NCBI GenBank assembly: GCA_051294905.1
Contig: CM119373.1
Coordinates: forward strand, 2,544,001 to 2,608,000
DNA length: 64,000 bases
Origin: Botryllus schlosseri
Taxonomy: Eukaryota
Reading direction: 5' to 3'
Below the pieces are notes generated by a model that was not told where the DNA came from, searched no databases, and saw nothing but the letters and a program-made list of their open reading frames with translations. This document shows positions 1 through 64,000 of this stretch, piece by piece. Both the position numbers and the translations under genes were made by a program. Position 1 is the first letter of the stretch; the number at the start of each line of letters is the position of its first letter.

Positions 1-2098
1 CAACTCGGTGTTGAGTCTGGAATGTTTTGAAATGCCAATTTTGACACTATGGGGTGATCACATTCGAGAGAGATTGTTACCGCTGGCGGAGATTCCGATT
101 TGCCGCATTGTTTTGTAATGCAGCCCCTGATCTACTTATATTATCTTTGAAGGAGCATGTAAAGTGGCTAATCCTACGGCCGAGAATACAACAATCACAA
201 CCAAAGTGGGACGATTTCTAACTGTTATTGGAGCTTGCAAGGTAGTTTTGTTTATGAATCTGACGTCTGTGTGACAGCTGCGTTCTTTATCATATCATTT
301 GACAGTAAGTGAATCGTTGCTACCTCCAGGGCCGCTACCATTCATCTTCAGAACACTATACCAGTGGTTCCCAAACTTTGACGTGATGTAATTAAAAAAA
401 AAATTATAGTAATTTAATTTTGTCAAAATTGTTGGTCTTGCTTGCATAAATTTTTGATCATCTCGTTACACTTGCTCAGATTTAGCGGTGGAACCAATGT
501 CTCCAAAACTTTTTTGCCAATAATCCGTCACTCATTTCAAACTCCTTTCAATTCACATTTCTACACGGGAAGCAAGTTCATCCTCAACTGGTCGCATTCG
601 TACCGCGTGGGGGGCTCAGATTGCTATTGCCTGACCCATGTTCCCTCTAAGCTGCACTGCGCACGTGCGCAATTGCACAGTGCTTAGTTGGTCTCTGCGC
701 ACAGAAAAAATCTGGAGTGATGTCATTTTTTTAGTCGTTATGCACTACTGTGAGTTGGTGAGTGTGTGCAGACTCGTCAAAAATTAGAGGGAGCATTGGA
801 TCGGCTATTTCGGTGGCGAACAAGATGCATGGCAAATATGGCTCAATTCCAACGTGTAGATGTCAAATCATTGAGATACAAAATTAGGGATTTGAAACTT
901 CGCTGGTACATTTTACAGCTAGCTATAGTATCCCGTTCACCAAAGAAATGTTTGAAGCTGGCCCAGAACGATAACGATGAGTTATACGATCTTCCAGGGC
1001 CGCCACACTTCAAACACCCAATTAGGGGAGCTCGACTGAACCCAAAATTACTTTGTTTGTCGTTTGTTGAAGTAGATTTTTGTCGTGCTTTGCTCGATTT
1101 TTTGTCCCTTTAGGTCTACATTTAAATATGATTAGTAAGATAAAAAGGTGCTTATAATAGAGAAATATGCAAATTGGTGGTGGTGATTACCACACATTGA
1201 AAAGGACTACGACTCTACTCTGTGGTAAGAGATGGGTCTCAAGAACATTTTCAAACCCGAAAATGGGCCACGGCCAAAAGATGGCTGAGAACCCCTGGTT
1301 TATTAGCTTCTATATGTTGGAATTAAGCCAAATTTGGCGCGCAGAGTTAAATCGACAATTTCGTCGAAGTAGATGGTAAAGTTTGACTTGGCTGTCACAC
1401 TCCACCAAGTTCGTCGTGACTTCCTAAAGACGGTTCGGAATCCTTGGATGAATGTGACTTGACATGACGGTCCCACATTACTCACAAACAAACAAACACA
1501 TATAATGACTATTGCTCTACTGCTAATCAATCAACGTAATCAATTCATTTATGTTATAGGACGACGATAAAGGAGAAAACGGGAGCAAGACTGTTATCGA
1601 GGAGGCAGAAGTATTGGCTGAAGTGATTGCACAGTTCTGTATCAAGGCCCAATTCTTGCTAACGTATTTTCTTCATCCATGTTTTTTTCGTGTTTTGTAC
1701 TGATTTCATACAGAACAGAAAGCCATATACATGCTGATTTTTAAAATTGGCAATTAGTTTTCCTTCTGAACAAAAAGGCCTACCTCTTGCTGCCTACTTC
1801 TTGCTAACGTTTGTTATGTCAGGGACTATTATTTTACCTTCATTCTTCATCCATTTTTATTCCAATTTTTCGTCGAGGTCTAGTCAAGTGCATTTTTTTT
1901 GTATTTTGAACTGTCTTCGTCGAGGTCTAGTCCAGTGCATTTTTTTGTATTTTGAACTGGTACAATACAGAACAAAAAGCCATACATGATTTGTAAAACT
2001 GAGGATTCGTATTCGTTCATGTGTGAAGTGCAGCATATAGCAGGTTTAGCCAACCAGGGTTCAGGGTCACACAGGCTCGAATTGTACAAAAAATATCG

Positions 2099-2194
2099 TT
2101 GAGGATGTTTATCAGGATATCTTTGAGGATCTCCATCAGGATATCTTTGAGGATGTTTATCAGGATATCTTTGAGGATGTCTATCAGGACATCT
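2099..2194. repeat. Four tandem 24-bp units (TTGAGGATGTTTATCAGGATATCT), probably subterminal repeats of a TIR element ending GTTTGCTGGG at 2310
   Basis: Units read directly. The complementary end CCCAGCAAACAC with similar GGAT..ATCC motifs occurs at about 60821. Confidence 0.7.
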
Positions 2195-3087
2195 TATATA
2201 TATCCATTTCTGTCGACAAATGTATATATTTTGCACTTCATTGAAGGACATCTTTTGAACTCATGGAAGATGTTTAAAAGATATCTTTAATAAGTTTTGT
2301 GTTTGCTGGGTAATAGCAATTATGCAATCATCGGAATTATGAATTCGTCAACCTGCATCCCGCATCATGACAATAGCAACGTACGTAGGGTCTTTCGGAA
2401 CGATTTCTATCTACATCAAACCGAAGTATTCAAGCACTGCGACGCGAAATTCTGCGTCACGCGAAATGCAGATAACGATCGATCCTGTCGACACACATCA
2501 AAACCGGTCTCTTGAAGATTTCCTCGAAAAGAAATATACCGTCCTATTGATTTCTATTCTCCCGGCACTTTAATATTCATAGTGATAGCATGACACCAAC
2601 CTTACGTGACAGTATTAGGTGACGCTTTAAAATGACGCTTCGACCTGCCCAGAGTTCGCATTCCACAGAGGTCGTTTTGTTCTATTTTCAAAAAGCCGAT
2701 AGCATCCGCTTTTGGTATTATAGAAATAATTATTGTAATTTAATTTTCGTCTCCGCGACCCCTAGTTTGGGAACACCTTGTTTAAGTTGGTTGTTAGTTG
2801 TGAATCGTTACTTCTATTTCCAGTTGCTCATTTTAAAAATACAGTAGATTGTACAAGCCTGATACATGGTATTTCGATTCCAATGGTCGTTTTACATCTA
2901 ACGCATGTCATTGTATACAATTCATGAATGGGCCACTTATAGCTCTGCCCAATTTTGTGCCGGCTTTTGTAAGACGTTTACGTACTATCTATTATCGATT
3001 GTCCATCTTCAGTTGAAAATTTCAGCTGTTTCCATAAATCATGGCTGCCCGAGTCTGGATTATATCCGACTCGAAACGTGTCGCGAG

Positions 3088-5609
3088 CAGACATGGGGTA
3101 ATCGCGATTAGTAATCGTAATCGATTACGACGATTACAGCATTTTCAAGTAATCGTAATCGCAATCGATTACATTCGAAAAAAATCCAAAGTAATCGTAA
3201 TCGACTACTTCACATATCTAATCGATTTTTTTGTGAAAGAACGATTACTTTTTATTTGTACAATGAATTTGACATAACCGAACATTCGTGAACAAGGAAG
3301 AGATATTATACAAGATTATTGATAGCGCAAGCGCTTGATTTTCAAACGCCACTGCTCATTATTCCGTCAGAAATATTAGCTTTGCTCGTCCTTGCGTAAG
3401 AAGTATCCACAGGTAAATATGTATTCGCTGTACATTGTTGTGTTATTGTTAGAACAGTGTAAGCCAAGCTGTCTATCAGGTTATCAATACACTCCAGACG
3501 TCACTACCTCGCAGCAAGATAATAATCACCACTCGGCCTATAGTTTCAGATAGTAACTTATGCATTGATGTTTGATTATGCTTATAGTTAAACGCAGTTT
3601 GACCGTTGCTGCTTGGCGAGCAGTAGGCCTATCTATGTAGTATACGTAGGCAAAGATTTGAAGTTTTGTACTCGTCAAATAAAACATTACGATGGTTAAA
3701 ATCAACAGCTGCGTTTATATATCATAACCGAGCCGTTCTTTGCCGTTTCTCGTAACGGCATAACGGCAGTTTGCAGTATCTGTATTAAGTTGAAGGTAGA
3801 ATTTTAAGTTCACTTTATCTTATTCTCATATGACTACTTGAAACGGGCGCCAATCGTTATTTCACAATTCTTCACTCGACATTTATACCTGTCGCCATAG
3901 CCATCCGCTTATACACCATGTTAGCGTGGGTTGTAGGTACAGTCAGGACCAAAACAGCAATTCGTCCCCCACTTCAAACGTTGGTATTGGTAAGGTTGTA
4001 ACCAAGTTATAATGTTCCGAGTCACAAGTCAATCTCACTTTTATAGTTTTGACTCGAGTCAAGTCGAGTCATTTTCAATTCACCCCCGAGTCAAGTCCGA
4101 GTCCAAGTCAGCTGGTATAGGGTCGAGTCCGAGTCATATTTTTTTACTCGAGTAGGCTACGAGTCCAAGTTGTTATGTTCACAGATCAGTTATCTGATCA
4201 ATCCGATTCAACCCACTTTTTTCAACTCTGCTCGAGTGATATAGAATGGGTCGTATTTATAATATAGTAATTTTCATCAGTTTTCATACTTTACGGCCCT
4301 ATTTCCAAGTATCGGGACTGATAGACGAAATACAATTAATGTGGTAAGTTTACTATTCTTCGAAGTTACATGGAATGTCTGTCTTGGCCGTTCTAGTCTC
4401 GAGTCATAGGACTTGCTTCGAGTCATGCAAAATGACTCTCGAGTACAAGTCGAGTCAATGCAAAAAATGACTCGAGTCAAGTCTAGTCACCAAAAAATCG
4501 CGAGTCGAGTTGAGAGTCATGACTCGAGTCATTACAACCCTGGGTATTGGGGTATTGGGTCAGTTTTCAAGTTGATGACTGAATTTCGTCAATAATATTG
4601 GTAATTGCATTATATTGCTATTCATTCAGATTTACCGGTAGAGCTGGGGGCAAGTAATTCATAATTATAGCATCTGGTATGTTGTTATAATTTCATTATT
4701 GTATGTTGTTAATTCGTGAACTCCCGTCTTTTATATAATCAAAAGATTCTGTAGTGGCCCTAACGTAGCAGACTAAAGTAAAAACTTTCGTGAGACGCAC
4801 ACACAAATTGTCATGTCTTCATTCCTCTGTGAGTGCCCCGGGTGGCATTTGCATTGTTAGGACTCAGATTGGAAGGACCGGACTATTTGCCACGTCCACA
4901 GAGCGCGGCTATTGACAATGGACACATACCCAACGTTTTGGCCAAGGTCATTCTTTGGTAGCACACTTTGTGGAGTTGCATGTTGGCCGAAATTGCATGC
5001 GTCTTATGGTGTCGTGGCGGGGTAATGACCGACACCGAAATGCCTATTCCTATAAATTATGCATGCTTTTTTTCTTGAGGGGGAGAGGTATGCATTTCAA
5101 AATCAAGCTATTTAGAGACATTAAATCCCGAAGCTCGAAAAAATTTTTCAAGTTAATTAACTCTCTTGAAAATATGTTGATTGACGAAATGCTTTTGAGT
5201 CCCCTTAGAGCTCGCTCCCGGTCCTATTGGGGAGTGGAAGTTACGAACCTGGCAAGAATGCAAATCGTTGGGTGCGACGAATAGAATAGTCCTGCATAAA
5301 AGTGGGCAATGGGTGCATCATGACGTAACAAGCGAATCACGTATGATTTATAAAGAAAGTTTTTATCTCATTAGACCTTTTCATCGCAAGCCTTATTTAT
5401 ATTGTCTTCCAATATCTCTTCTGAAATTAGTTCTAAGAAGCAAAGCAACTGTAATCGTGAGTAATCGTGATCACTTTTGGAAAGTAATCGTAATCGTAAT
5501 CGACTACTTCCTGATTTGGCTGTAATCGTAATCGTAATCGTAATCGCGGGATTCACAAGTAATCGTAATCGCAATCGATTACATTCGTGAAGTAATCACC
5601 CCATGTCTG
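3088..5609. mobile_element. Non-autonomous hAT-type DNA transposon with GTAATC subterminal repeats
   Basis: TIRs CAGACATGGGG / CCCCATGTCTG. Perfect 8-bp TSD GTCGCGAG at 3080-3087 and 5610-5617. Confidence 0.9.
3991..4542. mobile_element. Nested MITE with GACTCGAGTC repeats
   Basis: Ends TAAGGTTGTAA / TTACAACCCTG, TSD GGTATTGG. A related copy starts at about 57818. Confidence 0.8.
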
Positions 5610-6641
5610 GTCGCGAGCCAGTTTTCAAATTTGTAGAGGCCTCAAGAATGCAATATTGAAACAAAAACCACGCTTTTATAGCAACCAAGTTTTTAAATTA
5701 TTTCGTCAGTACAATTCTGAGCTCTCTATTATGGGAGATCTTGGCAGTGCCTGGGCCATTGTACGTCAACGCAATACACCCATTCACATCAGGTGGTTGT
5801 GGAATGGTGTTGCCATCGCCAAAGTTTATTTTGAAACGACAACAACGATATCTTGAAACTGGAATCAATTTAGGCATTATTTCAAAATGCTACAATTGGC
5901 GGGCTTCCGACATCTAAAATTTTATTGAAGGCCGTGGTCGGCTGGGCAATTCTCAGTTGTTGATAGATCGACGTCCTATCTTGGTACTCGCGAGCTGCAA
6001 GCTGATTCGGAGCGCTTACCTCGAATTTACAGTGCCAGTCGCTCGCTGTAACGATCTGCCTCTACACCCATACTATGAGAGCACTATGGTCCTTTGAAAA
6101 AATGCCAGTAACAGAACGTTGACTACACTTGTCTATTTGTTTTACAGTAATGTCTGCCCGTCAGCGATGCCTTCTTTAAAACTACTATATCACTAGTGAC
6201 TAATGCCAAATAAATTATAGGTTTTGAACTTTCTTCATTCAGACGAACTCTTCCGATCACATGAGCCTTTGACTTGAGCTCGAGTTTCATCGAGTAGTAT
6301 CCCTATCAAGTCTTATTAACGATATTGCAGAACCACTAGAAAGTCTATATAAGCGGTGTTAATTACATTTTGCCTGCTGGTGAGAAGGTCAGTATACCCT
6401 TCCTCCGCTATAGACAAAACAGTAAACACGAAGTTGAATATGAGTGATTAACACGAAGTTGAATATGAGTGATTTACGTTATCAGGAAAACTGGATTGAG
6501 ACTATGAACGCAACCCAACAAATCGGGATCCACTTCCCCGTCCGGCCTGAGCACGCACAGATATGAAAGAGATATAATTATTGTAATATTTGTCCATGAG
6601 CGATAGCCATTTCAAAATGAATAACACTTCGGGAAAAACAA

Positions 6642-6828
6642 TTATTTCACTGTCAGACATCTTCCCCCGTCAAGCACAAAGATGCTTCCAGTGGTCCACG
6701 CAGAGTCGTCCGATGCTAAAAATAGAATGGCTTTGGAGACTTCTTGCGTTGTGCCCATTCTTCCAATCGGATGTGCCTGAGCCCGGCGCTCTTGAAACGC
6801 ATCCAAATCTCCCTCGATTTCAATAGAC
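6642..6828 (-). CDS. SDR exon 2 (C-terminus: SIEIEGDLDAFQERRAQAHPIGRMGTTQEVSKAILFLASDDSAWTTGSIFVLDGGRCLTVK*)
   Basis: Acceptor ctttcaAG at 6829-6830. Its phase matches the exon 1 donor (phase 2). It encodes the typical classical-SDR C-terminal motifs (PxGRxG, FLAS, TG...DGG). Missed by the ORF track. Confidence 0.9.
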
Positions 6829-6919
6829 CTTGAAAGTACAATGCATTCACGATTCAGTTGATTTTGTATAGGTGGCGAGCAGACGTGGAAGATTCAAACA
6901 TGTACCTTTCATGCAACCA

Positions 6920-8890
6920 TCATCATCATCATTGGTTTATTAGCAATTTTATCAATTCAATACACCACAAAAAATGCGATACAATGAAAAGAAAGGATGA
7001 TGTCGAAGCGACTAGGAGTTGTCTATGGAATCAGACACCCACCTTGGCCTAGGCCAGGGGTCGCCAACTCAAAATGGGTCGCGGGCCACTTTTCAAAATT
7101 CCTAGAGGCCGCGGGCAGCATGACTACAAAATCGAGAATAACATAGCCAACGCAGCTTAACAACTACGTGCTCTCTGCTGTGCTCTCTTACACGGGCGAT
7201 GGACATAGTCACCACAAAATACATGATATTTTATTGAACAAACACAAATACAACAAAAATATCATGCTCATCAATTTCATTATATTTTGAACTATTAGCT
7301 GCACACGATACCAGACAACACTCTGTAGCAACTAAAACAGGGGTGGGCAACCTTTTTGCTTTTCACGGCTGCATTTCGATTACTCATGTAGCCCGCGGCT
7401 GCATTCCGGTGAATAGTGGTGATGAACAAACTGGGGCCAAATATCCACGTCAAACTCACCATGTCCATTGCTGGTACACTCCGGACAAATCTATTTACGC
7501 ATATCGGCTTATACTATGGGCAATGATACCGTGAATGTAGTCATGTTATGAAGAGCGACAGGGATACGCACTGTAGTCGCGCGAAGCGAGAAAATTTTTT
7601 CATGTTTATGAGTGAATTTCATCATTTAATATTAGTATAGTTTCACATATTACTATCAAATATTCATCCTTTCTCGGCCCATGTGATCAGATTCACCGGT
7701 AGAGTTTATGCAGGGGGTGTCTGCAAAAACTTAGAGAACTTATTAATGCTGGGGTGCATCTTTGGGTAGGCCAATTCTCATTAGTCCCCTATGTTGCATG
7801 CAGTTATTTTTTGACCTCCCATTAGAATTGTCGTTATAGTGGAAATATATTGGATTCGCCCAAACGCAGGCCTACCAGAAAAAAAAATTCGGGATGAGGA
7901 GAACACTATTCAAAATTGGTATTTCTTCATGGGTCGCATCATTTTTCTCCGCTGTTCGCATCTGTACTGTGGGACTCAGACTACAAAGGACACTGCTGTA
8001 TTAAAATCAAAAATCAACACGCACTGAAGCGCACAAAGCGCGAAGAAAATTTCAAGAATAATTCAAACCTCACATTAATTAAGGAGTCAATTCGTAAATG
8101 CAATTTGCATAATATTGACAGCCACCAACACATCCTAATTGAATTGATTATCGACGGCCGCATAATTTCTCTTCTACTGCCGCAGATTGGCCGCCCCAGG
8201 ATTTAAGAATCGATATTGGGGTTGGTTATAGACACGGTACGACGGTAGCCTATTTGCTGGAAAACTATCTCCTCGTAAAGCATGATTTCTTGGAGAGTCC
8301 GAAATCGTTTATCACGCCTACCGGTCTTGGCAGTGGTGGGCCATTGCACGCCAAGGCAATATGCCCATTCATATCAGCAAATTATTCCTCCATACAATGA
8401 TATTACCATGCCGAACCGCAGGAATAGTGATATTGGGCACAGTAGAATGGCTTACTTTGAACAACAACAACAATATGTTTAAACTGAAATTAATTTCGGC
8501 ATTTCGAAATGGCTTTCTGACAGTTCTTCAAAAATTTCCCCAAATCAGGCCGCGGGCCACAAAATACGACCTTGCGGGCCGCATGCGGCCCGCGGGCCGC
8601 GTGTTGGTGACCCCTGGCCTAGGCGATGTAAAGAGGAGGCATGCACACTGAATGAAAGTAAGGAAGATAGTATAGAAAAAGGAAGCGACAAGAAATAGGG
8701 CGGCATATCATGGGAAGCGAGGTCGATAGGTCAGTCGTGGTCCGGTAATCTTGAGGATGGACTGTATTTATTTAGTAGTAATTGCTTGTATTTCGACTTG
8801 AATGTGGACATGCTCGTCGACTGCCGGATGGCCGGCGGGATACTGTTCCACACATCAGGTCCGGCATATTTGATAGAGCGATTTGATAGA
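6920..8890 (-). mobile_element. 5'-truncated CR1/L2-type LINE 3' end inside the SDR intron, split by a hAT MITE
   Basis: Minus-strand 8760-8880 reads SIKYAGPDVWNSIPPAIRQSTSMSTFKSKYKQLLL, a typical ORF2 C-terminus. Related 3' UTR fragments lie at about 26720-26910, 28870-28990 and 37680-37795. Confidence 0.7.
7055..8616. mobile_element. Non-autonomous hAT (Charlie-like) element
   Basis: TIRs CAGGGGTCGCCAAC / GTTGGTGACCCCTG, GCGGGCCG subterminal motifs, perfect TSD GCCTAGGC. Confidence 0.9.
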
Positions 8891-9667
8891 GCGACCACTA
8901 CATACTATAATGCTAGTACTATATCACATTGAAGATTATTTGGTAGTTTTCGACCGTACCTGTTTCTTTACAATTTGTCACAAAGCGTATAATTTCACTG
9001 TTCGAAAAAGTCGTACGCTACTACTCGACCTGAATCATTACAATCAACACTCGATTCAAATAAGTGTACTCGAATCAATGTTTCCGCTGTCCAGTCCTAA
9101 ACGTGAGCGCAAATCGCCTGAATAATTGCACGTTATTTAAGTAGCAAGTATGGCCCCAGCAAATGTAAAATAATATGCAACGTCTTACGTCTCGATCATC
9201 CATACCACAATAAACAATACTTAAGCCTTTTAGTTGTGACAAACATTTCAGAGCCCGAGGGCTATGTAATAAGTCGAGACTTGGCAACTAAACCACAAGT
9301 CGGCTGCGTGTGAACATTTTTGATAATATGGAAGGAATATAACGATGCCATAGGATATTGAATTGCAGCTCTAGAGTATTGATAAGCTGTGTACGCGAGA
9401 GCTTTCCAAGTGAGTCGTGACAAGCGACTTCCCTTATAACTTGATTATAATTTACGGTTGTATCAACCACAAAAACAATACTCAATTCGCTGGCGTAGTA
9501 GCGGTACTGCGGCACCCATATAATCTGACATACTTCGAAAGGACATGCTTCAAACCACAAGGCTTTACGACAAATTCTGTCTTGACATAAGTAACGCACC
9601 AGATCAATCACGTGACGCATAAGTTCGCGATGTAAGCTGAAACACCAGTATGCAGAACTTTAGGTAC

Positions 9668-10245
9668 CTGGTTATATTGGTGTTCACAGATGCCGGGTTC
9701 ACTGAATTGACACGAACTCCTTTCGGCGCACACTCCCGTGCAACGAGCTTGGTGAATTGATCGACAGCGGCCTTGGTCATGCTGTATACGAAAGCACCAT
9801 CAAACGCATGTAGCCCGGCAATGCTCGAAACGTTCACTATATTCCCTTTGGATTCCACCAAATACGGCATAGCTTTCTGAGTCAAAATGAACATCGACTT
9901 TACGTTGACGGCAAAGAGCGTATCGAAATCTTCAACTGTTGACGTTACTAGACTACCCGGTCTCCACGCACCGGCGTTGTTGATTAGTATATCCAGACGG
10001 TTATACTTTTCCACGACCCTATCCACCACGCTTTCGACCTCCTTTTGGTTTGAGAACTCTGCTTGTATTTGTAGTACGTCCTTGGCGCCGTTCTTGCGAC
10101 ATTCCAGTTCTGTTGAGTTTAATCCGTCCTTATCTCTACCTGATATAGCTAAAACAGCACCGTGCTTCGCGAAATCCTGTGCCGCTTCGCGTCCGATACC
10201 ACTGGACGCGCCGGTCACCAACACAACCTTCCCCGCGAAACTCAT
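9668..10245 (-). CDS. Classical NAD(P)-dependent SDR (FabG/glucose dehydrogenase-like), exon 1; spliced protein 254 aa
   Basis: Motifs TGASSGIG, NNAG, NVSS, YSMTK (YxxxK) and VRVNSVNP. Donor CAG|GTACCT at 9667. Joining to 6642-6828 gives a 765-nt ORF. Confidence 0.93.
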
Positions 10246-10304
10246 TTTGTCGACAATACGCTACGCTTCTGCGACAGCGCTGCTGCTTCGTACTTATTTG
10301 ACCG

Positions 10305-10353
10305 TCTTATCAGCTGACAGCAGTCACGCGTGAATGCACGTGTGCTGAGTCAC
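10305..10353 (-). promoter_or_regulatory. SDR proximal promoter motif cluster: GATA site, E-box CACGTG (10337-10342), ARE/MARE GTGACTCAGCA (10343-10353)
   Basis: Motifs read directly 60-110 bp upstream of the ATG. Function is inferred. Confidence 0.4.
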
Positions 10354-11234
10354 GATCGTGTGTTGTTGCTTTGTTTGTAGTGGTTATCAATCTTTTTAAC
10401 TTACTTATCGGTAATGTTTCTAAGCATAGTTTGTAGACTAGTAAAACTCCGAAAAGCAAAATTAACATAACCACATCCAGACTTGGACAACTACAAATTT
10501 CTTACCTTTTCGAAATTAGATTGCAATTAGAATTATAGCTATACAGTTATTTCCCAAACGAGATTAGATTTACGCTTATAGCAATACATTTTTCCAAATT
10601 AGATTAAAACTAGAATTACAGCAACAGTTCATTTCAAGTTAGATTAGAATTAGAATTACTGAATTCGCGAAAACTTGGATATTGTATCAAGTTCCGTTTA
10701 TATCAAATTATAGTTCATCCCCATGAGCACGAGAATAGCAATGTCTGTGCAAGTGTACAGCAAGGTCGATTCGCACTACTTACAGTTCTCCTGTAGCATG
10801 TACAGTCAAACCTGAAATTAAAATTTGAATTATAATTAGAGCATAGAACATTTCACAAATTAAATTTTGCACTACAGTTGAGGTATAAATGTTTACTAAA
10901 TATTGCCGACCGCCATATTATCCAGTCCAGTTATGGAACGACGTAAAAAATCAAGGCGGATCAACGCCGACCTATGAGTAAAATCGACAATAACAATTTA
11001 AACCAGTGATTCCCAACCGCGACCCCCGGCTAGCCTTCGTGCGCCCCTCCAAAAATATTAGGAAATCGAGTTATGACATAAATCAAATTGATATGTATAA
11101 AATACACTTGCTTGGCTAAATCTGTTTACGTGAGCAGCGAGGTCAAGAAATTGATAGAAACATATATGCAATTCCCGATCATATTGACCGATTTTATCAT
11201 GAATTAACGAAAATTTCCGTGCTTCGCGCTGGCT

Positions 11235-12339
11235 CGCTTCACAGCAGAAGTAGTTGTGAAAAACGATCATGTTTCGTTCGCATGGGTTACCAAAAGCTGC
11301 AAATTGAGCTATTCGAAAGGTGCAGAGCTTTATTTCTATCGATGCATACCAGGAGGTATCCAGTTTTAGACAGCATAAGCATAAAGAAATGCGATACTAA
11401 TCCCCTGTTTACTCGAACAGCACGTTTTAGAAAATATCATGGTATGGCACCCTCCCCCATATTACAAGGCCCGTAGTTTAGTTGAAGAGCCATATACGGA
11501 GAAGTTGTATTGGATGCGGTATAAACACTTTGCGCGATTAGTGAACGCTAAAAAAATATGAATCGGATAAATGCCATATTATGTAGCTTAATTTCCGGAA
11601 ATTATAGGCATTACTACACTTGCTTTTATACTTCAACGTGTATGTTATCCAGACAAAAGAACTGATACTAATTAGAACTTAAAGTATGATACTGGGAATT
11701 GAGAGTGAAAGATAAATACTACTTCTAAAAGCGGAAAATGTATTTCCTGTCTTAATTCCAGAAAGTTTCAAAGATCTTATGCTAAAATAGGTCTAAAACT
11801 AAAAAAAGTGGGAGTTCACATTTCCAGATTAGATGGTCATGGACATGGTCTGCTAGATTACGATATGATAAGTAAATGCTAGATTGCGAAATATCACTTT
11901 CAAACGTTATGATGAGCCCTATATACTGTGATGAAATATTTCATATCCATGGGCGACAATGCGGCGTGAACGGAACCACGCATTCCGCTAGCTAAATTGT
12001 ATTCACCGATACTTTCGTGAAATCATACTGGATACTCTATATCCAATGTGCGCGAAGCGTGAGGAAAATTCTGGGCCTTACTCAACTTAATGAAAATTAA
12101 ATGTTGATACTCCGTGAAAACAGCCCGAAATTCCTCAGGCTATCTTCCTGATTGGAGGATTAGACTACTTCTACTTGACAAACTGAAAATAGCGAAAAGT
12201 AAGTTAGTAGATCACAAAATATTACGAAGTAGAAGTAGAAGTAGCGAAAATCAGATCTACTTGAGTAAGTACCAGAAGTAGAGGAAAACTACTTGAGTAC
12301 TTCGAAAAAGTAGAAGAACTTCGTTACTGACCACCTCTG
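11235..12339. mobile_element. Partial copy of the CAGAGGTGGTCA / AGTAGA-repeat hAT-type family
   Basis: Right end TGACCACCTCTG. Internal similarity to 41575-43040 and 48170-49435. Confidence 0.75.
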
Positions 12340-12422
12340 TTTCACAGTACAGCTAGTTTCGTGGCAAAAGCGAACAAGGTGGTACGGGTAGGTTCATCAT
12401 CCTATGGGAGGCCTAGACAAAG

Positions 12423-14450
12423 TTTATTATTATTATTATATTCTTTATTCACAGTAAGAAACTGGTCAATACACACATAATCCGGGAAGCAACTTGCACC
12501 CAAAGGAAAATGGCGAGATTGGAGTAAATTTTTTAAAATTTCAGTAATGCAGTCAAATTGTTATTCCTATGCAATACATGTAGTCTAAGTCAGATTACAG
12601 AATTGCCGTAGATGAAGAATCGGCAAGGGTTACAGAGCAGAGGTAGAGATAATTGAAAATGAAGAATCGAAATTACAGAAATGATGCTGTGATTCACTAG
12701 TATAATTTTAGTCGAGTGGTGCATTCCAGTGTTGGGATGACTCGAGTCATGACTTGACTCGAGTCAGACTCGAGTCACCTTTTTCGTGTGACTTGACTTG
12801 ACTCGAGTCACTTTTCTAGAATGACTTGACTTGACTTGACTCGGCGTATCAAAAATGTGGATTGACTCGTGACTCGGAGCAAAATTCACGAGTCAATTTC
12901 AAGTCATCAAGTAATCGGTGTCGATAAAATTCATTGTATCTTGCATATGGTCGGATTGCTCGTGGAACGCTCGTGTAACCCGTGAGAGCGACTAAAAATT
13001 CAATGATCGTGCGTTTCACTGTGCCTTCATTGCTCTTTCCCAAATAAATTGACCGCAAACGAAGTGATCGAAGCTTATAGCTTACGATATCGTAAACTAG
13101 TATAGTAAAGTAATTTAATAGTAAAATGTGTATTTCTGTTTTCTGTTCTTACCTTAACCAAACCTCTTGGTTAATTGAAATTGAATTTGAATATAGTTTA
13201 TATAGTCATCAACCATTGGCGCAGGCTCGAATGTATATTGCACCTTATCAATACGTTTCTCTATTATCTATTTTGGCTGGTAACTATAAACTGAGGCTAT
13301 GCAATTACTTACGTAGTTTAGCAGTTCTACGTATGTGTGAGCGATACAGCGCCTACTTGCCTGTATATTTAACTCTATATTCGTTCATTGGTTCAGAATC
13401 AATGACCACTCAATCTGTATTTCAGACAGCCAGCAAAATGCAATGACATAATCATGCCTCATACTTCAAAAAGGCAACTTGACTTGAATTATGACTTGAC
13501 TCGTGACTTGACTTGACTTGACTCGATTTGACTCGAGTCACCTCCAATAATCGAGTGACTTGACTTGACTCGAGTCACCTTCGAAAATCGATTGACTTGA
13601 CTTGACTCGAGTCAAAATGTGCAATGACTCGAAATGACTCGTGACTCGAAGGTAGTGACTTGATCCCAACACTGGTGCATTCAACGCCTTCCGAAGAATA
13701 TGCACAGTGCCCAATAACGTGATCTTTTGGATCATGTCGAATCGAACGTTACCCGGAATCTGTCGGATATGTCTCATGAGCTTTTTGCTTACGACCCCTG
13801 TAGCGCCAATGACTATCGGTACTACGTAAATTTTGCATCGCCACATTTTCGCACATTCCATTTTGAGGTCTGCGTATTTGGACTGCTTTTCTGATTCTGT
13901 TTGTTGTATATTGTGATCAGCTGGGACAGCCAGTTCAATGAACAAGCATTCTCTTTTCTTTTTTAGCTTGATGATCATATCCGGGCGGTTGCTCCTGATT
14001 TCGCGGTCAGTTATAACTGGTACATCCCACAGAATTTTTACCTGGTCGTTTTCTGTCACTGGTGCTGGGCTGTAATCGTACCAATTTTTTGTCGAAGTGG
14101 TGATGTTAAAATGTTTGCATAATTCAAGATGAATGTAGTGCCCAATCCTATTGTGTCTCCATGTCTATTCGGTAGCTGCAAGTGCACCACAGCCGGACAT
14201 GAGATGTGCCACAGTTTTATTTTGGTTGTGGCACATTCTGCATTTGCCGTCTGTGTTTTGCTTCAGAATTCTTTTGCGATAGTATTTTGTAGGAAGCGAT
14301 TGGTCTTGTGCTGCGAAAATGAATCCTTCGCTTGCCGGTTTCAGACCAGAGCTGGATAGCCAGGTCTATGAAAGCTCGTCTACATGGGGCTGTGAAGTTA
14401 ACTTCTTGTGCTGTCCATGAAGAGGCATTGACTCCCAGATCGTTTCTCTC
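12423..14450 (-). mobile_element. 5'-truncated R4/Dong-like non-LTR retrotransposon (zinc knuckle + REL endonuclease), copy A; interrupted by MITE 12727-13674
   Basis: Translation EGFIFAAQDQ...CRMC...HLMSGC...RHN...KILWD...NRPD...IELAVP...EKQSKY...PIVIGATG, with one in-frame stop and a (TAA)n tail. Confidence 0.85.
12727..13674. mobile_element. Young hAT-type MITE with GACTTGACTCGAGTC subterminal repeats
   Basis: TIR CAGTGTTGGGAT, perfect TSD GTGCATTC. Inserted in the last codons of the LINE ORF. Confidence 0.92.
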
Positions 14451-14452
14451 AA

Positions 14453-15680
14453 TATTACTATATTCTTTATTCACAGTAAAACTGGTAGATACACACATAA
14501 TCCGGGGAGCAACCTGCCCCCAAAGGAAAATGGCGAGATTGGAGTAAATTTTTAAAATTTCAGTAATACATTCAAATTGTTATTCCTATGAAATACACGG
14601 AGAAGTCAGATTACAGAATTGCAGCAGTTGAAGAATTGGCAAGGGTTACAGAGGTAGAGATGATTGAAGATGAAGAATCGAAATTACAGAAATGATGCTG
14701 TGATTCACAAGTGTAATTTTAGTCCAGTGGTGCATTCAAGGCCTTCCGAAGAATGTGCACAGTGCCCAATAATGTGATCTTTTGGATCATGTCGAATCGA
14801 ACGTTACCCGGAATTTGTTGGATATGTCTCATGAGTTTTTTGCTCACGACCCCTGTAGCGCCAATGACTATCGGTACAATGTTTATTTTGCATCGCCACA
14901 TTTTCTCACTTTCCATTTTGAGGTCTGCGTATTTGGAGTGTTTTTCTGATTCTTTTTGCAGTAGGCTGTGATCAGCTGGGACAATGAATAAGCATTCTCT
15001 TTTCTTTTTTAGTTTGACGATTATATCCGGGCGGTTGCTTCTGACTTCGCGGTCAGTTATAACTAGGGCTGGGCAAAATCGAGTACCTGGGTGATTCGAT
15101 TCTGAATCATGTATTATGCTTCGAGTCGAGTATTCGAGTATCAGTAAATATGACGTCATAAAAGAATGCAATATATCCAAGTTCAAATATGTACCTTTTA
15201 TGCCACCATCAAGAATATTTGGCCTGTTATGCAACACCTTAGAGATACTTAGTATTTGTTTCGACCATTTCGATTTCATTGCACTTTGTGACGATGTTGT
15301 GGGATGACCATGACTTCGGAAATGTGCTATTTCCGGTAACGTTCATAGCTTTCTACTAATACTTTATAGTATAAGTAAAGTTTATACCGTGTTTCGTATG
15401 ATACGATACGGCCAGCCGTAGTTTCAAGGCTTCCAAAGTGAAAAATAGTATCGGAACTGTAACTCTCTTTGATAAATTAACTTTCAGTGACGAGGAGCAT
15501 ATAATTTCAGTACTCGAAAAAATCGCATTTTACTACTCGACTCGAATCATTAAAATTAATACTCGATTCAGATTCGAGTACTCGAATCATTGTGCCCAGC
15601 CTTAGATATAACTGGTACATCCCACAGAATTTTTACTTGTTCGTTTTCTGTCACCGGTGCTGGGCTGTAATCGTACCAAT
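14453..15680 (-). mobile_element. R4/Dong-like LINE 3' end, copy B; interrupted by MITE 15064-15604
   Basis: Closely similar to copy A REL domain and 3' UTR. Ends KALNAPLD*. Confidence 0.85.
15064..15604. mobile_element. MITE of the TAGGGCTGGGCA family
   Basis: TIRs present; TSD GTTATAAC / GATATAAC. Second copy at 49474-49989. Confidence 0.85.
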
Positions 15681-15747
15681 TTATTATTATTATTATTATT
15701 ATATTCTTTATTCACAGTAAAACTGGTAAATACACACATAATCCGGA
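15681..15747 (-). mobile_element. R4/Dong-like LINE 3' UTR stub, copy C, with (TAA)n tail
   Basis: Same terminal sequence as copies A and B. Confidence 0.75.
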
Positions 15748-17606
15748 GGGGGGGCTGACGAAGTGCTGTTTCGTTCCTGCCAACGGGTATACGCACGATG
15801 GTGTTTAATTATTATTGAGAGGCCCTACCTTTTCAAACACACCTCCCTCGGCAGCAGCAGAGAGTGGATAAAAATTTAAGGCAATATATATGCGATTCCC
15901 GATCATATTGACCGATTAAATCATGAATTACAGAAACTCTAGGCGATAAAAGCTGACTCACTAAATCGCCCCCAAAGCAGCATAATTGGTAGTCCTATAG
16001 CTCACGACCGAAGCGTCCGCATAATTTGATAGGACCGGTCTTTATCGAAAGCTAGTGTTGCACTGATTCCAAAAATACAAATTAAAATCTCGCCAGAGCA
16101 ATAAAACTACTGAACAATGGCAGCGCAGCAACACAATGACCAGAACAATGGCCAATGGCGTCAAGCGATTGATCGGAACCATGCCAATTTTCATGTTTTG
16201 ATGACTATTTTGGGTCCGTTTCATTGACCTGGTATTCGTGCGGCGCCGACCGTACTCTGAAATTCTAAATTTGGCCCTGACACCGAAAAAGGTTGGGAAC
16301 CACTGATTTAAACACAGTCATTCAAAATCGTGCGACGACTTTTTCTAGTGTGCTAACCACCTTTGCATAAACGCTGATATCAAGGCCTCATTTTCAAGTT
16401 ACCAACTTTCCAAATGCTACTCATAATTTGATTCCCGTGCCTGTAACGGTAAAGCATCTGCTCTGAAGCGCTAACCCCTTGCTCAACTACTAGTCAAGGA
16501 CGACACAACAGTTTCTCCGACATCACATCTCATCAAATAGTGCCAGATAGGTGACTGAGCAGAGACGTTGGAATTGTGATTTTAGAAGTTTCTTTTCAAC
16601 TAATCATGTTATTAATAATTAATCATACTAATATTTTCATCTACTAAATCACACAATGCGACACACATGACACACTGCGATATAATAAACACATAAATAT
16701 CATATCTATCAAGTATAATGTCTCAATATAAGATCCACCTCGGCAAAAAACATGATCGTTCGGCAATGTTCCTTTCTAGACGATTTTCCTTGCTATTTTC
16801 ATTTGAGTTCGTTTTATCTTACCTTGATCCTTTGATCATTTCCTTGATCAACCTCCGACACTTGCAAACGTGCTACTTCCAACCGTGAACTAACCAAGTA
16901 TAGGCCTACACCACAGTCATGCCATGTGTCATAAAGTATATGAAACACCGTGGGGACTTGGAATTTAGAAAAATTTTCAAGCATATTGTAATTTTTGGGT
17001 TGTGATTTTGCAGATAAGACCTTACCTTAAAACAGGGACATGAATGTGGTGATCGCAGTTGTATTGGTAACTTCTACATATATAACAGCTGAAATATTGG
17101 GATTACAGTTTGTAGCGATTAAACTAAAATTATACTTGACCAATATTAGTGCAACATCATCATGGAACTCTGTCAATCAGACATACTCTGAGTACATTCA
17201 TGACGTCACAAAGCTATTAGTTGACTAGAAAGATTTCGGTATAATATTCTTGCTAATTATTTGCAATACAGAGACATGTACCTATGTCTCCTATTCAATA
17301 TTTAGTGGGATATAGCCAACGGGCTACTAGTAAAAAGCAAGCTGTTTCTGCGAGAGTATGCTAAGCTAACACAGGAAAGCGTAAGTAAACTACCATACTA
17401 CAAATAATGGACTAACAGATACTTGTCTGTGTGCAGTACATAGAAATGGTCGTTGCGTATAATGAGTCGATCCCAAAAAAATCTAGTTCGTAAGGCTTGC
17501 ACATGTCAACCATTTCGTAGGTAGTGAATTAAAAGGATAAACCCGAAAACGGATGGATTCATGAAGTTACTCACCTAAAGCAAATATAAACGTGCTTAGA
17601 ATTTAA

Positions 17607-18273
17607 CAGTGTTGGGATCAAGTCACTACCTTCGAGTCACGAGTCATTTCGAGTCATTGCACATTTTGACTCGAGTCAAGTCAAGTCAATCGATTTTCGA
17701 AGGTGACTCGAGTCAAGTCAAGTCACTCGATTATTGGAGGTGACTCGAGTCAAATCGAGTCAAGTCAAGTCAAGTCACGAGTCAAGTCATAATTCAAGTC
17801 AAGTTGCCTTTTTGAAGTATGAGGCATGATTATGTCATTGCATTTTGCTGGCTGTCTGAAATACAGATTGAGTGGTCATTGATTCTGAACCAATGAACGA
17901 ATATAGAGTTAAATATACAGGCAAGTAGGCGCTGTATCGCTCACACATACGTAGAACTGCTAAACTACGTAAGTAATTGCATAGCCTCAGTTTATAGTTA
18001 CCAGCCAAAATAGATAATAGAGAAACGTATTGATAAGGTGCAATATACATTCGAGCCTGCGCCAATGGTTGATGACTATATAAACTATATTCGAATTCAA
18101 TTTCAATTAACCAAGAGGTTTGGTTAAGGTAAGAACAGAAAACAGAAATACACATTTTACTATTAAATTACTTTACTATACTAGTTTACGATATCGTAAG
18201 CTATAAGCTTCGATCACTTCGTTTGCGGTCAATTTATTTGGGAAAGAGCAATGAAGGCACAGTGAAACGCACG
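17607..18273. mobile_element. One-ended inverted copy of MITE 12727-13674
   Basis: Reverse complement of 13008-13674. Only one substitution noticed by eye, and the spurious 106-aa ORF is identical in both copies. Confidence 0.92.
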
Positions 18274-19346
18274 CAATTTAATAGATAAAAATCCCAACGT
18301 AGCAACCAGAAAATGACCCTCATTATCCTTTACCTGCTATGCTCTACTACGTTTTTCAAAAACATTTGCCAAATATTGATTTGGAAAAAATATCTCATGC
18401 AACAAATATGTCCGATTGTCCGTAGAGTGAATTTTTGAGCGCTATTGAAGTGAAATTTTGTAAATTAGAATTTATGGCAATTGTTTATTTATATCTAAAT
18501 GTGGAAGATAAACTTGTTCCGCTGGATGATATTAATATGGTGACATAGCATTGAATTTTTCACGGAACATCTTCATCAATAATGCATGCTTGAGAACCAT
18601 TCTTGTATCCGGAAATTGAAGATATTCGGCCTGTAGAAATAAACGAAAACAAAATCACCACAAGTAGTTTATAATATCCATAACAAGTTATTCGAGAAGT
18701 TATTTACGAGAATTTTAAAAGTGACGTATAACAGGGGTGATTATACAAAATGCACGATTCACTATTTTTTGTGGGATATATATCACAAATTCGCCACGGC
18801 AATATGCAACAATGGATGCGAAACAAATTGCGTTATCAACTGGTCTGGCCCACAAGCAACCGACAGATATTCAGGCTCGCAAATCCTCTGAGTTTGACAT
18901 CCGTGTGCAAGAGTGTTCCTCCGGAAGAACTTCTTTATTGAACACCTGTTTTTATGAGATCAATATACGACATTCCGCTTCAATCTCCAACCAGAGTCAG
19001 TGATATCGTTCGGATGGTATCCGGACGAAACGGCGAGACATTCAAAATTGCGAGCCGTTCGGAATCGAGAGTGTCAGAACAGTGAGTGAGCCACGCAAAA
19101 TATAGAGTTGTTATAGTTGGGATTAGGAATAAGGCCGCGTTATATTTGGTTAAGGTTTGGAGTCGCGTTAGCCTTGTGTTGCGGCTAGGTGTGAGATTAT
19201 AGCTATTGGAGTCAATTTGAATGACTAACTATTTTTCTTCGCTTTAAATTATAATACTCGCTGTTTTTACATTCCTTGTTTTGAATGCCACTCTGTTATG
19301 ATACTTGCTGTTTTGACCTCGCCAGTTTGACACTCTGTGTTTTGAT

Positions 19347-20935
19347 CAGGGCTTTGGATCCGGATCCGGAGCAAGGAGCCGGAGCCCCGGAACCGTGCAT
19401 TTTAAGCGGAGCCGGAGCTGGAGCCGAAGCTCAACATAAAATTCAAGAGGATCCGGAGCTGGAGCTCGAGCCGGTTGTATCAACAGTAGCTCCGGCTCCG
19501 ATATATTTCATAAGATGCTATGCTTTTACCGAAGGCTGAATTCACATAATTTGACGATAATCGTTCAAAATATTGAGAATTGTTGCCTCGTTGGCACCAC
19601 CTTTTTTAACTAACCATGTTTAAATGTTCATATACATGCGCCAAACCTGGGCAGGCTGGATTTGCCGCGCTTACACCGTAATTACTGTATTACAGGTATA
19701 CCCTCAAATCAGCAAACACCGATGGCCAATTCTGTGGTTCGAAAAATAATGAAAACCATGCATGCCACAAAACGGGATTGTTGCTTATGTGAGATGAGCA
19801 CCATACCCAATTAGCATTGAGACGAATATATAAGCGACGCCATAGGATATAACCATGACATTGCTGCCCATGTGGATTTAGGGGCGCACATGCCGCACGC
19901 CGAGAAACATTGTCTTCTTTCTGAATTTTACGTGCAAATCCCCGTTCTTCGATGAAAGTTTTTTAATGGTAGCGCAAAATTGGATATTGAGTTATCGTTT
20001 TCGCCTATGAATTGAAATTAATCCAAGCGCACGATCGTTTACTCCAGTAACGATTTGCGAACGTAAATAGGGAAATGCATCGAATCAGCCCAAGATCGCT
20101 ATTATAGCCTACAATTGCCGCGATGCGAACTATTCAATGCGGTCTCCGAACCCTGCCTTGGTGTTGAATATTAGAGGGCAATTGGTGACTGGAACCGCGC
20201 TCTCCATATTCTAATCATCAATTTTGTGTATTCATTCTTTTCTGCTTGATACACTCGTATTCCTGAATTGTCACGCAATCTCAGAGCTTGCAGTATAATT
20301 GGTTACTGACTTGTACAGTGTATGACATTGACTTAAAGTTCTCAAATATTGATGCACCACCACTAATTGCGAGCAAGTTTATTCGATTCGTTTGAAGGGG
20401 AAACTTCTATACTCCACTAAACTTGATCGACGACGGACTGGTAACGAGCGCACCAATAACGAATTTGAAGCCAATAGGTATATTTGAAAAAAGTGGATTT
20501 CTGCTGATAAGGTCGCAATATGCGCTAATTTCTGCAGTTACATCTGAACAAATAGCATCATTTCAAGATTAAATTGGACTGCATCACTTGATATTGACGA
20601 GCGCAGTACCGGTATTAAAACATTACATCACTGTTTTAATGTTGTATCATGTGTACAATGTACATGCAATTGCAGGGAGTAAATTGCGTTCTCGTGCGGA
20701 TATGACGCCATCGACAGACGACACGAAGTAATTATTACGTCACAGGACTTTGCATACACCGACAAAATGATGGCTGCATGCGACGGCGACAACAGAGTCA
20801 TAGTTGCCGGAGCCGAAGCTGGAGCCGGGGCAGTTGTATCAATGAGCTCCGGAACTGGGAGCCGTTGATAAGTCGTCGTAGAAGAGAGCGCCGAAGCTGG
20901 AGCAGTATAAAATTTACGACTGCTCCAAAGCCCTG
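19347..20935. mobile_element. Non-autonomous hAT-type element with GGAGCC subterminal repeats
   Basis: TIRs CAGGGCTTTGGA / TCCAAAGCCCTG, TSD GTTTTGAT / GTTTTGAC. Confidence 0.88.
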
Positions 20936-21401
20936 GTTTTGACACTAGCTATTTCTGAAAATTCAATATCCTAAACGCGAGCTGTTTCAAATGACACCAA
21001 GTGTACTAATAGATGACTACTCCGGCAATAACTTACGCTACACCGTCGGGTTATATAGGCCTACACCATACAGGAAGGCGAAAATCGATAGTTCTCCAAT
21101 TAGCATTGTGACGTCACTTGGCATCGTACATGTTCATGTTGGCAGCGAGACTTTTTAACGTTAGCATTACGAAATTCGAATCCAACCTTTGAGTTTTCGA
21201 GCTGCAACGTGTCTTCCAGTCTCTGACTCCATCTAGCATCAATGATCCACTTATGTAAAGTCAGTCTTTCTACAGCAAATTTCATCAGGTCGCAAAGAGC
21301 TGATATGAGATCTTCACTGGCAGTCGAATGTGACCAATCAATCTCAATTGACTTAATGTGAAACAAACATGACGGAGCGTGCGTTATTATCTTATATACA
21401 T

Positions 21402-22064
21402 TAGGGCTCTTCAAAAATGACTTTTTTTCTCAAATCGTACTGGCTACTTGATAAAATTGTTAGGTTACCTAATTTAAGCCTACACACAAAATTTGGTTCT
21501 ATTCCAGCCTGTAACCGCTTTGCTACAGGAGATGAAAGTTTCTATTTATTATATAAAAATAAGTAATAAAAAATTTGAAAATTTTCTGTTTACCCGATGA
21601 AAGTGTTAGGCTGTCTATAGAAACTATGCTCACCGAATTTGGTTCAATTCCAACCAGCGGAAGCGGAGTTATTGCCGTCGACAAATTTGGATTTGAATAA
21701 AATAGTATTTACGGTGAGCAGAATTATAATAAATAAACAAAGAATCGGTCACCGTAAATACTATTTTATTCAAATCCAAATTTGTCGACGGCAATAACTC
21801 CGCTTCCACTGGTTGGAATTGAACCAAATTTGGCCAGCATAGTTTCTATAGACAGCCGAACGCTTTCATGGGGTGAACAGAAAATTTTCAAATTTTTTAT
21901 TATTTATTTTTATATAATAAATAGAAACTTTCTTCTCCTGTAGCAAAGCGGTTACTGGCTGGAATTGAACCAAATTTTGTGTGTAGGCTTAAATTAGGTA
22001 ACCCAACAGTTTTATCAAGTAGCCAGTACGATTTGAGAAAAAAAGTCATTTTTGAAGAGCCCTA
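21402..22064. mobile_element. Foldback MITE with about 315-bp inverted arms and about 30-bp spacer
   Basis: TAGGGCTCTTC...GAAGAGCCCTA, perfect TSD ATATACAT. Another copy begins at 63845. Confidence 0.93.
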
Positions 22065-22091
22065 ATATACATATTGTATAATCATATAGAG

Positions 22092-23316
22092 CAGTGGTCG
22101 GGAGCATATGGCTTGCGAGCCATATATGGCTCTTTTGGGTACAAAATGTGGCTCTTTGCCACATATTCATTTTTGTTCTGAATTGATCAATATTGCAGCT
22201 ACCTGTTAGTAAATTTTCATCTCGGCCAGAATAATTATTCTCGTGACAGTATAAACATGTTGTTGGGAGGTATCGACAATGCCGTTTCCAGTTTAGGGGC
22301 TCGAGACCCTATTTCAAAATCCTCAAATGTAAGTTGCTGTTTCGCCGGCGACCAATGTCACTCGCGAGTCGCGAATTCGACGTACCCGACTTGGATTGCA
22401 CGATACGTTGATTGATCAAAGACGATAGCAGACATGTCGAAGTTTATAAGACAACGCAGTTTTCAAAAACGCATTGTCTTCATGATCAAGGTCGCAAAAT
22501 GAACGAGATAGCGCAATGGTACGAAGCGCGGCTGCAACACCAATGAGTGCGGGTTCGAGTCCGACCAATGTCAACTCGACTCCAGAATTTCGATACCTAA
22601 GTGTTGGAGGTTTACCTAGGCTCCTCCTCACCACCTCATCCGCGTAAGCGTTGTCTTACAAAGTGACTAGAGGTGGGCCGGCTATAAGTCGGCAGTAAAT
22701 GACCATAGTAGTCGACAAACACCATGAATACCACAGCAACAAACAAACTGTCGTTGTCGTTTGATTCACAATTGCGAACAACGTCATAGCTATCCACGTT
22801 CTTGATTGGTAAGCAGCGCTGTAGTGCCGACGGTGGAGTTTAGGCGTGTGGCGCAACGTTATATTTATAACACCGAATGCTTTGAGAAAAGAAGTCTACC
22901 AGTATTTAGATTTTCGGACTCGTTACAGTTATATTCGATTAATATCAGCAGTTGTGATAGATTCTAAGCTATTTACGATGAATTGCGTTACCATTTCATG
23001 TGCCTTACATCTCGCATCGCGCTTTATTTTCGAATAATAAATATGAAAATTGTGAGATTTTGGGAAATGAAATGTGAAATGTGCAAAATCGTGTCATTAA
23101 TGAACATCGATAGAAAATACCATTAATAATTGACCCGACATCAATGATGTATCACAGCTTAGAGTGGGTATAATATATACTGCTGTAGTTCTACAATGAC
23201 GTCACGGAATTTCAATTGTGATGTAACAGCTGATTGACATGTATGACTCTTTACTGGTCAAAATGGAAAAATAGGGACAGTATGGCTCTTTACACAAAAA
23301 AGGGTCCCGACCACTA
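22092..23316. mobile_element. hAT MITE containing a SINE
   Basis: Ends CAGTGGTCGGGA / TCCCGACCACTA, TSD ATATAGAG. Confidence 0.85.
22504..22748 (+). mobile_element. tRNA-derived SINE
   Basis: A-box TAGCGCAATGGT, B-box GGTTCGAGTCC, (CAAA)n tail. Further copies at 29661-29933 (+), 45513-45640 (+, 3' half), 53361-53600 (-) and 62226-63390 (-, split). Confidence 0.8.
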
Positions 23317-24187
23317 ATATAGAGCTATGGTATTAGATACCCCAGAAAGTTTAGAGTAGGCCAAATATTGCGTGGAGCAGTTACTTTATTATTCCTCCTA
23401 CTGACAATTTAACTTTGGTTTTGAAAAATGAACGCTGATAGAACATTATTTTTTTGTAATCGAAGATTATTAATATTATTATTATTGTTATTACAAATAT
23501 GAGTGGTGCTTTTCGCCATTTATGGCCTTGTGCGCCACGGTCGTCAGGAAATTCAAATCAAGCTGTAACTAAATGAACTTATTACAACTTATCACGAACT
23601 CAGCGACGGCGGTGGACAATTGCGATGACGAGAGTAGGTTGCGTATGGTGAACGGCATATGTATAGTCATCTACATTGGGTGTCCACTGTCCATTTACTG
23701 ACCCAGCTATTCTCATCTAGACGCGCGAAGCGCGAAAAGTTTCAATAATTAATGATTGAATTGGTCAATATGATCGGGAATTGTATGTATATTGATATCA
23801 ATTTTCATGCTCTCTCTTCTCACGTAAACAGATTTACCGGTAGAGCTGAGTGATGTGTGATTGAAAAGGTAGGACCCCTCAATAATAATTATACATCTTT
23901 GGGCGTATACCCGTTTGCAGGAACGAAACGGCACTTCATCGGGCCCGCCGAAAAAACTTGGGTCTTGGGCTCCCATATGGTGATGGACCGACCGCCCCCC
24001 ATCGCGTTGTTCGCTTTTGCCACGAAATTAGCTGTACTGTTTAGCGAGCCAATGCGAAGCGCGAAAACTTTCGATAATTCATGATAAAATCGGTCAGTAA
24101 GATCGGGAATTGCATATATATATTGCTCTCAAATCCTTATCATCTCTGCTCACGTTGCCAGATTTACCGGTAGAGCTGAATGAGGTG

Positions 24188-24372
24188 CAATGTTCCCTCT
24201 ATGCTGCGCACGTGCGCAGTGCTGACACGGTCTCTGCGCACAGAAAATCTATGTTGCGCACAACAAATCCGAAGTTATGACCTTTTTTTAGTCGTTACGC
24301 ACTGTTTTCCAATGGTCTGAGAAGTGAGTTGTTCAGTGTGCGCAGACTCATCAAAACGTAGAGCGAACATTG
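24188..24372. mobile_element. Short MITE (CAATGTTCCCTCTA...GAACATTG)
   Basis: Flanking duplication TGAGGTG. Related copies at about 637-798 and 52051-52234. Confidence 0.8.
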
Positions 24373-24933
24373 TGAGGTGTCTTGGAAACTGTAGTGCCCG
24401 TAACTAATAATTAAACATATTCGGGCGGGCGAACCCGTTGGTATGACTTCGTTGCATGATGTTATTTCGTGACCCCTGTCTGTTATATCAAAAAATATAG
24501 AATCGCCCAACAGGAATATCTAGTCTTAGATATCCCAGTCGCCCAATCGTACCAAACTAAAAGACGCACAAGAATTCAAATTGGTATTTCTTCACTGGCA
24601 TATAATTTTTCCCCGCCAGATGGAATTCCTCTTCTGGGGCTCATATTGCAAAGACAGGAACATTCGGTGCCAGTCATTTAGGCGCCCATGGACAATTAAA
24701 CCTGTCTTTTGTAGGCTATATATAACGAAGTTTTCGGTGTTAATTTGCTCTGAATACTCATTAAGGATATGTTCTACCACCACATCATCTACTGCGAAGC
24801 CATTTTTCTCCAGCGCCCCCCATACCGCCCCACTGAGCCCAGCGCCCCCCATTTCGCTCCCTGAGCGTTTCCGCCCCCTTCAAAATCGCCAGCGCCCCTT
24901 GGGGGGCGCTGGAGGCAAGGTTAAGAATCACTG

Positions 24934-25315
24934 ATTTAGACTATGTGCTAAGACTTCGAGGACTTGAATATTAAACTACTATATTCGAGTAAAAGTAGCA
25001 AAATGATGTATCCGGTGATGATGTAGAAGCTGCCACAGTAATGTCAATGCCATACGGTTCGCTTCACATCATTCTTTTATCAACAAGATCAATATATGTT
25101 CGGATGGAGGGTTTCCTATAATCAAAACTTATAACTAACCATATGTCATGATAATCAATGGAATTTATTCTGCTGGCATCATGCCGCCTTATAAAGTATA
25201 TTAGTAGCGCAATTAGGCCGGAAGAAGCCGTGATGAAGTACAGGCGTGTTTTATAGGTGGAAATCTCCCCTTTCCGAAAACTGTATAACAGGCTTCACAT
25301 TTCCATCACTCCACA
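24934..25315 (+). pseudogene. Orphan promoter/TSS of the secreted peptide gene family (no coding exon follows)
   Basis: Collinear with the reverse complement of 51315-51730, including CTGTATAA (TATA-like) and CACTCCACA (putative TSS). Replaced immediately afterwards by a hAT remnant (25316-25935). Confidence 0.8.
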
Positions 25316-26993
25316 ACAAATTAGTATTTCTTTATGGGGCGCTGCTGTATGCCTCTGCGGTTTGCCTCTGCTGTTCGCATCTGTACTTTGGGGCTCAGAT
25401 TACAAGGAACACTATATCATATTAAAATTGGAAATAAACTCGCATCGAACAGCGCCTGGCGCGAAGAAAATTTCAAGAATAATTGTAATCTCTCATTGAT
25501 TAGGGAGTCAATTCGTATTCAATCTGCATATTGAGGTCCGCCAATACATCCTACTTTAATTAAGTGTCGACGGCCGCATAATTTTCCATCCACTGCCACA
25601 GTTTGGCCACCCCTGAACTGAAGAAATGATAAATCGTTTTCTAAGCGTCTCGGTCTTGGCAGTGGTGGGCCATTCCACGTCAAGGCAATATGCCCATTCA
25701 TGTCGGAAAATTATTCCTTCATGGAATGATATTACCGTCGCCGAAGCCATGTCAGCTAGTGAGGAATAGTGATATTGGGCACAGGACAATATCTTACTTT
25801 GAACAACATCAGCGATATGTTAAAACTGAAATAAATTTCAGCATTTCTAAATGCTTTACTAAGCGTTCTGCCGAAATTTAAATCAGGTCGCAGGACTCAA
25901 AATGTGACCTCGCGGGCCGCGTGTTGGTGACCCCTGCCCTAGGGCATTGGCCGTCAACCTTTCTTATGCCGATGTAAAGGCCGATGTAAAATATGACTAA
26001 GCTGGCGTGCCAAACATTTCTCATTTTGTCATTAGTATCGTTTCAAGCAATGAATTCCACCTACCGCCTATCAGTATATGGCAACGGCAATATGCTTTTT
26101 TATTAATATTTTATTGTGAGCTTAAAAAGACAGCCGAAAATTCTGAATATCCTGACCGCGGAACTTTGGATGTAGTTCCGGCGCATTGACGTAGCCAGGG
26201 GTCAGCCACATTTTTCGAAGATCTTCTTTATGACCATTAAATATAATATTTCGTCTAGATCTATTTTTCTAAGCACTTCGCGCGATTTATTGTCACTTAA
26301 CCTCTTGCTACTAGTACCCCCTGAAAAATAAAAATCTGCCAAATTTACTGAATTGAGTCCGACTATATTCACAATTATGAGAGAACGTGTCGCCCAACAT
26401 GTGACTTCGCGCCTGCACTCACTCGCAGAAAGAGGGTCGGTGATGAAACCTTCGCATAAAATGATAGACGCATCTTCGATATTTATATGTCTAAGCGCTG
26501 AATAATCCTGTCCTTGACAGGTACGCGTGTGTATTCGTCTTTCTGGTTCACGTTACAATCAGTTGCTGAATCTTCATAAAGCGTGATCTGTTACAGAAAC
26601 TTACCTAATAATGGAAACAGCAATGGACTGGTTTGTGCAAATGCAAACAGGATGTCAGAAGCAGTATAAAAGAGACATGTCATTTACGAGGTGGTTTGAG
26701 TTCGGTTTAGTACAGTTTATTAATAACATTTTTATCGTTTCAAAACATCACAAGACTGCGATACATTGAAAAGATAGGAAGGTGTCGAAGCAACTTGGAG
26801 CATCTTTTCAGATCAGACACGCATCTCGACCTACGCGATGTAAAGAGGAGGCACGCACATTGCACACTGAATGAAAAGTGAAGAAGTTAACATAAAGGGA
26901 CAAGCGACAAAATGAGATGGCACGTTGATCGCAAAAGATATACCAGTGCCATTAAAAACAATACTCGCTTATACCTCCTGCTCGTAGTAACCT

Positions 26994-27242
26994 TTAACCT
27001 GATGACCCTGCTGTTGATGACTTTTTGCTATGTCGTTTTTCTTTGGTGTCGTCATAGTATCCTTTGGCTTCGTCCTCATCCATATCGTAATACACGCGTT
27101 CTTCATCGCCATAACGCCTTCTACTGGCGACGTACCTCCTCCTTCTGGCATAATAGCGGCGGCGCCTGGCCCAGAACCAGGCCTCACCTTGCAGGATAAG
27201 CCCGATTACGACAAGAAGTATCAGAGTGGTTCTCAGCTGCAT
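26994..27242 (-). CDS. Secreted styelin-like Arg/Tyr/Trp-rich peptide precursor, copy A (82 aa; tail frameshifted)
   Basis: Signal MQLRTTLILLVVIGLILQGEA, core WFWARRRRYYARRRRYVASRRRY(G), acidic tail with RVYY and KGYY. Paralogous to 50983-51201 and 54507-54809. 5' UTR intron at 27250-27315. Confidence 0.88.
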   Translation of the reverse strand: MQLRTTLILLVVIGLILQGEAWFWARRRRYYARRRRYVASRRRYGDEERVYYDMDEDEAKGYYDDTKEKRHSKKSSTAGSSG

Positions 27243-27315
27243 GTTAAATCTGCAGAAGATGAAATGAATGTTAATATGGCAATGTAGGAGTATGGAATTC
27301 GCAATCCAGTCTTAC

Positions 27316-27770
27316 TTTGGTATCGTCCCAGTGCTATCGTAGCTCTCGATCGATGTGGAGTGTTTGAAATGTCAAGTTCTTCATATACTTTTCGTAATGG
27401 AACGAACTCCACCTCGAATTACTCCATCACTGCCGTATCCGGCCTCTTCGTTAATTATTATTTTACATTATGAGACTGGATTTTGTCAACAACAGAACTT
27501 CCGATGATTGCCATGGCATTCCATTACCATAAGTTTTGATTATAGCAACCTCTCCATTCGAATGTATATTGATCTTCATGATATGATGTTGATACCCCAT
27601 TCGAGAATAATATAAAGAATGATGAGAAGCTGAGCGGATGGTAGGCCTAATGGTATTATGTGGCAGCTGCTACACTATCCGCGGATGCATCATTTCATGC
27701 TTTCACTTGAATACCACTATTTAGTTAGTTAGACAAACCCTCGATTCCATTGCATATAGACTAAATTGAA
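27316..27770 (-). promoter_or_regulatory. Non-coding exon 1 (about 27316-27361) and promoter of copy A
   Basis: Exon 1 CACTCCACATCGATCGAGAGCTACGATAGCACTGG..ATACCAAA|GTAAG is conserved in all three genes. TATA-like GTATATGAAG lies about 25 bp upstream. Confidence 0.75.
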
Positions 27771-28282
27771 AATGAAGATTGTCGTTGAGTAATGTTGATA
27801 GCCTGGAGGAAGTTTTATCCATATATTTATGTGCGTATTGATATACATACGATGCGTTTCGGCACTAGGTTTCATATTCGACATTATACTCTCATGGCGA
27901 TGAGCGGCTATGAGTGATCATTGCATTGTTGCGAAGCCGTTCCTAACATTTGTGAGCATGAGCATACTCGTAATTTTACATGATCCATATATCTATAATA
28001 TTCATAGTATAGGGGCGGTGGTTCTTCTTCTGTGACATGCACGCCACTAGTTGTACGCGAGAGCTTCTCATGTTGTCTTAATTCACAGTCCTTCACAGCA
28101 TATAAAACCATTATAAATACACGGTGTAAGTAATTTTTTCCAGTTGTGCAACAATTTTCCGTTATTGGTAATGATGATCAGTCTTAAGTTGGTTTCAGGA
28201 TTGGTGAGGCCGCGTGCAATATGTAAATATGGCGCAGTAAACTCAATATACTTTCGTAAATTCGGTTTTGCGCCACCGGATC

Positions 28283-29634
28283 CCATAGCAGCTGCATGAA
28301 TCCTGCATTCGATTACATTTACTAACCCAAGTAAAACCGACGCACTCATATTCAAGCAAAATCCTTTGTTGTCAGTCAATCATTTTACAGCTCAAGGTGA
28401 AGATAGATGCAAGAAATGAATTACAGATAAAAGTAGATAGAATACGTTTAACGCTATAAGGCACGGGGAACGAACTGAAAACCACGAATTTTAGTAAGTG
28501 GTCCGATTCCAAACGGCCTAAATGCCGGCTGGCATGAATCGGTAACGTGATACATATATGCACCATGCGTGATCAGCATAGTGAATACCTTTAGATACGG
28601 GGTTCACAATTATCGCTTTATATAGCGGGCACGAATATGAGATCATATATTTATGTTAGCAGATTACCGCAAACTGCAGGTTTTACTGGGAGTATTAGGC
28701 TACATTGAGTCATATGGAAGATATTGCCTACTAATGACTCCGAAAGGTCTTTCACCTTCATTTTTCATGATTTTATAGCCCTTGGTAATACATTCAAGAA
28801 AATTTATTACAGGTAGAGGGCTCCTTCCTCTACCTTGCTACGATATTGTGTGGCGATGATGCAATTCAATTCAATTGATTGCTAGAGTTTTTATCATTTC
28901 AATACACAACAAGACTGCGATACAGCGCAAGATGGGATGGTGTAGAAATGACTTGAAGTAGTCTTCGAAGTCGGACACCCACCCGACATGCTACCTGAAA
29001 AGTATGGATTAGTTGCATTCAGTTTGAGTTCCCGGCGTAGTCTTGTGTCTATCTGAGATATTTTGCTTGGTGTTGTTTGTCGCCAACATCAATTAGTTCG
29101 TAGCACTGTAGTACATGTACTGCAACAAACCTATGGTTTCTGTTTTGAAAGCTTTCTCAAACTTTTATTATTAACACCCGCCTCCTTTTATCATTTATTC
29201 CATGGGGATATACAGTATTTGTGAATGTGACTTTGGGTGATGCATGACGTTTGTTTCCGGCAAACTTATAGTCTTTTTGTCCAATAATTGCATGCGTTAG
29301 ACCAGTGTTTTTTTACCGGTTTTCCACGGAACATCTGGGGTTCAGTGGGGCAATGTTTCCTTTTTATTTTTCACGAGTCTGCACGGTATCACCGACTCAC
29401 TGCGCAGTCCCTTGAACAAAAACAAGAAAAAACACAAATGGGTCGTCACCCTGATGCAACTCCCGATTTCCCGAATTTCGCGAAACTCTGATGTTTGCAG
29501 CGACGGACTTGAGATTTTGTTACCGCATTTTGATACATTTTCTGCAAAAAGGGATGGTGTCGCTTCGTCTGATAATTTTCTTTCGAATCACAGGTGGATT
29601 TTGTGGGTGCGGCGCACATTTTTCTCTGCGCGCA
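28283..29634 (+). repeat. Segmental duplication, copy 1 (copy 2 at 37072-38544)
   Basis: Collinear direct repeat with scattered substitutions and indels. Both copies share the embedded LINE fragment and hAT end. Confidence 0.9.
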
Positions 29635-31085
29635 AACTTTGTCAGCAGTTCGAGCAGTGTGGCGAGATAGCGCAGTGGTATAATCCGTGGCTGCAACAAC
29701 AATAGGTGCGGGTTCTAGTCCGCCCGAGGTCGACTTCAGAATTCCTAAACCTAAGTGTAGGAGGTTTATCTAAGCGCCGCCTCGCCACCTCATCCTCGTA
29801 ATCGGTGTCTTACAAAAAGCCGATGAGTGGCCGTGCTATAAGTCGGCAGTTACGGAATAAAAATGAAGGATATCGGTCTGGTGTAAATAACCATTGTAGT
29901 CGACAAGCACCATGAATACCACCAAAACAAACATGAATTTTTTTTATTTTAACGAAATCTGGCCCTATGAATAATTTCAGTAGTTACATGACGCATTATA
30001 GAATAAATAATTAAAATTCGTTTTAGTACGACGAAAGATGCTTTCCTACATTCTCGGGTAGAAAGTGTCTGTCCTTACTAAGTAGCTTGCCTAGAACGGA
30101 GAAAGAACGTTCAACAGCAGCAGTTGTTGGCTGACAACAATGAAGTTGTGCGTACGCTACTGGTGACACACCGCGTTGCTTTATTCTGACAATGTTGTCT
30201 ACATCACAATTTTTCATCATGTACTTCTTGATATAAGAACCAATGCCCACGCAGTCTTGCTTCAGTTATGATATTGCGGTACGTTGACCATAACACCATG
30301 TCAACCTATTTGTTTCATTTGACCGTTTATGATTCACAATAAGCAGACAATGGGCCGTCTACAACGGTAGGCCAATAAATTAAGCTACAGGCTGTAAAAT
30401 ATCGAAGGATGAATTCACCGACAGTTCATATTCTATGACACAAACGAAATGCAGGGGTCAAAAGATTTTTTACTTTGTAAACAGTTTTGAAAAATTTTTG
30501 ACCTAAGACTACAATTTTGCAAAAATGTTGACTTATTTTGACATGACCAAAAAACTGCCCTAGTGATAATACGTTCGTGTTTGCCATCACTGGTTACTGG
30601 TAATGAGGCCCGATTAGTAGTCGAATTGCGCCTGCTATGGTGGTAGGTCGTGTGCAGTGGCGTACGCTGGGTAGGTTGGGGTTTGAATTCGAAACCGCGT
30701 CCTTCTGGAATGCAAATTCTATCTCCAATACATATAAACTCATTTGCAATTAGGTAATTGGTGTCACGTGGTTCCATTTAGACAAGGTAATACCATGACA
30801 CTCTCATTTCTGAGCTGGTATATGGAAGGGAAGAGCAGAAGTCGCACTAATCTGCCATAAATATTCATTAAGGTGTTTTATTTTGAATGAAAGTTATATT
30901 TCATTAATTTTGTTCTTTTAATACTCTGTCGTTGCTTTATTTGGTGCACCAGTAGTCCATAGTGATGTCATAAATGTGGATTGTCATTGTTTTTCGTTTT
31001 ATGAGTCAGTGAAAATTTGGTGCTCCGTGAAGGCGTGCAGTTTAGCGCGACTGTTCCCCACGTTAGTAAAGGTTACGAACCACTG
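29303..31085 (-). mobile_element. hAT deletion derivative with a transposase C-terminal dimerisation fragment (about 30023-30260)
   Basis: TSD CGTTAGAC / CGTTAGAT. Translation QPTTAAVERSFSVLGKLLSKDR. Confidence 0.8.
29661..29933 (+). mobile_element. tRNA-derived SINE, near full-length
   Basis: A-box TAGCGCAGTGGT, B-box GGTTCTAGTCC. Homologous to 22504-22748. Confidence 0.8.
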
Positions 31086-31341
31086 CGTTAGATAAATGTG
31101 CCAAAGCTGTGTGTCAGTAAAGGTAGTGCTCGATGGTTTGTGACATTCAATTTTGTTTTTGAACTTGAGTTCAGTTTTCAGTATTAATATCAGTATTTTG
31201 GTGTAGGCTATTTTTTATTGTTAATGTTATTGTGGCATCACTTCTAGTTGGATATCAGCAATGAATAATTTGACCCTATTTTTAGCATTATTTAACGAGG
31301 CGCGACACTCGACCCATTGAACCTTTATGCGAATATGACCC

Positions 31342-34300
31342 ATGTATGTATGTATATTGTGGTTATGGTGCTTAGCAGCTACGGCCTTGTGCACCAGACC
31401 GAAGTGTTGTAGGCATGTGTACTAGATTCTACTGCTGCATTATAGTTGCCTCTCGGTCAGGAAAACATAATCGATCACAGGCAAAATTGTGTAAGGGTTG
31501 CCGAGAAGTGACACAATGTCTATGGGCACATTATTTCGTAGTGCAATGTCCTTAAAATAGTTACGCTGTGAGCTATATCGAGAACATTGAAACAAGAAAT
31601 GCTCAACCGTCTCTATAACGCCACATGTTGCACAAAGGCCATCGTCGTGACATCCAATTTTATGTAAGTGCCCGTTGAGTTTACAATGTCCAGTCTGAAG
31701 CCGTAACAATATTGCTGTTTCCCTTCTTGATAGTCCCAGTGGCTGCGAGATATCATGTGCGGCGTGAATTCGCTTGTAGATATTGTCTGAATCATTCGTT
31801 TCAAATTCGTTTTTCCATCTTTAGCGAGTCATATCTTTGATAATTATTTTGGCCTCTTGTAGGCAGAGTGGGATGTCACTGGATGATCGTTGTATTGGAA
31901 GCGTAGCCGCTTCCTTGGCGAGTTTATCGGCTATACCGTTGAATCCAATCCCGCAGTGACCTGGAATCCAAATAAATGTAATATTTATCCCAGCACGATC
32001 AAGATATCTGCACGAAATTAAAATATCCTCGACTATAGCGCGTGCATTACTGGTTTTACGAGTTTTGAGCATAGTTAAGGCGCTCAAACTATCTGATAAA
32101 ACTGCAATGCCGCAGGTCTGTATAGTTCCTCGGCGCACGACATCAATTATCCAATTAAGACTCTCGTTTATAGCGACTAATGCTGCTGTTAGGATCGATA
32201 TTCTGACATTAAGGGTGGATTTATGCGAAAACTCGAATGACTTAATATAAAAACCGGCACCACAGCCATTTACAGTCTTTGAACCGTCAGTATAGACGTG
32301 TAATCTATCCCTGTAGTTTGCGTATATATATTCTTCACTAGTTTGTTTGATGATTTCCGGGTGGTCTGATTTCTTGATCTCCCGTGAAAGACCTACGTCT
32401 ATAGTACATCCAGGATTTTCCCAAGGATCCATAGTCGATGGTCTTATTTTCTCAATGTGGAGATCTACGAGCCCGTTTCCTGTAAGCATGTTAAAGGTAA
32501 CAAAATTCTCAGAATCTGGGAAGATTTCTTGCCAGGCGTATTCGACCAGGGCTTCACAAGGGTTGTTATTTTGCGACTGTATTGATGCGCGGAAATTCAT
32601 GCATGCCTGGTAATGTCTTAAATGTATTGGTGCTTCGTCACACGAATGCTGAAGCGCGTATACGGGTGTCGAAGCCATAGCTCCCGTGCATATCCTAAGA
32701 GCTGCATTTTGTATCTTCTGGATACCCTGTGCCACGGACTTTGTTGACATCAAATATGCTTCGAAACCATACTCTATGAGTGGACGTATTAAAGCTCTAT
32801 ACAATGTAAGCAGGCATGACGTTGAGGCACCCCACGTCGTCCCGCACAATACTCGCAAGACGTTTAGTCGTTTTGCGCAACGTTCTGTTACCAAACGCGA
32901 ATGTGTTTTGTAGCTGAGTCGAGAGTCAAAAGTAATACCTAGATATTTGTGTTCCTTGTGTACTGGTAGAGTCGCGTTATCGATTGTTAGACACACTTCC
33001 GGCACCTTACGCCGTCTGGTAAAAATGATAGCCGCGGATTTGTTAACATTCACTCTAAGGCCCCATTTTTGGCACCAAACAGATATTTCAGTTAACGAGG
33101 ATTGTAGCGTGTTCAAAATACTAGGAATCTGTAGTCCAGACTCCCATACGCAAGCGTCATCCGCATATAGATTAATGTTGGACGCAATATTCCCGGGAAG
33201 GTCATTTATCAGTATCGAAAAAAGTAATGGACTCAGTACACTGCCTTGTGGCGTTCCATTATCGAGGACAAATGTATTTGAAAGGATTGATCCAATACGC
33301 ACTTGGAAGGTGCGGTCTGATAGGAAAGAGCATATCCACTGGAAGATATTTCCCGACAACCCGATCTTACGTAATTTGATTATAAGCGATTCTCGCCAGA
33401 CGCGATCGTAAACCTTCTCGAGATCTAGAAAAACTGCGGCAACCGTTGTCCTGTTCCAAATCGATTTGTACACGTCATCGTGCAACGACAATATACTATG
33501 TCTGGTCGATCTACCTCTGCAAAAACCGCTTTGAGACACATGCATAATGTTATTTGTTTCTAGCCACCATTGTAATCGGTTGGCGATCATGCGCTCCATT
33601 ATCTTGCACAGATTGCTCGTTAGGGATACAGGTCTGTATGACTGAGATTTTTCTGGTGGTTTCCCCGGTTTGAGTATTGGGATGACGATGGCATGCTTCC
33701 ATGCTTCTGGACAGTGACCCCTCATCCACAATTTGTTCAAGGCTTCGAGTAGTGTGCCTAGACAGTCATCTGGAAGCGTCGATATCATCTTGTAGCATAT
33801 TCTGTCATAGCCAGGTGATGTATTCCGTCTTTTTTTTAGAATAGTAGTGAGTTCATTCAACGTGAACGGTCGGTTAATGCCCATTTCTTCAAGAGGCCGG
33901 TGATATGGTATGCCGTCTAATTCTGATCCGAGATTCATTTTGCACGCCTTCTCTTCTTCGGTCAGATTACTATTACTGCTTTTTGCAGAAAATGTTCTGC
34001 CTAGTTCGTTGGCCTTGTCTGTCTGATCTGTCAGTTCGATGTGGTCATCAGTTTTAATAACACGAATCTGATGTTGTATCTCCAGACATTGCCTTAATGC
34101 ATCTCCAGACATTCGCAAGCTTAGTGTTGTTATCTAATGAATTGCAGAAAAACCTCCAATGTGATCGTTTCGCAGACAAAATACATTTTCTTGCGGCTGA
34201 TCTTCTTTGCTTGAAAAGTATGATGTCATCCATGTTGAAAGTTCTTCTCATTTTCTTGAAGGCTGCTCGTTTAAGTCGAACAGCTTTTGCGCATTCCTCA

Positions 34301-35895
34301 TTCCACCAAGGGACCATCGTTTTCGACGAGGGCTTGGTGACTGGTATCGTTGTAGAGGCCGCTTCAATGATTGCCTTTGATATCTTTTCAACGGCTGACG
34401 TATCGGATGCATCGATTTGTTGAATTTCCGTTGGCATGTCGCTTGAAACCCTGCCCAATCGGCACGACGGAGAGACCACGAGGGAAAATGTGTCTGTATG
34501 GTCTGGTGCGGTACGTCAATTTCTGTGATAACGACGAAATGGTCACTTCCCAAAAGTCTGTCCGTAACCTTCGTTGTTGCACGATGGGCAATATCATTTG
34601 AGACCAGCACCAGATCTAATAGCGTCATTCTTCCAGTGTTTGTATGAGAGATATCGAGTCTGGTTGGCTGGGTTGTGTTAGTAACCACGAGGTCCATGTT
34701 TTGAATGACATGATAAATATGCCTGCCTGTTGTATTCATATTTCGACTTCCCCACATTGGGTGATGTGCGTTGAGATCCCCAACCACTATGGATTTGTTA
34801 TCACATATTTGGAAACATCGGATGCACTGGGAACGGGATAATCTTCTGTTAGGCGGAATATATAGGCTACATTCATGACGATTGTATCGGCTATTTTTAT
34901 TGCCTGTGCTTCTATCGGCTGGACTGCAGGCAACGATACTTCGCAAAACGGAATGCTGTTCTTAATAAACATACACACCCCTCCACCGTGAATGTCTCTG
35001 TCTTTTCTTATTAACGTGTATTGGGAAAATCGTGGGTTATATTTACTAATCAGATGCGTTTCTTGTAATGCTATGATGTCAGGTAGTTTTTCTAGGCTCT
35101 CTATGTATTGCTTCAGTTCATTTATTTTCCTGTATACTCCACGACAGTTCCATTGACATATAATTAGGGGTTTGAAGGTGTACCATAAGTCAGGTCCATA
35201 GCATCGTTGGAGTGTTGCGGACTTTGCGAGGTCAATGCTTCCGTACGATCGCGGTTATTGCTCGCCTCAGGAGCATTCATCAATGGATTTCTATATTCTG
35301 CGGTTGATGCATTTGTATCGATAGTGTTACTTTGGCTCGGACCGGTGCGATTTTTTGATGAGGTCATTCTTAATCGACGTCTACTGGCTGCATTTTCCGC
35401 TTCCGTTGCAGGTTTATCATTGGGGTTGGATGTCTGACTATTCCTAGAGTTTGATTCAGCACCAAAAACCGTAAAACCAAGTTTATCTCCAGCCGACTTT
35501 CTGACTATTTCTTCAATGTTTATTTCCTTTTGTTCAGAGAAAGCCAGTAGAGTGTTTTTCATCACTTCAGCTATGAACGTGAAAAATGTTTCCGTTGTAA
35601 TAGTGATCTGTTTGTTGGACGCCGAGATGAGATTGGGGTCTGTTCCAGGCCGTTCACTGATCGGGTTATTGTTGGTTTGGTGCAAGGAAGGGTATTGCGG
35701 TAACGGCGGGTAGGAGAGGGGGTTCTGATATATATTCTCATGCGGAGTGTTTGTGTGTGTGGTAGCGGTTTGCAAGTTGTTTGCATGCAAGGTCTGGTCC
35801 TGTTGTTGCGACATTTGTCTAGCAGTCCAGTAATCAACATTCGAGTTTGCCATAATGTATTGGATACGAGCTTCTTTTCTATATCTTTATTTCCG
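31342..35895 (-). mobile_element. I-group (I/Nimb-like) LINE: ORF1 remnant + frameshifted ORF2 (APE-RT-RNase H-CCHC)
   Basis: APE motifs QWNCRG, LQET, GDLNAHH, GSDH. RT motifs YRPVSL, GTPQGSVLSP, YADD. RNase H motifs YTDGSK, WIPGHCG...ADKLAK. Terminal C-x2-C...H...C and a (TACA)n tail. Several frameshifts. Confidence 0.93.
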
Positions 35896-36101
35896 CGTCC
35901 TCACGGCAGCCAGTTCAGCCCAGAAGAGAGCATGCATTGTCATGGGTCCACCAAGTGTCCATTTAACGTAGTCGAAGCTAGACACTTGGCGGCCCTAGAA
36001 ATAACAGTACCATTACAATAGTAACTAACCATCATCACATACACCCATAATAGGTGGGCTGTCACACTTAGTTTGCTCAAAAATGACCCAGAACGCCAGA
36101 C

Positions 36102-36360
36102 TGTTATGTTCTTGATCTTGTTTGAACAATAACTCATACGACGAGGTTGCAATATGAAATCAGTACATATCAGCAGAATAACTTCAAGGCAGCGACACGA
36201 TCCAAAGTACAGATAAACGAAATATCAGTCAATGACAGAGCACAGGGTATAAATACAACGCGAGGCACACGAGGAAATAATGATTGGCGCTAATTACTAG
36301 TCCTATATTTCTATACCAAATAGAGTGAAACGATACCAACGTATATACTCGAACATAACA
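36102..36360 (-). mobile_element. 3' LTR of a gypsy-type retrotransposon
   Basis: Perfect 10-bp terminal inverted repeats TGTTATGTTC / GAACATAACA. Polypurine tract AGGGGAGGAC immediately upstream on the minus strand. Confidence 0.85.
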
Positions 36361-36700
36361 GTCCTCCCCTGTAAGTAAAAGGGTACAAGGTGATTCACGT
36401 TGGCCGATAGAAATCAGTTTGTTTACTATTTCTAACGGGGTAACGTCTACCCGACGTACGAGCAGGACTAGCTGCAGGATGTTGTGCCCTATTACGAACC
36501 AATGGTTGCTCAGCAGCTTGTGATTGCCGAGGCTCCGCAATTTCCTGTTTGGCTGTATTATTATGGCCAGCTGAAATCAAGCGTGGTTGGAGTTGGTTTT
36601 TATGCCTCCTCCAATATTCATGATCTGTTTTGACTATGTACATAACGCGTCCCAGTATTTCCGTCACCAAATTGCGCGGCTGCCAACCTGGGAAAGATGG
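36361..36700 (-). mobile_element. Gypsy (Mag/K02A2.6-like) integrase C-terminal remnant and PPT
   Basis: Translation VTEILGRVMYIVKTDHEYWRRHKNQL...RRYPVRN. Confidence 0.7.
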
Positions 36701-37071
36701 ACATGAAATTTCTTGCTCTGTTCGGGTATACATATATTTTCGACCGTGAACATTAACGAGACAAGGCTACGTTCTGATATAACTGATGCAGTCTTTACTA
36801 AGGGTTTCTACATACTACATGCAGCCAGACTTTGCTGACAACTCTGACCGGCCACAAGTGTCCGATTGACTTCAAGAGCTACTGTTAATAGATTCATTAA
36901 ATAGGCTACTGTTTTGGTGTTTATGCTTTAAACTATGTTCACATTAAATACGATTTATTCCTTATATATATGGATAAATACGCCATTATTGTATATACTA
37001 TGTAATCCGGCCCGCCGTGTGTTTCATTTTCCCATATCCGGCCTGTCGACCGGAGAAGTTGCCCGCCCCCG

Positions 37072-38544
37072 CCATAGCAGCTGCATGGACCCTGCATTTT
37101 ATTACATTTACTAACCCAAGTAAAACCAACGCACTCAAATTCAAGCAAAATCCCCTGTTGTCAGTCAATCATTTTACAGCTCAAGGTGGAGATAGATGTA
37201 AGAAATGAATTACAGATAAAAGTAGATAGAATACGTTTAACGCTATAAGGCACGGGGAACGGACTGAAAACCGCGACTTTTTAAAAGGTGGCCGATTCTG
37301 AGAGGCCTAAATGCCGGCTAGCATGAAGAGGCAGCGTGATACATATATGCGCCATGTGCTATCATTAATGACTATATTCAACACATACTGGATTCACTAT
37401 TATCGTTTCATGACACGAATATGAGATGAGAAATTTATGGTAGCAGAATTCCGCAAACTGCAAGTTTTACTGGGAGCTTCATGCTACATTTAGTCCTATT
37501 GAAGATCTGTATACTTGTATAGTCTACTAATGAGTCTGAAAGTTCTTTCACCTTCATTTTTCACGATTTTAGAGACCTTGAAAAATGATTAAAGATAATT
37601 TAGTTTTTTTTTGTCGGAGGGGTACTGGGCTCCTTCCTCTCCCTTGCTACAGTCCTGTGTGGCGATGATGCAATTCAATTCAATTTATTGCTAAAAAAAT
37701 CATCATTTCAATACACCACAAGACTGCGATACAATGAAAGATAGAATGGTATCGAAACGACTTGGACTAGTCTTCGAAATCAGACACCCACCTTGCATGC
37801 CATGCAGTTGGCGTTTTCCGGCGTAGTCTTGTGTCTATCTGAGATATTTTGTTTGGTGTTGTTTGTCGTCGGTATAAATTAATTTGCATTGTAGCGCATG
37901 TACTGCGACAAGCCTATTATTTCTGTTTTGAAAGTATTCTCAACTTTTTGTCAACACCTGCCTTCTTTTATACTATTTATAATGATATACAGTATTTGTG
38001 AATGTGACTTTCGGTGGTGCATGACGCATGTTGTCAGCAAACTTAGTCTTTCTGTTCAATAATTTATTTGCATACGTCAGACCAGTGGTTCTTGACTGGT
38101 GAACCACGGAACAGCAGGGGTTCAGTAAGCAAGTCTTAGGCAATGTTCCCTTTAATTTTTCACGAGTCTGCGCGGTCTCAACAACTCACTGCGCGGTCCC
38201 TTGAACAAGAGTGCGTAGCCACGGCTGGACACCCGATTTACCCGCAATTTTTCCGGTAATGTGTGGTGCTCACTACAAAAAAAGGTTTTCACTCCGGCTC
38301 GACTCAGGAATTATCCACTTTTTCACGATAACTTCTGATGCTGATTAGAAAGGTCGTCACTCTGACTCGAATCTACATTGTTCGGAATTTTGCGAAACTC
38401 TGACGTATGCTGCGACGGACTCCAGTTCTTTTTCATCGGATCTTAATACATTTTACACAAAAGTGATGGTGTCGCTTCGTCTGATAATTTTTTCGAATCA
38501 CTGGTGGATATTTTTTTGTGTGCGGCATATATTTTTTGTGCGCG
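37072..38544 (+). repeat. Segmental duplication, copy 2 (of 28283-29634)
   Basis: Collinear direct repeat. Confidence 0.9.
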
Positions 38545-39469
38545 TACTATGACGGAGAGGATCGACAAAATATCTGGTCTTACTCCGATCCTGTTTTGTA
38601 AATCTCTGGTCCGAATCCGGTCCGACTCCGGTTCAACTCCTAGGCCGGATTCTAGTAATTACCGTGATATGGTACGAAAAACGTCGACAGTACTGGTCAA
38701 CAAAATGATTTTATTGGGGCAGAACACATGAGTGTCGTTTCTGGGGTTTTCGAGGTTGCTGATTACAAATATAACATTAGATTTGCCAGATTGGTTCTTG
38801 TTCGGAAGACACTTATACCCCTAAAAAATGCATCATTGACTTTATTTTACCCTTTAATATTTCACTTGCTAGGAAGAAAATCGTTGCTAATTTTTTACTG
38901 CGCATAAATATATAATTGACTATGAAGAGCCGTTATGTCGTTCCAATTCATTCTATCAATATTAACATGACCTGATGCGAAATATTTGTTGTACTTTTGC
39001 ACAACGGAAATACATATTCTCCTGTATAAACTGTTCATCCTACCAAGATTAAAGAGGAGTAAAAAGCTTAACTACAATACTCACATGCGTCTCATTTCTT
39101 TTGACCGGTAAATGAATAATTTTCCGCGGAGTCAACAAAGGGGGTAGCCTATACCTAATATCCCTATCAAACGAGAAGCTTAAATCTGGTGTAAGAGAAC
39201 GGCGTCTTCCTAGAATCGGTTGAGGCCATTAGGATGCTTTATTCAAAGACAGAGGTTCTGAACTCGGGGTTCGTTTGCCTTTATTCTTGGGATAGCGAAG
39301 ATGTTGAATGCAATATGCTTCCAAAATAGGCAGTGAGAATGTCTAGGCAAGCTGACATTTTTTTTAGTAATCTGCTTATCAAATTTTGTGCTGGGCCACT
39401 GACCACTTTCAAATTGGACCATAAAAGGTTGGAAACCATCGGATATGCAACCTGCTGATGGGTTTATAG

Positions 39470-41355
39470 CAGTGGTTCCCAACCTTTTTCGTTGTCAGGG
39501 CCAAATTTGAAATTTCAGAGTACGGTTGGAGCCGCGCGAATACACTCATTAAGTATTGCAATAACTATAAAGTAAGGTTACCATACGTCTTCCTTTAAGA
39601 GGATTTGTCCTATTTTTTGACTTTTTTTAAAGTGTCCTCGGAGGACGTCCAAATGTCCTTTTTTGAGATTTTGCCCTCTTTTACGAGAATGTTGGTTAAA
39701 TATAGGGCAACATCGACTCAAATACAATAAATCACCACTGAAGTAACGCACCGGCGGGTATTTCGGGAGCTGAACCGGAAAGTTGACCCCTTTTTAGTCA
39801 CCCGACCACGAAGTGGGGAAAATTTACCATTTTTTCAGGATTTTCCACCAGTTTTTCAAGTCTGAAAATTTTGAAAAAGTGTCCTCTTTACAGATTTCCA
39901 AAATATGGTAACCCAATTATAAAGCATCAAAGCACGTACCTACTAGACCAAATGACTGATTAACCTATTGCAGCTTTATAGAATTTGTGACTGCTTTAGA
40001 TCAGTAAAAAGTTGACAAAATAGAGTAAAATCAAGGAGAACTGGACAACCGCTGCTGGGTTTTGCCATAATTATAGATTTCTAACATACGGATACGGATA
40101 CGGATTGTTGCGCACCACATGACACACGGTTTAAACGCTGAGAGGCCTACTGCTGAGCCCGGTAAAAGCTGCATAATTGGTTGTCCTATAACTGGCGATC
40201 CGAGCGTCCATATTTAATATATCTAATAAGTCTGGTCTTAACCCAGTGGTTCCCAAACTATGGTACGCGTACCACTAGTGGTAGCCTACGCGAAGGTATT
40301 ATAGGTGGTACGCGAGTGGATTCTTTTTTTTTCTCTCGACCGAAGGGAGTTATTAAATCAGGTAGAGTTGATTTTGAGTTTTTTTGAAGTCGTCGTGGTT
40401 AAGGGTAATCCCACCAATGACGGCGTCGGGGACGAGATCTAGTCGTAAATCATTGGGATTTTCACCTAACTAAATTATGTTTTAATATATTTGATCACAA
40501 AAAATTCCAAATGAATCCACTACAGAAATCATAAACTGCGCCTAAAAATGGGCAGTTAATTTTCTGCTTCGCTGCCTTCGGCTGCTCAACACGGTGGAAA
40601 AACGTTTGACCGTCTTCGGCGTGCGTAACTCATGTAGGTGGTACGCGAGCACTGCATGAAATCTCGAAATGGTAGTTGGGTGGGAAATGCTTGGGAACCA
40701 TTGTCTTAATAGAAAGCAAGTGTCGCACTGATTCAGAAAATACAAATTTAAATATGGCCAAGGCAATGAAACGAACCCAAAATAATCATTAAAAAATGAA
40801 ATTTTGCATAGTTCCGAACAATCGCTCGACGCCATTGGCCATTGTTATGATGGTCACTGTGTTGCCGCCTTCCCATTATTCAGAACGATCGACCTTCGGC
40901 CACTATTTCGGATTAGTTTTATTGCCCTGGCTGGATTTAAATTCGTATTTTCGGAATCAGAGCGACACTAGCTTACAATAAAGACCGGACATATCAAATT
41001 ATTCGGACGCTTTGGTCGCGAGATGTAGGACTACCGAATATATGCTGCTTTTAGCCGGCTCAGCCATACGCATCTCGGCGTATTCAACCGTGAGTCACGT
41101 GTTGTACATCTATCCGTAGATTATTTATCAAAAACCTATATCTATAGCTACTGCTCGTTCAACTGGAAAGTTAGGGCACATTGCATGGAAACAGTAGTGA
41201 CGTAACGTTAGCACTCTACTCATAAATTTCCTGCAATCCTAACTAAAAACTCAAGACTCCAAGCCAAGCGCGAGTATTTTATAAATATAAATTTTATTTT
41301 ATATCATAAATCGATTTTTCAATGTTTTTGTGGCGGGCGCGGTTGGGAATCACTG
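39470..41355. mobile_element. hAT MITE with nested MITEs (39573-39916; about 40244-40703)
   Basis: TIRs CAGTGGTTCCCAACC / GGTTGGGAATCACTG, perfect TSD GTTTATAG. The inner element has TSD CTATAAAG / TTATAAAG. Confidence 0.88.
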
Positions 41356-41574
41356 GTTTATAGTAATACATGGAAGAACCAATATTATTGACAGAATCCA
41401 TTCTCATAACTTAACAACCAGATGCATATAGAAACGGGATACAGAAAGTAAGCTCCCAAGAAGATGAATCGACTATCCTATAGAGCAGTGTTTCCCAACC
41501 TTTTTCGACTCATCGCCCCTATATCAAGCTCGTCACAAATTTTTGCCCCAATACTTACGGATTCGAAAAAGAGG

Positions 41575-43040
41575 CAGAGGTGGTCAAAGTAGTCAAAAAA
41601 GCAACTCAAGTAGAAGTAGAAGTAGCGACGAAAATTTTTTCTCAAGTACGAGTAGAAGTACTTCTTCCATAAGCAACCTAAAACTACTTGAAGTGGAAGC
41701 AGAATTGTCAGACTTTAAATCTACTCAAGTAAGTAAGTAGTTGTGAAAGCGACCGTAATTCCTTCGCATGGACTGCCAAAATCTGCAAATTGAGCTATGC
41801 GAAAGGTGCAGAGCTTGATTCATATTGATGCATCTCAGGAGGTATCCAATTTTTGACAGCAGAAGCATTCATCCGCATTATGGGATTAGAAGGATAGTAT
41901 TGATATGGAAAAGTTATACTAATCCTCTATTTACTCGAACAACCCGTTTTAGAAAATGTCATGGTATGGCGCCCTCCCCCATATTATAAGACCCGTAGTT
42001 TAGTCGAAGAGCAATACGAAGAAATTATTTTGGATACGGTTTAAACATTTTGTGCGATTAGTAAACGATAATAAAAAATATGGTGGATTATAAAAATGCC
42101 ATGTGTAGCTTTATTTCCGGAAATTAAAGGCATTACTACACTTGCTTTTATGCTTCAACATGTATGTTCTGCAGACATAAGAACTTCAATAAATTAGAAC
42201 TCACAGTATGATACTGGGAATAGAAATAAAAATACAAATACCACTCTTAAAAAGCGGAAATATATTTCATGTGTTTTGTCCACAAAGCTTCAAATGTGGT
42301 CAACTAAACCAGGTGTAACGTTCAAAAAAGCCGGATTCTCCAGAATAGTAGGACACGTCATGGGCTGCTGGATTATGATATGATAGGTAATTGCTAGATT
42401 GCGAAACGATAGTTTCAAACGTTATGGTGAGCCATATTTACTGTGATGAAATATTTGATATGGAAAGCAATGCGGTGTGAGGGGAACCACGCAATCGGTA
42501 CCTAAATTATAGTCACTGATACTTTCGTAAAAACATATTTGGCACTCCATAACTACTGTGCGCGAAGCGCAACAAAGGTTCTGGGCATTAGTTGACTTTC
42601 ATGAAAATTAAATGTTGGTACTCCACGCACTCCACGCACCCCCTTATCGTCATATCACAAAATCCAACCGGGATGCTAGCAACTCCAACAGATTGTTTGA
42701 TGGCATGGAAGGTTATGACTGTTGATGAGAGAATTCAAAAATGTGAAATTTGGTCTATATATAGAGAAACACGCGGGAATTTGAGGTAAATCGGGCAGAG
42801 CGAGAAAGAAATTTTCAGTTGACCGCTTCTTCGCGCCCCCTTCAGATGCTTTCACGCCTCTCAGGTAGAGAACCACTGTACTAGACAAACTGAAAATAGC
42901 GCAAAGTAAGTAAGTAGATCACAAAATATTACGAAGTAGAAGTAGAGAAAATCAGATCTACTTGAGTAAGTACCAGAAGTAGGGGAAAACTACTTGAGTA
43001 CTTCCTAAAAGTAGAAGTACTTCGTTACTGACAACCTCTG
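41575..43040. mobile_element. CAGAGGTGGTCA family non-autonomous element (AGTAGA repeats)
   Basis: TIRs and perfect TSD AAAAGAGG. Confidence 0.92.
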
Positions 43041-44058
43041 AAAAGAGGACATAGGCCTATATATACGGGAAATTTATTCAATTATATGTGATCGCTGGTG
43101 AATTGATTAAAAAAAGGTCATTCATCTGAGTAGGTGGTCAGAAAAGCGGTTTCCTTCACGTACTTTCCGTTGTGGTAATCTATTTTAAGTCAACTTTCGC
43201 GCCATATGCAGAATAGGCTGTTTGCACCTGCATTTTTCGGCCGTGGTAACTAAATAGGGGGTGTGGTACCGATAGGACCGAAAATACTTGAAGAATCTCT
43301 CTGATAATCCCATGATTACACGGCATGGATTTGTATACAATTGCATGGGGGCAGAATCATTCCTCGCATGCAAAAAAACTTCGTCATGCATGAGTTATGG
43401 GGTCTCTGACAGATGTTTTCTGTTTTGGAGGGTGTCAAATAAATTTCGATCGACGCTTTCATTTTTCTTTTATAACATTCAACACGAACAAACCTGCAAC
43501 AATTTTTAATGTGAAGTGTAGGGTTTGTACCAGGCTATATAACGGCACATATTTTTTATTCAATATCATCCTTGGGTGGACTTTCTGTAGATTAAAATAT
43601 CCTACATAATTTAAACAGTTGAGGCCAATCGTACCACAGTCAACTCAAGCAAAATAGTTGGACTAAATAGTCATGCAACAACAGAAACACGCGCCTACAC
43701 CCATAGACGATGTGTTTAATAATTAACTGTGATGTTTCATCGCTATAATGAGCTATTTGGAAGTCAAAATCTCCATTTACGGGCAATGTGTATGTACCCT
43801 CAAAATTTAAAGTTTGTGCTTAAATCGAAACGTGATTTCATGGCAACATTTGAGGTATTATTTATTCTATTTTCCGACGGTTGCAACCAAACATTCTTAT
43901 TTGGCTTGCCGTAGCTTAGAATATTTTACACAGCCAAAAAAAGTTATTATGTCTCATCGGTTCCTTCCGACCCAACGGGTGGGGATCGATGATACGTTCG
44001 AGCTGCAAAATTTGAAAGTTAATAAATATTTTTTCCATTGGTGGATATTCATGTATAT

Positions 44059-46723
44059 TAGGGTGGTCCTTAAAAATCGAATTTTGGAAAGTTGTTTGTC
44101 TGACCCTGCCAAAACGTTCTTTTTGGTTATAAAACACTCTGCGTAAAATTTTATTGATATTCAATAATGTTTAGAGGTGGCTCAATGGATCATTATTTTA
44201 CCCATATTAGGTATAGAACACATATGGTCACTTCATAGCTACTATTGGGTCAACGCTTGAAAGCCTGGATTACCTCGTCTGGGTATTAGCTGATCATTGG
44301 CAGGAGTGCCATGATGACCAATCGACCACGCCAATCAACCCCACAGACGGACACCACAGTTACCCCGGTACCATCTTCTGCACTGTAATTTTAGATATCT
44401 CGACAATATTTGCATGATACTTCTGCAGCTGCTTCAGCAGCAGCTTAAAACCTTCACATTGTTGTTGGCTGTTGCCCACGCTTCTACGAGGATGCGAAAT
44501 AGAATATGCAGAGTTTCCGCAACCCTCGATGCTAGCTCGATAACTACTTAAACTGTGAACTAAACATCCAGACCTTTGAAAGTTTAGATTACTTTCGCCA
44601 TTCATATGTCTTGGCACATGGCTCCGGGACTTTCAAAGTGGATGCCTCGAAAAGGGACAGCGCCAAGGAAATTAAAGGCCAGCTCCAGTAGTTCTCTGTA
44701 ATGATGTCTCGACTGAGTGACTTTCACAGCTGTCTCCTATACATTAGCCATCTCAGTTGTCATGTCAGCCACAGCATCGAATACATAATGATCAGTTGAC
44801 GAGTCCTTAAATGTGTTATGGTCAATAAGACGTCATCCTCTTTTGAAGCACTTGAACAAGAGACCATCAGGAGCAGATGTGCAAGGGCTTCCGAAAAGAC
44901 TGATACATACCGGCCAAGCATCTGCTCTAAAAAAATCCGGTTCTTTAGTGCCGACCAGCTCTTTTTCTTTAAACTCCCGTCTTTCAGAATATAAAAGATA
45001 GCCTCAGCTTGCGCTTTTCATATCCTAGATTCTACAGGGGCGGGCAACTTCTGCAGTCCGCCGGCCGGATATAGGAAAATTAAGTACTTGACGGGCAGGA
45101 TTGCTGAATCGATACATTATTCGCCAATTTATCCACATATACAAGGAATAAATCGTATTTGATGAATGTATTTTAACGACAGCAATGTCACTTCAAAGCC
45201 ATTTCCCGCCGATAATGACGAAGACAATGTGGATTTGAGAATAGCGTTGTCATACAGGCACCTTATCCATGTCTGCTTCTCCCTGATCAATCAACCTACG
45301 GTGCAATCCTTAATTAAGATTTCAATGCGTTCGATAAGCCCAGTACCCCGAATTTACCAAGATATCAATTCAGTTGGGTTGAGTAGGTGACAAGATAGCA
45401 TCGTTGTTCAACTGTGTGGCCTAATTATTCTCGATATTGAATTCATACGGCCCGCGTCCTCTACGAAATTTGAAAAGTGGCCCACGACCCATTTTAAGTT
45501 GGCGATCCCTGGCATAAGCGGTGTCTTGCAAAAGCCTAGAAGTGTGCAGCTACAAGTCGGCGGTTACGGACTCAAAAATAAGAAATATCAGCCTGTTGTA
45601 AATGACCATTGTTGTCGACAAACACCATTATTACCACAAACGACACTAGGGTTGAGTGAATCGTAACTACCGATAATGCAAGTCTTCTCGTTTCGACGAA
45701 CTGACGTGTAAGCTCCACTCTCGCACGCTGCGCACACACGTATATACTAACATACAGTCATTAAAATTTGTCGTAGTAAGCAAGTATTGGGGAATCTCGG
45801 CAAACTGGGCCGCGGGCCACATTATCATGTAAGACGGAAAACTGTCGGCGCGCCGGACAAAATCCCTTCGCGAGCCGGATCCGGCCCGCGGGCCGTTTGT
45901 TGCCCGCCCCTGTCCTAGATGGTAATAACTTTGGGACTGAGTAGTAGCTGTTATTGGCCGGTATATGTCACTAGCATAGGCAGTCCGTCAAGAGTCTCCA
46001 TCCTAGTGACATCTGAAATTAGTTTGCCATCCCCGTGCACAATGAATTGAAACTGTGGGTCTAACTAATATTTAATTTCTTCGGAAATGATTCTACTATT
46101 GACTATTAAAGGAACTAATAAAGCGTGTAATTATCAACTTGAAAAACATTCGGTAGAAGACTTTATTCAACTTTCCAACGACGAAATCACCAATTATTTC
46201 AAGAAACTCGTACTTTTAGATGTTTTTCTTGAATATCAGGATGCTTAGAAGAAGGAGCAACCTAGTTTCATTGCCGCAAAAACTTTTATGATCACATTGG
46301 ATGTCACCAATCACCAGGATTAGAGTTCCATTGCCTCAGTTGAGAAGTTTTCTGGTCTTATCACAAAGGACAAGAAGCAACTGCTATTTGCAGTTGGACT
46401 TTTTGGTGACCAACGCAAAAAAGCTCCCTAACACCCCGAAGCTGACGTTACTTGGGAACGGCAATTGCTATTGGTCATCATGACACCCGAGCCACTTAGC
46501 AGCTATTACCTAGGCGACGGAATCCAGGCTTAAACTTTGGTCAGAGATCAGCTACAGAAGTGACTTTTCGTGCCTTTTACTGCAAATGGGCAGAATTTCG
46601 GATCCATTGAGCCACCTCTGAACGTTAATGAATATCAATAAATTTCAAACAGGGTGTTTTTTAGCCTACAGGAACATTTTGGCCGGGTCAGACTAACAAC
46701 TTCTCAAACTAAGGAATACACTA
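44059..46723 (-). mobile_element. Decayed hATm-like DNA transposon with transposase pseudogene
   Basis: Imperfect TIRs of about 130 bp starting TAGGGTGGTCCTTA, perfect TSD ATGTATAT. Minus-strand remnants VHGDGKLISD...LPMLV and YRELLELA..FLGAVPFRGIHFESPGA...MAKVI...KVWMFSSQF. Confidence 0.78.
45035..45912. mobile_element. hAT MITE nested in the hATm-like element
   Basis: TIRs CAGGGGCGGGCAA / TTGCCCGCCCCTG. TCCTAGAT is duplicated on both sides, with 4 extra bases on the left. Confidence 0.8.
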
Positions 46724-47397
46724 ATGTATATATCTATCTGGTTGGTAGATCTTGTATCAAAGTGTTGAGCCAGCAAAAGATCTGCTCTTATCGGCTGAAT
46801 ATTTGAGGCCAGAGATTATTTTGAAATTCGTGATCCATCGTGATCCATATCTCTCCTATATGTCACAGGCAGTTGTAACATTTTCACCCCCATTGCCCCC
46901 AGTCGCCCTATTTGGTGTCCTTTCCCCTTGTTTCTCAAAATCGCCCACGTTGGGAACCACTGCTACAGAGGGCCCAAGATCAGAGTCTTTTTTTGGGTGG
47001 GAGGATCTTAAAAATGTTTCTTCGGTCCCGGTTACAGCACACAAACACATAACTGCACCAACCAAACAGTATTACAGGGCTGTTAAACACACGACGATTT
47101 CATCTGGCCCTGAGCTCACATTAGATATGGTCCAATTCATGACCTATGTTCCACTCCTGTATACAGTCGATGGGCAAAGCGTTACTAGTGTGACGTCATA
47201 TTGACAAATATTGTGTCCATACCTCATTGTATAACCCGCTAGTCGGCGCTAATGAGTGTCCGGAATTTGAGACACAAAAATGGTAACCCGATACTAGGTC
47301 CTGTCTAAAATCAAGAAGTAAAGTCACTTTCTGATATCGTCCTATTCCCCAGATTTGTTACGAATTTCAAAATCAACTCAATATATATATAAATATA

Positions 47398-47468
47398 TTT
47401 ATTATCGTACTACACTCATTTGTGTACGCGTAAGCCTTCACTTTGCTGTTGACTTTATGCTTGAAACT
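47398..47468 (-). other. 3' UTR exon 3 of peptide gene copy B, with AATAAA
   Basis: Acceptor ttttcAG at 47469-47470. Homologous to 55351-55420 (AAAGTCAA..GCAAAGTGAA...AAATGAGTGTA). AATAAA at 47398-47403. Confidence 0.7.
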
Positions 47469-47872
47469 CTGAAAACGACTGAATATTAGTATGCAATATA
47501 AACCTACATTAGGTAGAATTATTTTCTACTTGAACGCAATAACAAAATCCATACATGTAGTAAATTAACAAGATTGTGATGGGAACTGGTAGGGGTGGGC
47601 AATGGAAATATTTCTAATGGATTGAATGAAGCAATCTTTACCTTCACAGTTAAGAAAGATTTAGTTAGAGTGAACCGTAAGAGCGAACTATAAATTGGGA
47701 ATTGGATGTCACAAGCAGTATAAAGAATGAGAAGTTATCACGTTAATGTCAGGCTACTTAAAATATGTCGGTTCATATCCTCGTGCTCACTATTTCAATT
47801 GGTCGGTATAATTGATGAATGTAGCAGCATATAGCATCAGGATATAGCAGTCACAGTGACAACAACACTCAC

Positions 47873-47903
47873 TCATTCTTGCTGCTCGTAATAACCTTTA
47901 GCC
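47873..47903 (-). pseudogene. Displaced original C-terminus of copy B (AKGYYEQQE*), followed by a GTGAGT donor
   Basis: Matches the copy C ending AKGYYEE* GTGAGT. Separated from the rest of the gene by element 47904-50909. Confidence 0.85.
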
Positions 47904-48169
47904 CAGGGGTGGGCAAACCACGGCCCGCGGGCCGCACCGTTTTGCGCGGCCCGCGAGAGGCTCACGAATCTTATTTAGAATATTGAAGAAATGCGCAGTG
48001 AAAATCTAATTTCTTCAGGGACTCGATTAAACTGTTTCTCATTTTATTTCACCATGATAATCATAAGTGATATTCTGACGAGTTTATTGTTATTTCACTG
48101 CTGGTACGATAGCCCGACCTCAATGCACACGCATTTTAAAAGGTTTCAATTGCTAAACATTACAGAAAG

Positions 48170-49435
48170 CAGAGGTGGTCAAAGCAGTAAAAAAAGCTAC
48201 TCGAGTAGAAGTAGAAGTAGCGACGGAAAAATCTACTCAAGTACAAGTAGAAGTACTTCTTCAATAAGCCACCTAAAACTACTTGAAGTAGAAGTAGAAT
48301 TAACTGACTTTAAATCTACTCAAGTAAGTAAGTAGTTTTGAAAACAGTCTTAATTCGTTCGCATGGACTGTCAAAAGCTGCGAATTGAGCTATGCGGCAC
48401 GTTCAGGGAGCTTGATTCGTATTGATGCATCCCAGGAGCTATCAATTTTCGACAGAATAAGTATTATTTCGCATCATGGGATGCAAATTATAGTATTGAT
48501 ATGAAAATGCGATACTTATCCTTTGTTTACTAGAACACCCCGTTTTTATAGAATATAATGGGATGGCGCCCTACCCCACATAATAAGGCCCCAAGTTTAG
48601 GCGAAGAGCAATACGTAGAAGTTGTATCGGATACGGTTACATCACTTTGCGTGATTAGTATACGTTAATAACAAATATTGTGGATCGCAAAAGTTATATT
48701 TAGTGTAGGCTAGCTTTATTTTCGAAAAATGGAGGCAATACTACACTTGTTTGTACGCTTTAACATCTATGAAAGTAATTAGAACTCAAAGTATGATACT
48801 CGCAATTAAAATGAAATACAAATACCACTTCTAAAAAGCGGAGAATATATTTGCTGTATGTTGTCCATAAAGCTTCAAAGGTCATCTGCTAAAACAGGTG
48901 TAACGTTAAAAACAGCTGGATTTTCCAGATTATCAAGACACGTAAGGGGCTGCTAGATTACAATATGATAGGTAATTGCTAGATTTCGAAACGGTAGTTT
49001 CAAACGTTGTGGTGGGCCATATATACTGTGATGAAATATTTGATATGGGCGACAATGCGGTGTGAGAGGAACCAAGCAATCCGGTACCTAAATTACATTC
49101 ACTGATACTTTCATGAAAACATATTTGTCACTCCATCGCTACTATGCGCGAAGCGCAATAAAATTTCTGGGCTTTTCTTGACTTTTATGAATATTAAATG
49201 TTGGTACTCCATGAAAACAGCCCGGAATTCCTCAAGCTATCGTTCGTATTGGGGGATTAGACTACTTCTAATTGACAAACTGAAAATAGCGAAAGTGAGT
49301 AAGTAGATCACAAAATATTACGAAGTAGAAGTAGAAGTAGAGAAAATCAGATCTACTTGAGTAAGTACCAGAAGTAGAGGAAAACTACTTGAGTACTTCC
49401 AAAAAGTAGAAGTTCTTCGTTACTGACCACCTCTG
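48170..49435. mobile_element. CAGAGGTGGTCA family element (nested)
   Basis: Perfect TSD ACAGAAAG. Confidence 0.92.
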
Positions 49436-49473
49436 ACAGAAAGTCAAAATGGGAATGACTTTCGGATCACAAG

Positions 49474-49989
49474 TAGGGCTGGGCAAAATCGAGTGACTGA
49501 GTGATTCGATTCTGAATCACGTAATATGCTTCGGGTCGAGTCGAGTAATCGAGTATCGCTCATTATGACGTCATAACAGAATGATATACGTCAGAGTTCA
49601 AATCTGTACCGTTTATGCCACCACAAAGAATAGAATGCCAGATGTCCATCTCATAAAAGATACTTTGGTATTTTTCGGCCATACCGATTTTATTCCACTT
49701 GGTGACAATGTTGTGGGATAATCATGACATCGGAAATGTGCTACGACCAGTAACCTTCGTAGCATTATACCATGTGTTTCGTATGTTACGATATCTCAAA
49801 TCAGGGTTTCAAGGCTTCAACAGTGAAAATTGGTATCGAAACTATATTTCTCGTTGATAAATTACCTTTCAGTGGTGAGAAGAGTATAATTTCAGTACTC
49901 GAAATAATCGTATTTTACTACTCGACTCGAATCATTAAAATCAGTACTCGATTCAGATTGGAGTACTCGAATCATTGTGCCCAGCCCTA
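49474..49989. mobile_element. TAGGGCTGGGCA family MITE (nested)
   Basis: TIRs present; homologous to 15064-15604. Confidence 0.85.
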
Positions 49990-50982
49990 ATCAAGAGTGT
50001 CATTTTGCATTGGCCACTCCTATGCTGTACATTGGAAAAACCGATTCGCGCGTGTTATAGGTAGATTCGTTCTATCAGCATTATGTGTGTTGGAGTTGAA
50101 TCCAAAGTAGAATCAGCAAATCTATAAACAGATCACTGCTCACAGATTCAAATCTCCATCCTGTTCTAAGAATCGGGACAACCGACTTTCATCACTAGTT
50201 TTGAAAATCGGTTATATTTAGGTTAACCAGCAGCTTATGAAATCTCGCCATTGTTTCTGACGCGTGTACCATATGCTCAAATCAATGGTTGGTTTGCTTT
50301 AAATAAAAATATGTAAAATTTCCACATCCCCACTATATAATCAAATATCAATATTGCGTTTTGGTTTATAATCCCAATTTTATATAGTGCGGCAAGCGAA
50401 TGGATTTAGATGTTGAATGCTCGGTGCTCGAGTGTTTTTCCATACAAACTGGTTACTGATGAGGACGATCCACTTATATATCATCTCCATATTTCCTCGG
50501 TCACTATATGACAGTAGTTTTTAAACTGGGGGACGTGAAAGCATCTGAAAGGAGGCGCGAAGGCGCAGTAAACTAAAAAAAAATTCGATTTCCTTCCAAT
50601 TTCATGGTTTTTGCTTTGTCTATTGTCCATATTTCATATTTGATATCCTTCAATGCCATCAAACTATCCGTTGGGATTGCAAGCATTCTGATTCCTCTCT
50701 TGGATATTTTGTGACGTCACGATAAAGGGGACGCGAAATTTTTCACTATTATAAAGGAGGGCGTGTCTAGTAAAGTTTAAGAACCACTGCTATATGATTA
50801 AATAACAATATTGCCTTTTGGCTAATAATCTCAATTTAATATAGTACGGCCCACGAATGGGTTTAGATGTTGAATGCGGCCCGCGAGCCAAAAAGTTTGC
50901 CCACCCCTGCTCTAGCCCCATCGTAGTATCGCTTGGATTCGTCATAGTATGCTTCCATACCGTAGTAACCTTTCGATTAGTC

Positions 50983-51201
50983 TTAGTATCCTTCGGATCC
51001 GTCTTCATCCATTCCGTAATGCCCCCTCGATTCGTCTTCTTCCATTCCGTAGTAGCCGCGTTCCTGGTCGTAACGCCTTCTCTTGGCTACGTACCTCCTC
51101 CTTCTGGCGAAATAGCGGCGGCGCCTAGCCCAGAACCAGGCCTCACCCTGCAGGACAAGACCGAGTACGACAAAAAGTATCAGAGTGGTTGTCATTTGCA
51201 T
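50983..51201 (-). CDS. Secreted styelin-like Arg/Tyr/Trp-rich peptide precursor, copy B (72 aa; tail truncated by premature stop)
   Basis: Start MQMTTT at 51201 after acceptor ttcgcAG (intron 51209-51275). Core WFWARRRRYFARRRRYVAKRRRY. The tail continues past TAA codons at 50983 and 50977. Confidence 0.82.
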   Translation of the reverse strand: MQMTTTLILFVVLGLVLQGEAWFWARRRRYFARRRRYVAKRRRYDQERGYYGMEEDESRGHYGMDEDGSEGY

Positions 51202-51275
51202 GTTGAAGCTGCGAAAAATCAGATGAAAGTTATCACATGACCTTGACAAATATGGAATTTGCGATCCAGTCTTAC

Positions 51276-51730
51276 GTTGGTATCATTCCAGTGCTAACGT
51301 AGCTCTTGATCGATGTGGAGTGTTTGATATGTGATGTCCTTATACAGTTTTCAGAATGAGATTTCCACCTATAATTACGCTTGTACTTCATTCATGCTTC
51401 ATCGGCATAAGCGCGCTATTAATATTTTACTTATAAGGGTGCATCCTGCCAACAAAACAATTTTCATTGATTATTATGGCATATGGTTGGTTGTAAGTTT
51501 TAATTATAGGAAACCCTTCATCCGAACGTATATTCATCTCGATGATATGATCGGATGTTGATACGCTATTAGTTAATAAACGGATGATTAGAAGCGAACA
51601 GTATGGCATTGATATTTTTGTTGCAGCTGCTACATAGGCTAATCACCGGATACATCATTTTGCTACTTTTATACTTGAATATGATAGTTTCATGTTCAAG
51701 CCCCCGATGTCATTGCATATAATATAAATC
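51276..51730 (-). promoter_or_regulatory. Non-coding exon 1 and promoter of copy B
   Basis: Conserved exon 1 with GTAAG donor, TATA-like CTGTATAAGG. About 400 bp aligns with the other copies. Confidence 0.75.
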
Positions 51731-54014
51731 AGAGGTCTCGAAATCAAATATGCTAGCGGGTCAATTTCCTAGTTTTTGAGGACGCCGCGGGCCGCATCAT
51801 AAGTATAATAAGGGTATTGAATGTATTATTTCCAAGTAAGCCTTATTTGACGGGACCTGACAGACTGGAATTCATCGAACATCGTCAAAATGTAATATAT
51901 TCATGCATGGCACAAAAACAAATTTCTAGTATTAGAATAAAACTGTTTTTGTGCTTGGCATAATTTGTTAAAATAATAAGTTCTAAATACCATGCGAGAC
52001 GGCAAATGCATCATTACATCGTAAAAGCTGTTACGTTTTGATACTGCCGCCAATGTTCCCTCTAAGCTGCAAATGTGCGCAATTGCGCAGTGCTGTCACG
52101 GTCTCTGCGCACAGAAAATATAAGTTGCGCACAAAAAAACCCGAAGCGATGACCTATCATTTAGTCGTTACGCATTGTTGTCTGCAGTGAGTTGGTGAGT
52201 GCGCGCAGACTCGTCAAAATTAGTGGGAACATTGATTGCAGCTATAGTGGATATTTGGTGTGTCATATTTATAGGAAGAATATATTAGTATTGACCAAAG
52301 ATTAATTTGATATCATAGCATTTGCGCAGTGTAGCCTAATCCGGGTTTCTGGTATAGTCCTGATAAGCAGGCGATTGTTCATGTCATTGCCAAACCAAAT
52401 TTAATCAGCGTTAGATGTGACTTCGATTATTGGAACAGACCGATAACAAATGAAATATAATAACTATTGTGCCAAAATAATAGCATTGCTTTTTAACCTT
52501 TATAGCAATCGCACCTCTTGTGCTTTAAAGAAGATTTCTCGTACCCTAACACAATTTCCAATGGTATTAAAATCAACCGGCCTATTCATAAAAATTCGGG
52601 CGCGGCGCAAACATTATTTTTCAGCCGATAAATTAACCCCGAAATTATTCCCCTTTTTGTTGGTTTGCAAAACAATTTCAACTTCTAGATAGCAAAGAAT
52701 TATTAAATCAATCTAAAGAAATAAAAGCTGTGCTGCTATTCGATATATTTTTAGAACAGACTCGCGGGCTACTCATCTGGTCGTCGCGGGCTACCTTGGG
52801 TCCGCGGGCACTATGTTGGTGACCCTTACAATACTGCATTCTGGGGAAGATGTTCCTAACATTTTGAATAACAACCCCTTCTTGAAGGTGTACCTGCTTT
52901 GCATTAGAAGAAATGTGTAAAAATAAATTTGTAACGTGAACAAAACAGACGAATTCACACACCAGCATAATGTAGAGTCCTTTGTTCAGATATGATGAAT
53001 GTATTCAGTCCACCGAGAGTCCGAGACACACAACTCAGAACAACACGCATGTGCACGGCTGGGCTGGAAAAGGCCAGAAAGACGATCTCATGATTACAAG
53101 AAACCACGTGTTGCGATCATGAAATCAGATTATATAGAGAAGAAGGTTTACAGCAGCAGCACCACAGCTACGAAATTCGTAATTATTGATTATACATAGA
53201 ATATAGTAATTAAAGTGTTGCTCTGGGATTACAAGACTAGCTGCCAATCAATTTATGAGACCAAACGCTGTCCACAAGTACTGGCGCATGAACATAGGAT
53301 GAAACGCAAATATTCACACTTAATTTGCACCTCGAAGAATTAAACATGGAAATTAAGTTCTTGTTGTTTGCGGCATTCATGGTGTTTCTCGACTACTATG
53401 GTCATTAGCACCAGGCAAATTTTCTTCATTTTCATTCCGTAGATGCCGACTTCTATACTTTTATAAGACACCGCTTATACGGAAGAGATGGCGAGGAGGA
53501 GCCTAGACACCTCCAACACTTAGGTAGGAATTCTGGAGTCAACCTCGGTCGGACTGAAACCCGCAACCCATTGATGTCGTAGCTGCGGCGTAACGCATGT
53601 GCAATCATTAAAGAGCCGCAATCAAAGGCCGAAATAGCCACATGCGGCTCGCGAGCCGCAGCTCGCCCACGCCTGCTACATAGCATACGACCGCATTCCG
53701 GCGGAGAATTGTGATGGCCCGTCTCGACGTCATATACTCATGTTAAATTAGTTACTGAAAACTTCGCACTGCGGAGAGGCCCTTGTGGGGTTCGGTGCCA
53801 TCACTGATTTCTTGAAATATTGCTTGTGTATAGAAGTTTTCAACTGTACTTGCAGAACACCCCCTCAGGCTTACTATCTATGCTCCAATATCGCGAGCAT
53901 TAGGGCGAGGTATATCGTGGGTATTAATCTCTACAGAAATGCGTTGTGAAAATTCCCCTAATTTTAGCAGCAAGGCGTAAACGTTTATCTCTGTGTAGCA
54001 GTATGCTCGACTAA

Positions 54015-54429
54015 TCAAGTGAAACTAAACAAAATCAGGCATCTGATGATGCTGTAGCAGCCGCCACAGTAATATCAACTACGGTGCGCTTCCTTCTGAA
54101 TCCTTTGTTCAGAACATGATTCGCTAATGAAGTACGAACATACGGTGTTATGATTGAAATCAATGCAGACTCGGTAGTAGGGTTTCATATAAAACTATTT
54201 AGAGAGAATACACAATGAAGATCATCGGAAATACTTTTGTTGACATAATCTCGTTTAATATAGTAAAATATGATTAGCGCGATAACGCCGGGTGTTGCTG
54301 CGATGAAGTATAAACAATTTCCGACAGTTTGCTGTGGGAACAATTCCATCCAACATCTATATAAGGAGTTTCATATTTTAGCCACTCCACATCGATCAAG
54401 AGCTACGATAGCACTGGAACGATACCAAA
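54015..54429 (+). promoter_or_regulatory. Promoter (TATATAA at about 54358) and non-coding exon 1 (about 54383-54429) of copy C
   Basis: TATA box about 25 bp before the conserved CACTCCACATCGATC. Intron 54430-54499 (GTAAGA...TTTTTGCAG). Confidence 0.8.
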
Positions 54430-54506
54430 GTAAGAATATAGACTGCGAATTCAATACTTTGTTATGGTGATATGATAACACTCATCTTGTTTTTTGCAGC
54501 TTCAAC

Positions 54507-54809
54507 ATGCAGACTAAAACCACTCTGATACTTCTCGTCGTAATCGGGCTTGTCCTGCAGGCTGATGCCTTATGGTGGTCAAGGAGACGCCGTTATTACG
54601 CCAGGAGAAGGCGTTACGACCAGGAACGTGGCTACTACGGTATGGAAGAAGACGAATCGAAGGGTTACTACGGAATGGATGAAGACGAATCCAAAGGATA
54701 CTACGACGAATCGAAAGGTTACTACGGCATGGATGAAGACGAATCCAAAGGATACTATGACGAATCCAAGGGATACTACGATGGAGCTAAGGGCTACTAC
54801 GAAGAATAG
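54507..54809 (+). CDS. Secreted peptide precursor, copy C (100 aa, intact): signal + LWWSRRRRYYARRRRY + acidic tail with 7 (K/R)GYY units
   Basis: Hydrophobic signal ending A-D-A, conserved gene structure across paralogs, repeats differing mainly at synonymous sites. GTGAGT donor directly after the TAG. Confidence 0.92.
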   Translation: MQTKTTLILLVVIGLVLQADALWWSRRRRYYARRRRYDQERGYYGMEEDESKGYYGMDEDESKGYYDESKGYYGMDEDESKGYYDESKGYYDGAKGYYEE

Positions 54810-55350
54810 GTGAGTATAGTTATTACAGTGACTGCTTGCTATATTCCTCAATATTACCTACCAATTGTAATAGGGAGCATGGGGACTTATTTTACGTAAC
54901 CTGACATCAACCTTCGATATAGTGTCAATAAGGATTTGATCTTCCACTTCTCCTACATTTTACGGAACAGTGGATGATAAATTAATCAAACCAAGTGACA
55001 TACGCCATTACCTAAATTTAGGGTAGTCTTAGAAATAATAGATTTTCACATTTCCAACCACCATAAATTATTTCACCGAGACCGGAAAAATATTCTTCAA
55101 AATTTGTTACTATCGTCGGGACTATTCACGTGAACTCGAATATATTAATCTTGATCGACAATTAGGATACATATGACCCCCATCAATTTTCGTTCCGAAA
55201 ATGCGTAATTTCTAGCGAATCAAAACTTAGACAATATGCAGTATGCCTACTTATTGTGGCTTGTAAGATGTAGATTTATGCATGAGTCGGTAAAGACTGA
55301 CAGAGTATCAACATGAGTATTACTGATCATTGATATTTTATAATTTTCAG

Positions 55351-55420
55351 ATCCTCAAGACCAAAGTCAATGGCAAAGTGAAAATCTACACACATATAAA
55401 AATGAGTGTACTATAAAAAT
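55351..55420 (+). other. 3' UTR exon 3 of copy C (3' end approximate)
   Basis: Acceptor aattttcAG at 55349-55350. Homologous to copy B exon 3. Confidence 0.65.
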
Positions 55421-56775
55421 ATATCTTAAACAGTATTGCAGAGTATTGTGTCTGCTGTCAGATAGGGAACTGATGATATATTAGTGATAGAGGAACATGG
55501 TTCACTGGCTCTACAAATAATAGGGCATGGCTATTTGCAGCTATACGCTCCTATACCGTATCACGACTTGTTCACTCTTGCTATCCAACAGGGATGCTAA
55601 GCAATGCTAATGGAAGTAATGCTGAGTATAGTACATGAAACAATGGTGGTACTATAATCGCATATTTCAATCAAAAATGGAGATTTTTATTAGGAAATGC
55701 GTGTGCCACATTATAAGCGCTCGTTCACCATGTCGAGTTTTCACGTTGTTGTTCATCAGCAGTAACAAGTCTATTACACACTTGCACTCGGTACAAAGTT
55801 TTACATAATATGTAGAGAAAGGCAGTTAAACTCGGAGGCGAAACGCCGATGCCAAAACCGCGTATGCAAGTTACGTTGTGCGCAAAGACTATAAGGCGAA
55901 TATAGGTTCTCTCGCTGCTATTAACACATCACTGAAAATTATGGGTGTTAAAAAAAGTATATTTTTTCAAATTTCCTCGGCTTACTTGTCAAATCGTCAG
56001 GTTACAATAAAAAACATTGCACACTAAATTTGACTCAATTCCAACCAGTAGATAAGGTTAGTCAAATTAAAATTTCGATCACTTTTGAGATAATAGTATT
56101 TACGGTGACCAATTTCGTAACACCGACATGAGAAAAAATCGTGTTCCGGATATGCCTGAAGAGGCAGGAATGCCTTTTCCACTTGTTTTTATCCTTGCAA
56201 GGGCCTACGGTGGAGTTTGGATGAAGACATCGCCAGTAAACGAGAAAAAGATATGACACGGATTAGCAGGAAATTAGTTCATGTCATTGAAATAGAAACG
56301 TTAAAAGGATGGTGAGATAATTTTCAAATAGAGTACTTTACGCACTTTGTGAAAGTCTGATAGGTGAATCGATTTCGGCTCTCTGTTACCATATTGGGAC
56401 AGCTGCAAGGAATATCTCATTAGATCTTGGATTCTGTGACTGTTGACTGCTGGCCGACTTGTATTCAATTTTAAAGCTACTTCTAATTTTAATACTTCAT
56501 CCTCGAACCATACATGGTATTTTGGGTTTGACATTGACTTTAACCTAAAATGGAAGACGCGAAGACCCCAATTTGTAATCCGTGCAAAAGGCTATCTGCT
56601 GCGGCCGGAATTGTAGCTTGAAATTCTTGTTAGAAAACCATATATATACCATATTGTCACACCAACCTTCTTCATGGGTTATGTGTATTTGGGATGGCCA
56701 ATCGGACAGATTTGAACAGAATTTGTTGAGAACAACATCGAGCCATAAGGAATATCGGTGACATCGATTCTAGAC

Positions 56776-57278
56776 TAGACCTGGGCAGAGTGCGACCCGC
56801 GCAGCTATTCTGAGCGGCCCGCGTGCCCGTTGCTTGAAAATCAAAACATAAAATCTACTTTTGAATATTGCTGTGTGGAATAAAGCCATGGACTGTATAA
56901 ACAGAACCAGAACGAAGCCGCAACAGTTCGGAAGGCAGCGATCAAGACAATAGGCTTTGTAGTACCACAAATACATTTAAATGTCTTAATATAAAAACGT
57001 GGATTAAAGAGAATTCAAAACGTCTCATGTTTAACATTGTTTCGAATTATGACAGAAATTAAATAGATTATTGGTTTTTGTTAATTAACCGTTATTTTGC
57101 CATCATCTAATATCAATATATCCACGCGAGCAGCATTGATTAACAATGTAATTCACTGCTTTAAATTTAGAAATAAAATTAATACGCTGAAGGATATAGC
57201 TAAACATTTGTACTCGGCCCGCCAACGTATTTTCTGTTGCTCATTCGGCCCGTTGAGAAAAATAATTGCCCACCCCAG
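56776..57278. mobile_element. Degenerate hAT MITE
   Basis: Ends ..CCTGGGCA / TGCCCACCCCAG, TSD TTCTAGAC / TTCTAGAT. Confidence 0.7.
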
Positions 57279-58991
57279 TTCTAGATTATACCATCTGCCA
57301 CCCTGGTTACCTACCTTTTTATGTATTATCTGATTTATATACTTATGCAATAGCTTGGCTGATGAATAAATTTAAAAATAGCATTATTTCTTCTTTCTTT
57401 GATACCTTATTTCAACAATCTAGTATTGCACAAGGTTATTCAACTTGATCGGGGTGTTAACACCAATTTGGGTAGCGGGCCATATTTGGACGTTTTGAAT
57501 TTTTGGTGGTCGGATCAGTCAAATCATGCAAAAATTTTACCACTAATTCCGTACCATTGTTCATAACTGGAATGCTTCAATATGGTGTTTATATATATGA
57601 TACATATTATTGTATAATATTAATAATCCCAGGGCTCAATGGTCGCAACAGTTTTATTCGCAACAATGGAAGTGGCAGTTATACAACGATGGAGCTATGG
57701 AATACCGTTATAAACCACTGGAATAGTTGCTCTGAACGGCAGGTCACTACGACGCAAGTCGATATATTTCTTTGTACTGCCGCCGTTTATTTCTTATGTT
57801 ACTGCGTATGCATTGTGTAGGGTTGTAACCAAGTCACGAGGTTACGAGTCAAAAGTCAATATTACTTTTATAGTTTTTACTGCAGTGAATCCGAGTCATT
57901 TTCAACTCACCACCAGGTCGCTTCAGACTCCAAGTCAGGAAGCAAGGGGTCGAGTCCGAGTCATGGTGTTTAAATTCGAATCCAAGTCACAGTTTCCACA
58001 TTCATTATCGAGTTCAAGTTAAAATAACTCAATATTTTCAAAGTCTTGGATGATAGCGAAGGCCAGCCATTCATAATACGCCAATTTTTCTCATTTTGAA
58101 CATGATTACTCAAACAGATAAAAGACGGTTTCTGGGCTTATTTTTCAAGTCTCGGTTCTGATAAATGAGACTTGGATGCATCAATACGGAATGACTAGGT
58201 CGATTCAATCCACGAAGTGACTCATGTTGATTCGGGTATTTTCCATTTTAAAGAAAACCGAGTCTAGTCAGGCCGAGTGTACAAAAGTTCCAACAGGTTA
58301 TCAGGGTGAATATTAACGTAACTTTCAAGAGGTATTTTCATTGATACGGACGACAGCCACCGTATCTCAGTGGTATCTCGGGTGTGTCAGACCGCGGTGC
58401 GGGATCGATTCCTCTGAGATGTTTCGTGAACTCCCGGTCCCTGGTGAGTAGCATTACAGTCATATTATCGTCATAGCCCTTTAGGACTGATCCAATAGTG
58501 TTAGTACTGATCTAATGCTAATTTACTACTGATCGATGCTACACTAGGGACAAGTCGAAGTACTCATTTGTGTCTCATTTCACATACTGCTTTATTTTCA
58601 TGCGGATGTTGGTATAGAAAACAGGGCTAAAAACAAGAACGTTAGGTAAGTTGTATTTAACCGTGTTCCATGTTAACGCAGGGAGTTCTCTGGCCCAGTT
58701 GTCGCGGGTTCTCTGGAAGTCACGACACACATTCAACTCTTGATTTGAGATGATACACCCGTCTTTTTTGTGGGCATAATCTCAATTTTAATGGCGCAAC
58801 TGGTATCCTGCCGCTGCGTCTCGACCGAACATTACCATGACACTCTTCAAGGTGAACTTCGGATTGGTGATCTGGGATCTGAAATGACTTTATCTGATGC
58901 GACAATGAAAAGAAAGGAATCTCCTACTAATATAGTGATATATATTTCACTCTTAACTTTTACAGGAAAACTTGCATATGAGTGTACAATG

Positions 58992-59309
58992 CAGGGTTAT
59001 TATATATTTTAGAAATCGGAAAGGAGGACACTTAATACCGTTTTCTACTCCACATTGTCAGGTGGTTGACTAAAATAAATATCATAGAAAAATTCAACTT
59101 TCCGCCTAGCTCCCGATATACCCGCCGTAGCGTCACTTCGGTGCTGATTTACGGCATATCAGTCGCATTTTGCTATAAATATGATCTACATTCTCAAAAA
59201 AGAGGACAAAATCTCAAAAAAGAGGACAAAAGGGCGTCCTCCGAGGACACTTTCAAAAAAGTCAAAAAAGAGGACAAATCCTCTTAAAAGAAGACGTATG
59301 GTAACCCTA
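58992..59309. mobile_element. MITE (inverted relative of 39573-39916)
   Basis: End TATGGTAACCCTA, GAGGAC repeats, TSD GTACAATG / GCACAATG. Confidence 0.75.
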
Positions 59310-62300
59310 GCACAATGAATCTCAATGATTCGATGTAAGTTGATCCCCCTCAGGGATTAGCGTACTTGATATGTTGAGATCCAAATCCTTATTCTGCTTG
59401 TGACATTGCAACACCAGTCCAAGTCGAAATCCAAAACTCATTTCGTAACATATACAAATCCAGCAATGTGTATATCTAAATCCAAATCCAGCTTGAAAAT
59501 AACCAGTAATTTATACGCAATCCGAATCCGGCCGGGATCTTCAAATCGACTTTTTCAAAGCGCAATCAAAAGCCATGCTCATATCTGGTACATCGTTCCC
59601 ACATTATTATGAAGAGATGTGCATCATAATTGTTATGACTTTAGCAGCTGCTACAGTATCATCGGGCACCTGATTTGTTTACATAACTGGATTATCATGA
59701 TTTCCTTTTTCGCGGGTTTTGCTTACGAAGCGAGTTACAGCGGCCGAAAACGCCCCTTCATGCCAGCCTATCATGAAAACGATATGCATTTGTTATGCAT
59801 TTTAATATTATAAGATCCCCATAGGTTGGTTTCACATCCAATCCAATTCGTGAAAACAAGACACATAAACCAATCCTTATGGAGATATATAACAGTGGTG
59901 TAGTGGATTCGGTCTACGCGTACCAACCTTTACCACTTTTTGTGTCTTTTGGGGGGATACGTGAAAACAGAACCCATCCCATCCCATCATTAGACTACAC
60001 GTTGGTATGAAATATTGTATTTCACCCGTTTTGACCTACTGGATCTTTTGACGCAGACAGTGAGTGCCGATAGCCCGGTTTGGACCCTACGTTTTGGTGC
60101 AGATTTGGTGAATGTACCTAGCTCGCCTCCTCCATTTTCTGTTGAATTCTAACAAAAGACACGTTACAACAACCAAGTATGATCAGATTTAGTGTTAAGG
60201 CAGGAATGCAAGTTCATTACCTAGCAGCAGATGCAAGCTGCTGCGGTAACCATGAGCGAGACAGCGAAAAGGTGCAATCACTAAATGTCGCTGTCTCACA
60301 AGATCAATGAATCATCAATAACATCGCAACATTTACAGTGTATGTCTGAAACCAGCACTATTGCTCCACAGCAGGGCCACAGCGATGTGTGAAAACGGTT
60401 CATTAATTCCTATTGAGATATATTCGACGGTGGGATTCTGCCGGTTCGTGCAGGTTGTAGGCTATACAACCGTCTCATGTAATTTTATGTGATCAGCGAA
60501 CCGGTTAGCATTACCGATTACCATCGATGAATTTTTTGAATAGAAACTGTTGAAAATACTACTTTTGTGATGGAACCGGCTGATAAGAAAGATAATCTAA
60601 CTAATGTTTATGTTACGGCTGCGTTCACCATAAGACGCCAAGGTTCTGGTGCACTTATAGACAGAACCCACTACACCTGAGGTCCTGAGATATATCTCAA
60701 TCAGGATTGGTGTATTTTACTCGATTTAGCCCATTGGATTGGGTGTGAGAGCAACTTTTGGTAACAAAGATTGCTGATGGCCTGACCTGCATGTTATGAT
60801 GAATATTTGTGAATTCACATCCCAGCAAACACAAAACCGTAAAAGGATCATCCGGGATCATCTCGATTAGGTTCTGATTTTCTAAGTGTCGAGGGAATGT
60901 CTAAAATACGTAGTAGGATGGTCTTGTGGTTATATTCAATCAGAATAAATTCATACTCGGTGTTGTTCCATCTCATGCATTAGGCTTCGTTATATCCGGT
61001 AGTTAACCTAATAATGCAAATTTTCTATCTCTCGCGGGTACGACTAAAATACGTAGAAAGGATGACTTTGTCGGTACATTCAATCACGATGAATTCTATC
61101 CGGTTTTGTTCGATCTCATGCGGTAGCTTCGTTCTATCCATTAGAAAACAATGTTCTCCCTTCGTTTTATTGCGTGAGGATGTCACCGGTGTTGTATATT
61201 CGTGTTGTTGCTCTAAGGTCGAATAGTTTTGTTTTCCTCTGATATATATGATCTTCATTATATATATATTCGCTCTTTCGGTAATCTCGCATGTTCAACG
61301 AGTATGGTTAATAGTTTTATTCAGAGAATAACTAAATAAGTGATATGTTGTACGTTTAGGAAAATGATTATCGATGCGTGACTTCTAGAATATTTCGGCG
61401 ATTCAAATTTTACGTCATCGCGCCATACAAAGATTTGAAGCGCAACAGGTCGCAGCCAGGCATAGTTCGCTCTTTCTGTATGGTAAATGCCGTAAATATA
61501 TAGGAATTGTGACTGACTGAGGTAGCGGGTTAAAGGTATATATGCGGTAGCATATAGCTTATGGGGTATTTCGAATTGCCTGTAGTATATGACGCCTAGA
61601 GCTGTTTGACTTTCTGCAAAACAGGTGTAGACAACTATAGAAAAGTTTCAGCTTTTCCAGGTTAGAATTAGAGCTAAACCGTTTTTCCGAATTAGATTAC
61701 AATTATATTGCTGGCATTTCGCTCTAATTTAGTGAAATTAGACCACTATAATTCGCTTCAAACATCTGAATTACCGGTACCTATACCTACGGTATATCAT
61801 AATATTTATGCTTGAATTTTCTAGGTATATAAGTCATATAGATACATTCCTGTAGAACACTGATTCATGATTTTATAAAAGTTGGTGCAAGAATGGACAT
61901 TTTCAACTTGATGTTGATTAATGGAGCAAAATTTGATATTTGAGTGCAATTATACCTCGAATCCAGTGACAAGATTATTAATCGTTGAAACCAAACGCAG
62001 CTTGATTATGTTGGCCCAGAGAATTTAGCTAGCCAGACTAAATTGATGGAATATGGTCACAGTAAGATAATATTTTGGGCTATTTTACATGAACTTTCCT
62101 ACATTTGATTTGATATGTCCACTAGAACAGTTGTTATTCTGCTTTCGAATAAGACCTTAATTGCTGGTTTCAATGGTAACTGTGTTTGTCAAAGGCTGCA
62201 AAGGTAATTTCTTTTCCTTGTTATATGTTTATTTGTTTGTTTGTGGTGTTCATGGTGGTGATTCGACTACACTGGTCATTTTACACCAGGCCGGTTCTTA

Positions 62301-62323
62301 TTATTATTATTCCGTATCTGCCC

Positions 62324-63213
62324 GATTACCAGTGAACTCGGCACTTGGTGAATTCGGCCGCACAAACTCGGCACTTGGTGAATTCGGCCGTGGTAGATCT
62401 CGTAGCGGTACCGGTCACCATGATTGGTTACTGGAATGTTTGCCGGTGAACTTGGCACTTTGAGTGGTTGTCAATGTTGTACGGCGGTCAGGGCATGCGT
62501 AGATCACACAGTCACGGCGTGATTAGATCACAGATTGCGTAATTGCGGGAAATAACGCGACGCTCTTTACTTGGTGAATTCGGCCCTTGGAGGAATTGGC
62601 ACTAGAACACCTTCGCATTAGAAATGCATTTAGTATGAATGAACAGTATCAAAAAGGAAATTTAAACGTGTCGTGGCTCGTGGTAAATCTCGTAATCTTG
62701 GGATCCTTCAACCGTGTCATCGAGACACCCTAATCCCAGAGTGGAATCGTCTCTCCAAAGGCAAAAAATAATTTATTTTGACTTGATCATGCGAAACATT
62801 TGTTGATGAGGAACACTGGCTTGTCGTGATCGATAAACGAAGAAGCGCCGCTTGATGTTCCACAGTTTTGATCTCACATACAACGCCAAGATCCATCTTC
62901 TCAAAACTTACACGACACAGGCCCGTGACTCACGCCATCGATTCCAAGCAGACCGCGCGTGGTCGGTATATGAGCGCTGTGTTATTTCCCGTGGCTACGC
63001 AATCCGTGATCTAATCACGCCGTGACTGCGCGATCTACGGATGCCCTGACCTCCTTACAAGATTGACGAATCACTTGATAATACTATTATTAGTTTGATA
63101 ATTCATATTAATAGCTGTAAATACACTTCATTTCAAAATTTCCCGAGGACCGAATTCACCAAGTGTCGAGTTTGTGCGGCCGAGTTCACCAAGTGCCGGG
63201 TGCATCGGCAACC
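62324..63213. mobile_element. Non-autonomous TIR element inserted in a SINE
   Basis: Inverted ends with GGCACTTGGTGAATTCGGCC repeats, internal inverted segments, TSD ATCTGCCC. Confidence 0.8.
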
Positions 63214-63844
63214 ATCTGCCCACTTACAGCACGGCCCACTCCTAGGCTTTTTAAGACATGGCTATGCGAATCAGATGGCGAGGAGGAGCCTAGATAAACG
63301 GCCAACACTTCGGTAGGAATTATGGAGTCGACGTGTCACGCTCGAACCCGCAATTCATTGGTGTTTAGCTATAATGGAACGTACCACTACGTTTCCTCGC
63401 CATACCTTGTAAAATGAGACCGTAGCATTTGGCATTTCGTGGGGCAATTGACTTTTGTGTGGAAAATTGTGTTCGTTTTAGAACTTATCCGAAACTTTTA
63501 TTCCGCCATAGATTGTATATGATAAAACGATATCGGAATTGATCCTAGAAGAATTCCAAAGCAACTCACCACAAATGAGGATTTAAAGAAGTTTGATGGA
63601 AAATTGAATGAAAGCAAAAGCCTTTGCAAGAGATGTGGTATGTTGAATCTGTTTTGGTATTTTTAAATAGGTCTACTTTGTTGTGCCGATAGCAGACGGT
63701 ATATATAAACGTAAGATGTGGAAGCTATCAAGGTGTTTTTAGAAATTCAGTCAGTCAAAGTGGACGATCGTATTGCTTGGATTATATTTAGGCTTATTTT
63801 AGCATCTTTGAGATGCAACTCTAAACGTGGACGGTCATGAACAG

Positions 63845-64000
63845 TAGGGCTCTTCAAAAATGACTTTTTTTCTCAAATCGTACTGGCTACTTGATAAAAT
63901 TGTTAGGTTACCTAATTTAAGCCTACAAACAAAATATGGTTCAAATCCAGCCAGTATCCGCTTTGCTACAAGAGAAGAAAGTACCTATTTATTATATAAA
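63845..64000. mobile_element. Start of a second foldback MITE copy (runs off the window)
   Basis: Near-identical to 21402 onward. Confidence 0.9.

Follow-up and report, generated by a model that had tools for sequence, protein, structure and literature searches.

A family of small secreted Arg/Tyr-rich peptide genes, one intact and the others decaying, in Botryllus schlosseri

Organization of the gene family

The window analysed here, a stretch of 64,000 nucleotides of Botryllus schlosseri contig CM119373.1, contains one intact gene (g3) and decaying copies of a gene for a small secreted Arg/Tyr-rich peptide. The open reading frames are g3 (+ strand, 54507-54809, 100 aa), g2 (- strand, 51201-50983, 72 aa) and g1 (- strand, 27242-26994, 82 aa), and the g1 and g2 proteins display 64-78% identity to that of g3. 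Each precursor of 72-100 aa starts with a 21-aa hydrophobic leader ending in A-x-A or G-x-A, continues with a core of 16-23 aa of net charge +8 to +12 and closes with an acidic tail. Translations and hydrophobicity thus bear out the preliminary description of three paralogous ORFs with a common 21-aa signal. The secreted signal/cationic/anionic layout proposed there also holds, with the signal assigned by hydrophobicity and the -3/-1 rule, and the acidic tail is present in all three translations. The core, described as W-rich and poly-Arg, is indeed rich in Arg but has one or two N-terminal Trp, and is rather Arg/Tyr-rich. A six-frame profile search found no fourth coding copy in the window (next match E 0.038). 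The window is rich in repeats, and a signal-peptide-like frame at 53346-53590, which resembled another peptide gene, was rejected as part of a dispersed repeat. Four further copies of this repeat occur in the window, all of them with disrupted frames, and its depth in run X1 is high, as is typical of repeats.

The intact copy, g3, comprises the following features.
53997..54388, + strand: promoter, TATA at 54358
54389-55440, + strand: transcript, start site and both introns from RNA
54389..54429, + strand: non-coding exon 1, 41 nt
54430..54499, + strand: intron 1, 70 nt, from RNA
54507..54569, + strand: signal peptide of 21 aa, assigned from hydrophobicity and the -3/-1 rule
54570..54617, + strand: cationic core of 16 aa, with 8 Arg and 5 aromatic residues
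54618..54809, + strand: acidic tail, 63 aa, net charge -14
54810..55350, + strand: intron 2, 541 nt, from RNA
55351..55440, + strand: non-coding exon 3, end approximate from X19 depth

Reads of X1, X17, X19 and X23, sequencing runs that carry no tissue or cell label and of which three were chosen by species label, were aligned to positions 50500-55900. The g3 start site is marked by an adaptor-like loose end, which we take to be the template-switch oligo, in 2,751 reads of X19 and 35,357 reads of X23. Both g3 junctions predicted earlier are spliced in RNA, intron 1 in three runs (1,110 reads in X19, 19 in X23 and 54 in X17) and intron 2 in X19 and X17 (504 and 803 reads; 0 in X23). The 41-nt exon 1 and the GT..AG first introns of 70 nt (g3), 67 nt (g2) and 66 nt (g1) agree with the non-coding exon 1 and 66-70 nt first intron anticipated for the family. 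The stop codon of g3 adjoins the intron 2 donor, and X19 depth falls from ~460 reads at 55427 to ~3 at 55460. The g3 core terminates in Arg-run-Tyr followed by Asp. The tail DNA displays tandem repeats of 21, 33 and 54 bp, and the tail itself includes seven K/R-G-Y-Y units that contain all 14 tail Tyr.

Gene g2 is interrupted by stops and by an insertion.
51317..51732, - strand: promoter, TATA ~51346
51276..51316, - strand: non-coding exon 1; a single spliced contig reaches upstream to 51419
51209..51275, - strand: intron 1, 67 nt, skipped in X1 contig 2
50910..51201, - strand: coding region, 72-aa ORF, premature stop 50985-50983
47904..50909, strand not assigned: insertion in the last codons, 3,006 bp
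47390..47903, - strand: displaced 3' end, by homology to g3

The predicted junction 51209-51275 is skipped in one contig of X1. The premature stop is followed by a second in-frame stop and by degenerate tail units up to the insertion. This element, flanked by perfect 15-bp terminal inverted repeats and an 8-bp target duplication (7/8 match), contains nested repeats and is hAT-like by the hallmarks of terminal repeat and target duplication. Insertion of the 3,006-bp transposon has displaced the g2 3' end to 47903-47390, where the last codons and stop (47875-47873) are followed by intron 2 (47872-47469, 404 nt) and by non-coding exon 3, which starts at 47468 and is 74% identical to that of g3 over 85 nt. 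Birth and death of genes can be followed cleanly in this family, one copy of which has been split by a transposon.

Gene g1 is damaged in a different manner.
27357..27766, - strand: promoter, by similarity to family promoters
27316..27356, - strand: non-coding exon 1, predicted by homology to g3
27250..27315, - strand: predicted intron 1, 66 nt, GT..AG
26994..27242, - strand: ORF, 82 aa

The family-type end of g1, consisting of the last GYY unit and the stop at 26971-26969, lies in another frame than the ORF, and therefore a frameshift is placed between ~27050 and ~27000. A GC donor follows the family-type stop, and no exon 3 homologue was found for g1.

Two further promoter-derived segments lack a gene.
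24931..25316, + strand: orphan promoter, family promoter through TATA (~25282) and the start-site homologue (25313)
59610..59699, - strand: gene-less fragment resembling the distal family promoter, nhmmer E 1.7e-9

The promoters of the four copies are related, with local alignment scores of 63-331 in all 6 pairs and a maximum of 35 for 183-190 random window segments per pair. Scores so far above random segments uphold the ~400 bp common promoter and the orphan promoter of the preliminary description. The orphan promoter aligns to that of g2 with 74% identity over 425 nt (E 4.5e-76); it is devoid of exon 1 and coding part, and a repeat starts at ~25366. The g3 and g2 promoters are arranged head-to-head, and the TATA box of g1 does not fit the pattern to which the remaining three copies conform. 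At 59610..59699 the other three promoters gave no match in pairwise comparison. An NF-kB-like site occurs in the g2 and orphan promoters and is altered in g3 and g1, and no weight is given to it. With two damaged coding copies, a transposon in g2 and an extra promoter fragment, birth-and-death turnover is more strongly supported than in the preliminary description.

Expression and selection

Reads matching the aligned stretch amount to up to 2.2% of one library and derive mostly from variants absent from the window. Further expressed copies or alleles lie outside the window, within which g3 is the only intact copy. Across signal and core pN/pS is about 0.5, and these two segments are under mild purifying selection. 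The GYY motif of the seven g3 units displays 22 synonymous and no non-synonymous pairwise differences, corresponding to a minimum of 3 independent synonymous changes and none that replaces a residue. The number of tail units differs between variants, and GYY is kept in four loose-end consensus tails of the other variants. Gene g2 is barely expressed and its tail units are degenerate.

Relatives and comparison with known ascidian peptides

Searched against 1.84 billion proteins, a profile built from the three window genes alone gave 9 matches at E<=0.001. Eight display the signal/core/tail layout, and the remaining one, P0007, an 806-aa repeat protein, was dropped as a false repeat match. P0016, without signal peptide (E 1.6), was likewise dropped, P0004 and P0018-P0021 were excluded from counts as cluster mates, and the weak P0017 of C. 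savignyi (E 1.9) was retained in the motif census. The layout together with a boundary of Arg-run, aromatic (or Ser), optional Gly and Asp is found in 11 of 14 outside relatives and in all three window genes, and the same proportions carry an acidic residue at the core/proregion boundary. In segment-wise shuffles 0/300 reached the real score for each of the 11 relatives tested. The named relatives are uncharacterised Ciona proteins: the F6RKX5 cluster, XP_078492158.1 and H2XVB5. P0011, of the F6RKX5 cluster, is a low-complexity sequence that has a profile E of 4.4e-4 and exceeds 300/300 shuffles. Other collections were uninformative: the best ESM Atlas scores (0.77 and 0.80) are below lead level, a PDB search gave nothing better than E 0.32 and none of 44 pattern matches in JGI metagenomes was confirmed. 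At minimum, the data define an abundant family of short secreted peptides of Arg/aromatic type, which is represented in Ciona and in several other assemblies.

Membership of the styelin family, suggested earlier, is not supported: KHK is absent from the g1, g2 and g3 translations, the cores lack an amphipathic helix and the precursors lack a Pfam match. The helical hydrophobic moment of the cores at 100 degrees is 0.08-0.17 and their mean hydrophobicity about -1, on a scale without a styelin control. Pfam includes styelin and clavanin models, and neither matched the three window proteins or the 14 alignment members at E<=10. For the same proteins Pfam gave nothing near a curated cut-off; matches to anellovirus, circovirus and gyrovirus capsids fell below it and were rejected as compositional. 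Identity with botryllin also fails, as size, signal, core, primers and epitopes all differ. Botryllin, accession OP851480, is a 158-aa protein with a signal of 23 aa and a mature peptide of 37 aa, and it carries the KHK motif (PMC9966394); its five printed primers are absent from the window (best matches 4-6 mismatches), and so are its three epitopes (best 5-6 of 12, none in g1, g2 or g3). With styelins and botryllin the window genes have in common a secreted precursor, in which an acidic extension follows the cationic peptide, and a boundary at Asp. In contrast, the window cores are 16-23 aa long, Arg-based and without amphipathic helix, and those of styelins and botryllin measure 32-37 aa. 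According to PMC7387483, styelins and clavanins are cut before Asp, and clavanins, as cited there, resemble the window precursors in their acidic extension at the C-terminus, which is cleaved off ahead of Asp. Clavanins form His-rich helices (PMC9966394), whereas the window cores have no His.

The closest likeness is to two Ciona precursors, KH.C1.640 and KH.C7.94. These, like the Ciona proteins above, share with the window genes the signal, an Arg-run-and-aromatic core of low moment and the acidic tail. The core end is also similar, being Arg-run-Tyr-Asp in KH.C1.640 and Arg-run-Phe-Gly-Asp in KH.C7.94, and the N-terminal Trp-Trp of KH.C1.640 recalls the N-terminal Trp of the window cores. 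By eye, the core end and tail of P0011 match those of KH.C1.640 in Table 1 of PMC7387483. According to that paper, a synthetic part of KH.C1.640 inhibits E. coli and S. aureus with a MIC <3.125 uM, LPS induces the KH.C1.640 gene in haemocytes, and KH.C7.94, with charge +11 and low moment, has a MIC of 6.25 uM and is classed low in salt resistance (PMC7387483). In the sections consulted the two are not handled as one family and no relatives outside Ciona are reported. Arg4-Tyr repeats recur regularly in the window cores, which contain as many as 11 Arg, and set them apart from the Ciona proteins. Tandem K/R-G-Y-Y tail units are likewise found in window genes and not in F6RKX5, H2XVB5, XP_078492158.1, KH.C1.640 or KH.C7.94. 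The new feature is the g3 tail, with seven K/R-Gly-Tyr-Tyr units in which GYY varies synonymously only, a motif found in 0/14 outside relatives.

Possible products of the precursors

The genes probably encode ascidian host-defence antimicrobial prepropeptides cut before Asp. The order signal, cationic, anionic, the criterion for ascidian tripartite antimicrobial precursors in PMC7387483, is present, the signal by rule of thumb. Expression and splicing of g3, the recurrence of layout and boundary in outside relatives, the tested Ciona look-alikes and the mild purifying selection on signal and core speak for this reading. The defence role suggested earlier is retained as probable because the Ciona look-alikes were active when tested and are haemocyte-expressed (PMC7387483). 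The precursor would enter the secretory pathway, where the acidic tail would neutralise the core and package it in granules, probably of haemocytes. Cleavage ahead of the first Asp, for which styelins and clavanins offer reported parallels, would release an Arg/aromatic peptide of 16-23 residues and 2.4-3.3 kDa unmodified mass that may bind and disrupt microbial membranes or polyanions, and in g1 the Gly preceding Asp would give a C-terminal amide. The family would turn over through duplication, transposon insertion and decay, and it supplies candidates for antimicrobial tests. Several observations count against an antimicrobial role. The tested KH.C1.640 peptide ends before the Arg-run-Tyr common to the window genes, the cores are almost without helical hydrophobic moment (0.08-0.17), and KH.C7.94, physically the closest tested peptide, has low salt resistance, which matters for a marine animal. 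A neutralising tail also leaves GYY conservation unexplained. The four-Arg runs fit the furin consensus, so that the core might be fragmented rather than released whole. The link to Ciona is possibly in part convergent, since the sequences are of low complexity and the matches were picked as top scorers.

It is possible, though unlikely, that compounds of tunichrome or botryllamide type are made ribosomally from this precursor, in addition to or in place of the antimicrobial. Cleavage behind Lys/Arg and ahead of Asp/Glu would yield several Gly-Tyr-Tyr per chain and cuts at Arg runs Tyr-Tyr-x; Tyr hydroxylation and oxidative decarboxylation of the free C-terminal Tyr would then produce phenoloxidase substrates. 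In favour of this proposal are the confinement of all 14 g3 tail Tyr to seven K/R-G-Y-Y units, the purely synonymous variation of GYY and its retention in four consensus tails of other variants, and the degeneration of the units in the barely expressed g2. In four of the seven units Asp/Glu follows, a reported ascidian cleavage context, although Gly-Met follows the other three. Units preceded by Lys and ending in Tyr may also occur in the clavanin extension, to which no weight is given here. A bulk granule product would also suit the very high expression. Tunichrome Mm-1 is Gly-dehydroDopa-dehydroDopamine, the An and Pm tunichromes go back to tri-Tyr, and Tyr-Tyr is the unit from which botryllamides are "apparently derived" (PMC3039461). 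Their backbones, Gly-Tyr-Tyr, Tyr-Tyr-Tyr and Tyr-Tyr, correspond to units flanked by protease sites in g3 or in the relative P0005, which has Tyr-Tyr-Tyr between four-Arg runs; in g3 the backbone tripeptide with its plausible flanking cleavage sites is under selection. In contrast, a tripeptide match alone is weak, Mm-1 comes from another ascidian, Molgula, and the botryllamide link is conditional on the source species. Furthermore, K/R-G-Y-Y occurs in 0/14 outside relatives, and therefore such units are not the common purpose of the family; the dipeptides between Arg runs in the Ciona relatives are varied and without Tyr-Tyr. Tunichromes and botryllamides are small molecules for which the literature searched identifies no gene and describes no gene-encoded precursor. 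Tunichrome biosynthesis was called unexplored, ribosomal or non-ribosomal, in a 2010 review (PMC3039461) and was listed among unidentified pathways in a 2023 review (PMC10880069). A g3-type precursor might, at similarly long odds, be a two-product defence polyprotein, its antimicrobial Arg/Tyr core accompanied by up to seven Gly-Tyr-Tyr units destined for catechol peptides of tunichrome or botryllamide type. If so, it would be a gene-encoded precursor for this compound class, whose members the animal would make ribosomally, and processing of the Gly-Tyr-Tyr units would make tunichrome biosynthesis directly accessible.

A structural or adhesive DOPA-polyampholyte is decidedly unlikely. The Arg/Tyr core and acidic Tyr tail would co-condense in granules and, once discharged into the tunic or at wounds, be cross-linked by phenoloxidase. 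Very high expression and Tyr in both charged blocks fit this idea, and tunic cross-linking by DOPA-protein fragments has been proposed elsewhere (PMC5465252). By composition the g3 tail resembles Halocynthia holdfast peptides, which are of 1.5-2 kDa with about 50% DOPA and Glu/Gln, Ser and Gly (PMC13079984). However, tails are Tyr-poor in most relatives, and conservation of the Asp boundary points to a precursor that is processed into separate peptides.

A neuropeptide- or hormone-like polyprotein, or a sulfated-Tyr tail acting as signal or protease inhibitor, is very improbable. Tyr in an acidic context suits sulfation, and the signal peptide, the basic sites and the tandem arrangement of the tail units are in line with such a precursor. 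However, an amidated repeated motif with dibasic flanks is absent, Pfam gave no match near a curated cut-off, and rapid gene turnover, a unit number that differs between variants and transcripts making up as much as 2% of a library would be more usual for a defence or bulk product. Finally, there is practically no likelihood that the ORFs arose by chance within a dispersed repeat, as the repeat-rich window might suggest; for g3 this is refuted by its abundant spliced RNA with a sharp start site; the promoter bins have near-zero depth in X1, where true repeats reach thousands, and codon-level selection and the Ciona protein relatives argue likewise.

Gene architecture and transcription

The window holds a small gene family that is real and well supported, comprising three paralogous genes for small, probably secreted Arg/Tyr-rich peptides (g1, g2 and g3) and two promoter copies:

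27242-26994, minus strand: g1 open reading frame, 82 aa
51201-50983, minus strand: g2 open reading frame, 72 aa
54507-54809, plus strand: g3 open reading frame, 100 aa
24931-25316: orphan copy of the upstream region, no gene attached
59699-59610: shorter promoter fragment, promoter-like by sequence match

The three frames with leader, core and acidic tail proposed in the preliminary description were all found at their places and display 64–78% identity to g3 in ORF comparison. In each, a hydrophobic leader of 21 residues precedes a core of 16–23 residues, with 8–11 Arg and 5–7 aromatics, and an acidic tail. The similarity extends beyond the coding DNA to a non-coding exon of 41 nt, a GT-AG intron of 66–70 nt and ~400 bp upstream. 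This DNA similarity, together with the scores of the promoter pairs (63–331 in 6/6 pairs, against a maximum of 35 for 183–190 random window segments per pair), confirms the exon 1, short intron 1 and promoter previously claimed as common, including the orphan promoter. A block with an E-box-like core (54053-54069 and homologous sites), kept in 4/4 promoters and in the 59.6-kb fragment, lies ~330 bp upstream of the start site and is a candidate regulatory element.

Reads from four sequencing runs carrying no tissue label (X1, X17, X19 and X23) were aligned to 50500-55900, a segment that spans g3 and the 5′ part of g2, with g1 outside. The junctions predicted for g3 are supported by exact splicing of both introns, intron 1 being removed in 1,110 reads of X19, 19 of X23 and 54 of X17, and intron 2 in 504, 0 and 803, respectively; g2 intron 1 is spliced out in one X1 contig. 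Thousands of adaptor-preceded reads start at 54389, 31 nt past the start of the TATA box, and no trans-spliced leader is seen at this position among the loose ends listed, the adaptor joining genomic sequence directly. Aligned totals, which contain some reads from repeats, are 23,848 of 12.9 million (X19), 221,372 of 9.98 million (X23; 2.2%) and 7,478 of 22.2 million (X17), with a depth of 1–13 over g2 versus thousands over g3. Most coding reads match partially, with an unlike continuation in 94% (X19) and 93% (X23). The loose ends listed include at least three further exon 2 starts, and their tails reach exon 3 after differing numbers of units. Thus, the partial fits, alternative starts and variable tails show that additional alleles or paralogues exist beyond the window.

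Relatives and comparison with ascidian antimicrobial peptides

A profile built from the g1, g2 and g3 proteins gave 3 matches among 1,098 candidates. Run against 1.84 billion representatives, it gave 9 at E<=0.001, of which one was rejected as a false repeat match. Wider profiles gave 6 and 14 proteins among 8,000 candidates scored; nine of the final 14 were themselves profile members, and P0003, P0014 and P0015 are independent matches with E below 0.001. For 11/11 relatives tested, selected as top matches, 0/300 within-segment shuffles reach the real score. The named relatives are uncharacterised Ciona intestinalis proteins and, weakly, C. savignyi ones, the remainder being ENA or Logan records. 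In 11/14 relatives the core closes on an Arg run plus an aromatic residue (or Ser), then Asp, with or without Gly in between. D/E/P-V-S stands close to the end in 9/14, which may reflect run-through of a phase-0 donor like that following the g3 stop. This set of relatives marks the window as ascidian-type.

The suggestion that the family might include botryllin fails: neither the length and signal nor the KHK motif, the primers or the epitopes given in the available part of PMC9966394 fit the window peptides. A Pfam search returned no match to styelin or clavanin models. In the accessible portion of PMC7387483, the closest described molecules are Ciona KH.C1.640, which by eye has core end and tail in common with P0011 (the Ciona F6RKX5 cluster), and KH.C7.94, with the same Arg-run and aromatic pattern as the window peptides. 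According to that portion, synthetic parts of both kill E. coli, S. aureus and yeast but not P. aeruginosa, KH.C1.640 is induced by LPS in haemocytes, and styelins and clavanins are cut before Asp. Likeness, activity and Asp cleavage thus support a precursor working like an ascidian antimicrobial prepropeptide, outside any named family. Overall, the window peptides are most likely antimicrobial. Against this, the window cores are not amphipathic and, in the same source portion, the tested KH.C1.640 fragment lacks the shared Arg-run-Tyr end and KH.C7.94 displays low salt resistance.

Literature motif searches found no print of these peptides, and KH.C1.640 was found in one paper. Topic searches, which covered few subscription papers and not the founding studies on styelins, clavanins and tunichromes, turned up neither an account of the family nor a gene for a tunichrome precursor. 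The available text of the Botryllus atlas (PMC13635237) mentions no such peptide, although its supplements might list it by gene number.

The Gly-Tyr-Tyr tail

The g3 tail is built of 21- and 33-bp repeats encoding seven K/R-G-Y-Y units, which hold all 14 tail tyrosines, so that the count leaves no unit out. Across the units three synonymous codons are used for Gly and two for the second Tyr, and none of the changes replaces a residue; from site counts, the estimated chance of three neutral changes all being silent is about (1.7/9)^3 = 0.006. GYY is also kept in four loose-end consensus tails of other variants among the reads; the g2 units are decayed, unlike those of g3. Such conservation is not required by a simple charge-neutralising propiece. 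For the tail tyrosines, condensation with Arg, sulfation and a part in cross-linking (on which see PMC13079984) are equally possible roles.

A bolder reading makes the g3-type precursor a ribosomal source of tunichrome- or botryllamide-type compounds. The purely synonymous variation and retention of the motif in other tails speak for it, as does the match to known backbones: in the portion of PMC3039461 available, tunichrome Mm-1 has the backbone Gly-Tyr-Tyr, An and Pm tunichromes have Tyr-Tyr-Tyr, and botryllamides presumably originate from Tyr-Tyr. The relative P0005 carries Tyr-Tyr-Tyr flanked by runs of four Arg. The available parts of the literature call the biosynthesis unexplored (PMC3039461), file it as unidentified (PMC10880069) and regard tunichromes as likely DOPA-protein fragments (PMC5465252). 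Nevertheless, the motif is lineage-restricted, K/R-G-Y-Y occurring in 0/14 relatives, and Gly-Met comes next after three units. The case is circumstantial and the reading unlikely, although sharply testable and of higher stakes than the antimicrobial one. P0001–P0004 carry a second Arg/Tyr module behind an acidic spacer ending in Lys, where the window genes have K-G-Y-Y, a hint that the units may be shortened core copies.

Decay of copies and neighbouring elements

Only g3 is intact among the three window genes. The g2 tail contains two in-frame stops, and an element of 3,006 bp (47904-50909) interrupts the gene. The inverted ends of this element are perfect over 15 bp, its 8-bp target duplication matches at 7/8, and beyond it lie the last codons of g2, a stop, intron 2 of 404 nt and an exon 3 74% like that of g3. 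In g1 the family-type end sits in a different frame, followed by a GC donor, the TATA box is altered and no exon 3 is detectable; the frameshift could be an assembly error. The orphan promoter ends directly past the start-site homologue. The g2 lesions, g1 frameshift, orphan and extra promoter fragment bear out the birth-and-death history originally claimed.

A 1.1–1.4-kb repeat occurs in three copies 76–81% alike (11248-12339, 41574-43041 and 48169-49436), one nested inside the g2-splitting insertion. An apparent signal-peptide gene at 53 kb was rejected as a mimic, being a copy of a SINE-like dispersed repeat (53361-53587; further copies at 22527-22742, 29690-29930, 45514-45645 and 63234-63364). 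A non-LTR retrotransposon (31440-35886, minus strand), whose several broken frames encode endonuclease, reverse transcriptase and RNase H domains, is flanked by a duplicated block (28283-29632 and 37072-38544, 78%), which may be an earlier repeat split by the retrotransposon. The element at 13008-18273 has inverted arms of 680 bp, 99% complementary, and encloses two similar nuclease-like frames of ~208 aa (13538-15342) with a weak Pfam match only. At 9604-10260, minus strand, a largely single-exon open frame of 218 aa encodes a short-chain dehydrogenase (Pfam adh_short, E 3e-53).

Follow-up and report, generated by a model that had tools for sequence, protein, structure and literature searches.

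Copy C, an open reading frame of 100 residues on the forward strand of the Botryllus schlosseri window (the whole stretch of 64,000 nucleotides that was analysed; positions below are counted from its first letter), is a genuine, spliced and polyadenylated gene with an abundant transcript. Our leading explanation, which we hold tentatively, is that its product is granule cargo that joins a polycationic head to a Tyr/Lys/Asp tail, the latter being oxidised or cross-linked as a polypeptide. Copy C is a good candidate for a source of the phenolic material that ascidians oxidise for defence and tissue hardening.

In the literature drawn on here, the phenoloxidase substrates that ascidian morula cells supply in cytotoxic allorejection, clotting and tunic hardening come without a defined gene, and so do tunichromes, botryllamides and small holdfast DOPA peptides. 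The copy C family is concrete, abundantly transcribed and multi-copy, it carries Tyr units under strong selection, and it resides in a laboratory model ascidian, which makes the source of phenolic material directly open to experiment. In addition, a new type of head, made of Arg blocks and aromatic pairs, joins the short list of ascidian cationic peptides.

Gene structure, transcription and protein layout of copy C

The coding sequence occupies 54507-54809. A putative TATA box, TATATAAGG (54358-54366), lies 23-31 nt 5' of the mapped 5' end on the same strand, and 50 raw reads of the single-cell RNA run X23, which carry letters of the template-switch oligo directly before 54389, place the transcription start at about this position. 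Exon 1 (54389-54429, forward strand like all exons and introns of the gene) is defined by raw X23 reads and is a non-coding leader without an ATG. It is followed by a 70-nt GT..AG intron (54430-54499), whose joint, 54429>54500, is crossed by 53 X23 reads with 16 start places; in the three contig runs X1, X3 and X8, exon-1 letters occur as loose ends before 54500. Both sequence and reads define exon 2 (54500-54809), which holds the entire coding sequence from the ATG at 54507 to the TAG stop codon at 54807-54809, the final three bases of the exon. Intron 2 (54810-55350; 541 nt, GT..AG) begins directly 3' of the stop codon; 802 X23 reads with 54 start places support its joint, 132 more support a variant form, and one X8 contig spans it. 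Exon 3 (55351-55435) is the 3' UTR, as seen from poly(A)-tailed reads and sequence; 41 reads with poly(A) loose ends put the poly(A) site behind 55435, with a TATAAA about 20 nt 5' of it. At copy C the exons account for all of the RNA depth, with none in the upstream bins, and no indels in these exons are listed among the aligned RNA reads. In total, 5,652 of 22.2 million reads sampled from X23 fall on the stretch, or 255 per million.

The protein opens with a predicted signal peptide of 21 residues, MQTKTTLILLVVIGLVLQADA (54507-54569), which has A-x-A before the likely cut and is conserved throughout the family (alignment A1). Next comes the polycationic head, LWWSRRRRYYARRRRY (54570-54617), with two Arg4 blocks that enclose aromatic pairs and a net charge of +8, and then an acidic, Tyr-rich tail of 63 residues (residues 38-100; 54618-54806) with a charge of -14; this is the order of an antimicrobial prepropeptide. 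Blocks of three to six Arg are confined to the head. Both modules look disordered, no Pfam family was found for P0001, L003, L029 or P0005, and the best ESM Atlas score, 0.77, is under any useful level.

An amphipathic helix, and thus a styelin-type peptide, is ruled out for the head by its hydrophobic moment at 100 degrees, which reaches 0.14, whereas shuffles average 0.36; in five of six heads tested the moment at this angle lies below the shuffle mean. The heads do show a seven-residue block periodicity; in five of six, a fraction of no more than 0.013 of the shuffles is as strongly periodic.

The first-pass annotation had supposed an ascidian host, and the genome, which is that of a botryllid ascidian, bears this out. 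GH6 cellulase-type exons occur at two loci above the Pfam cut-off (one exon scores 39.8 bits), with matches in none of 14 control genomes. A published primer for Botryllus botryllin matches the genome exactly, and a botryllin-like exon is present.

Family members and selection on the GYY tail

The copy C family has 30 matches in the B. schlosseri genome, along with further subfamilies, and its members share the signal peptide, the Arg blocks and the acidic tail (alignment A1). The number of GYY units varies from 1 to 19 across paralogs and reaches 18-19 in those on contig 14, while sister genes on contig 4 have short acidic tails evolving near neutrality. Six genes have a full tail: copy C, its sister L002 and four contig-14 paralogs.

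Two further copies lie on the reverse strand of the window. Copy A (26997-27242) has an intact signal peptide, a head with three Arg blocks and a net charge of +11, and a shortened tail that runs through VYY and one GYY into an unrelated end, stopping early after an inserted stretch; a relict KGYYEQE is found just downstream. Copy B (50911-51201) is a pseudogene with an intact head, and its tail contains two in-frame TAA codons and a GHY variant. This tail is split by a 3.0-kb insertion (47899-50914) with 20-nt terminal inverted repeats (I1, 90% complementary), and the detached coding end (47873-47899, reverse strand) reads KGYYEQQE, a stop and then GTGAGT. In both copies the head is constrained (pN/pS 0.20) and the tail degraded. 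VYY in copy A and GHY in copy B, noted at first pass, are correct as translations, but the idea that they diversify the products is not supported, as GHY sits in a pseudogene and the copy with VYY has a truncated tail.

The translation of copy C agrees with the initial description of a 63-residue tail with seven GYY and 21 D/E against 7 K/R. The residue before GYY is R in the first case and K in the other six, and the residue after it is G (three), D (three) or E (one). GYY had been called invariant, which is true of the reference copy with its seven; the first Gly, however, is polymorphic, with a C at 54631 in 592 of 622 X23 reads, giving Ala42 and AYY in the RNA. Since the tail repeats in tandem, with periods of 21, 33 and 54 nt, the seven GYY are not independent events; what goes beyond chance in the sequences is their substitution pattern. 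Across the 63 seven-residue units of the family, K is kept in all 63, D in 62, G in 61 and the two Y in 62 and 63. Synonymous codons vary: four are in use for Gly, and both for Lys (33/30) and for Asp (32/30). In the eleven-residue units, the residue after YY is G in 20 of 24, and these 20 go on as G-M-D-E-D-E-S, which is also conserved. The residue after YY and most of the remaining unit are thus almost as conserved as GYY, and the basic residue before the unit is Lys, not Arg, in 85 of 87 cases.

Pairwise comparisons of tails gave pN/pS values of 0.02 (L004/L005, pS 0.40), 0.04 (L003/L004) and 0.05 (L001/L003, pS 0.80), as compared to 0.65-1.34 for the sister genes on contig 4, whose tails lack GYY. 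The head stands at 0.06 (copy C vs the C14 paralog), and the signal peptide, at 0.19-0.64, is looser than the tail. Judged by these substitutions, the GYY units are under strong purifying selection at the protein level, with a constraint that matches that on the head. Concerted evolution among tandem units could inflate the apparent conservation; the high pS argues against this.

The composition of the tails is also informative. In the six full-tail genes, Tyr makes up 21-26% of the tail with one Lys per unit, and the net charge of the tail (-10 to -17) exceeds the +8 of the head, so that the mature protein carries a net charge of -2 to -9. The expanded tails consist mostly of DGAKGYY units, which are charge-neutral. 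Because the tail overshoots and the added units are neutral, neutralisation alone fails to explain the tail; the suggestion of a charge-neutralising pro-piece thus falls short, as units under purifying selection and expanded to such numbers are more than filler. The use of Lys instead of Arg beside the units points to a chemical role for lysine.

A profile search of 1.84 billion representatives returned eight matches. There are five clear relatives from other species, which retain the signal peptide as well as the Arg/Tyr head and are devoid of GYY arrays; one of the relatives, P0003, has YYY twice between Arg4 blocks. Two matches were set aside as due to chance: P0004, which resembles a kinase-type receptor and has RRR, an acidic stretch and a transmembrane segment, and P0007, whose open reading frame is repetitive. 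P0009-P0012, possible relatives from another organism, contain an array of the 7-mer KGIYDGS and match the B. schlosseri genome through repeats only, at 56-69% identity. A second profile search gave four matches, while a word-indexed search with P0001 alone placed none of 358 candidates at E<=0.01 and also missed the query itself. Six peptide strings of the family had no match in the full text of 8.1 million PMC papers and 0.36 million bioRxiv preprints.

Possible functions of head and tail

We suggest that copy C, which is expressed, belongs to an ascidian family of small secreted, probably granule-stored proteins that has expanded in its lineage and in which both modules, the Arg4/aromatic-pair head and the polyanionic K-G-Y-Y-(D/G) tail, would be functional products; here we infer not only secretion and granule storage, but also the cell type and every modification and cleavage. 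The head may be an antimicrobial Arg/aromatic polycation that also condenses the tail, by charge and by contacts between Arg and Tyr. Its Arg blocks could instead be furin-type sites that free the tail; as Arg4 blocks are optimal furin sites, the head may not pass through the secretory pathway intact. The tail would be the phenolic cargo: haemocyte phenoloxidase would hydroxylate or oxidise its tyrosines, which would form cross-links with the invariant lysines of the same tail. Its working form would be the polypeptide, or 5-11-mers delimited by K, and not the free tripeptide GYY. As the relatives in other species lack GYY arrays, this function of the tail would be lineage-specific. A DOPA cross-linking segment had been listed at first pass as an alternative, and it fits the data at least as well as the tunichrome precursor discussed below.

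It is conceivable, although we consider it rather unlikely, that copy C is a plain antimicrobial peptide precursor, with the head as the sole active product and the acidic tail as a neutralising pro-piece that is discarded, as in clavanin, styelin and botryllin. Botryllin is indeed laid out in a like order, with a signal peptide, a cationic segment and then an anionic extension at the C-terminus (PMC9966394), and it is in the head that subfamilies and species agree. The constrained heads and decaying tails of copies A and B fit a head-centred function and so speak against the cargo reading, and the short, acidic tails of the contig-4 sisters, which evolve almost neutrally, are likewise what a discarded pro-piece would look like. 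On the other hand, constraint on the GYY tails equals that on the head, their added units bring no net charge, the full tails overshoot the charge of the head, Lys and Asp are kept without exchange to Arg or Glu, and the head is not an amphipathic helix.

The first-pass annotation had proposed a ribosomal multi-core precursor, from which GYY would be excised, its tyrosines converted to DOPA, dehydrogenated and C-terminally decarboxylated to tunichromes of the Mm-1 type; a variant would turn YY into botryllamide-type enamides. We regard this as improbable, although part of the proposal stands: the gene is real, the host is an ascidian and GYY is conserved, selected and multiplied to high copy numbers per gene, with abundant transcripts. 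The Gly-DOPA-DOPA-derived backbone of Mm-1 is also correct, as Table 1 of PMC3039461 gives it as Gly-dehydroDOPA-dehydrodopamine, which matches GYY; the same paper calls the enzymology of such compounds 'practically untouched'. The Lys before and the Asp after GYY are kept specifically and could mark Lys- and Asp-specific cuts. Heads of the family hold aromatic tripeptides between Arg blocks, and the YYY of P0003 is the backbone of An and Pm tunichromes (PMC3039461); the inter-Arg tripeptides of the B. schlosseri genome, however, end in A or S and not in an aromatic residue.

The cleavage layout and the species distribution speak against it. Cuts had been envisaged after K/R and before D/G/E, but no processing site follows YY: D comes next in 62 of the 63 short units and G in 20 of the 24 long ones, which continue conserved, and a basic residue in none. 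Oxidative decarboxylation requires a free C-terminal Tyr (PMC3039461), and the units carry no known cleavage signal that would provide one. Nor does the tail have the layout of a multi-core RiPP or neuropeptide precursor, as no dibasic or R-x-K/R-R sites flank its units, a single Lys and not the convertase-preferred Arg stands at 85 of 87 boundaries, and the units are not bracketed on both sides. In addition, relatives in other species are without GYY arrays, and Mm-1 is reported from Molgula manhattensis and not from botryllids; the Botryllus compounds described in the literature cited here are botryllamides and unidentified polyphenols. We similarly give little credence to the wider idea that the family is a ribosomal source of ascidian Tyr-derived compounds, with both the Lys/Asp-bracketed GYY and the Arg-bracketed head tripeptides being excised and oxidised to catechol tripeptides or botryllamide enamides. 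If true, it would make the family an animal-encoded, multi-core RiPP-like precursor.

Very unlikely, finally, is a multi-copy signalling precursor, from which Lys cleavage and trimming would release hormone- or cytokine-like GYYDGA, GYYDES and GYYGMDEDES, possibly Tyr-sulfated: a signal peptide is followed by tandem units each ending in one basic residue, the seven-residue period puts the previous Lys at P8, where monobasic-site rules allow a basic residue, and the Tyr have the acidic neighbours favoured by the tyrosine sulfation consensus, but the boundaries use Lys and not Arg, dibasic sites and Gly-basic amidation signals are absent from the tail, unit number varies widely between paralogs, the transcript level is unusually high for a signalling peptide, and relatives with such units are absent in other species.

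Comparison with known systems

Precursors of fungal ustiloxin- and asperipin-type RiPPs and of neuropeptides have cores flanked on either side by dibasic sites for Kex2 or convertases. Copy C resembles them in that its signal peptide precedes a short core with Tyr, present in many copies, but its units are preceded by a single Lys with nothing after YY. With tunichromes and botryllamides, both ascidian products, it shares GYY as the Mm-1 backbone and YY as the proposed botryllamide origin; those, however, are small molecules, Mm-1 comes from another ascidian family, and the link to a gene is hypothetical here.

Like botryllin and the styelins and clavanins of Styela clava, copy C encodes a small precursor for secretion in which a cationic segment is followed by a long, acidic extension at the C-terminus, and its gene, like theirs, has a non-coding first exon and an intron that ends at or just before the ATG. 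Botryllin-like genes of the B. schlosseri genome open with WGRRRRR right after the signal peptide, and the botryllin pro-region holds an acidic Tyr sequence of the DEYDGA type (PMC9966394, Table 4) akin to the copy C tail. An hhalign comparison of alignment A1 with the botryllin exon gave a probability of 63% over 24 columns, a weak match of a kind in which signal peptides align easily. Paralog L041 reaches 93.9% to A1 by hhalign and a BLASTP E of 7e-4 to the botryllin exon, with a contribution from the signal peptide, and on these alignments it is a candidate bridging paralog that may link the copy C family to botryllin. Botryllin is made in morula cells and its propeptide is stored in granules, which also contain furin, phenoloxidase and unidentified 'polyphenol substrata' (PMC9966394; PMC5465252). 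Unlike botryllin and the styelins, copy C has no Lys-rich amphipathic helix and no KHK motif but an Arg-block/aromatic-pair head, and unlike the botryllin, styelin and clavanin genes it has its coding sequence wholly in one exon. Its tail is a constrained tandem array of Tyr units, a feature that the sections of PMC9966394 cited here do not describe for botryllin.

Another ascidian, Halocynthia roretzi, has holdfast peptides of 1.5-2 kDa that are rich in catecholic residues (DOPA and halo-DOPA), with Glx, Ser and Gly, and are packed as condensates in granular cells; the cited account does not name a precursor gene (PMC13079984). They come from a different ascidian family than copy C and have about 50 mol% catechol (PMC13079984), against the Tyr content of 21-26% here.

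The tails of the six full-tail genes share with quinone-tanned DOPA proteins that they are predicted to be secreted, exceed 20% Tyr and repeat in short tandem units that include Lys. In 1995, Taylor, Ross and Waite reportedly described polypeptides with DOPA and TOPA from the blood cells of ascidians, which may bear on our proposal. The schistosome eggshell precursor p48 is reported to have a pentapeptide repeat. It contains 26% Y and 15% G and is cross-linked by tyrosinase, and with p14 it represents trematode eggshell proteins with 20-30% Tyr, accompanied by Gly, Lys and Asp in short tandem units (PMC3499410), much as in the copy C tail. Copy C has no sequence homology to trematode eggshell or mussel foot proteins, its tail is fused to a polyarginine head, its DOPA is only putative, and the tail is strongly acidic whereas mussel foot proteins are basic. 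With the latter it nonetheless shares Lys as an available cross-link partner (PMC10531651). Quinone-tanned precursors are in general secreted and stored together with phenoloxidase, and, as in the copy C tail, they offer Lys as the available partner for cross-linking.

Copy C and its transcripts

The open reading frame of copy C (100 codons on translation, window 54507-54809, plus strand) runs in the order MQTKTTLILLVVIGLVLQADA, LWWSRRRRYYARRRRY, DQER and seven GYY units. Its acidic tail, residues 38-100 together with the stop codon, occupies 54618-54809 on the plus strand, exactly the span proposed in the first-pass annotation, and the composition described there is borne out: one GYY follows R and six follow K, the next residue is G, D or E, and 21 D/E stand against 7 K/R. 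The tail sequence repeats in tandem at periods of 21, 33 and 54 nt; the seven GYY are thus duplications and not independent events.

RNA from a raw single-cell run (X23) and from three contig runs was aligned to window 53500-57000, where 5,652 of 22.2 million sampled X23 reads were placed, with depth confined to three exons. Template-switch-oligo letters before 54389 mark the 5' end of the mRNA in 50 reads, 23-31 nt downstream of the putative TATA box TATATAAGG (54358..54366). Two GT..AG introns on the plus strand, 54430-54499 and 54810-55350, are spanned by 53 and 802 reads, the second by another 132 of a variant form, and 41 reads place the poly(A) site after 55435 (plus strand). Exon 2 has the stop codon TAG as its final three bases, and the reading frame starts at the first ATG of the mRNA. 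Copy C is a real gene and is highly transcribed. Among the aligned RNA reads no indels are listed in its exons, and the differences are mostly synonymous, with the two exceptions Gly42Ala and Gly45Asp; the former arises from C for G at window 54631 in 592 of 622 X23 reads, which makes the first unit AYY and reflects either allele or strain variation or misplaced paralog reads. The spliced copy C mRNA is also present, with two differences, in an X8 contig labelled as a second organism. Since 32 X23 reads continue from the tail into DGAKGYYDSAK-type units, long-tailed paralogs are transcribed as well.

Copy C alone is intact among the three copies of the window. In copy A (27242..26997, minus strand) the head is longer and the tail is shortened to VYY, one GYY and an unrelated end. 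Copy B (51201..50911, minus strand) carries two in-frame TAA codons and a tail interrupted by a 3.0-kb insertion (47899-50914), the severed end of its coding sequence lying at 47873-47899. This insertion is probably a DNA transposon: its inverted terminal repeats are 20 nt long and 90% complementary, and its flanks are CTAG and CTAA. Elsewhere in the window, a non-LTR retrotransposon at 31440-35886 (minus strand) that looks young has long open frames with Exo_endo_phos_2 endonuclease, RVT_1 (127.8 bits) and RNase H, and a weak zf-RVT match under the cut-off. Identical 110-aa frames lie inverted about 4.4 kb apart at 13114-13446 (plus) and 17835-18167 (minus). Between them, on the minus strand, are two similar 207-208-aa frames (13538-14164 and 14719-15342); a Pfam scan of one gave only a weak match under the cut-off. 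The whole may be a mobile element whose long ends are inverted. A short-chain dehydrogenase in a single long exon (9604-10260, minus strand; adh_short, E 3e-53) has no evident connection to the peptide genes.

A gene family under selection

The query protein P0001 gave 30 matches in the 495.5-Mb genome and two other queries added members; 35 family loci were retrieved and their reading frames read. All share a similar signal peptide, Arg blocks and an acidic tail, the blocks consisting of 3-6 Arg spaced by 1-4 mostly aromatic residues (WWA, YYA, YYS, YSA, HHH, HVH and others). Clusters with GYY tails are found on contigs 3, 14 and 2. Contig 14 has four genes with 9-19 GYY, three of them with 18 or 19, mostly as DGAKGYY, and the fourth with many KWY variants; in the contig 4 cluster the acidic tails are short and lack GYY. 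Degeneration is seen in several members, among them L009 (stop in the head) and L010 (frameshifted tail). Other heads occur at L035 (G000:C4:13504000-13505400) and L029-L032 (C4 11.79-11.82 Mb, C10 9.36 Mb), one with four tandem YS[AV]RRR units and a His-rich group reading RCHH-R4-HHH-R4-HVH-R5-AA-R5 with an acidic tail (YDEENEDETPDFEV); these products look like secreted protamine-like polycations.

When all tails were divided at K or R, with GYY not required, 63 seven-residue and 24 eleven-residue units resulted. The seven-residue unit has G at position 1 in 61/63 (using four Gly codons), Y at position 2 in 62/63 and at position 3 in 63/63, D at position 4 in 62/63 (GAC 32, GAT 30), variable positions 5-6 and K at position 7 in 63/63 (AAA 33, AAG 30). 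Nearly every position of the eleven-residue unit, GYYGMDEDESK, is conserved, and Lys stands at the unit boundary in 85/87. From Nei-Gojobori counts, pN/pS of the GYY tail was 0.02 for L004/L005 (pS 0.40), 0.04 for L003/L004, 0.05 for L001/L003 (pS 0.80) and 0.34 for L001/L002; that of the head was 0.06 for L001/L003. Values for the signal peptide were 0.19-0.64 in informative pairs, and for the non-GYY tail of contig 4 0.65-1.34 in two pairs with few sites. L001 and its sister L002 differ by ~5% in coding sequence and by 12.5% across 1.4 kb of surrounding alignment. This substitution pattern indicates that head and GYY tail are both maintained as protein sequence.

A profile built from 18 members and run against 1.84 billion representatives (E 0.001 or better) gave eight matches, to which a word-indexed search contributed one more. 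P0002, P0003, P0005, P0006, P0008 and P0013 have a signal peptide and a family-type head, e.g. FLWSRRRRYYVRRRRY. GYY arrays are absent from the acidic tails of these six, P0008 having a single GYYG-acidic unit. Three relatives that were checked have only 49-62% identity to this genome and so belong to other species. A KGIYDGS-array group among the profile matches may or may not be kin to the family, and P0004 and P0007 were dismissed as chance matches. The P0003 head reads WWA-RRRR-YYY-RRRR-YYY-RRRR-Y, in which two Tyr-Tyr-Tyr tripeptides with tetra-Arg on either side have the amino-acid backbone of An-/Pm-type tunichromes.

The host and botryllin

The host is a botryllid ascidian. GH6 is part of tunicate cellulose synthase and is not known from other animals; glycosyl hydrolase family 6 exons occur above the Pfam cut-off at two loci of the genome and in 0/14 control genomes. 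A published Botryllus schlosseri botryllin primer (PMC9966394, Table 3) matches the genome exactly, and the matched locus encodes a botryllin-like exon. Two botryllin-like genes, L025 and L026, lie in tandem 55 kb apart on G000:C11, and a third, more distant paralog, L041 (G000:C5:19211700-19213100), begins WGRRRRRRSGRRRRRSWLKK. All three have a Trp-Gly-polyArg segment between signal peptide and Lys-rich peptide, the botryllin-like genes of this genome reading WGRRRRR directly after the signal peptide; this segment is not discussed in the botryllin paper sections examined (PMC9966394). Exon 1 of the botryllin-like genes is non-coding and its intron ends at the ATG, whereas the corresponding intron of copy C ends 7 nt before it. 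The profile match between the family and the botryllin exon is weak (63%), that via L041 reaches 93.9%, and L041 matches botryllin at E 7e-4; judged from these alignments, a distant common origin of family and botryllin is plausible.

Readings of head and tail

An amphipathic-helix head was ruled out, the hydrophobic moment at 100 degrees being 0.14 where shuffled sequences average 0.36; the distinctive signal of the head is a 7-residue block periodicity. Arg4 is an optimal furin-type site, and the head would either persist as a polycation or be cut into WWS, YYA and the tail from Tyr37. According to the parts of PMC9966394 considered here, morula-cell granules contain furin and keep the botryllin propeptide alongside phenoloxidase and polyphenol substrata. 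The tail cannot be merely a neutralising pro-piece, because its constraint equals that of the head, its expansion units are charge-neutral, its charge exceeds that of the head, and Lys and Asp are kept without a swap to Arg and Glu. In an animal that oxidises phenolic peptides, such a stored Tyr/Lys/Asp/Gly repeat is best read as a putative phenoloxidase substrate and self-cross-linker. We lean, at slightly less than even odds, towards a secreted cargo of two modules, in which the tail is putative cross-linking material and the head a putative antimicrobial polycation and packing partner, or else a processing-site block.

A plain antimicrobial-peptide precursor, which covers less of the evidence than the two-module cargo, seems to us unlikely. 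The first-pass annotation had free GYY excised from the tail as tunichrome cores, and this is rather improbable: the specificity of Lys and Asp could reflect cleavage sites, and one relative, P0003, has YYY between Arg4 blocks, but there is no site after YY and no matching known metabolite in Botryllus. In the parts of PMC3039461 drawn on here, Mm-1 is Gly-dehydroDOPA-dehydrodopamine and Mm-2 its Leu analogue, oxidative decarboxylation requires a free carboxyl group, and tunichrome enzymology is called "practically untouched". A signalling-peptide precursor, also covering less than the two-module cargo, is very improbable.

Tyrosine-rich materials in other animals include the Halocynthia holdfast peptides of 1.5-2 kDa, rich in DOPA/Glx/Ser/Gly, for which the examined parts of PMC13079984 name no gene, and, from the portion of PMC3499410 used, schistosome eggshell p48 (26% Tyr, 15% Gly), which tyrosinase cross-links. 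No Pfam family matched the present family, and six of its peptide strings found no match in a full-text search of 8.1 million PMC papers and 0.36 million bioRxiv preprints. The ascidian prepropeptide layout of cationic head and anionic tail is known; the selected Tyr-repeat tail and the Arg-block head are new.
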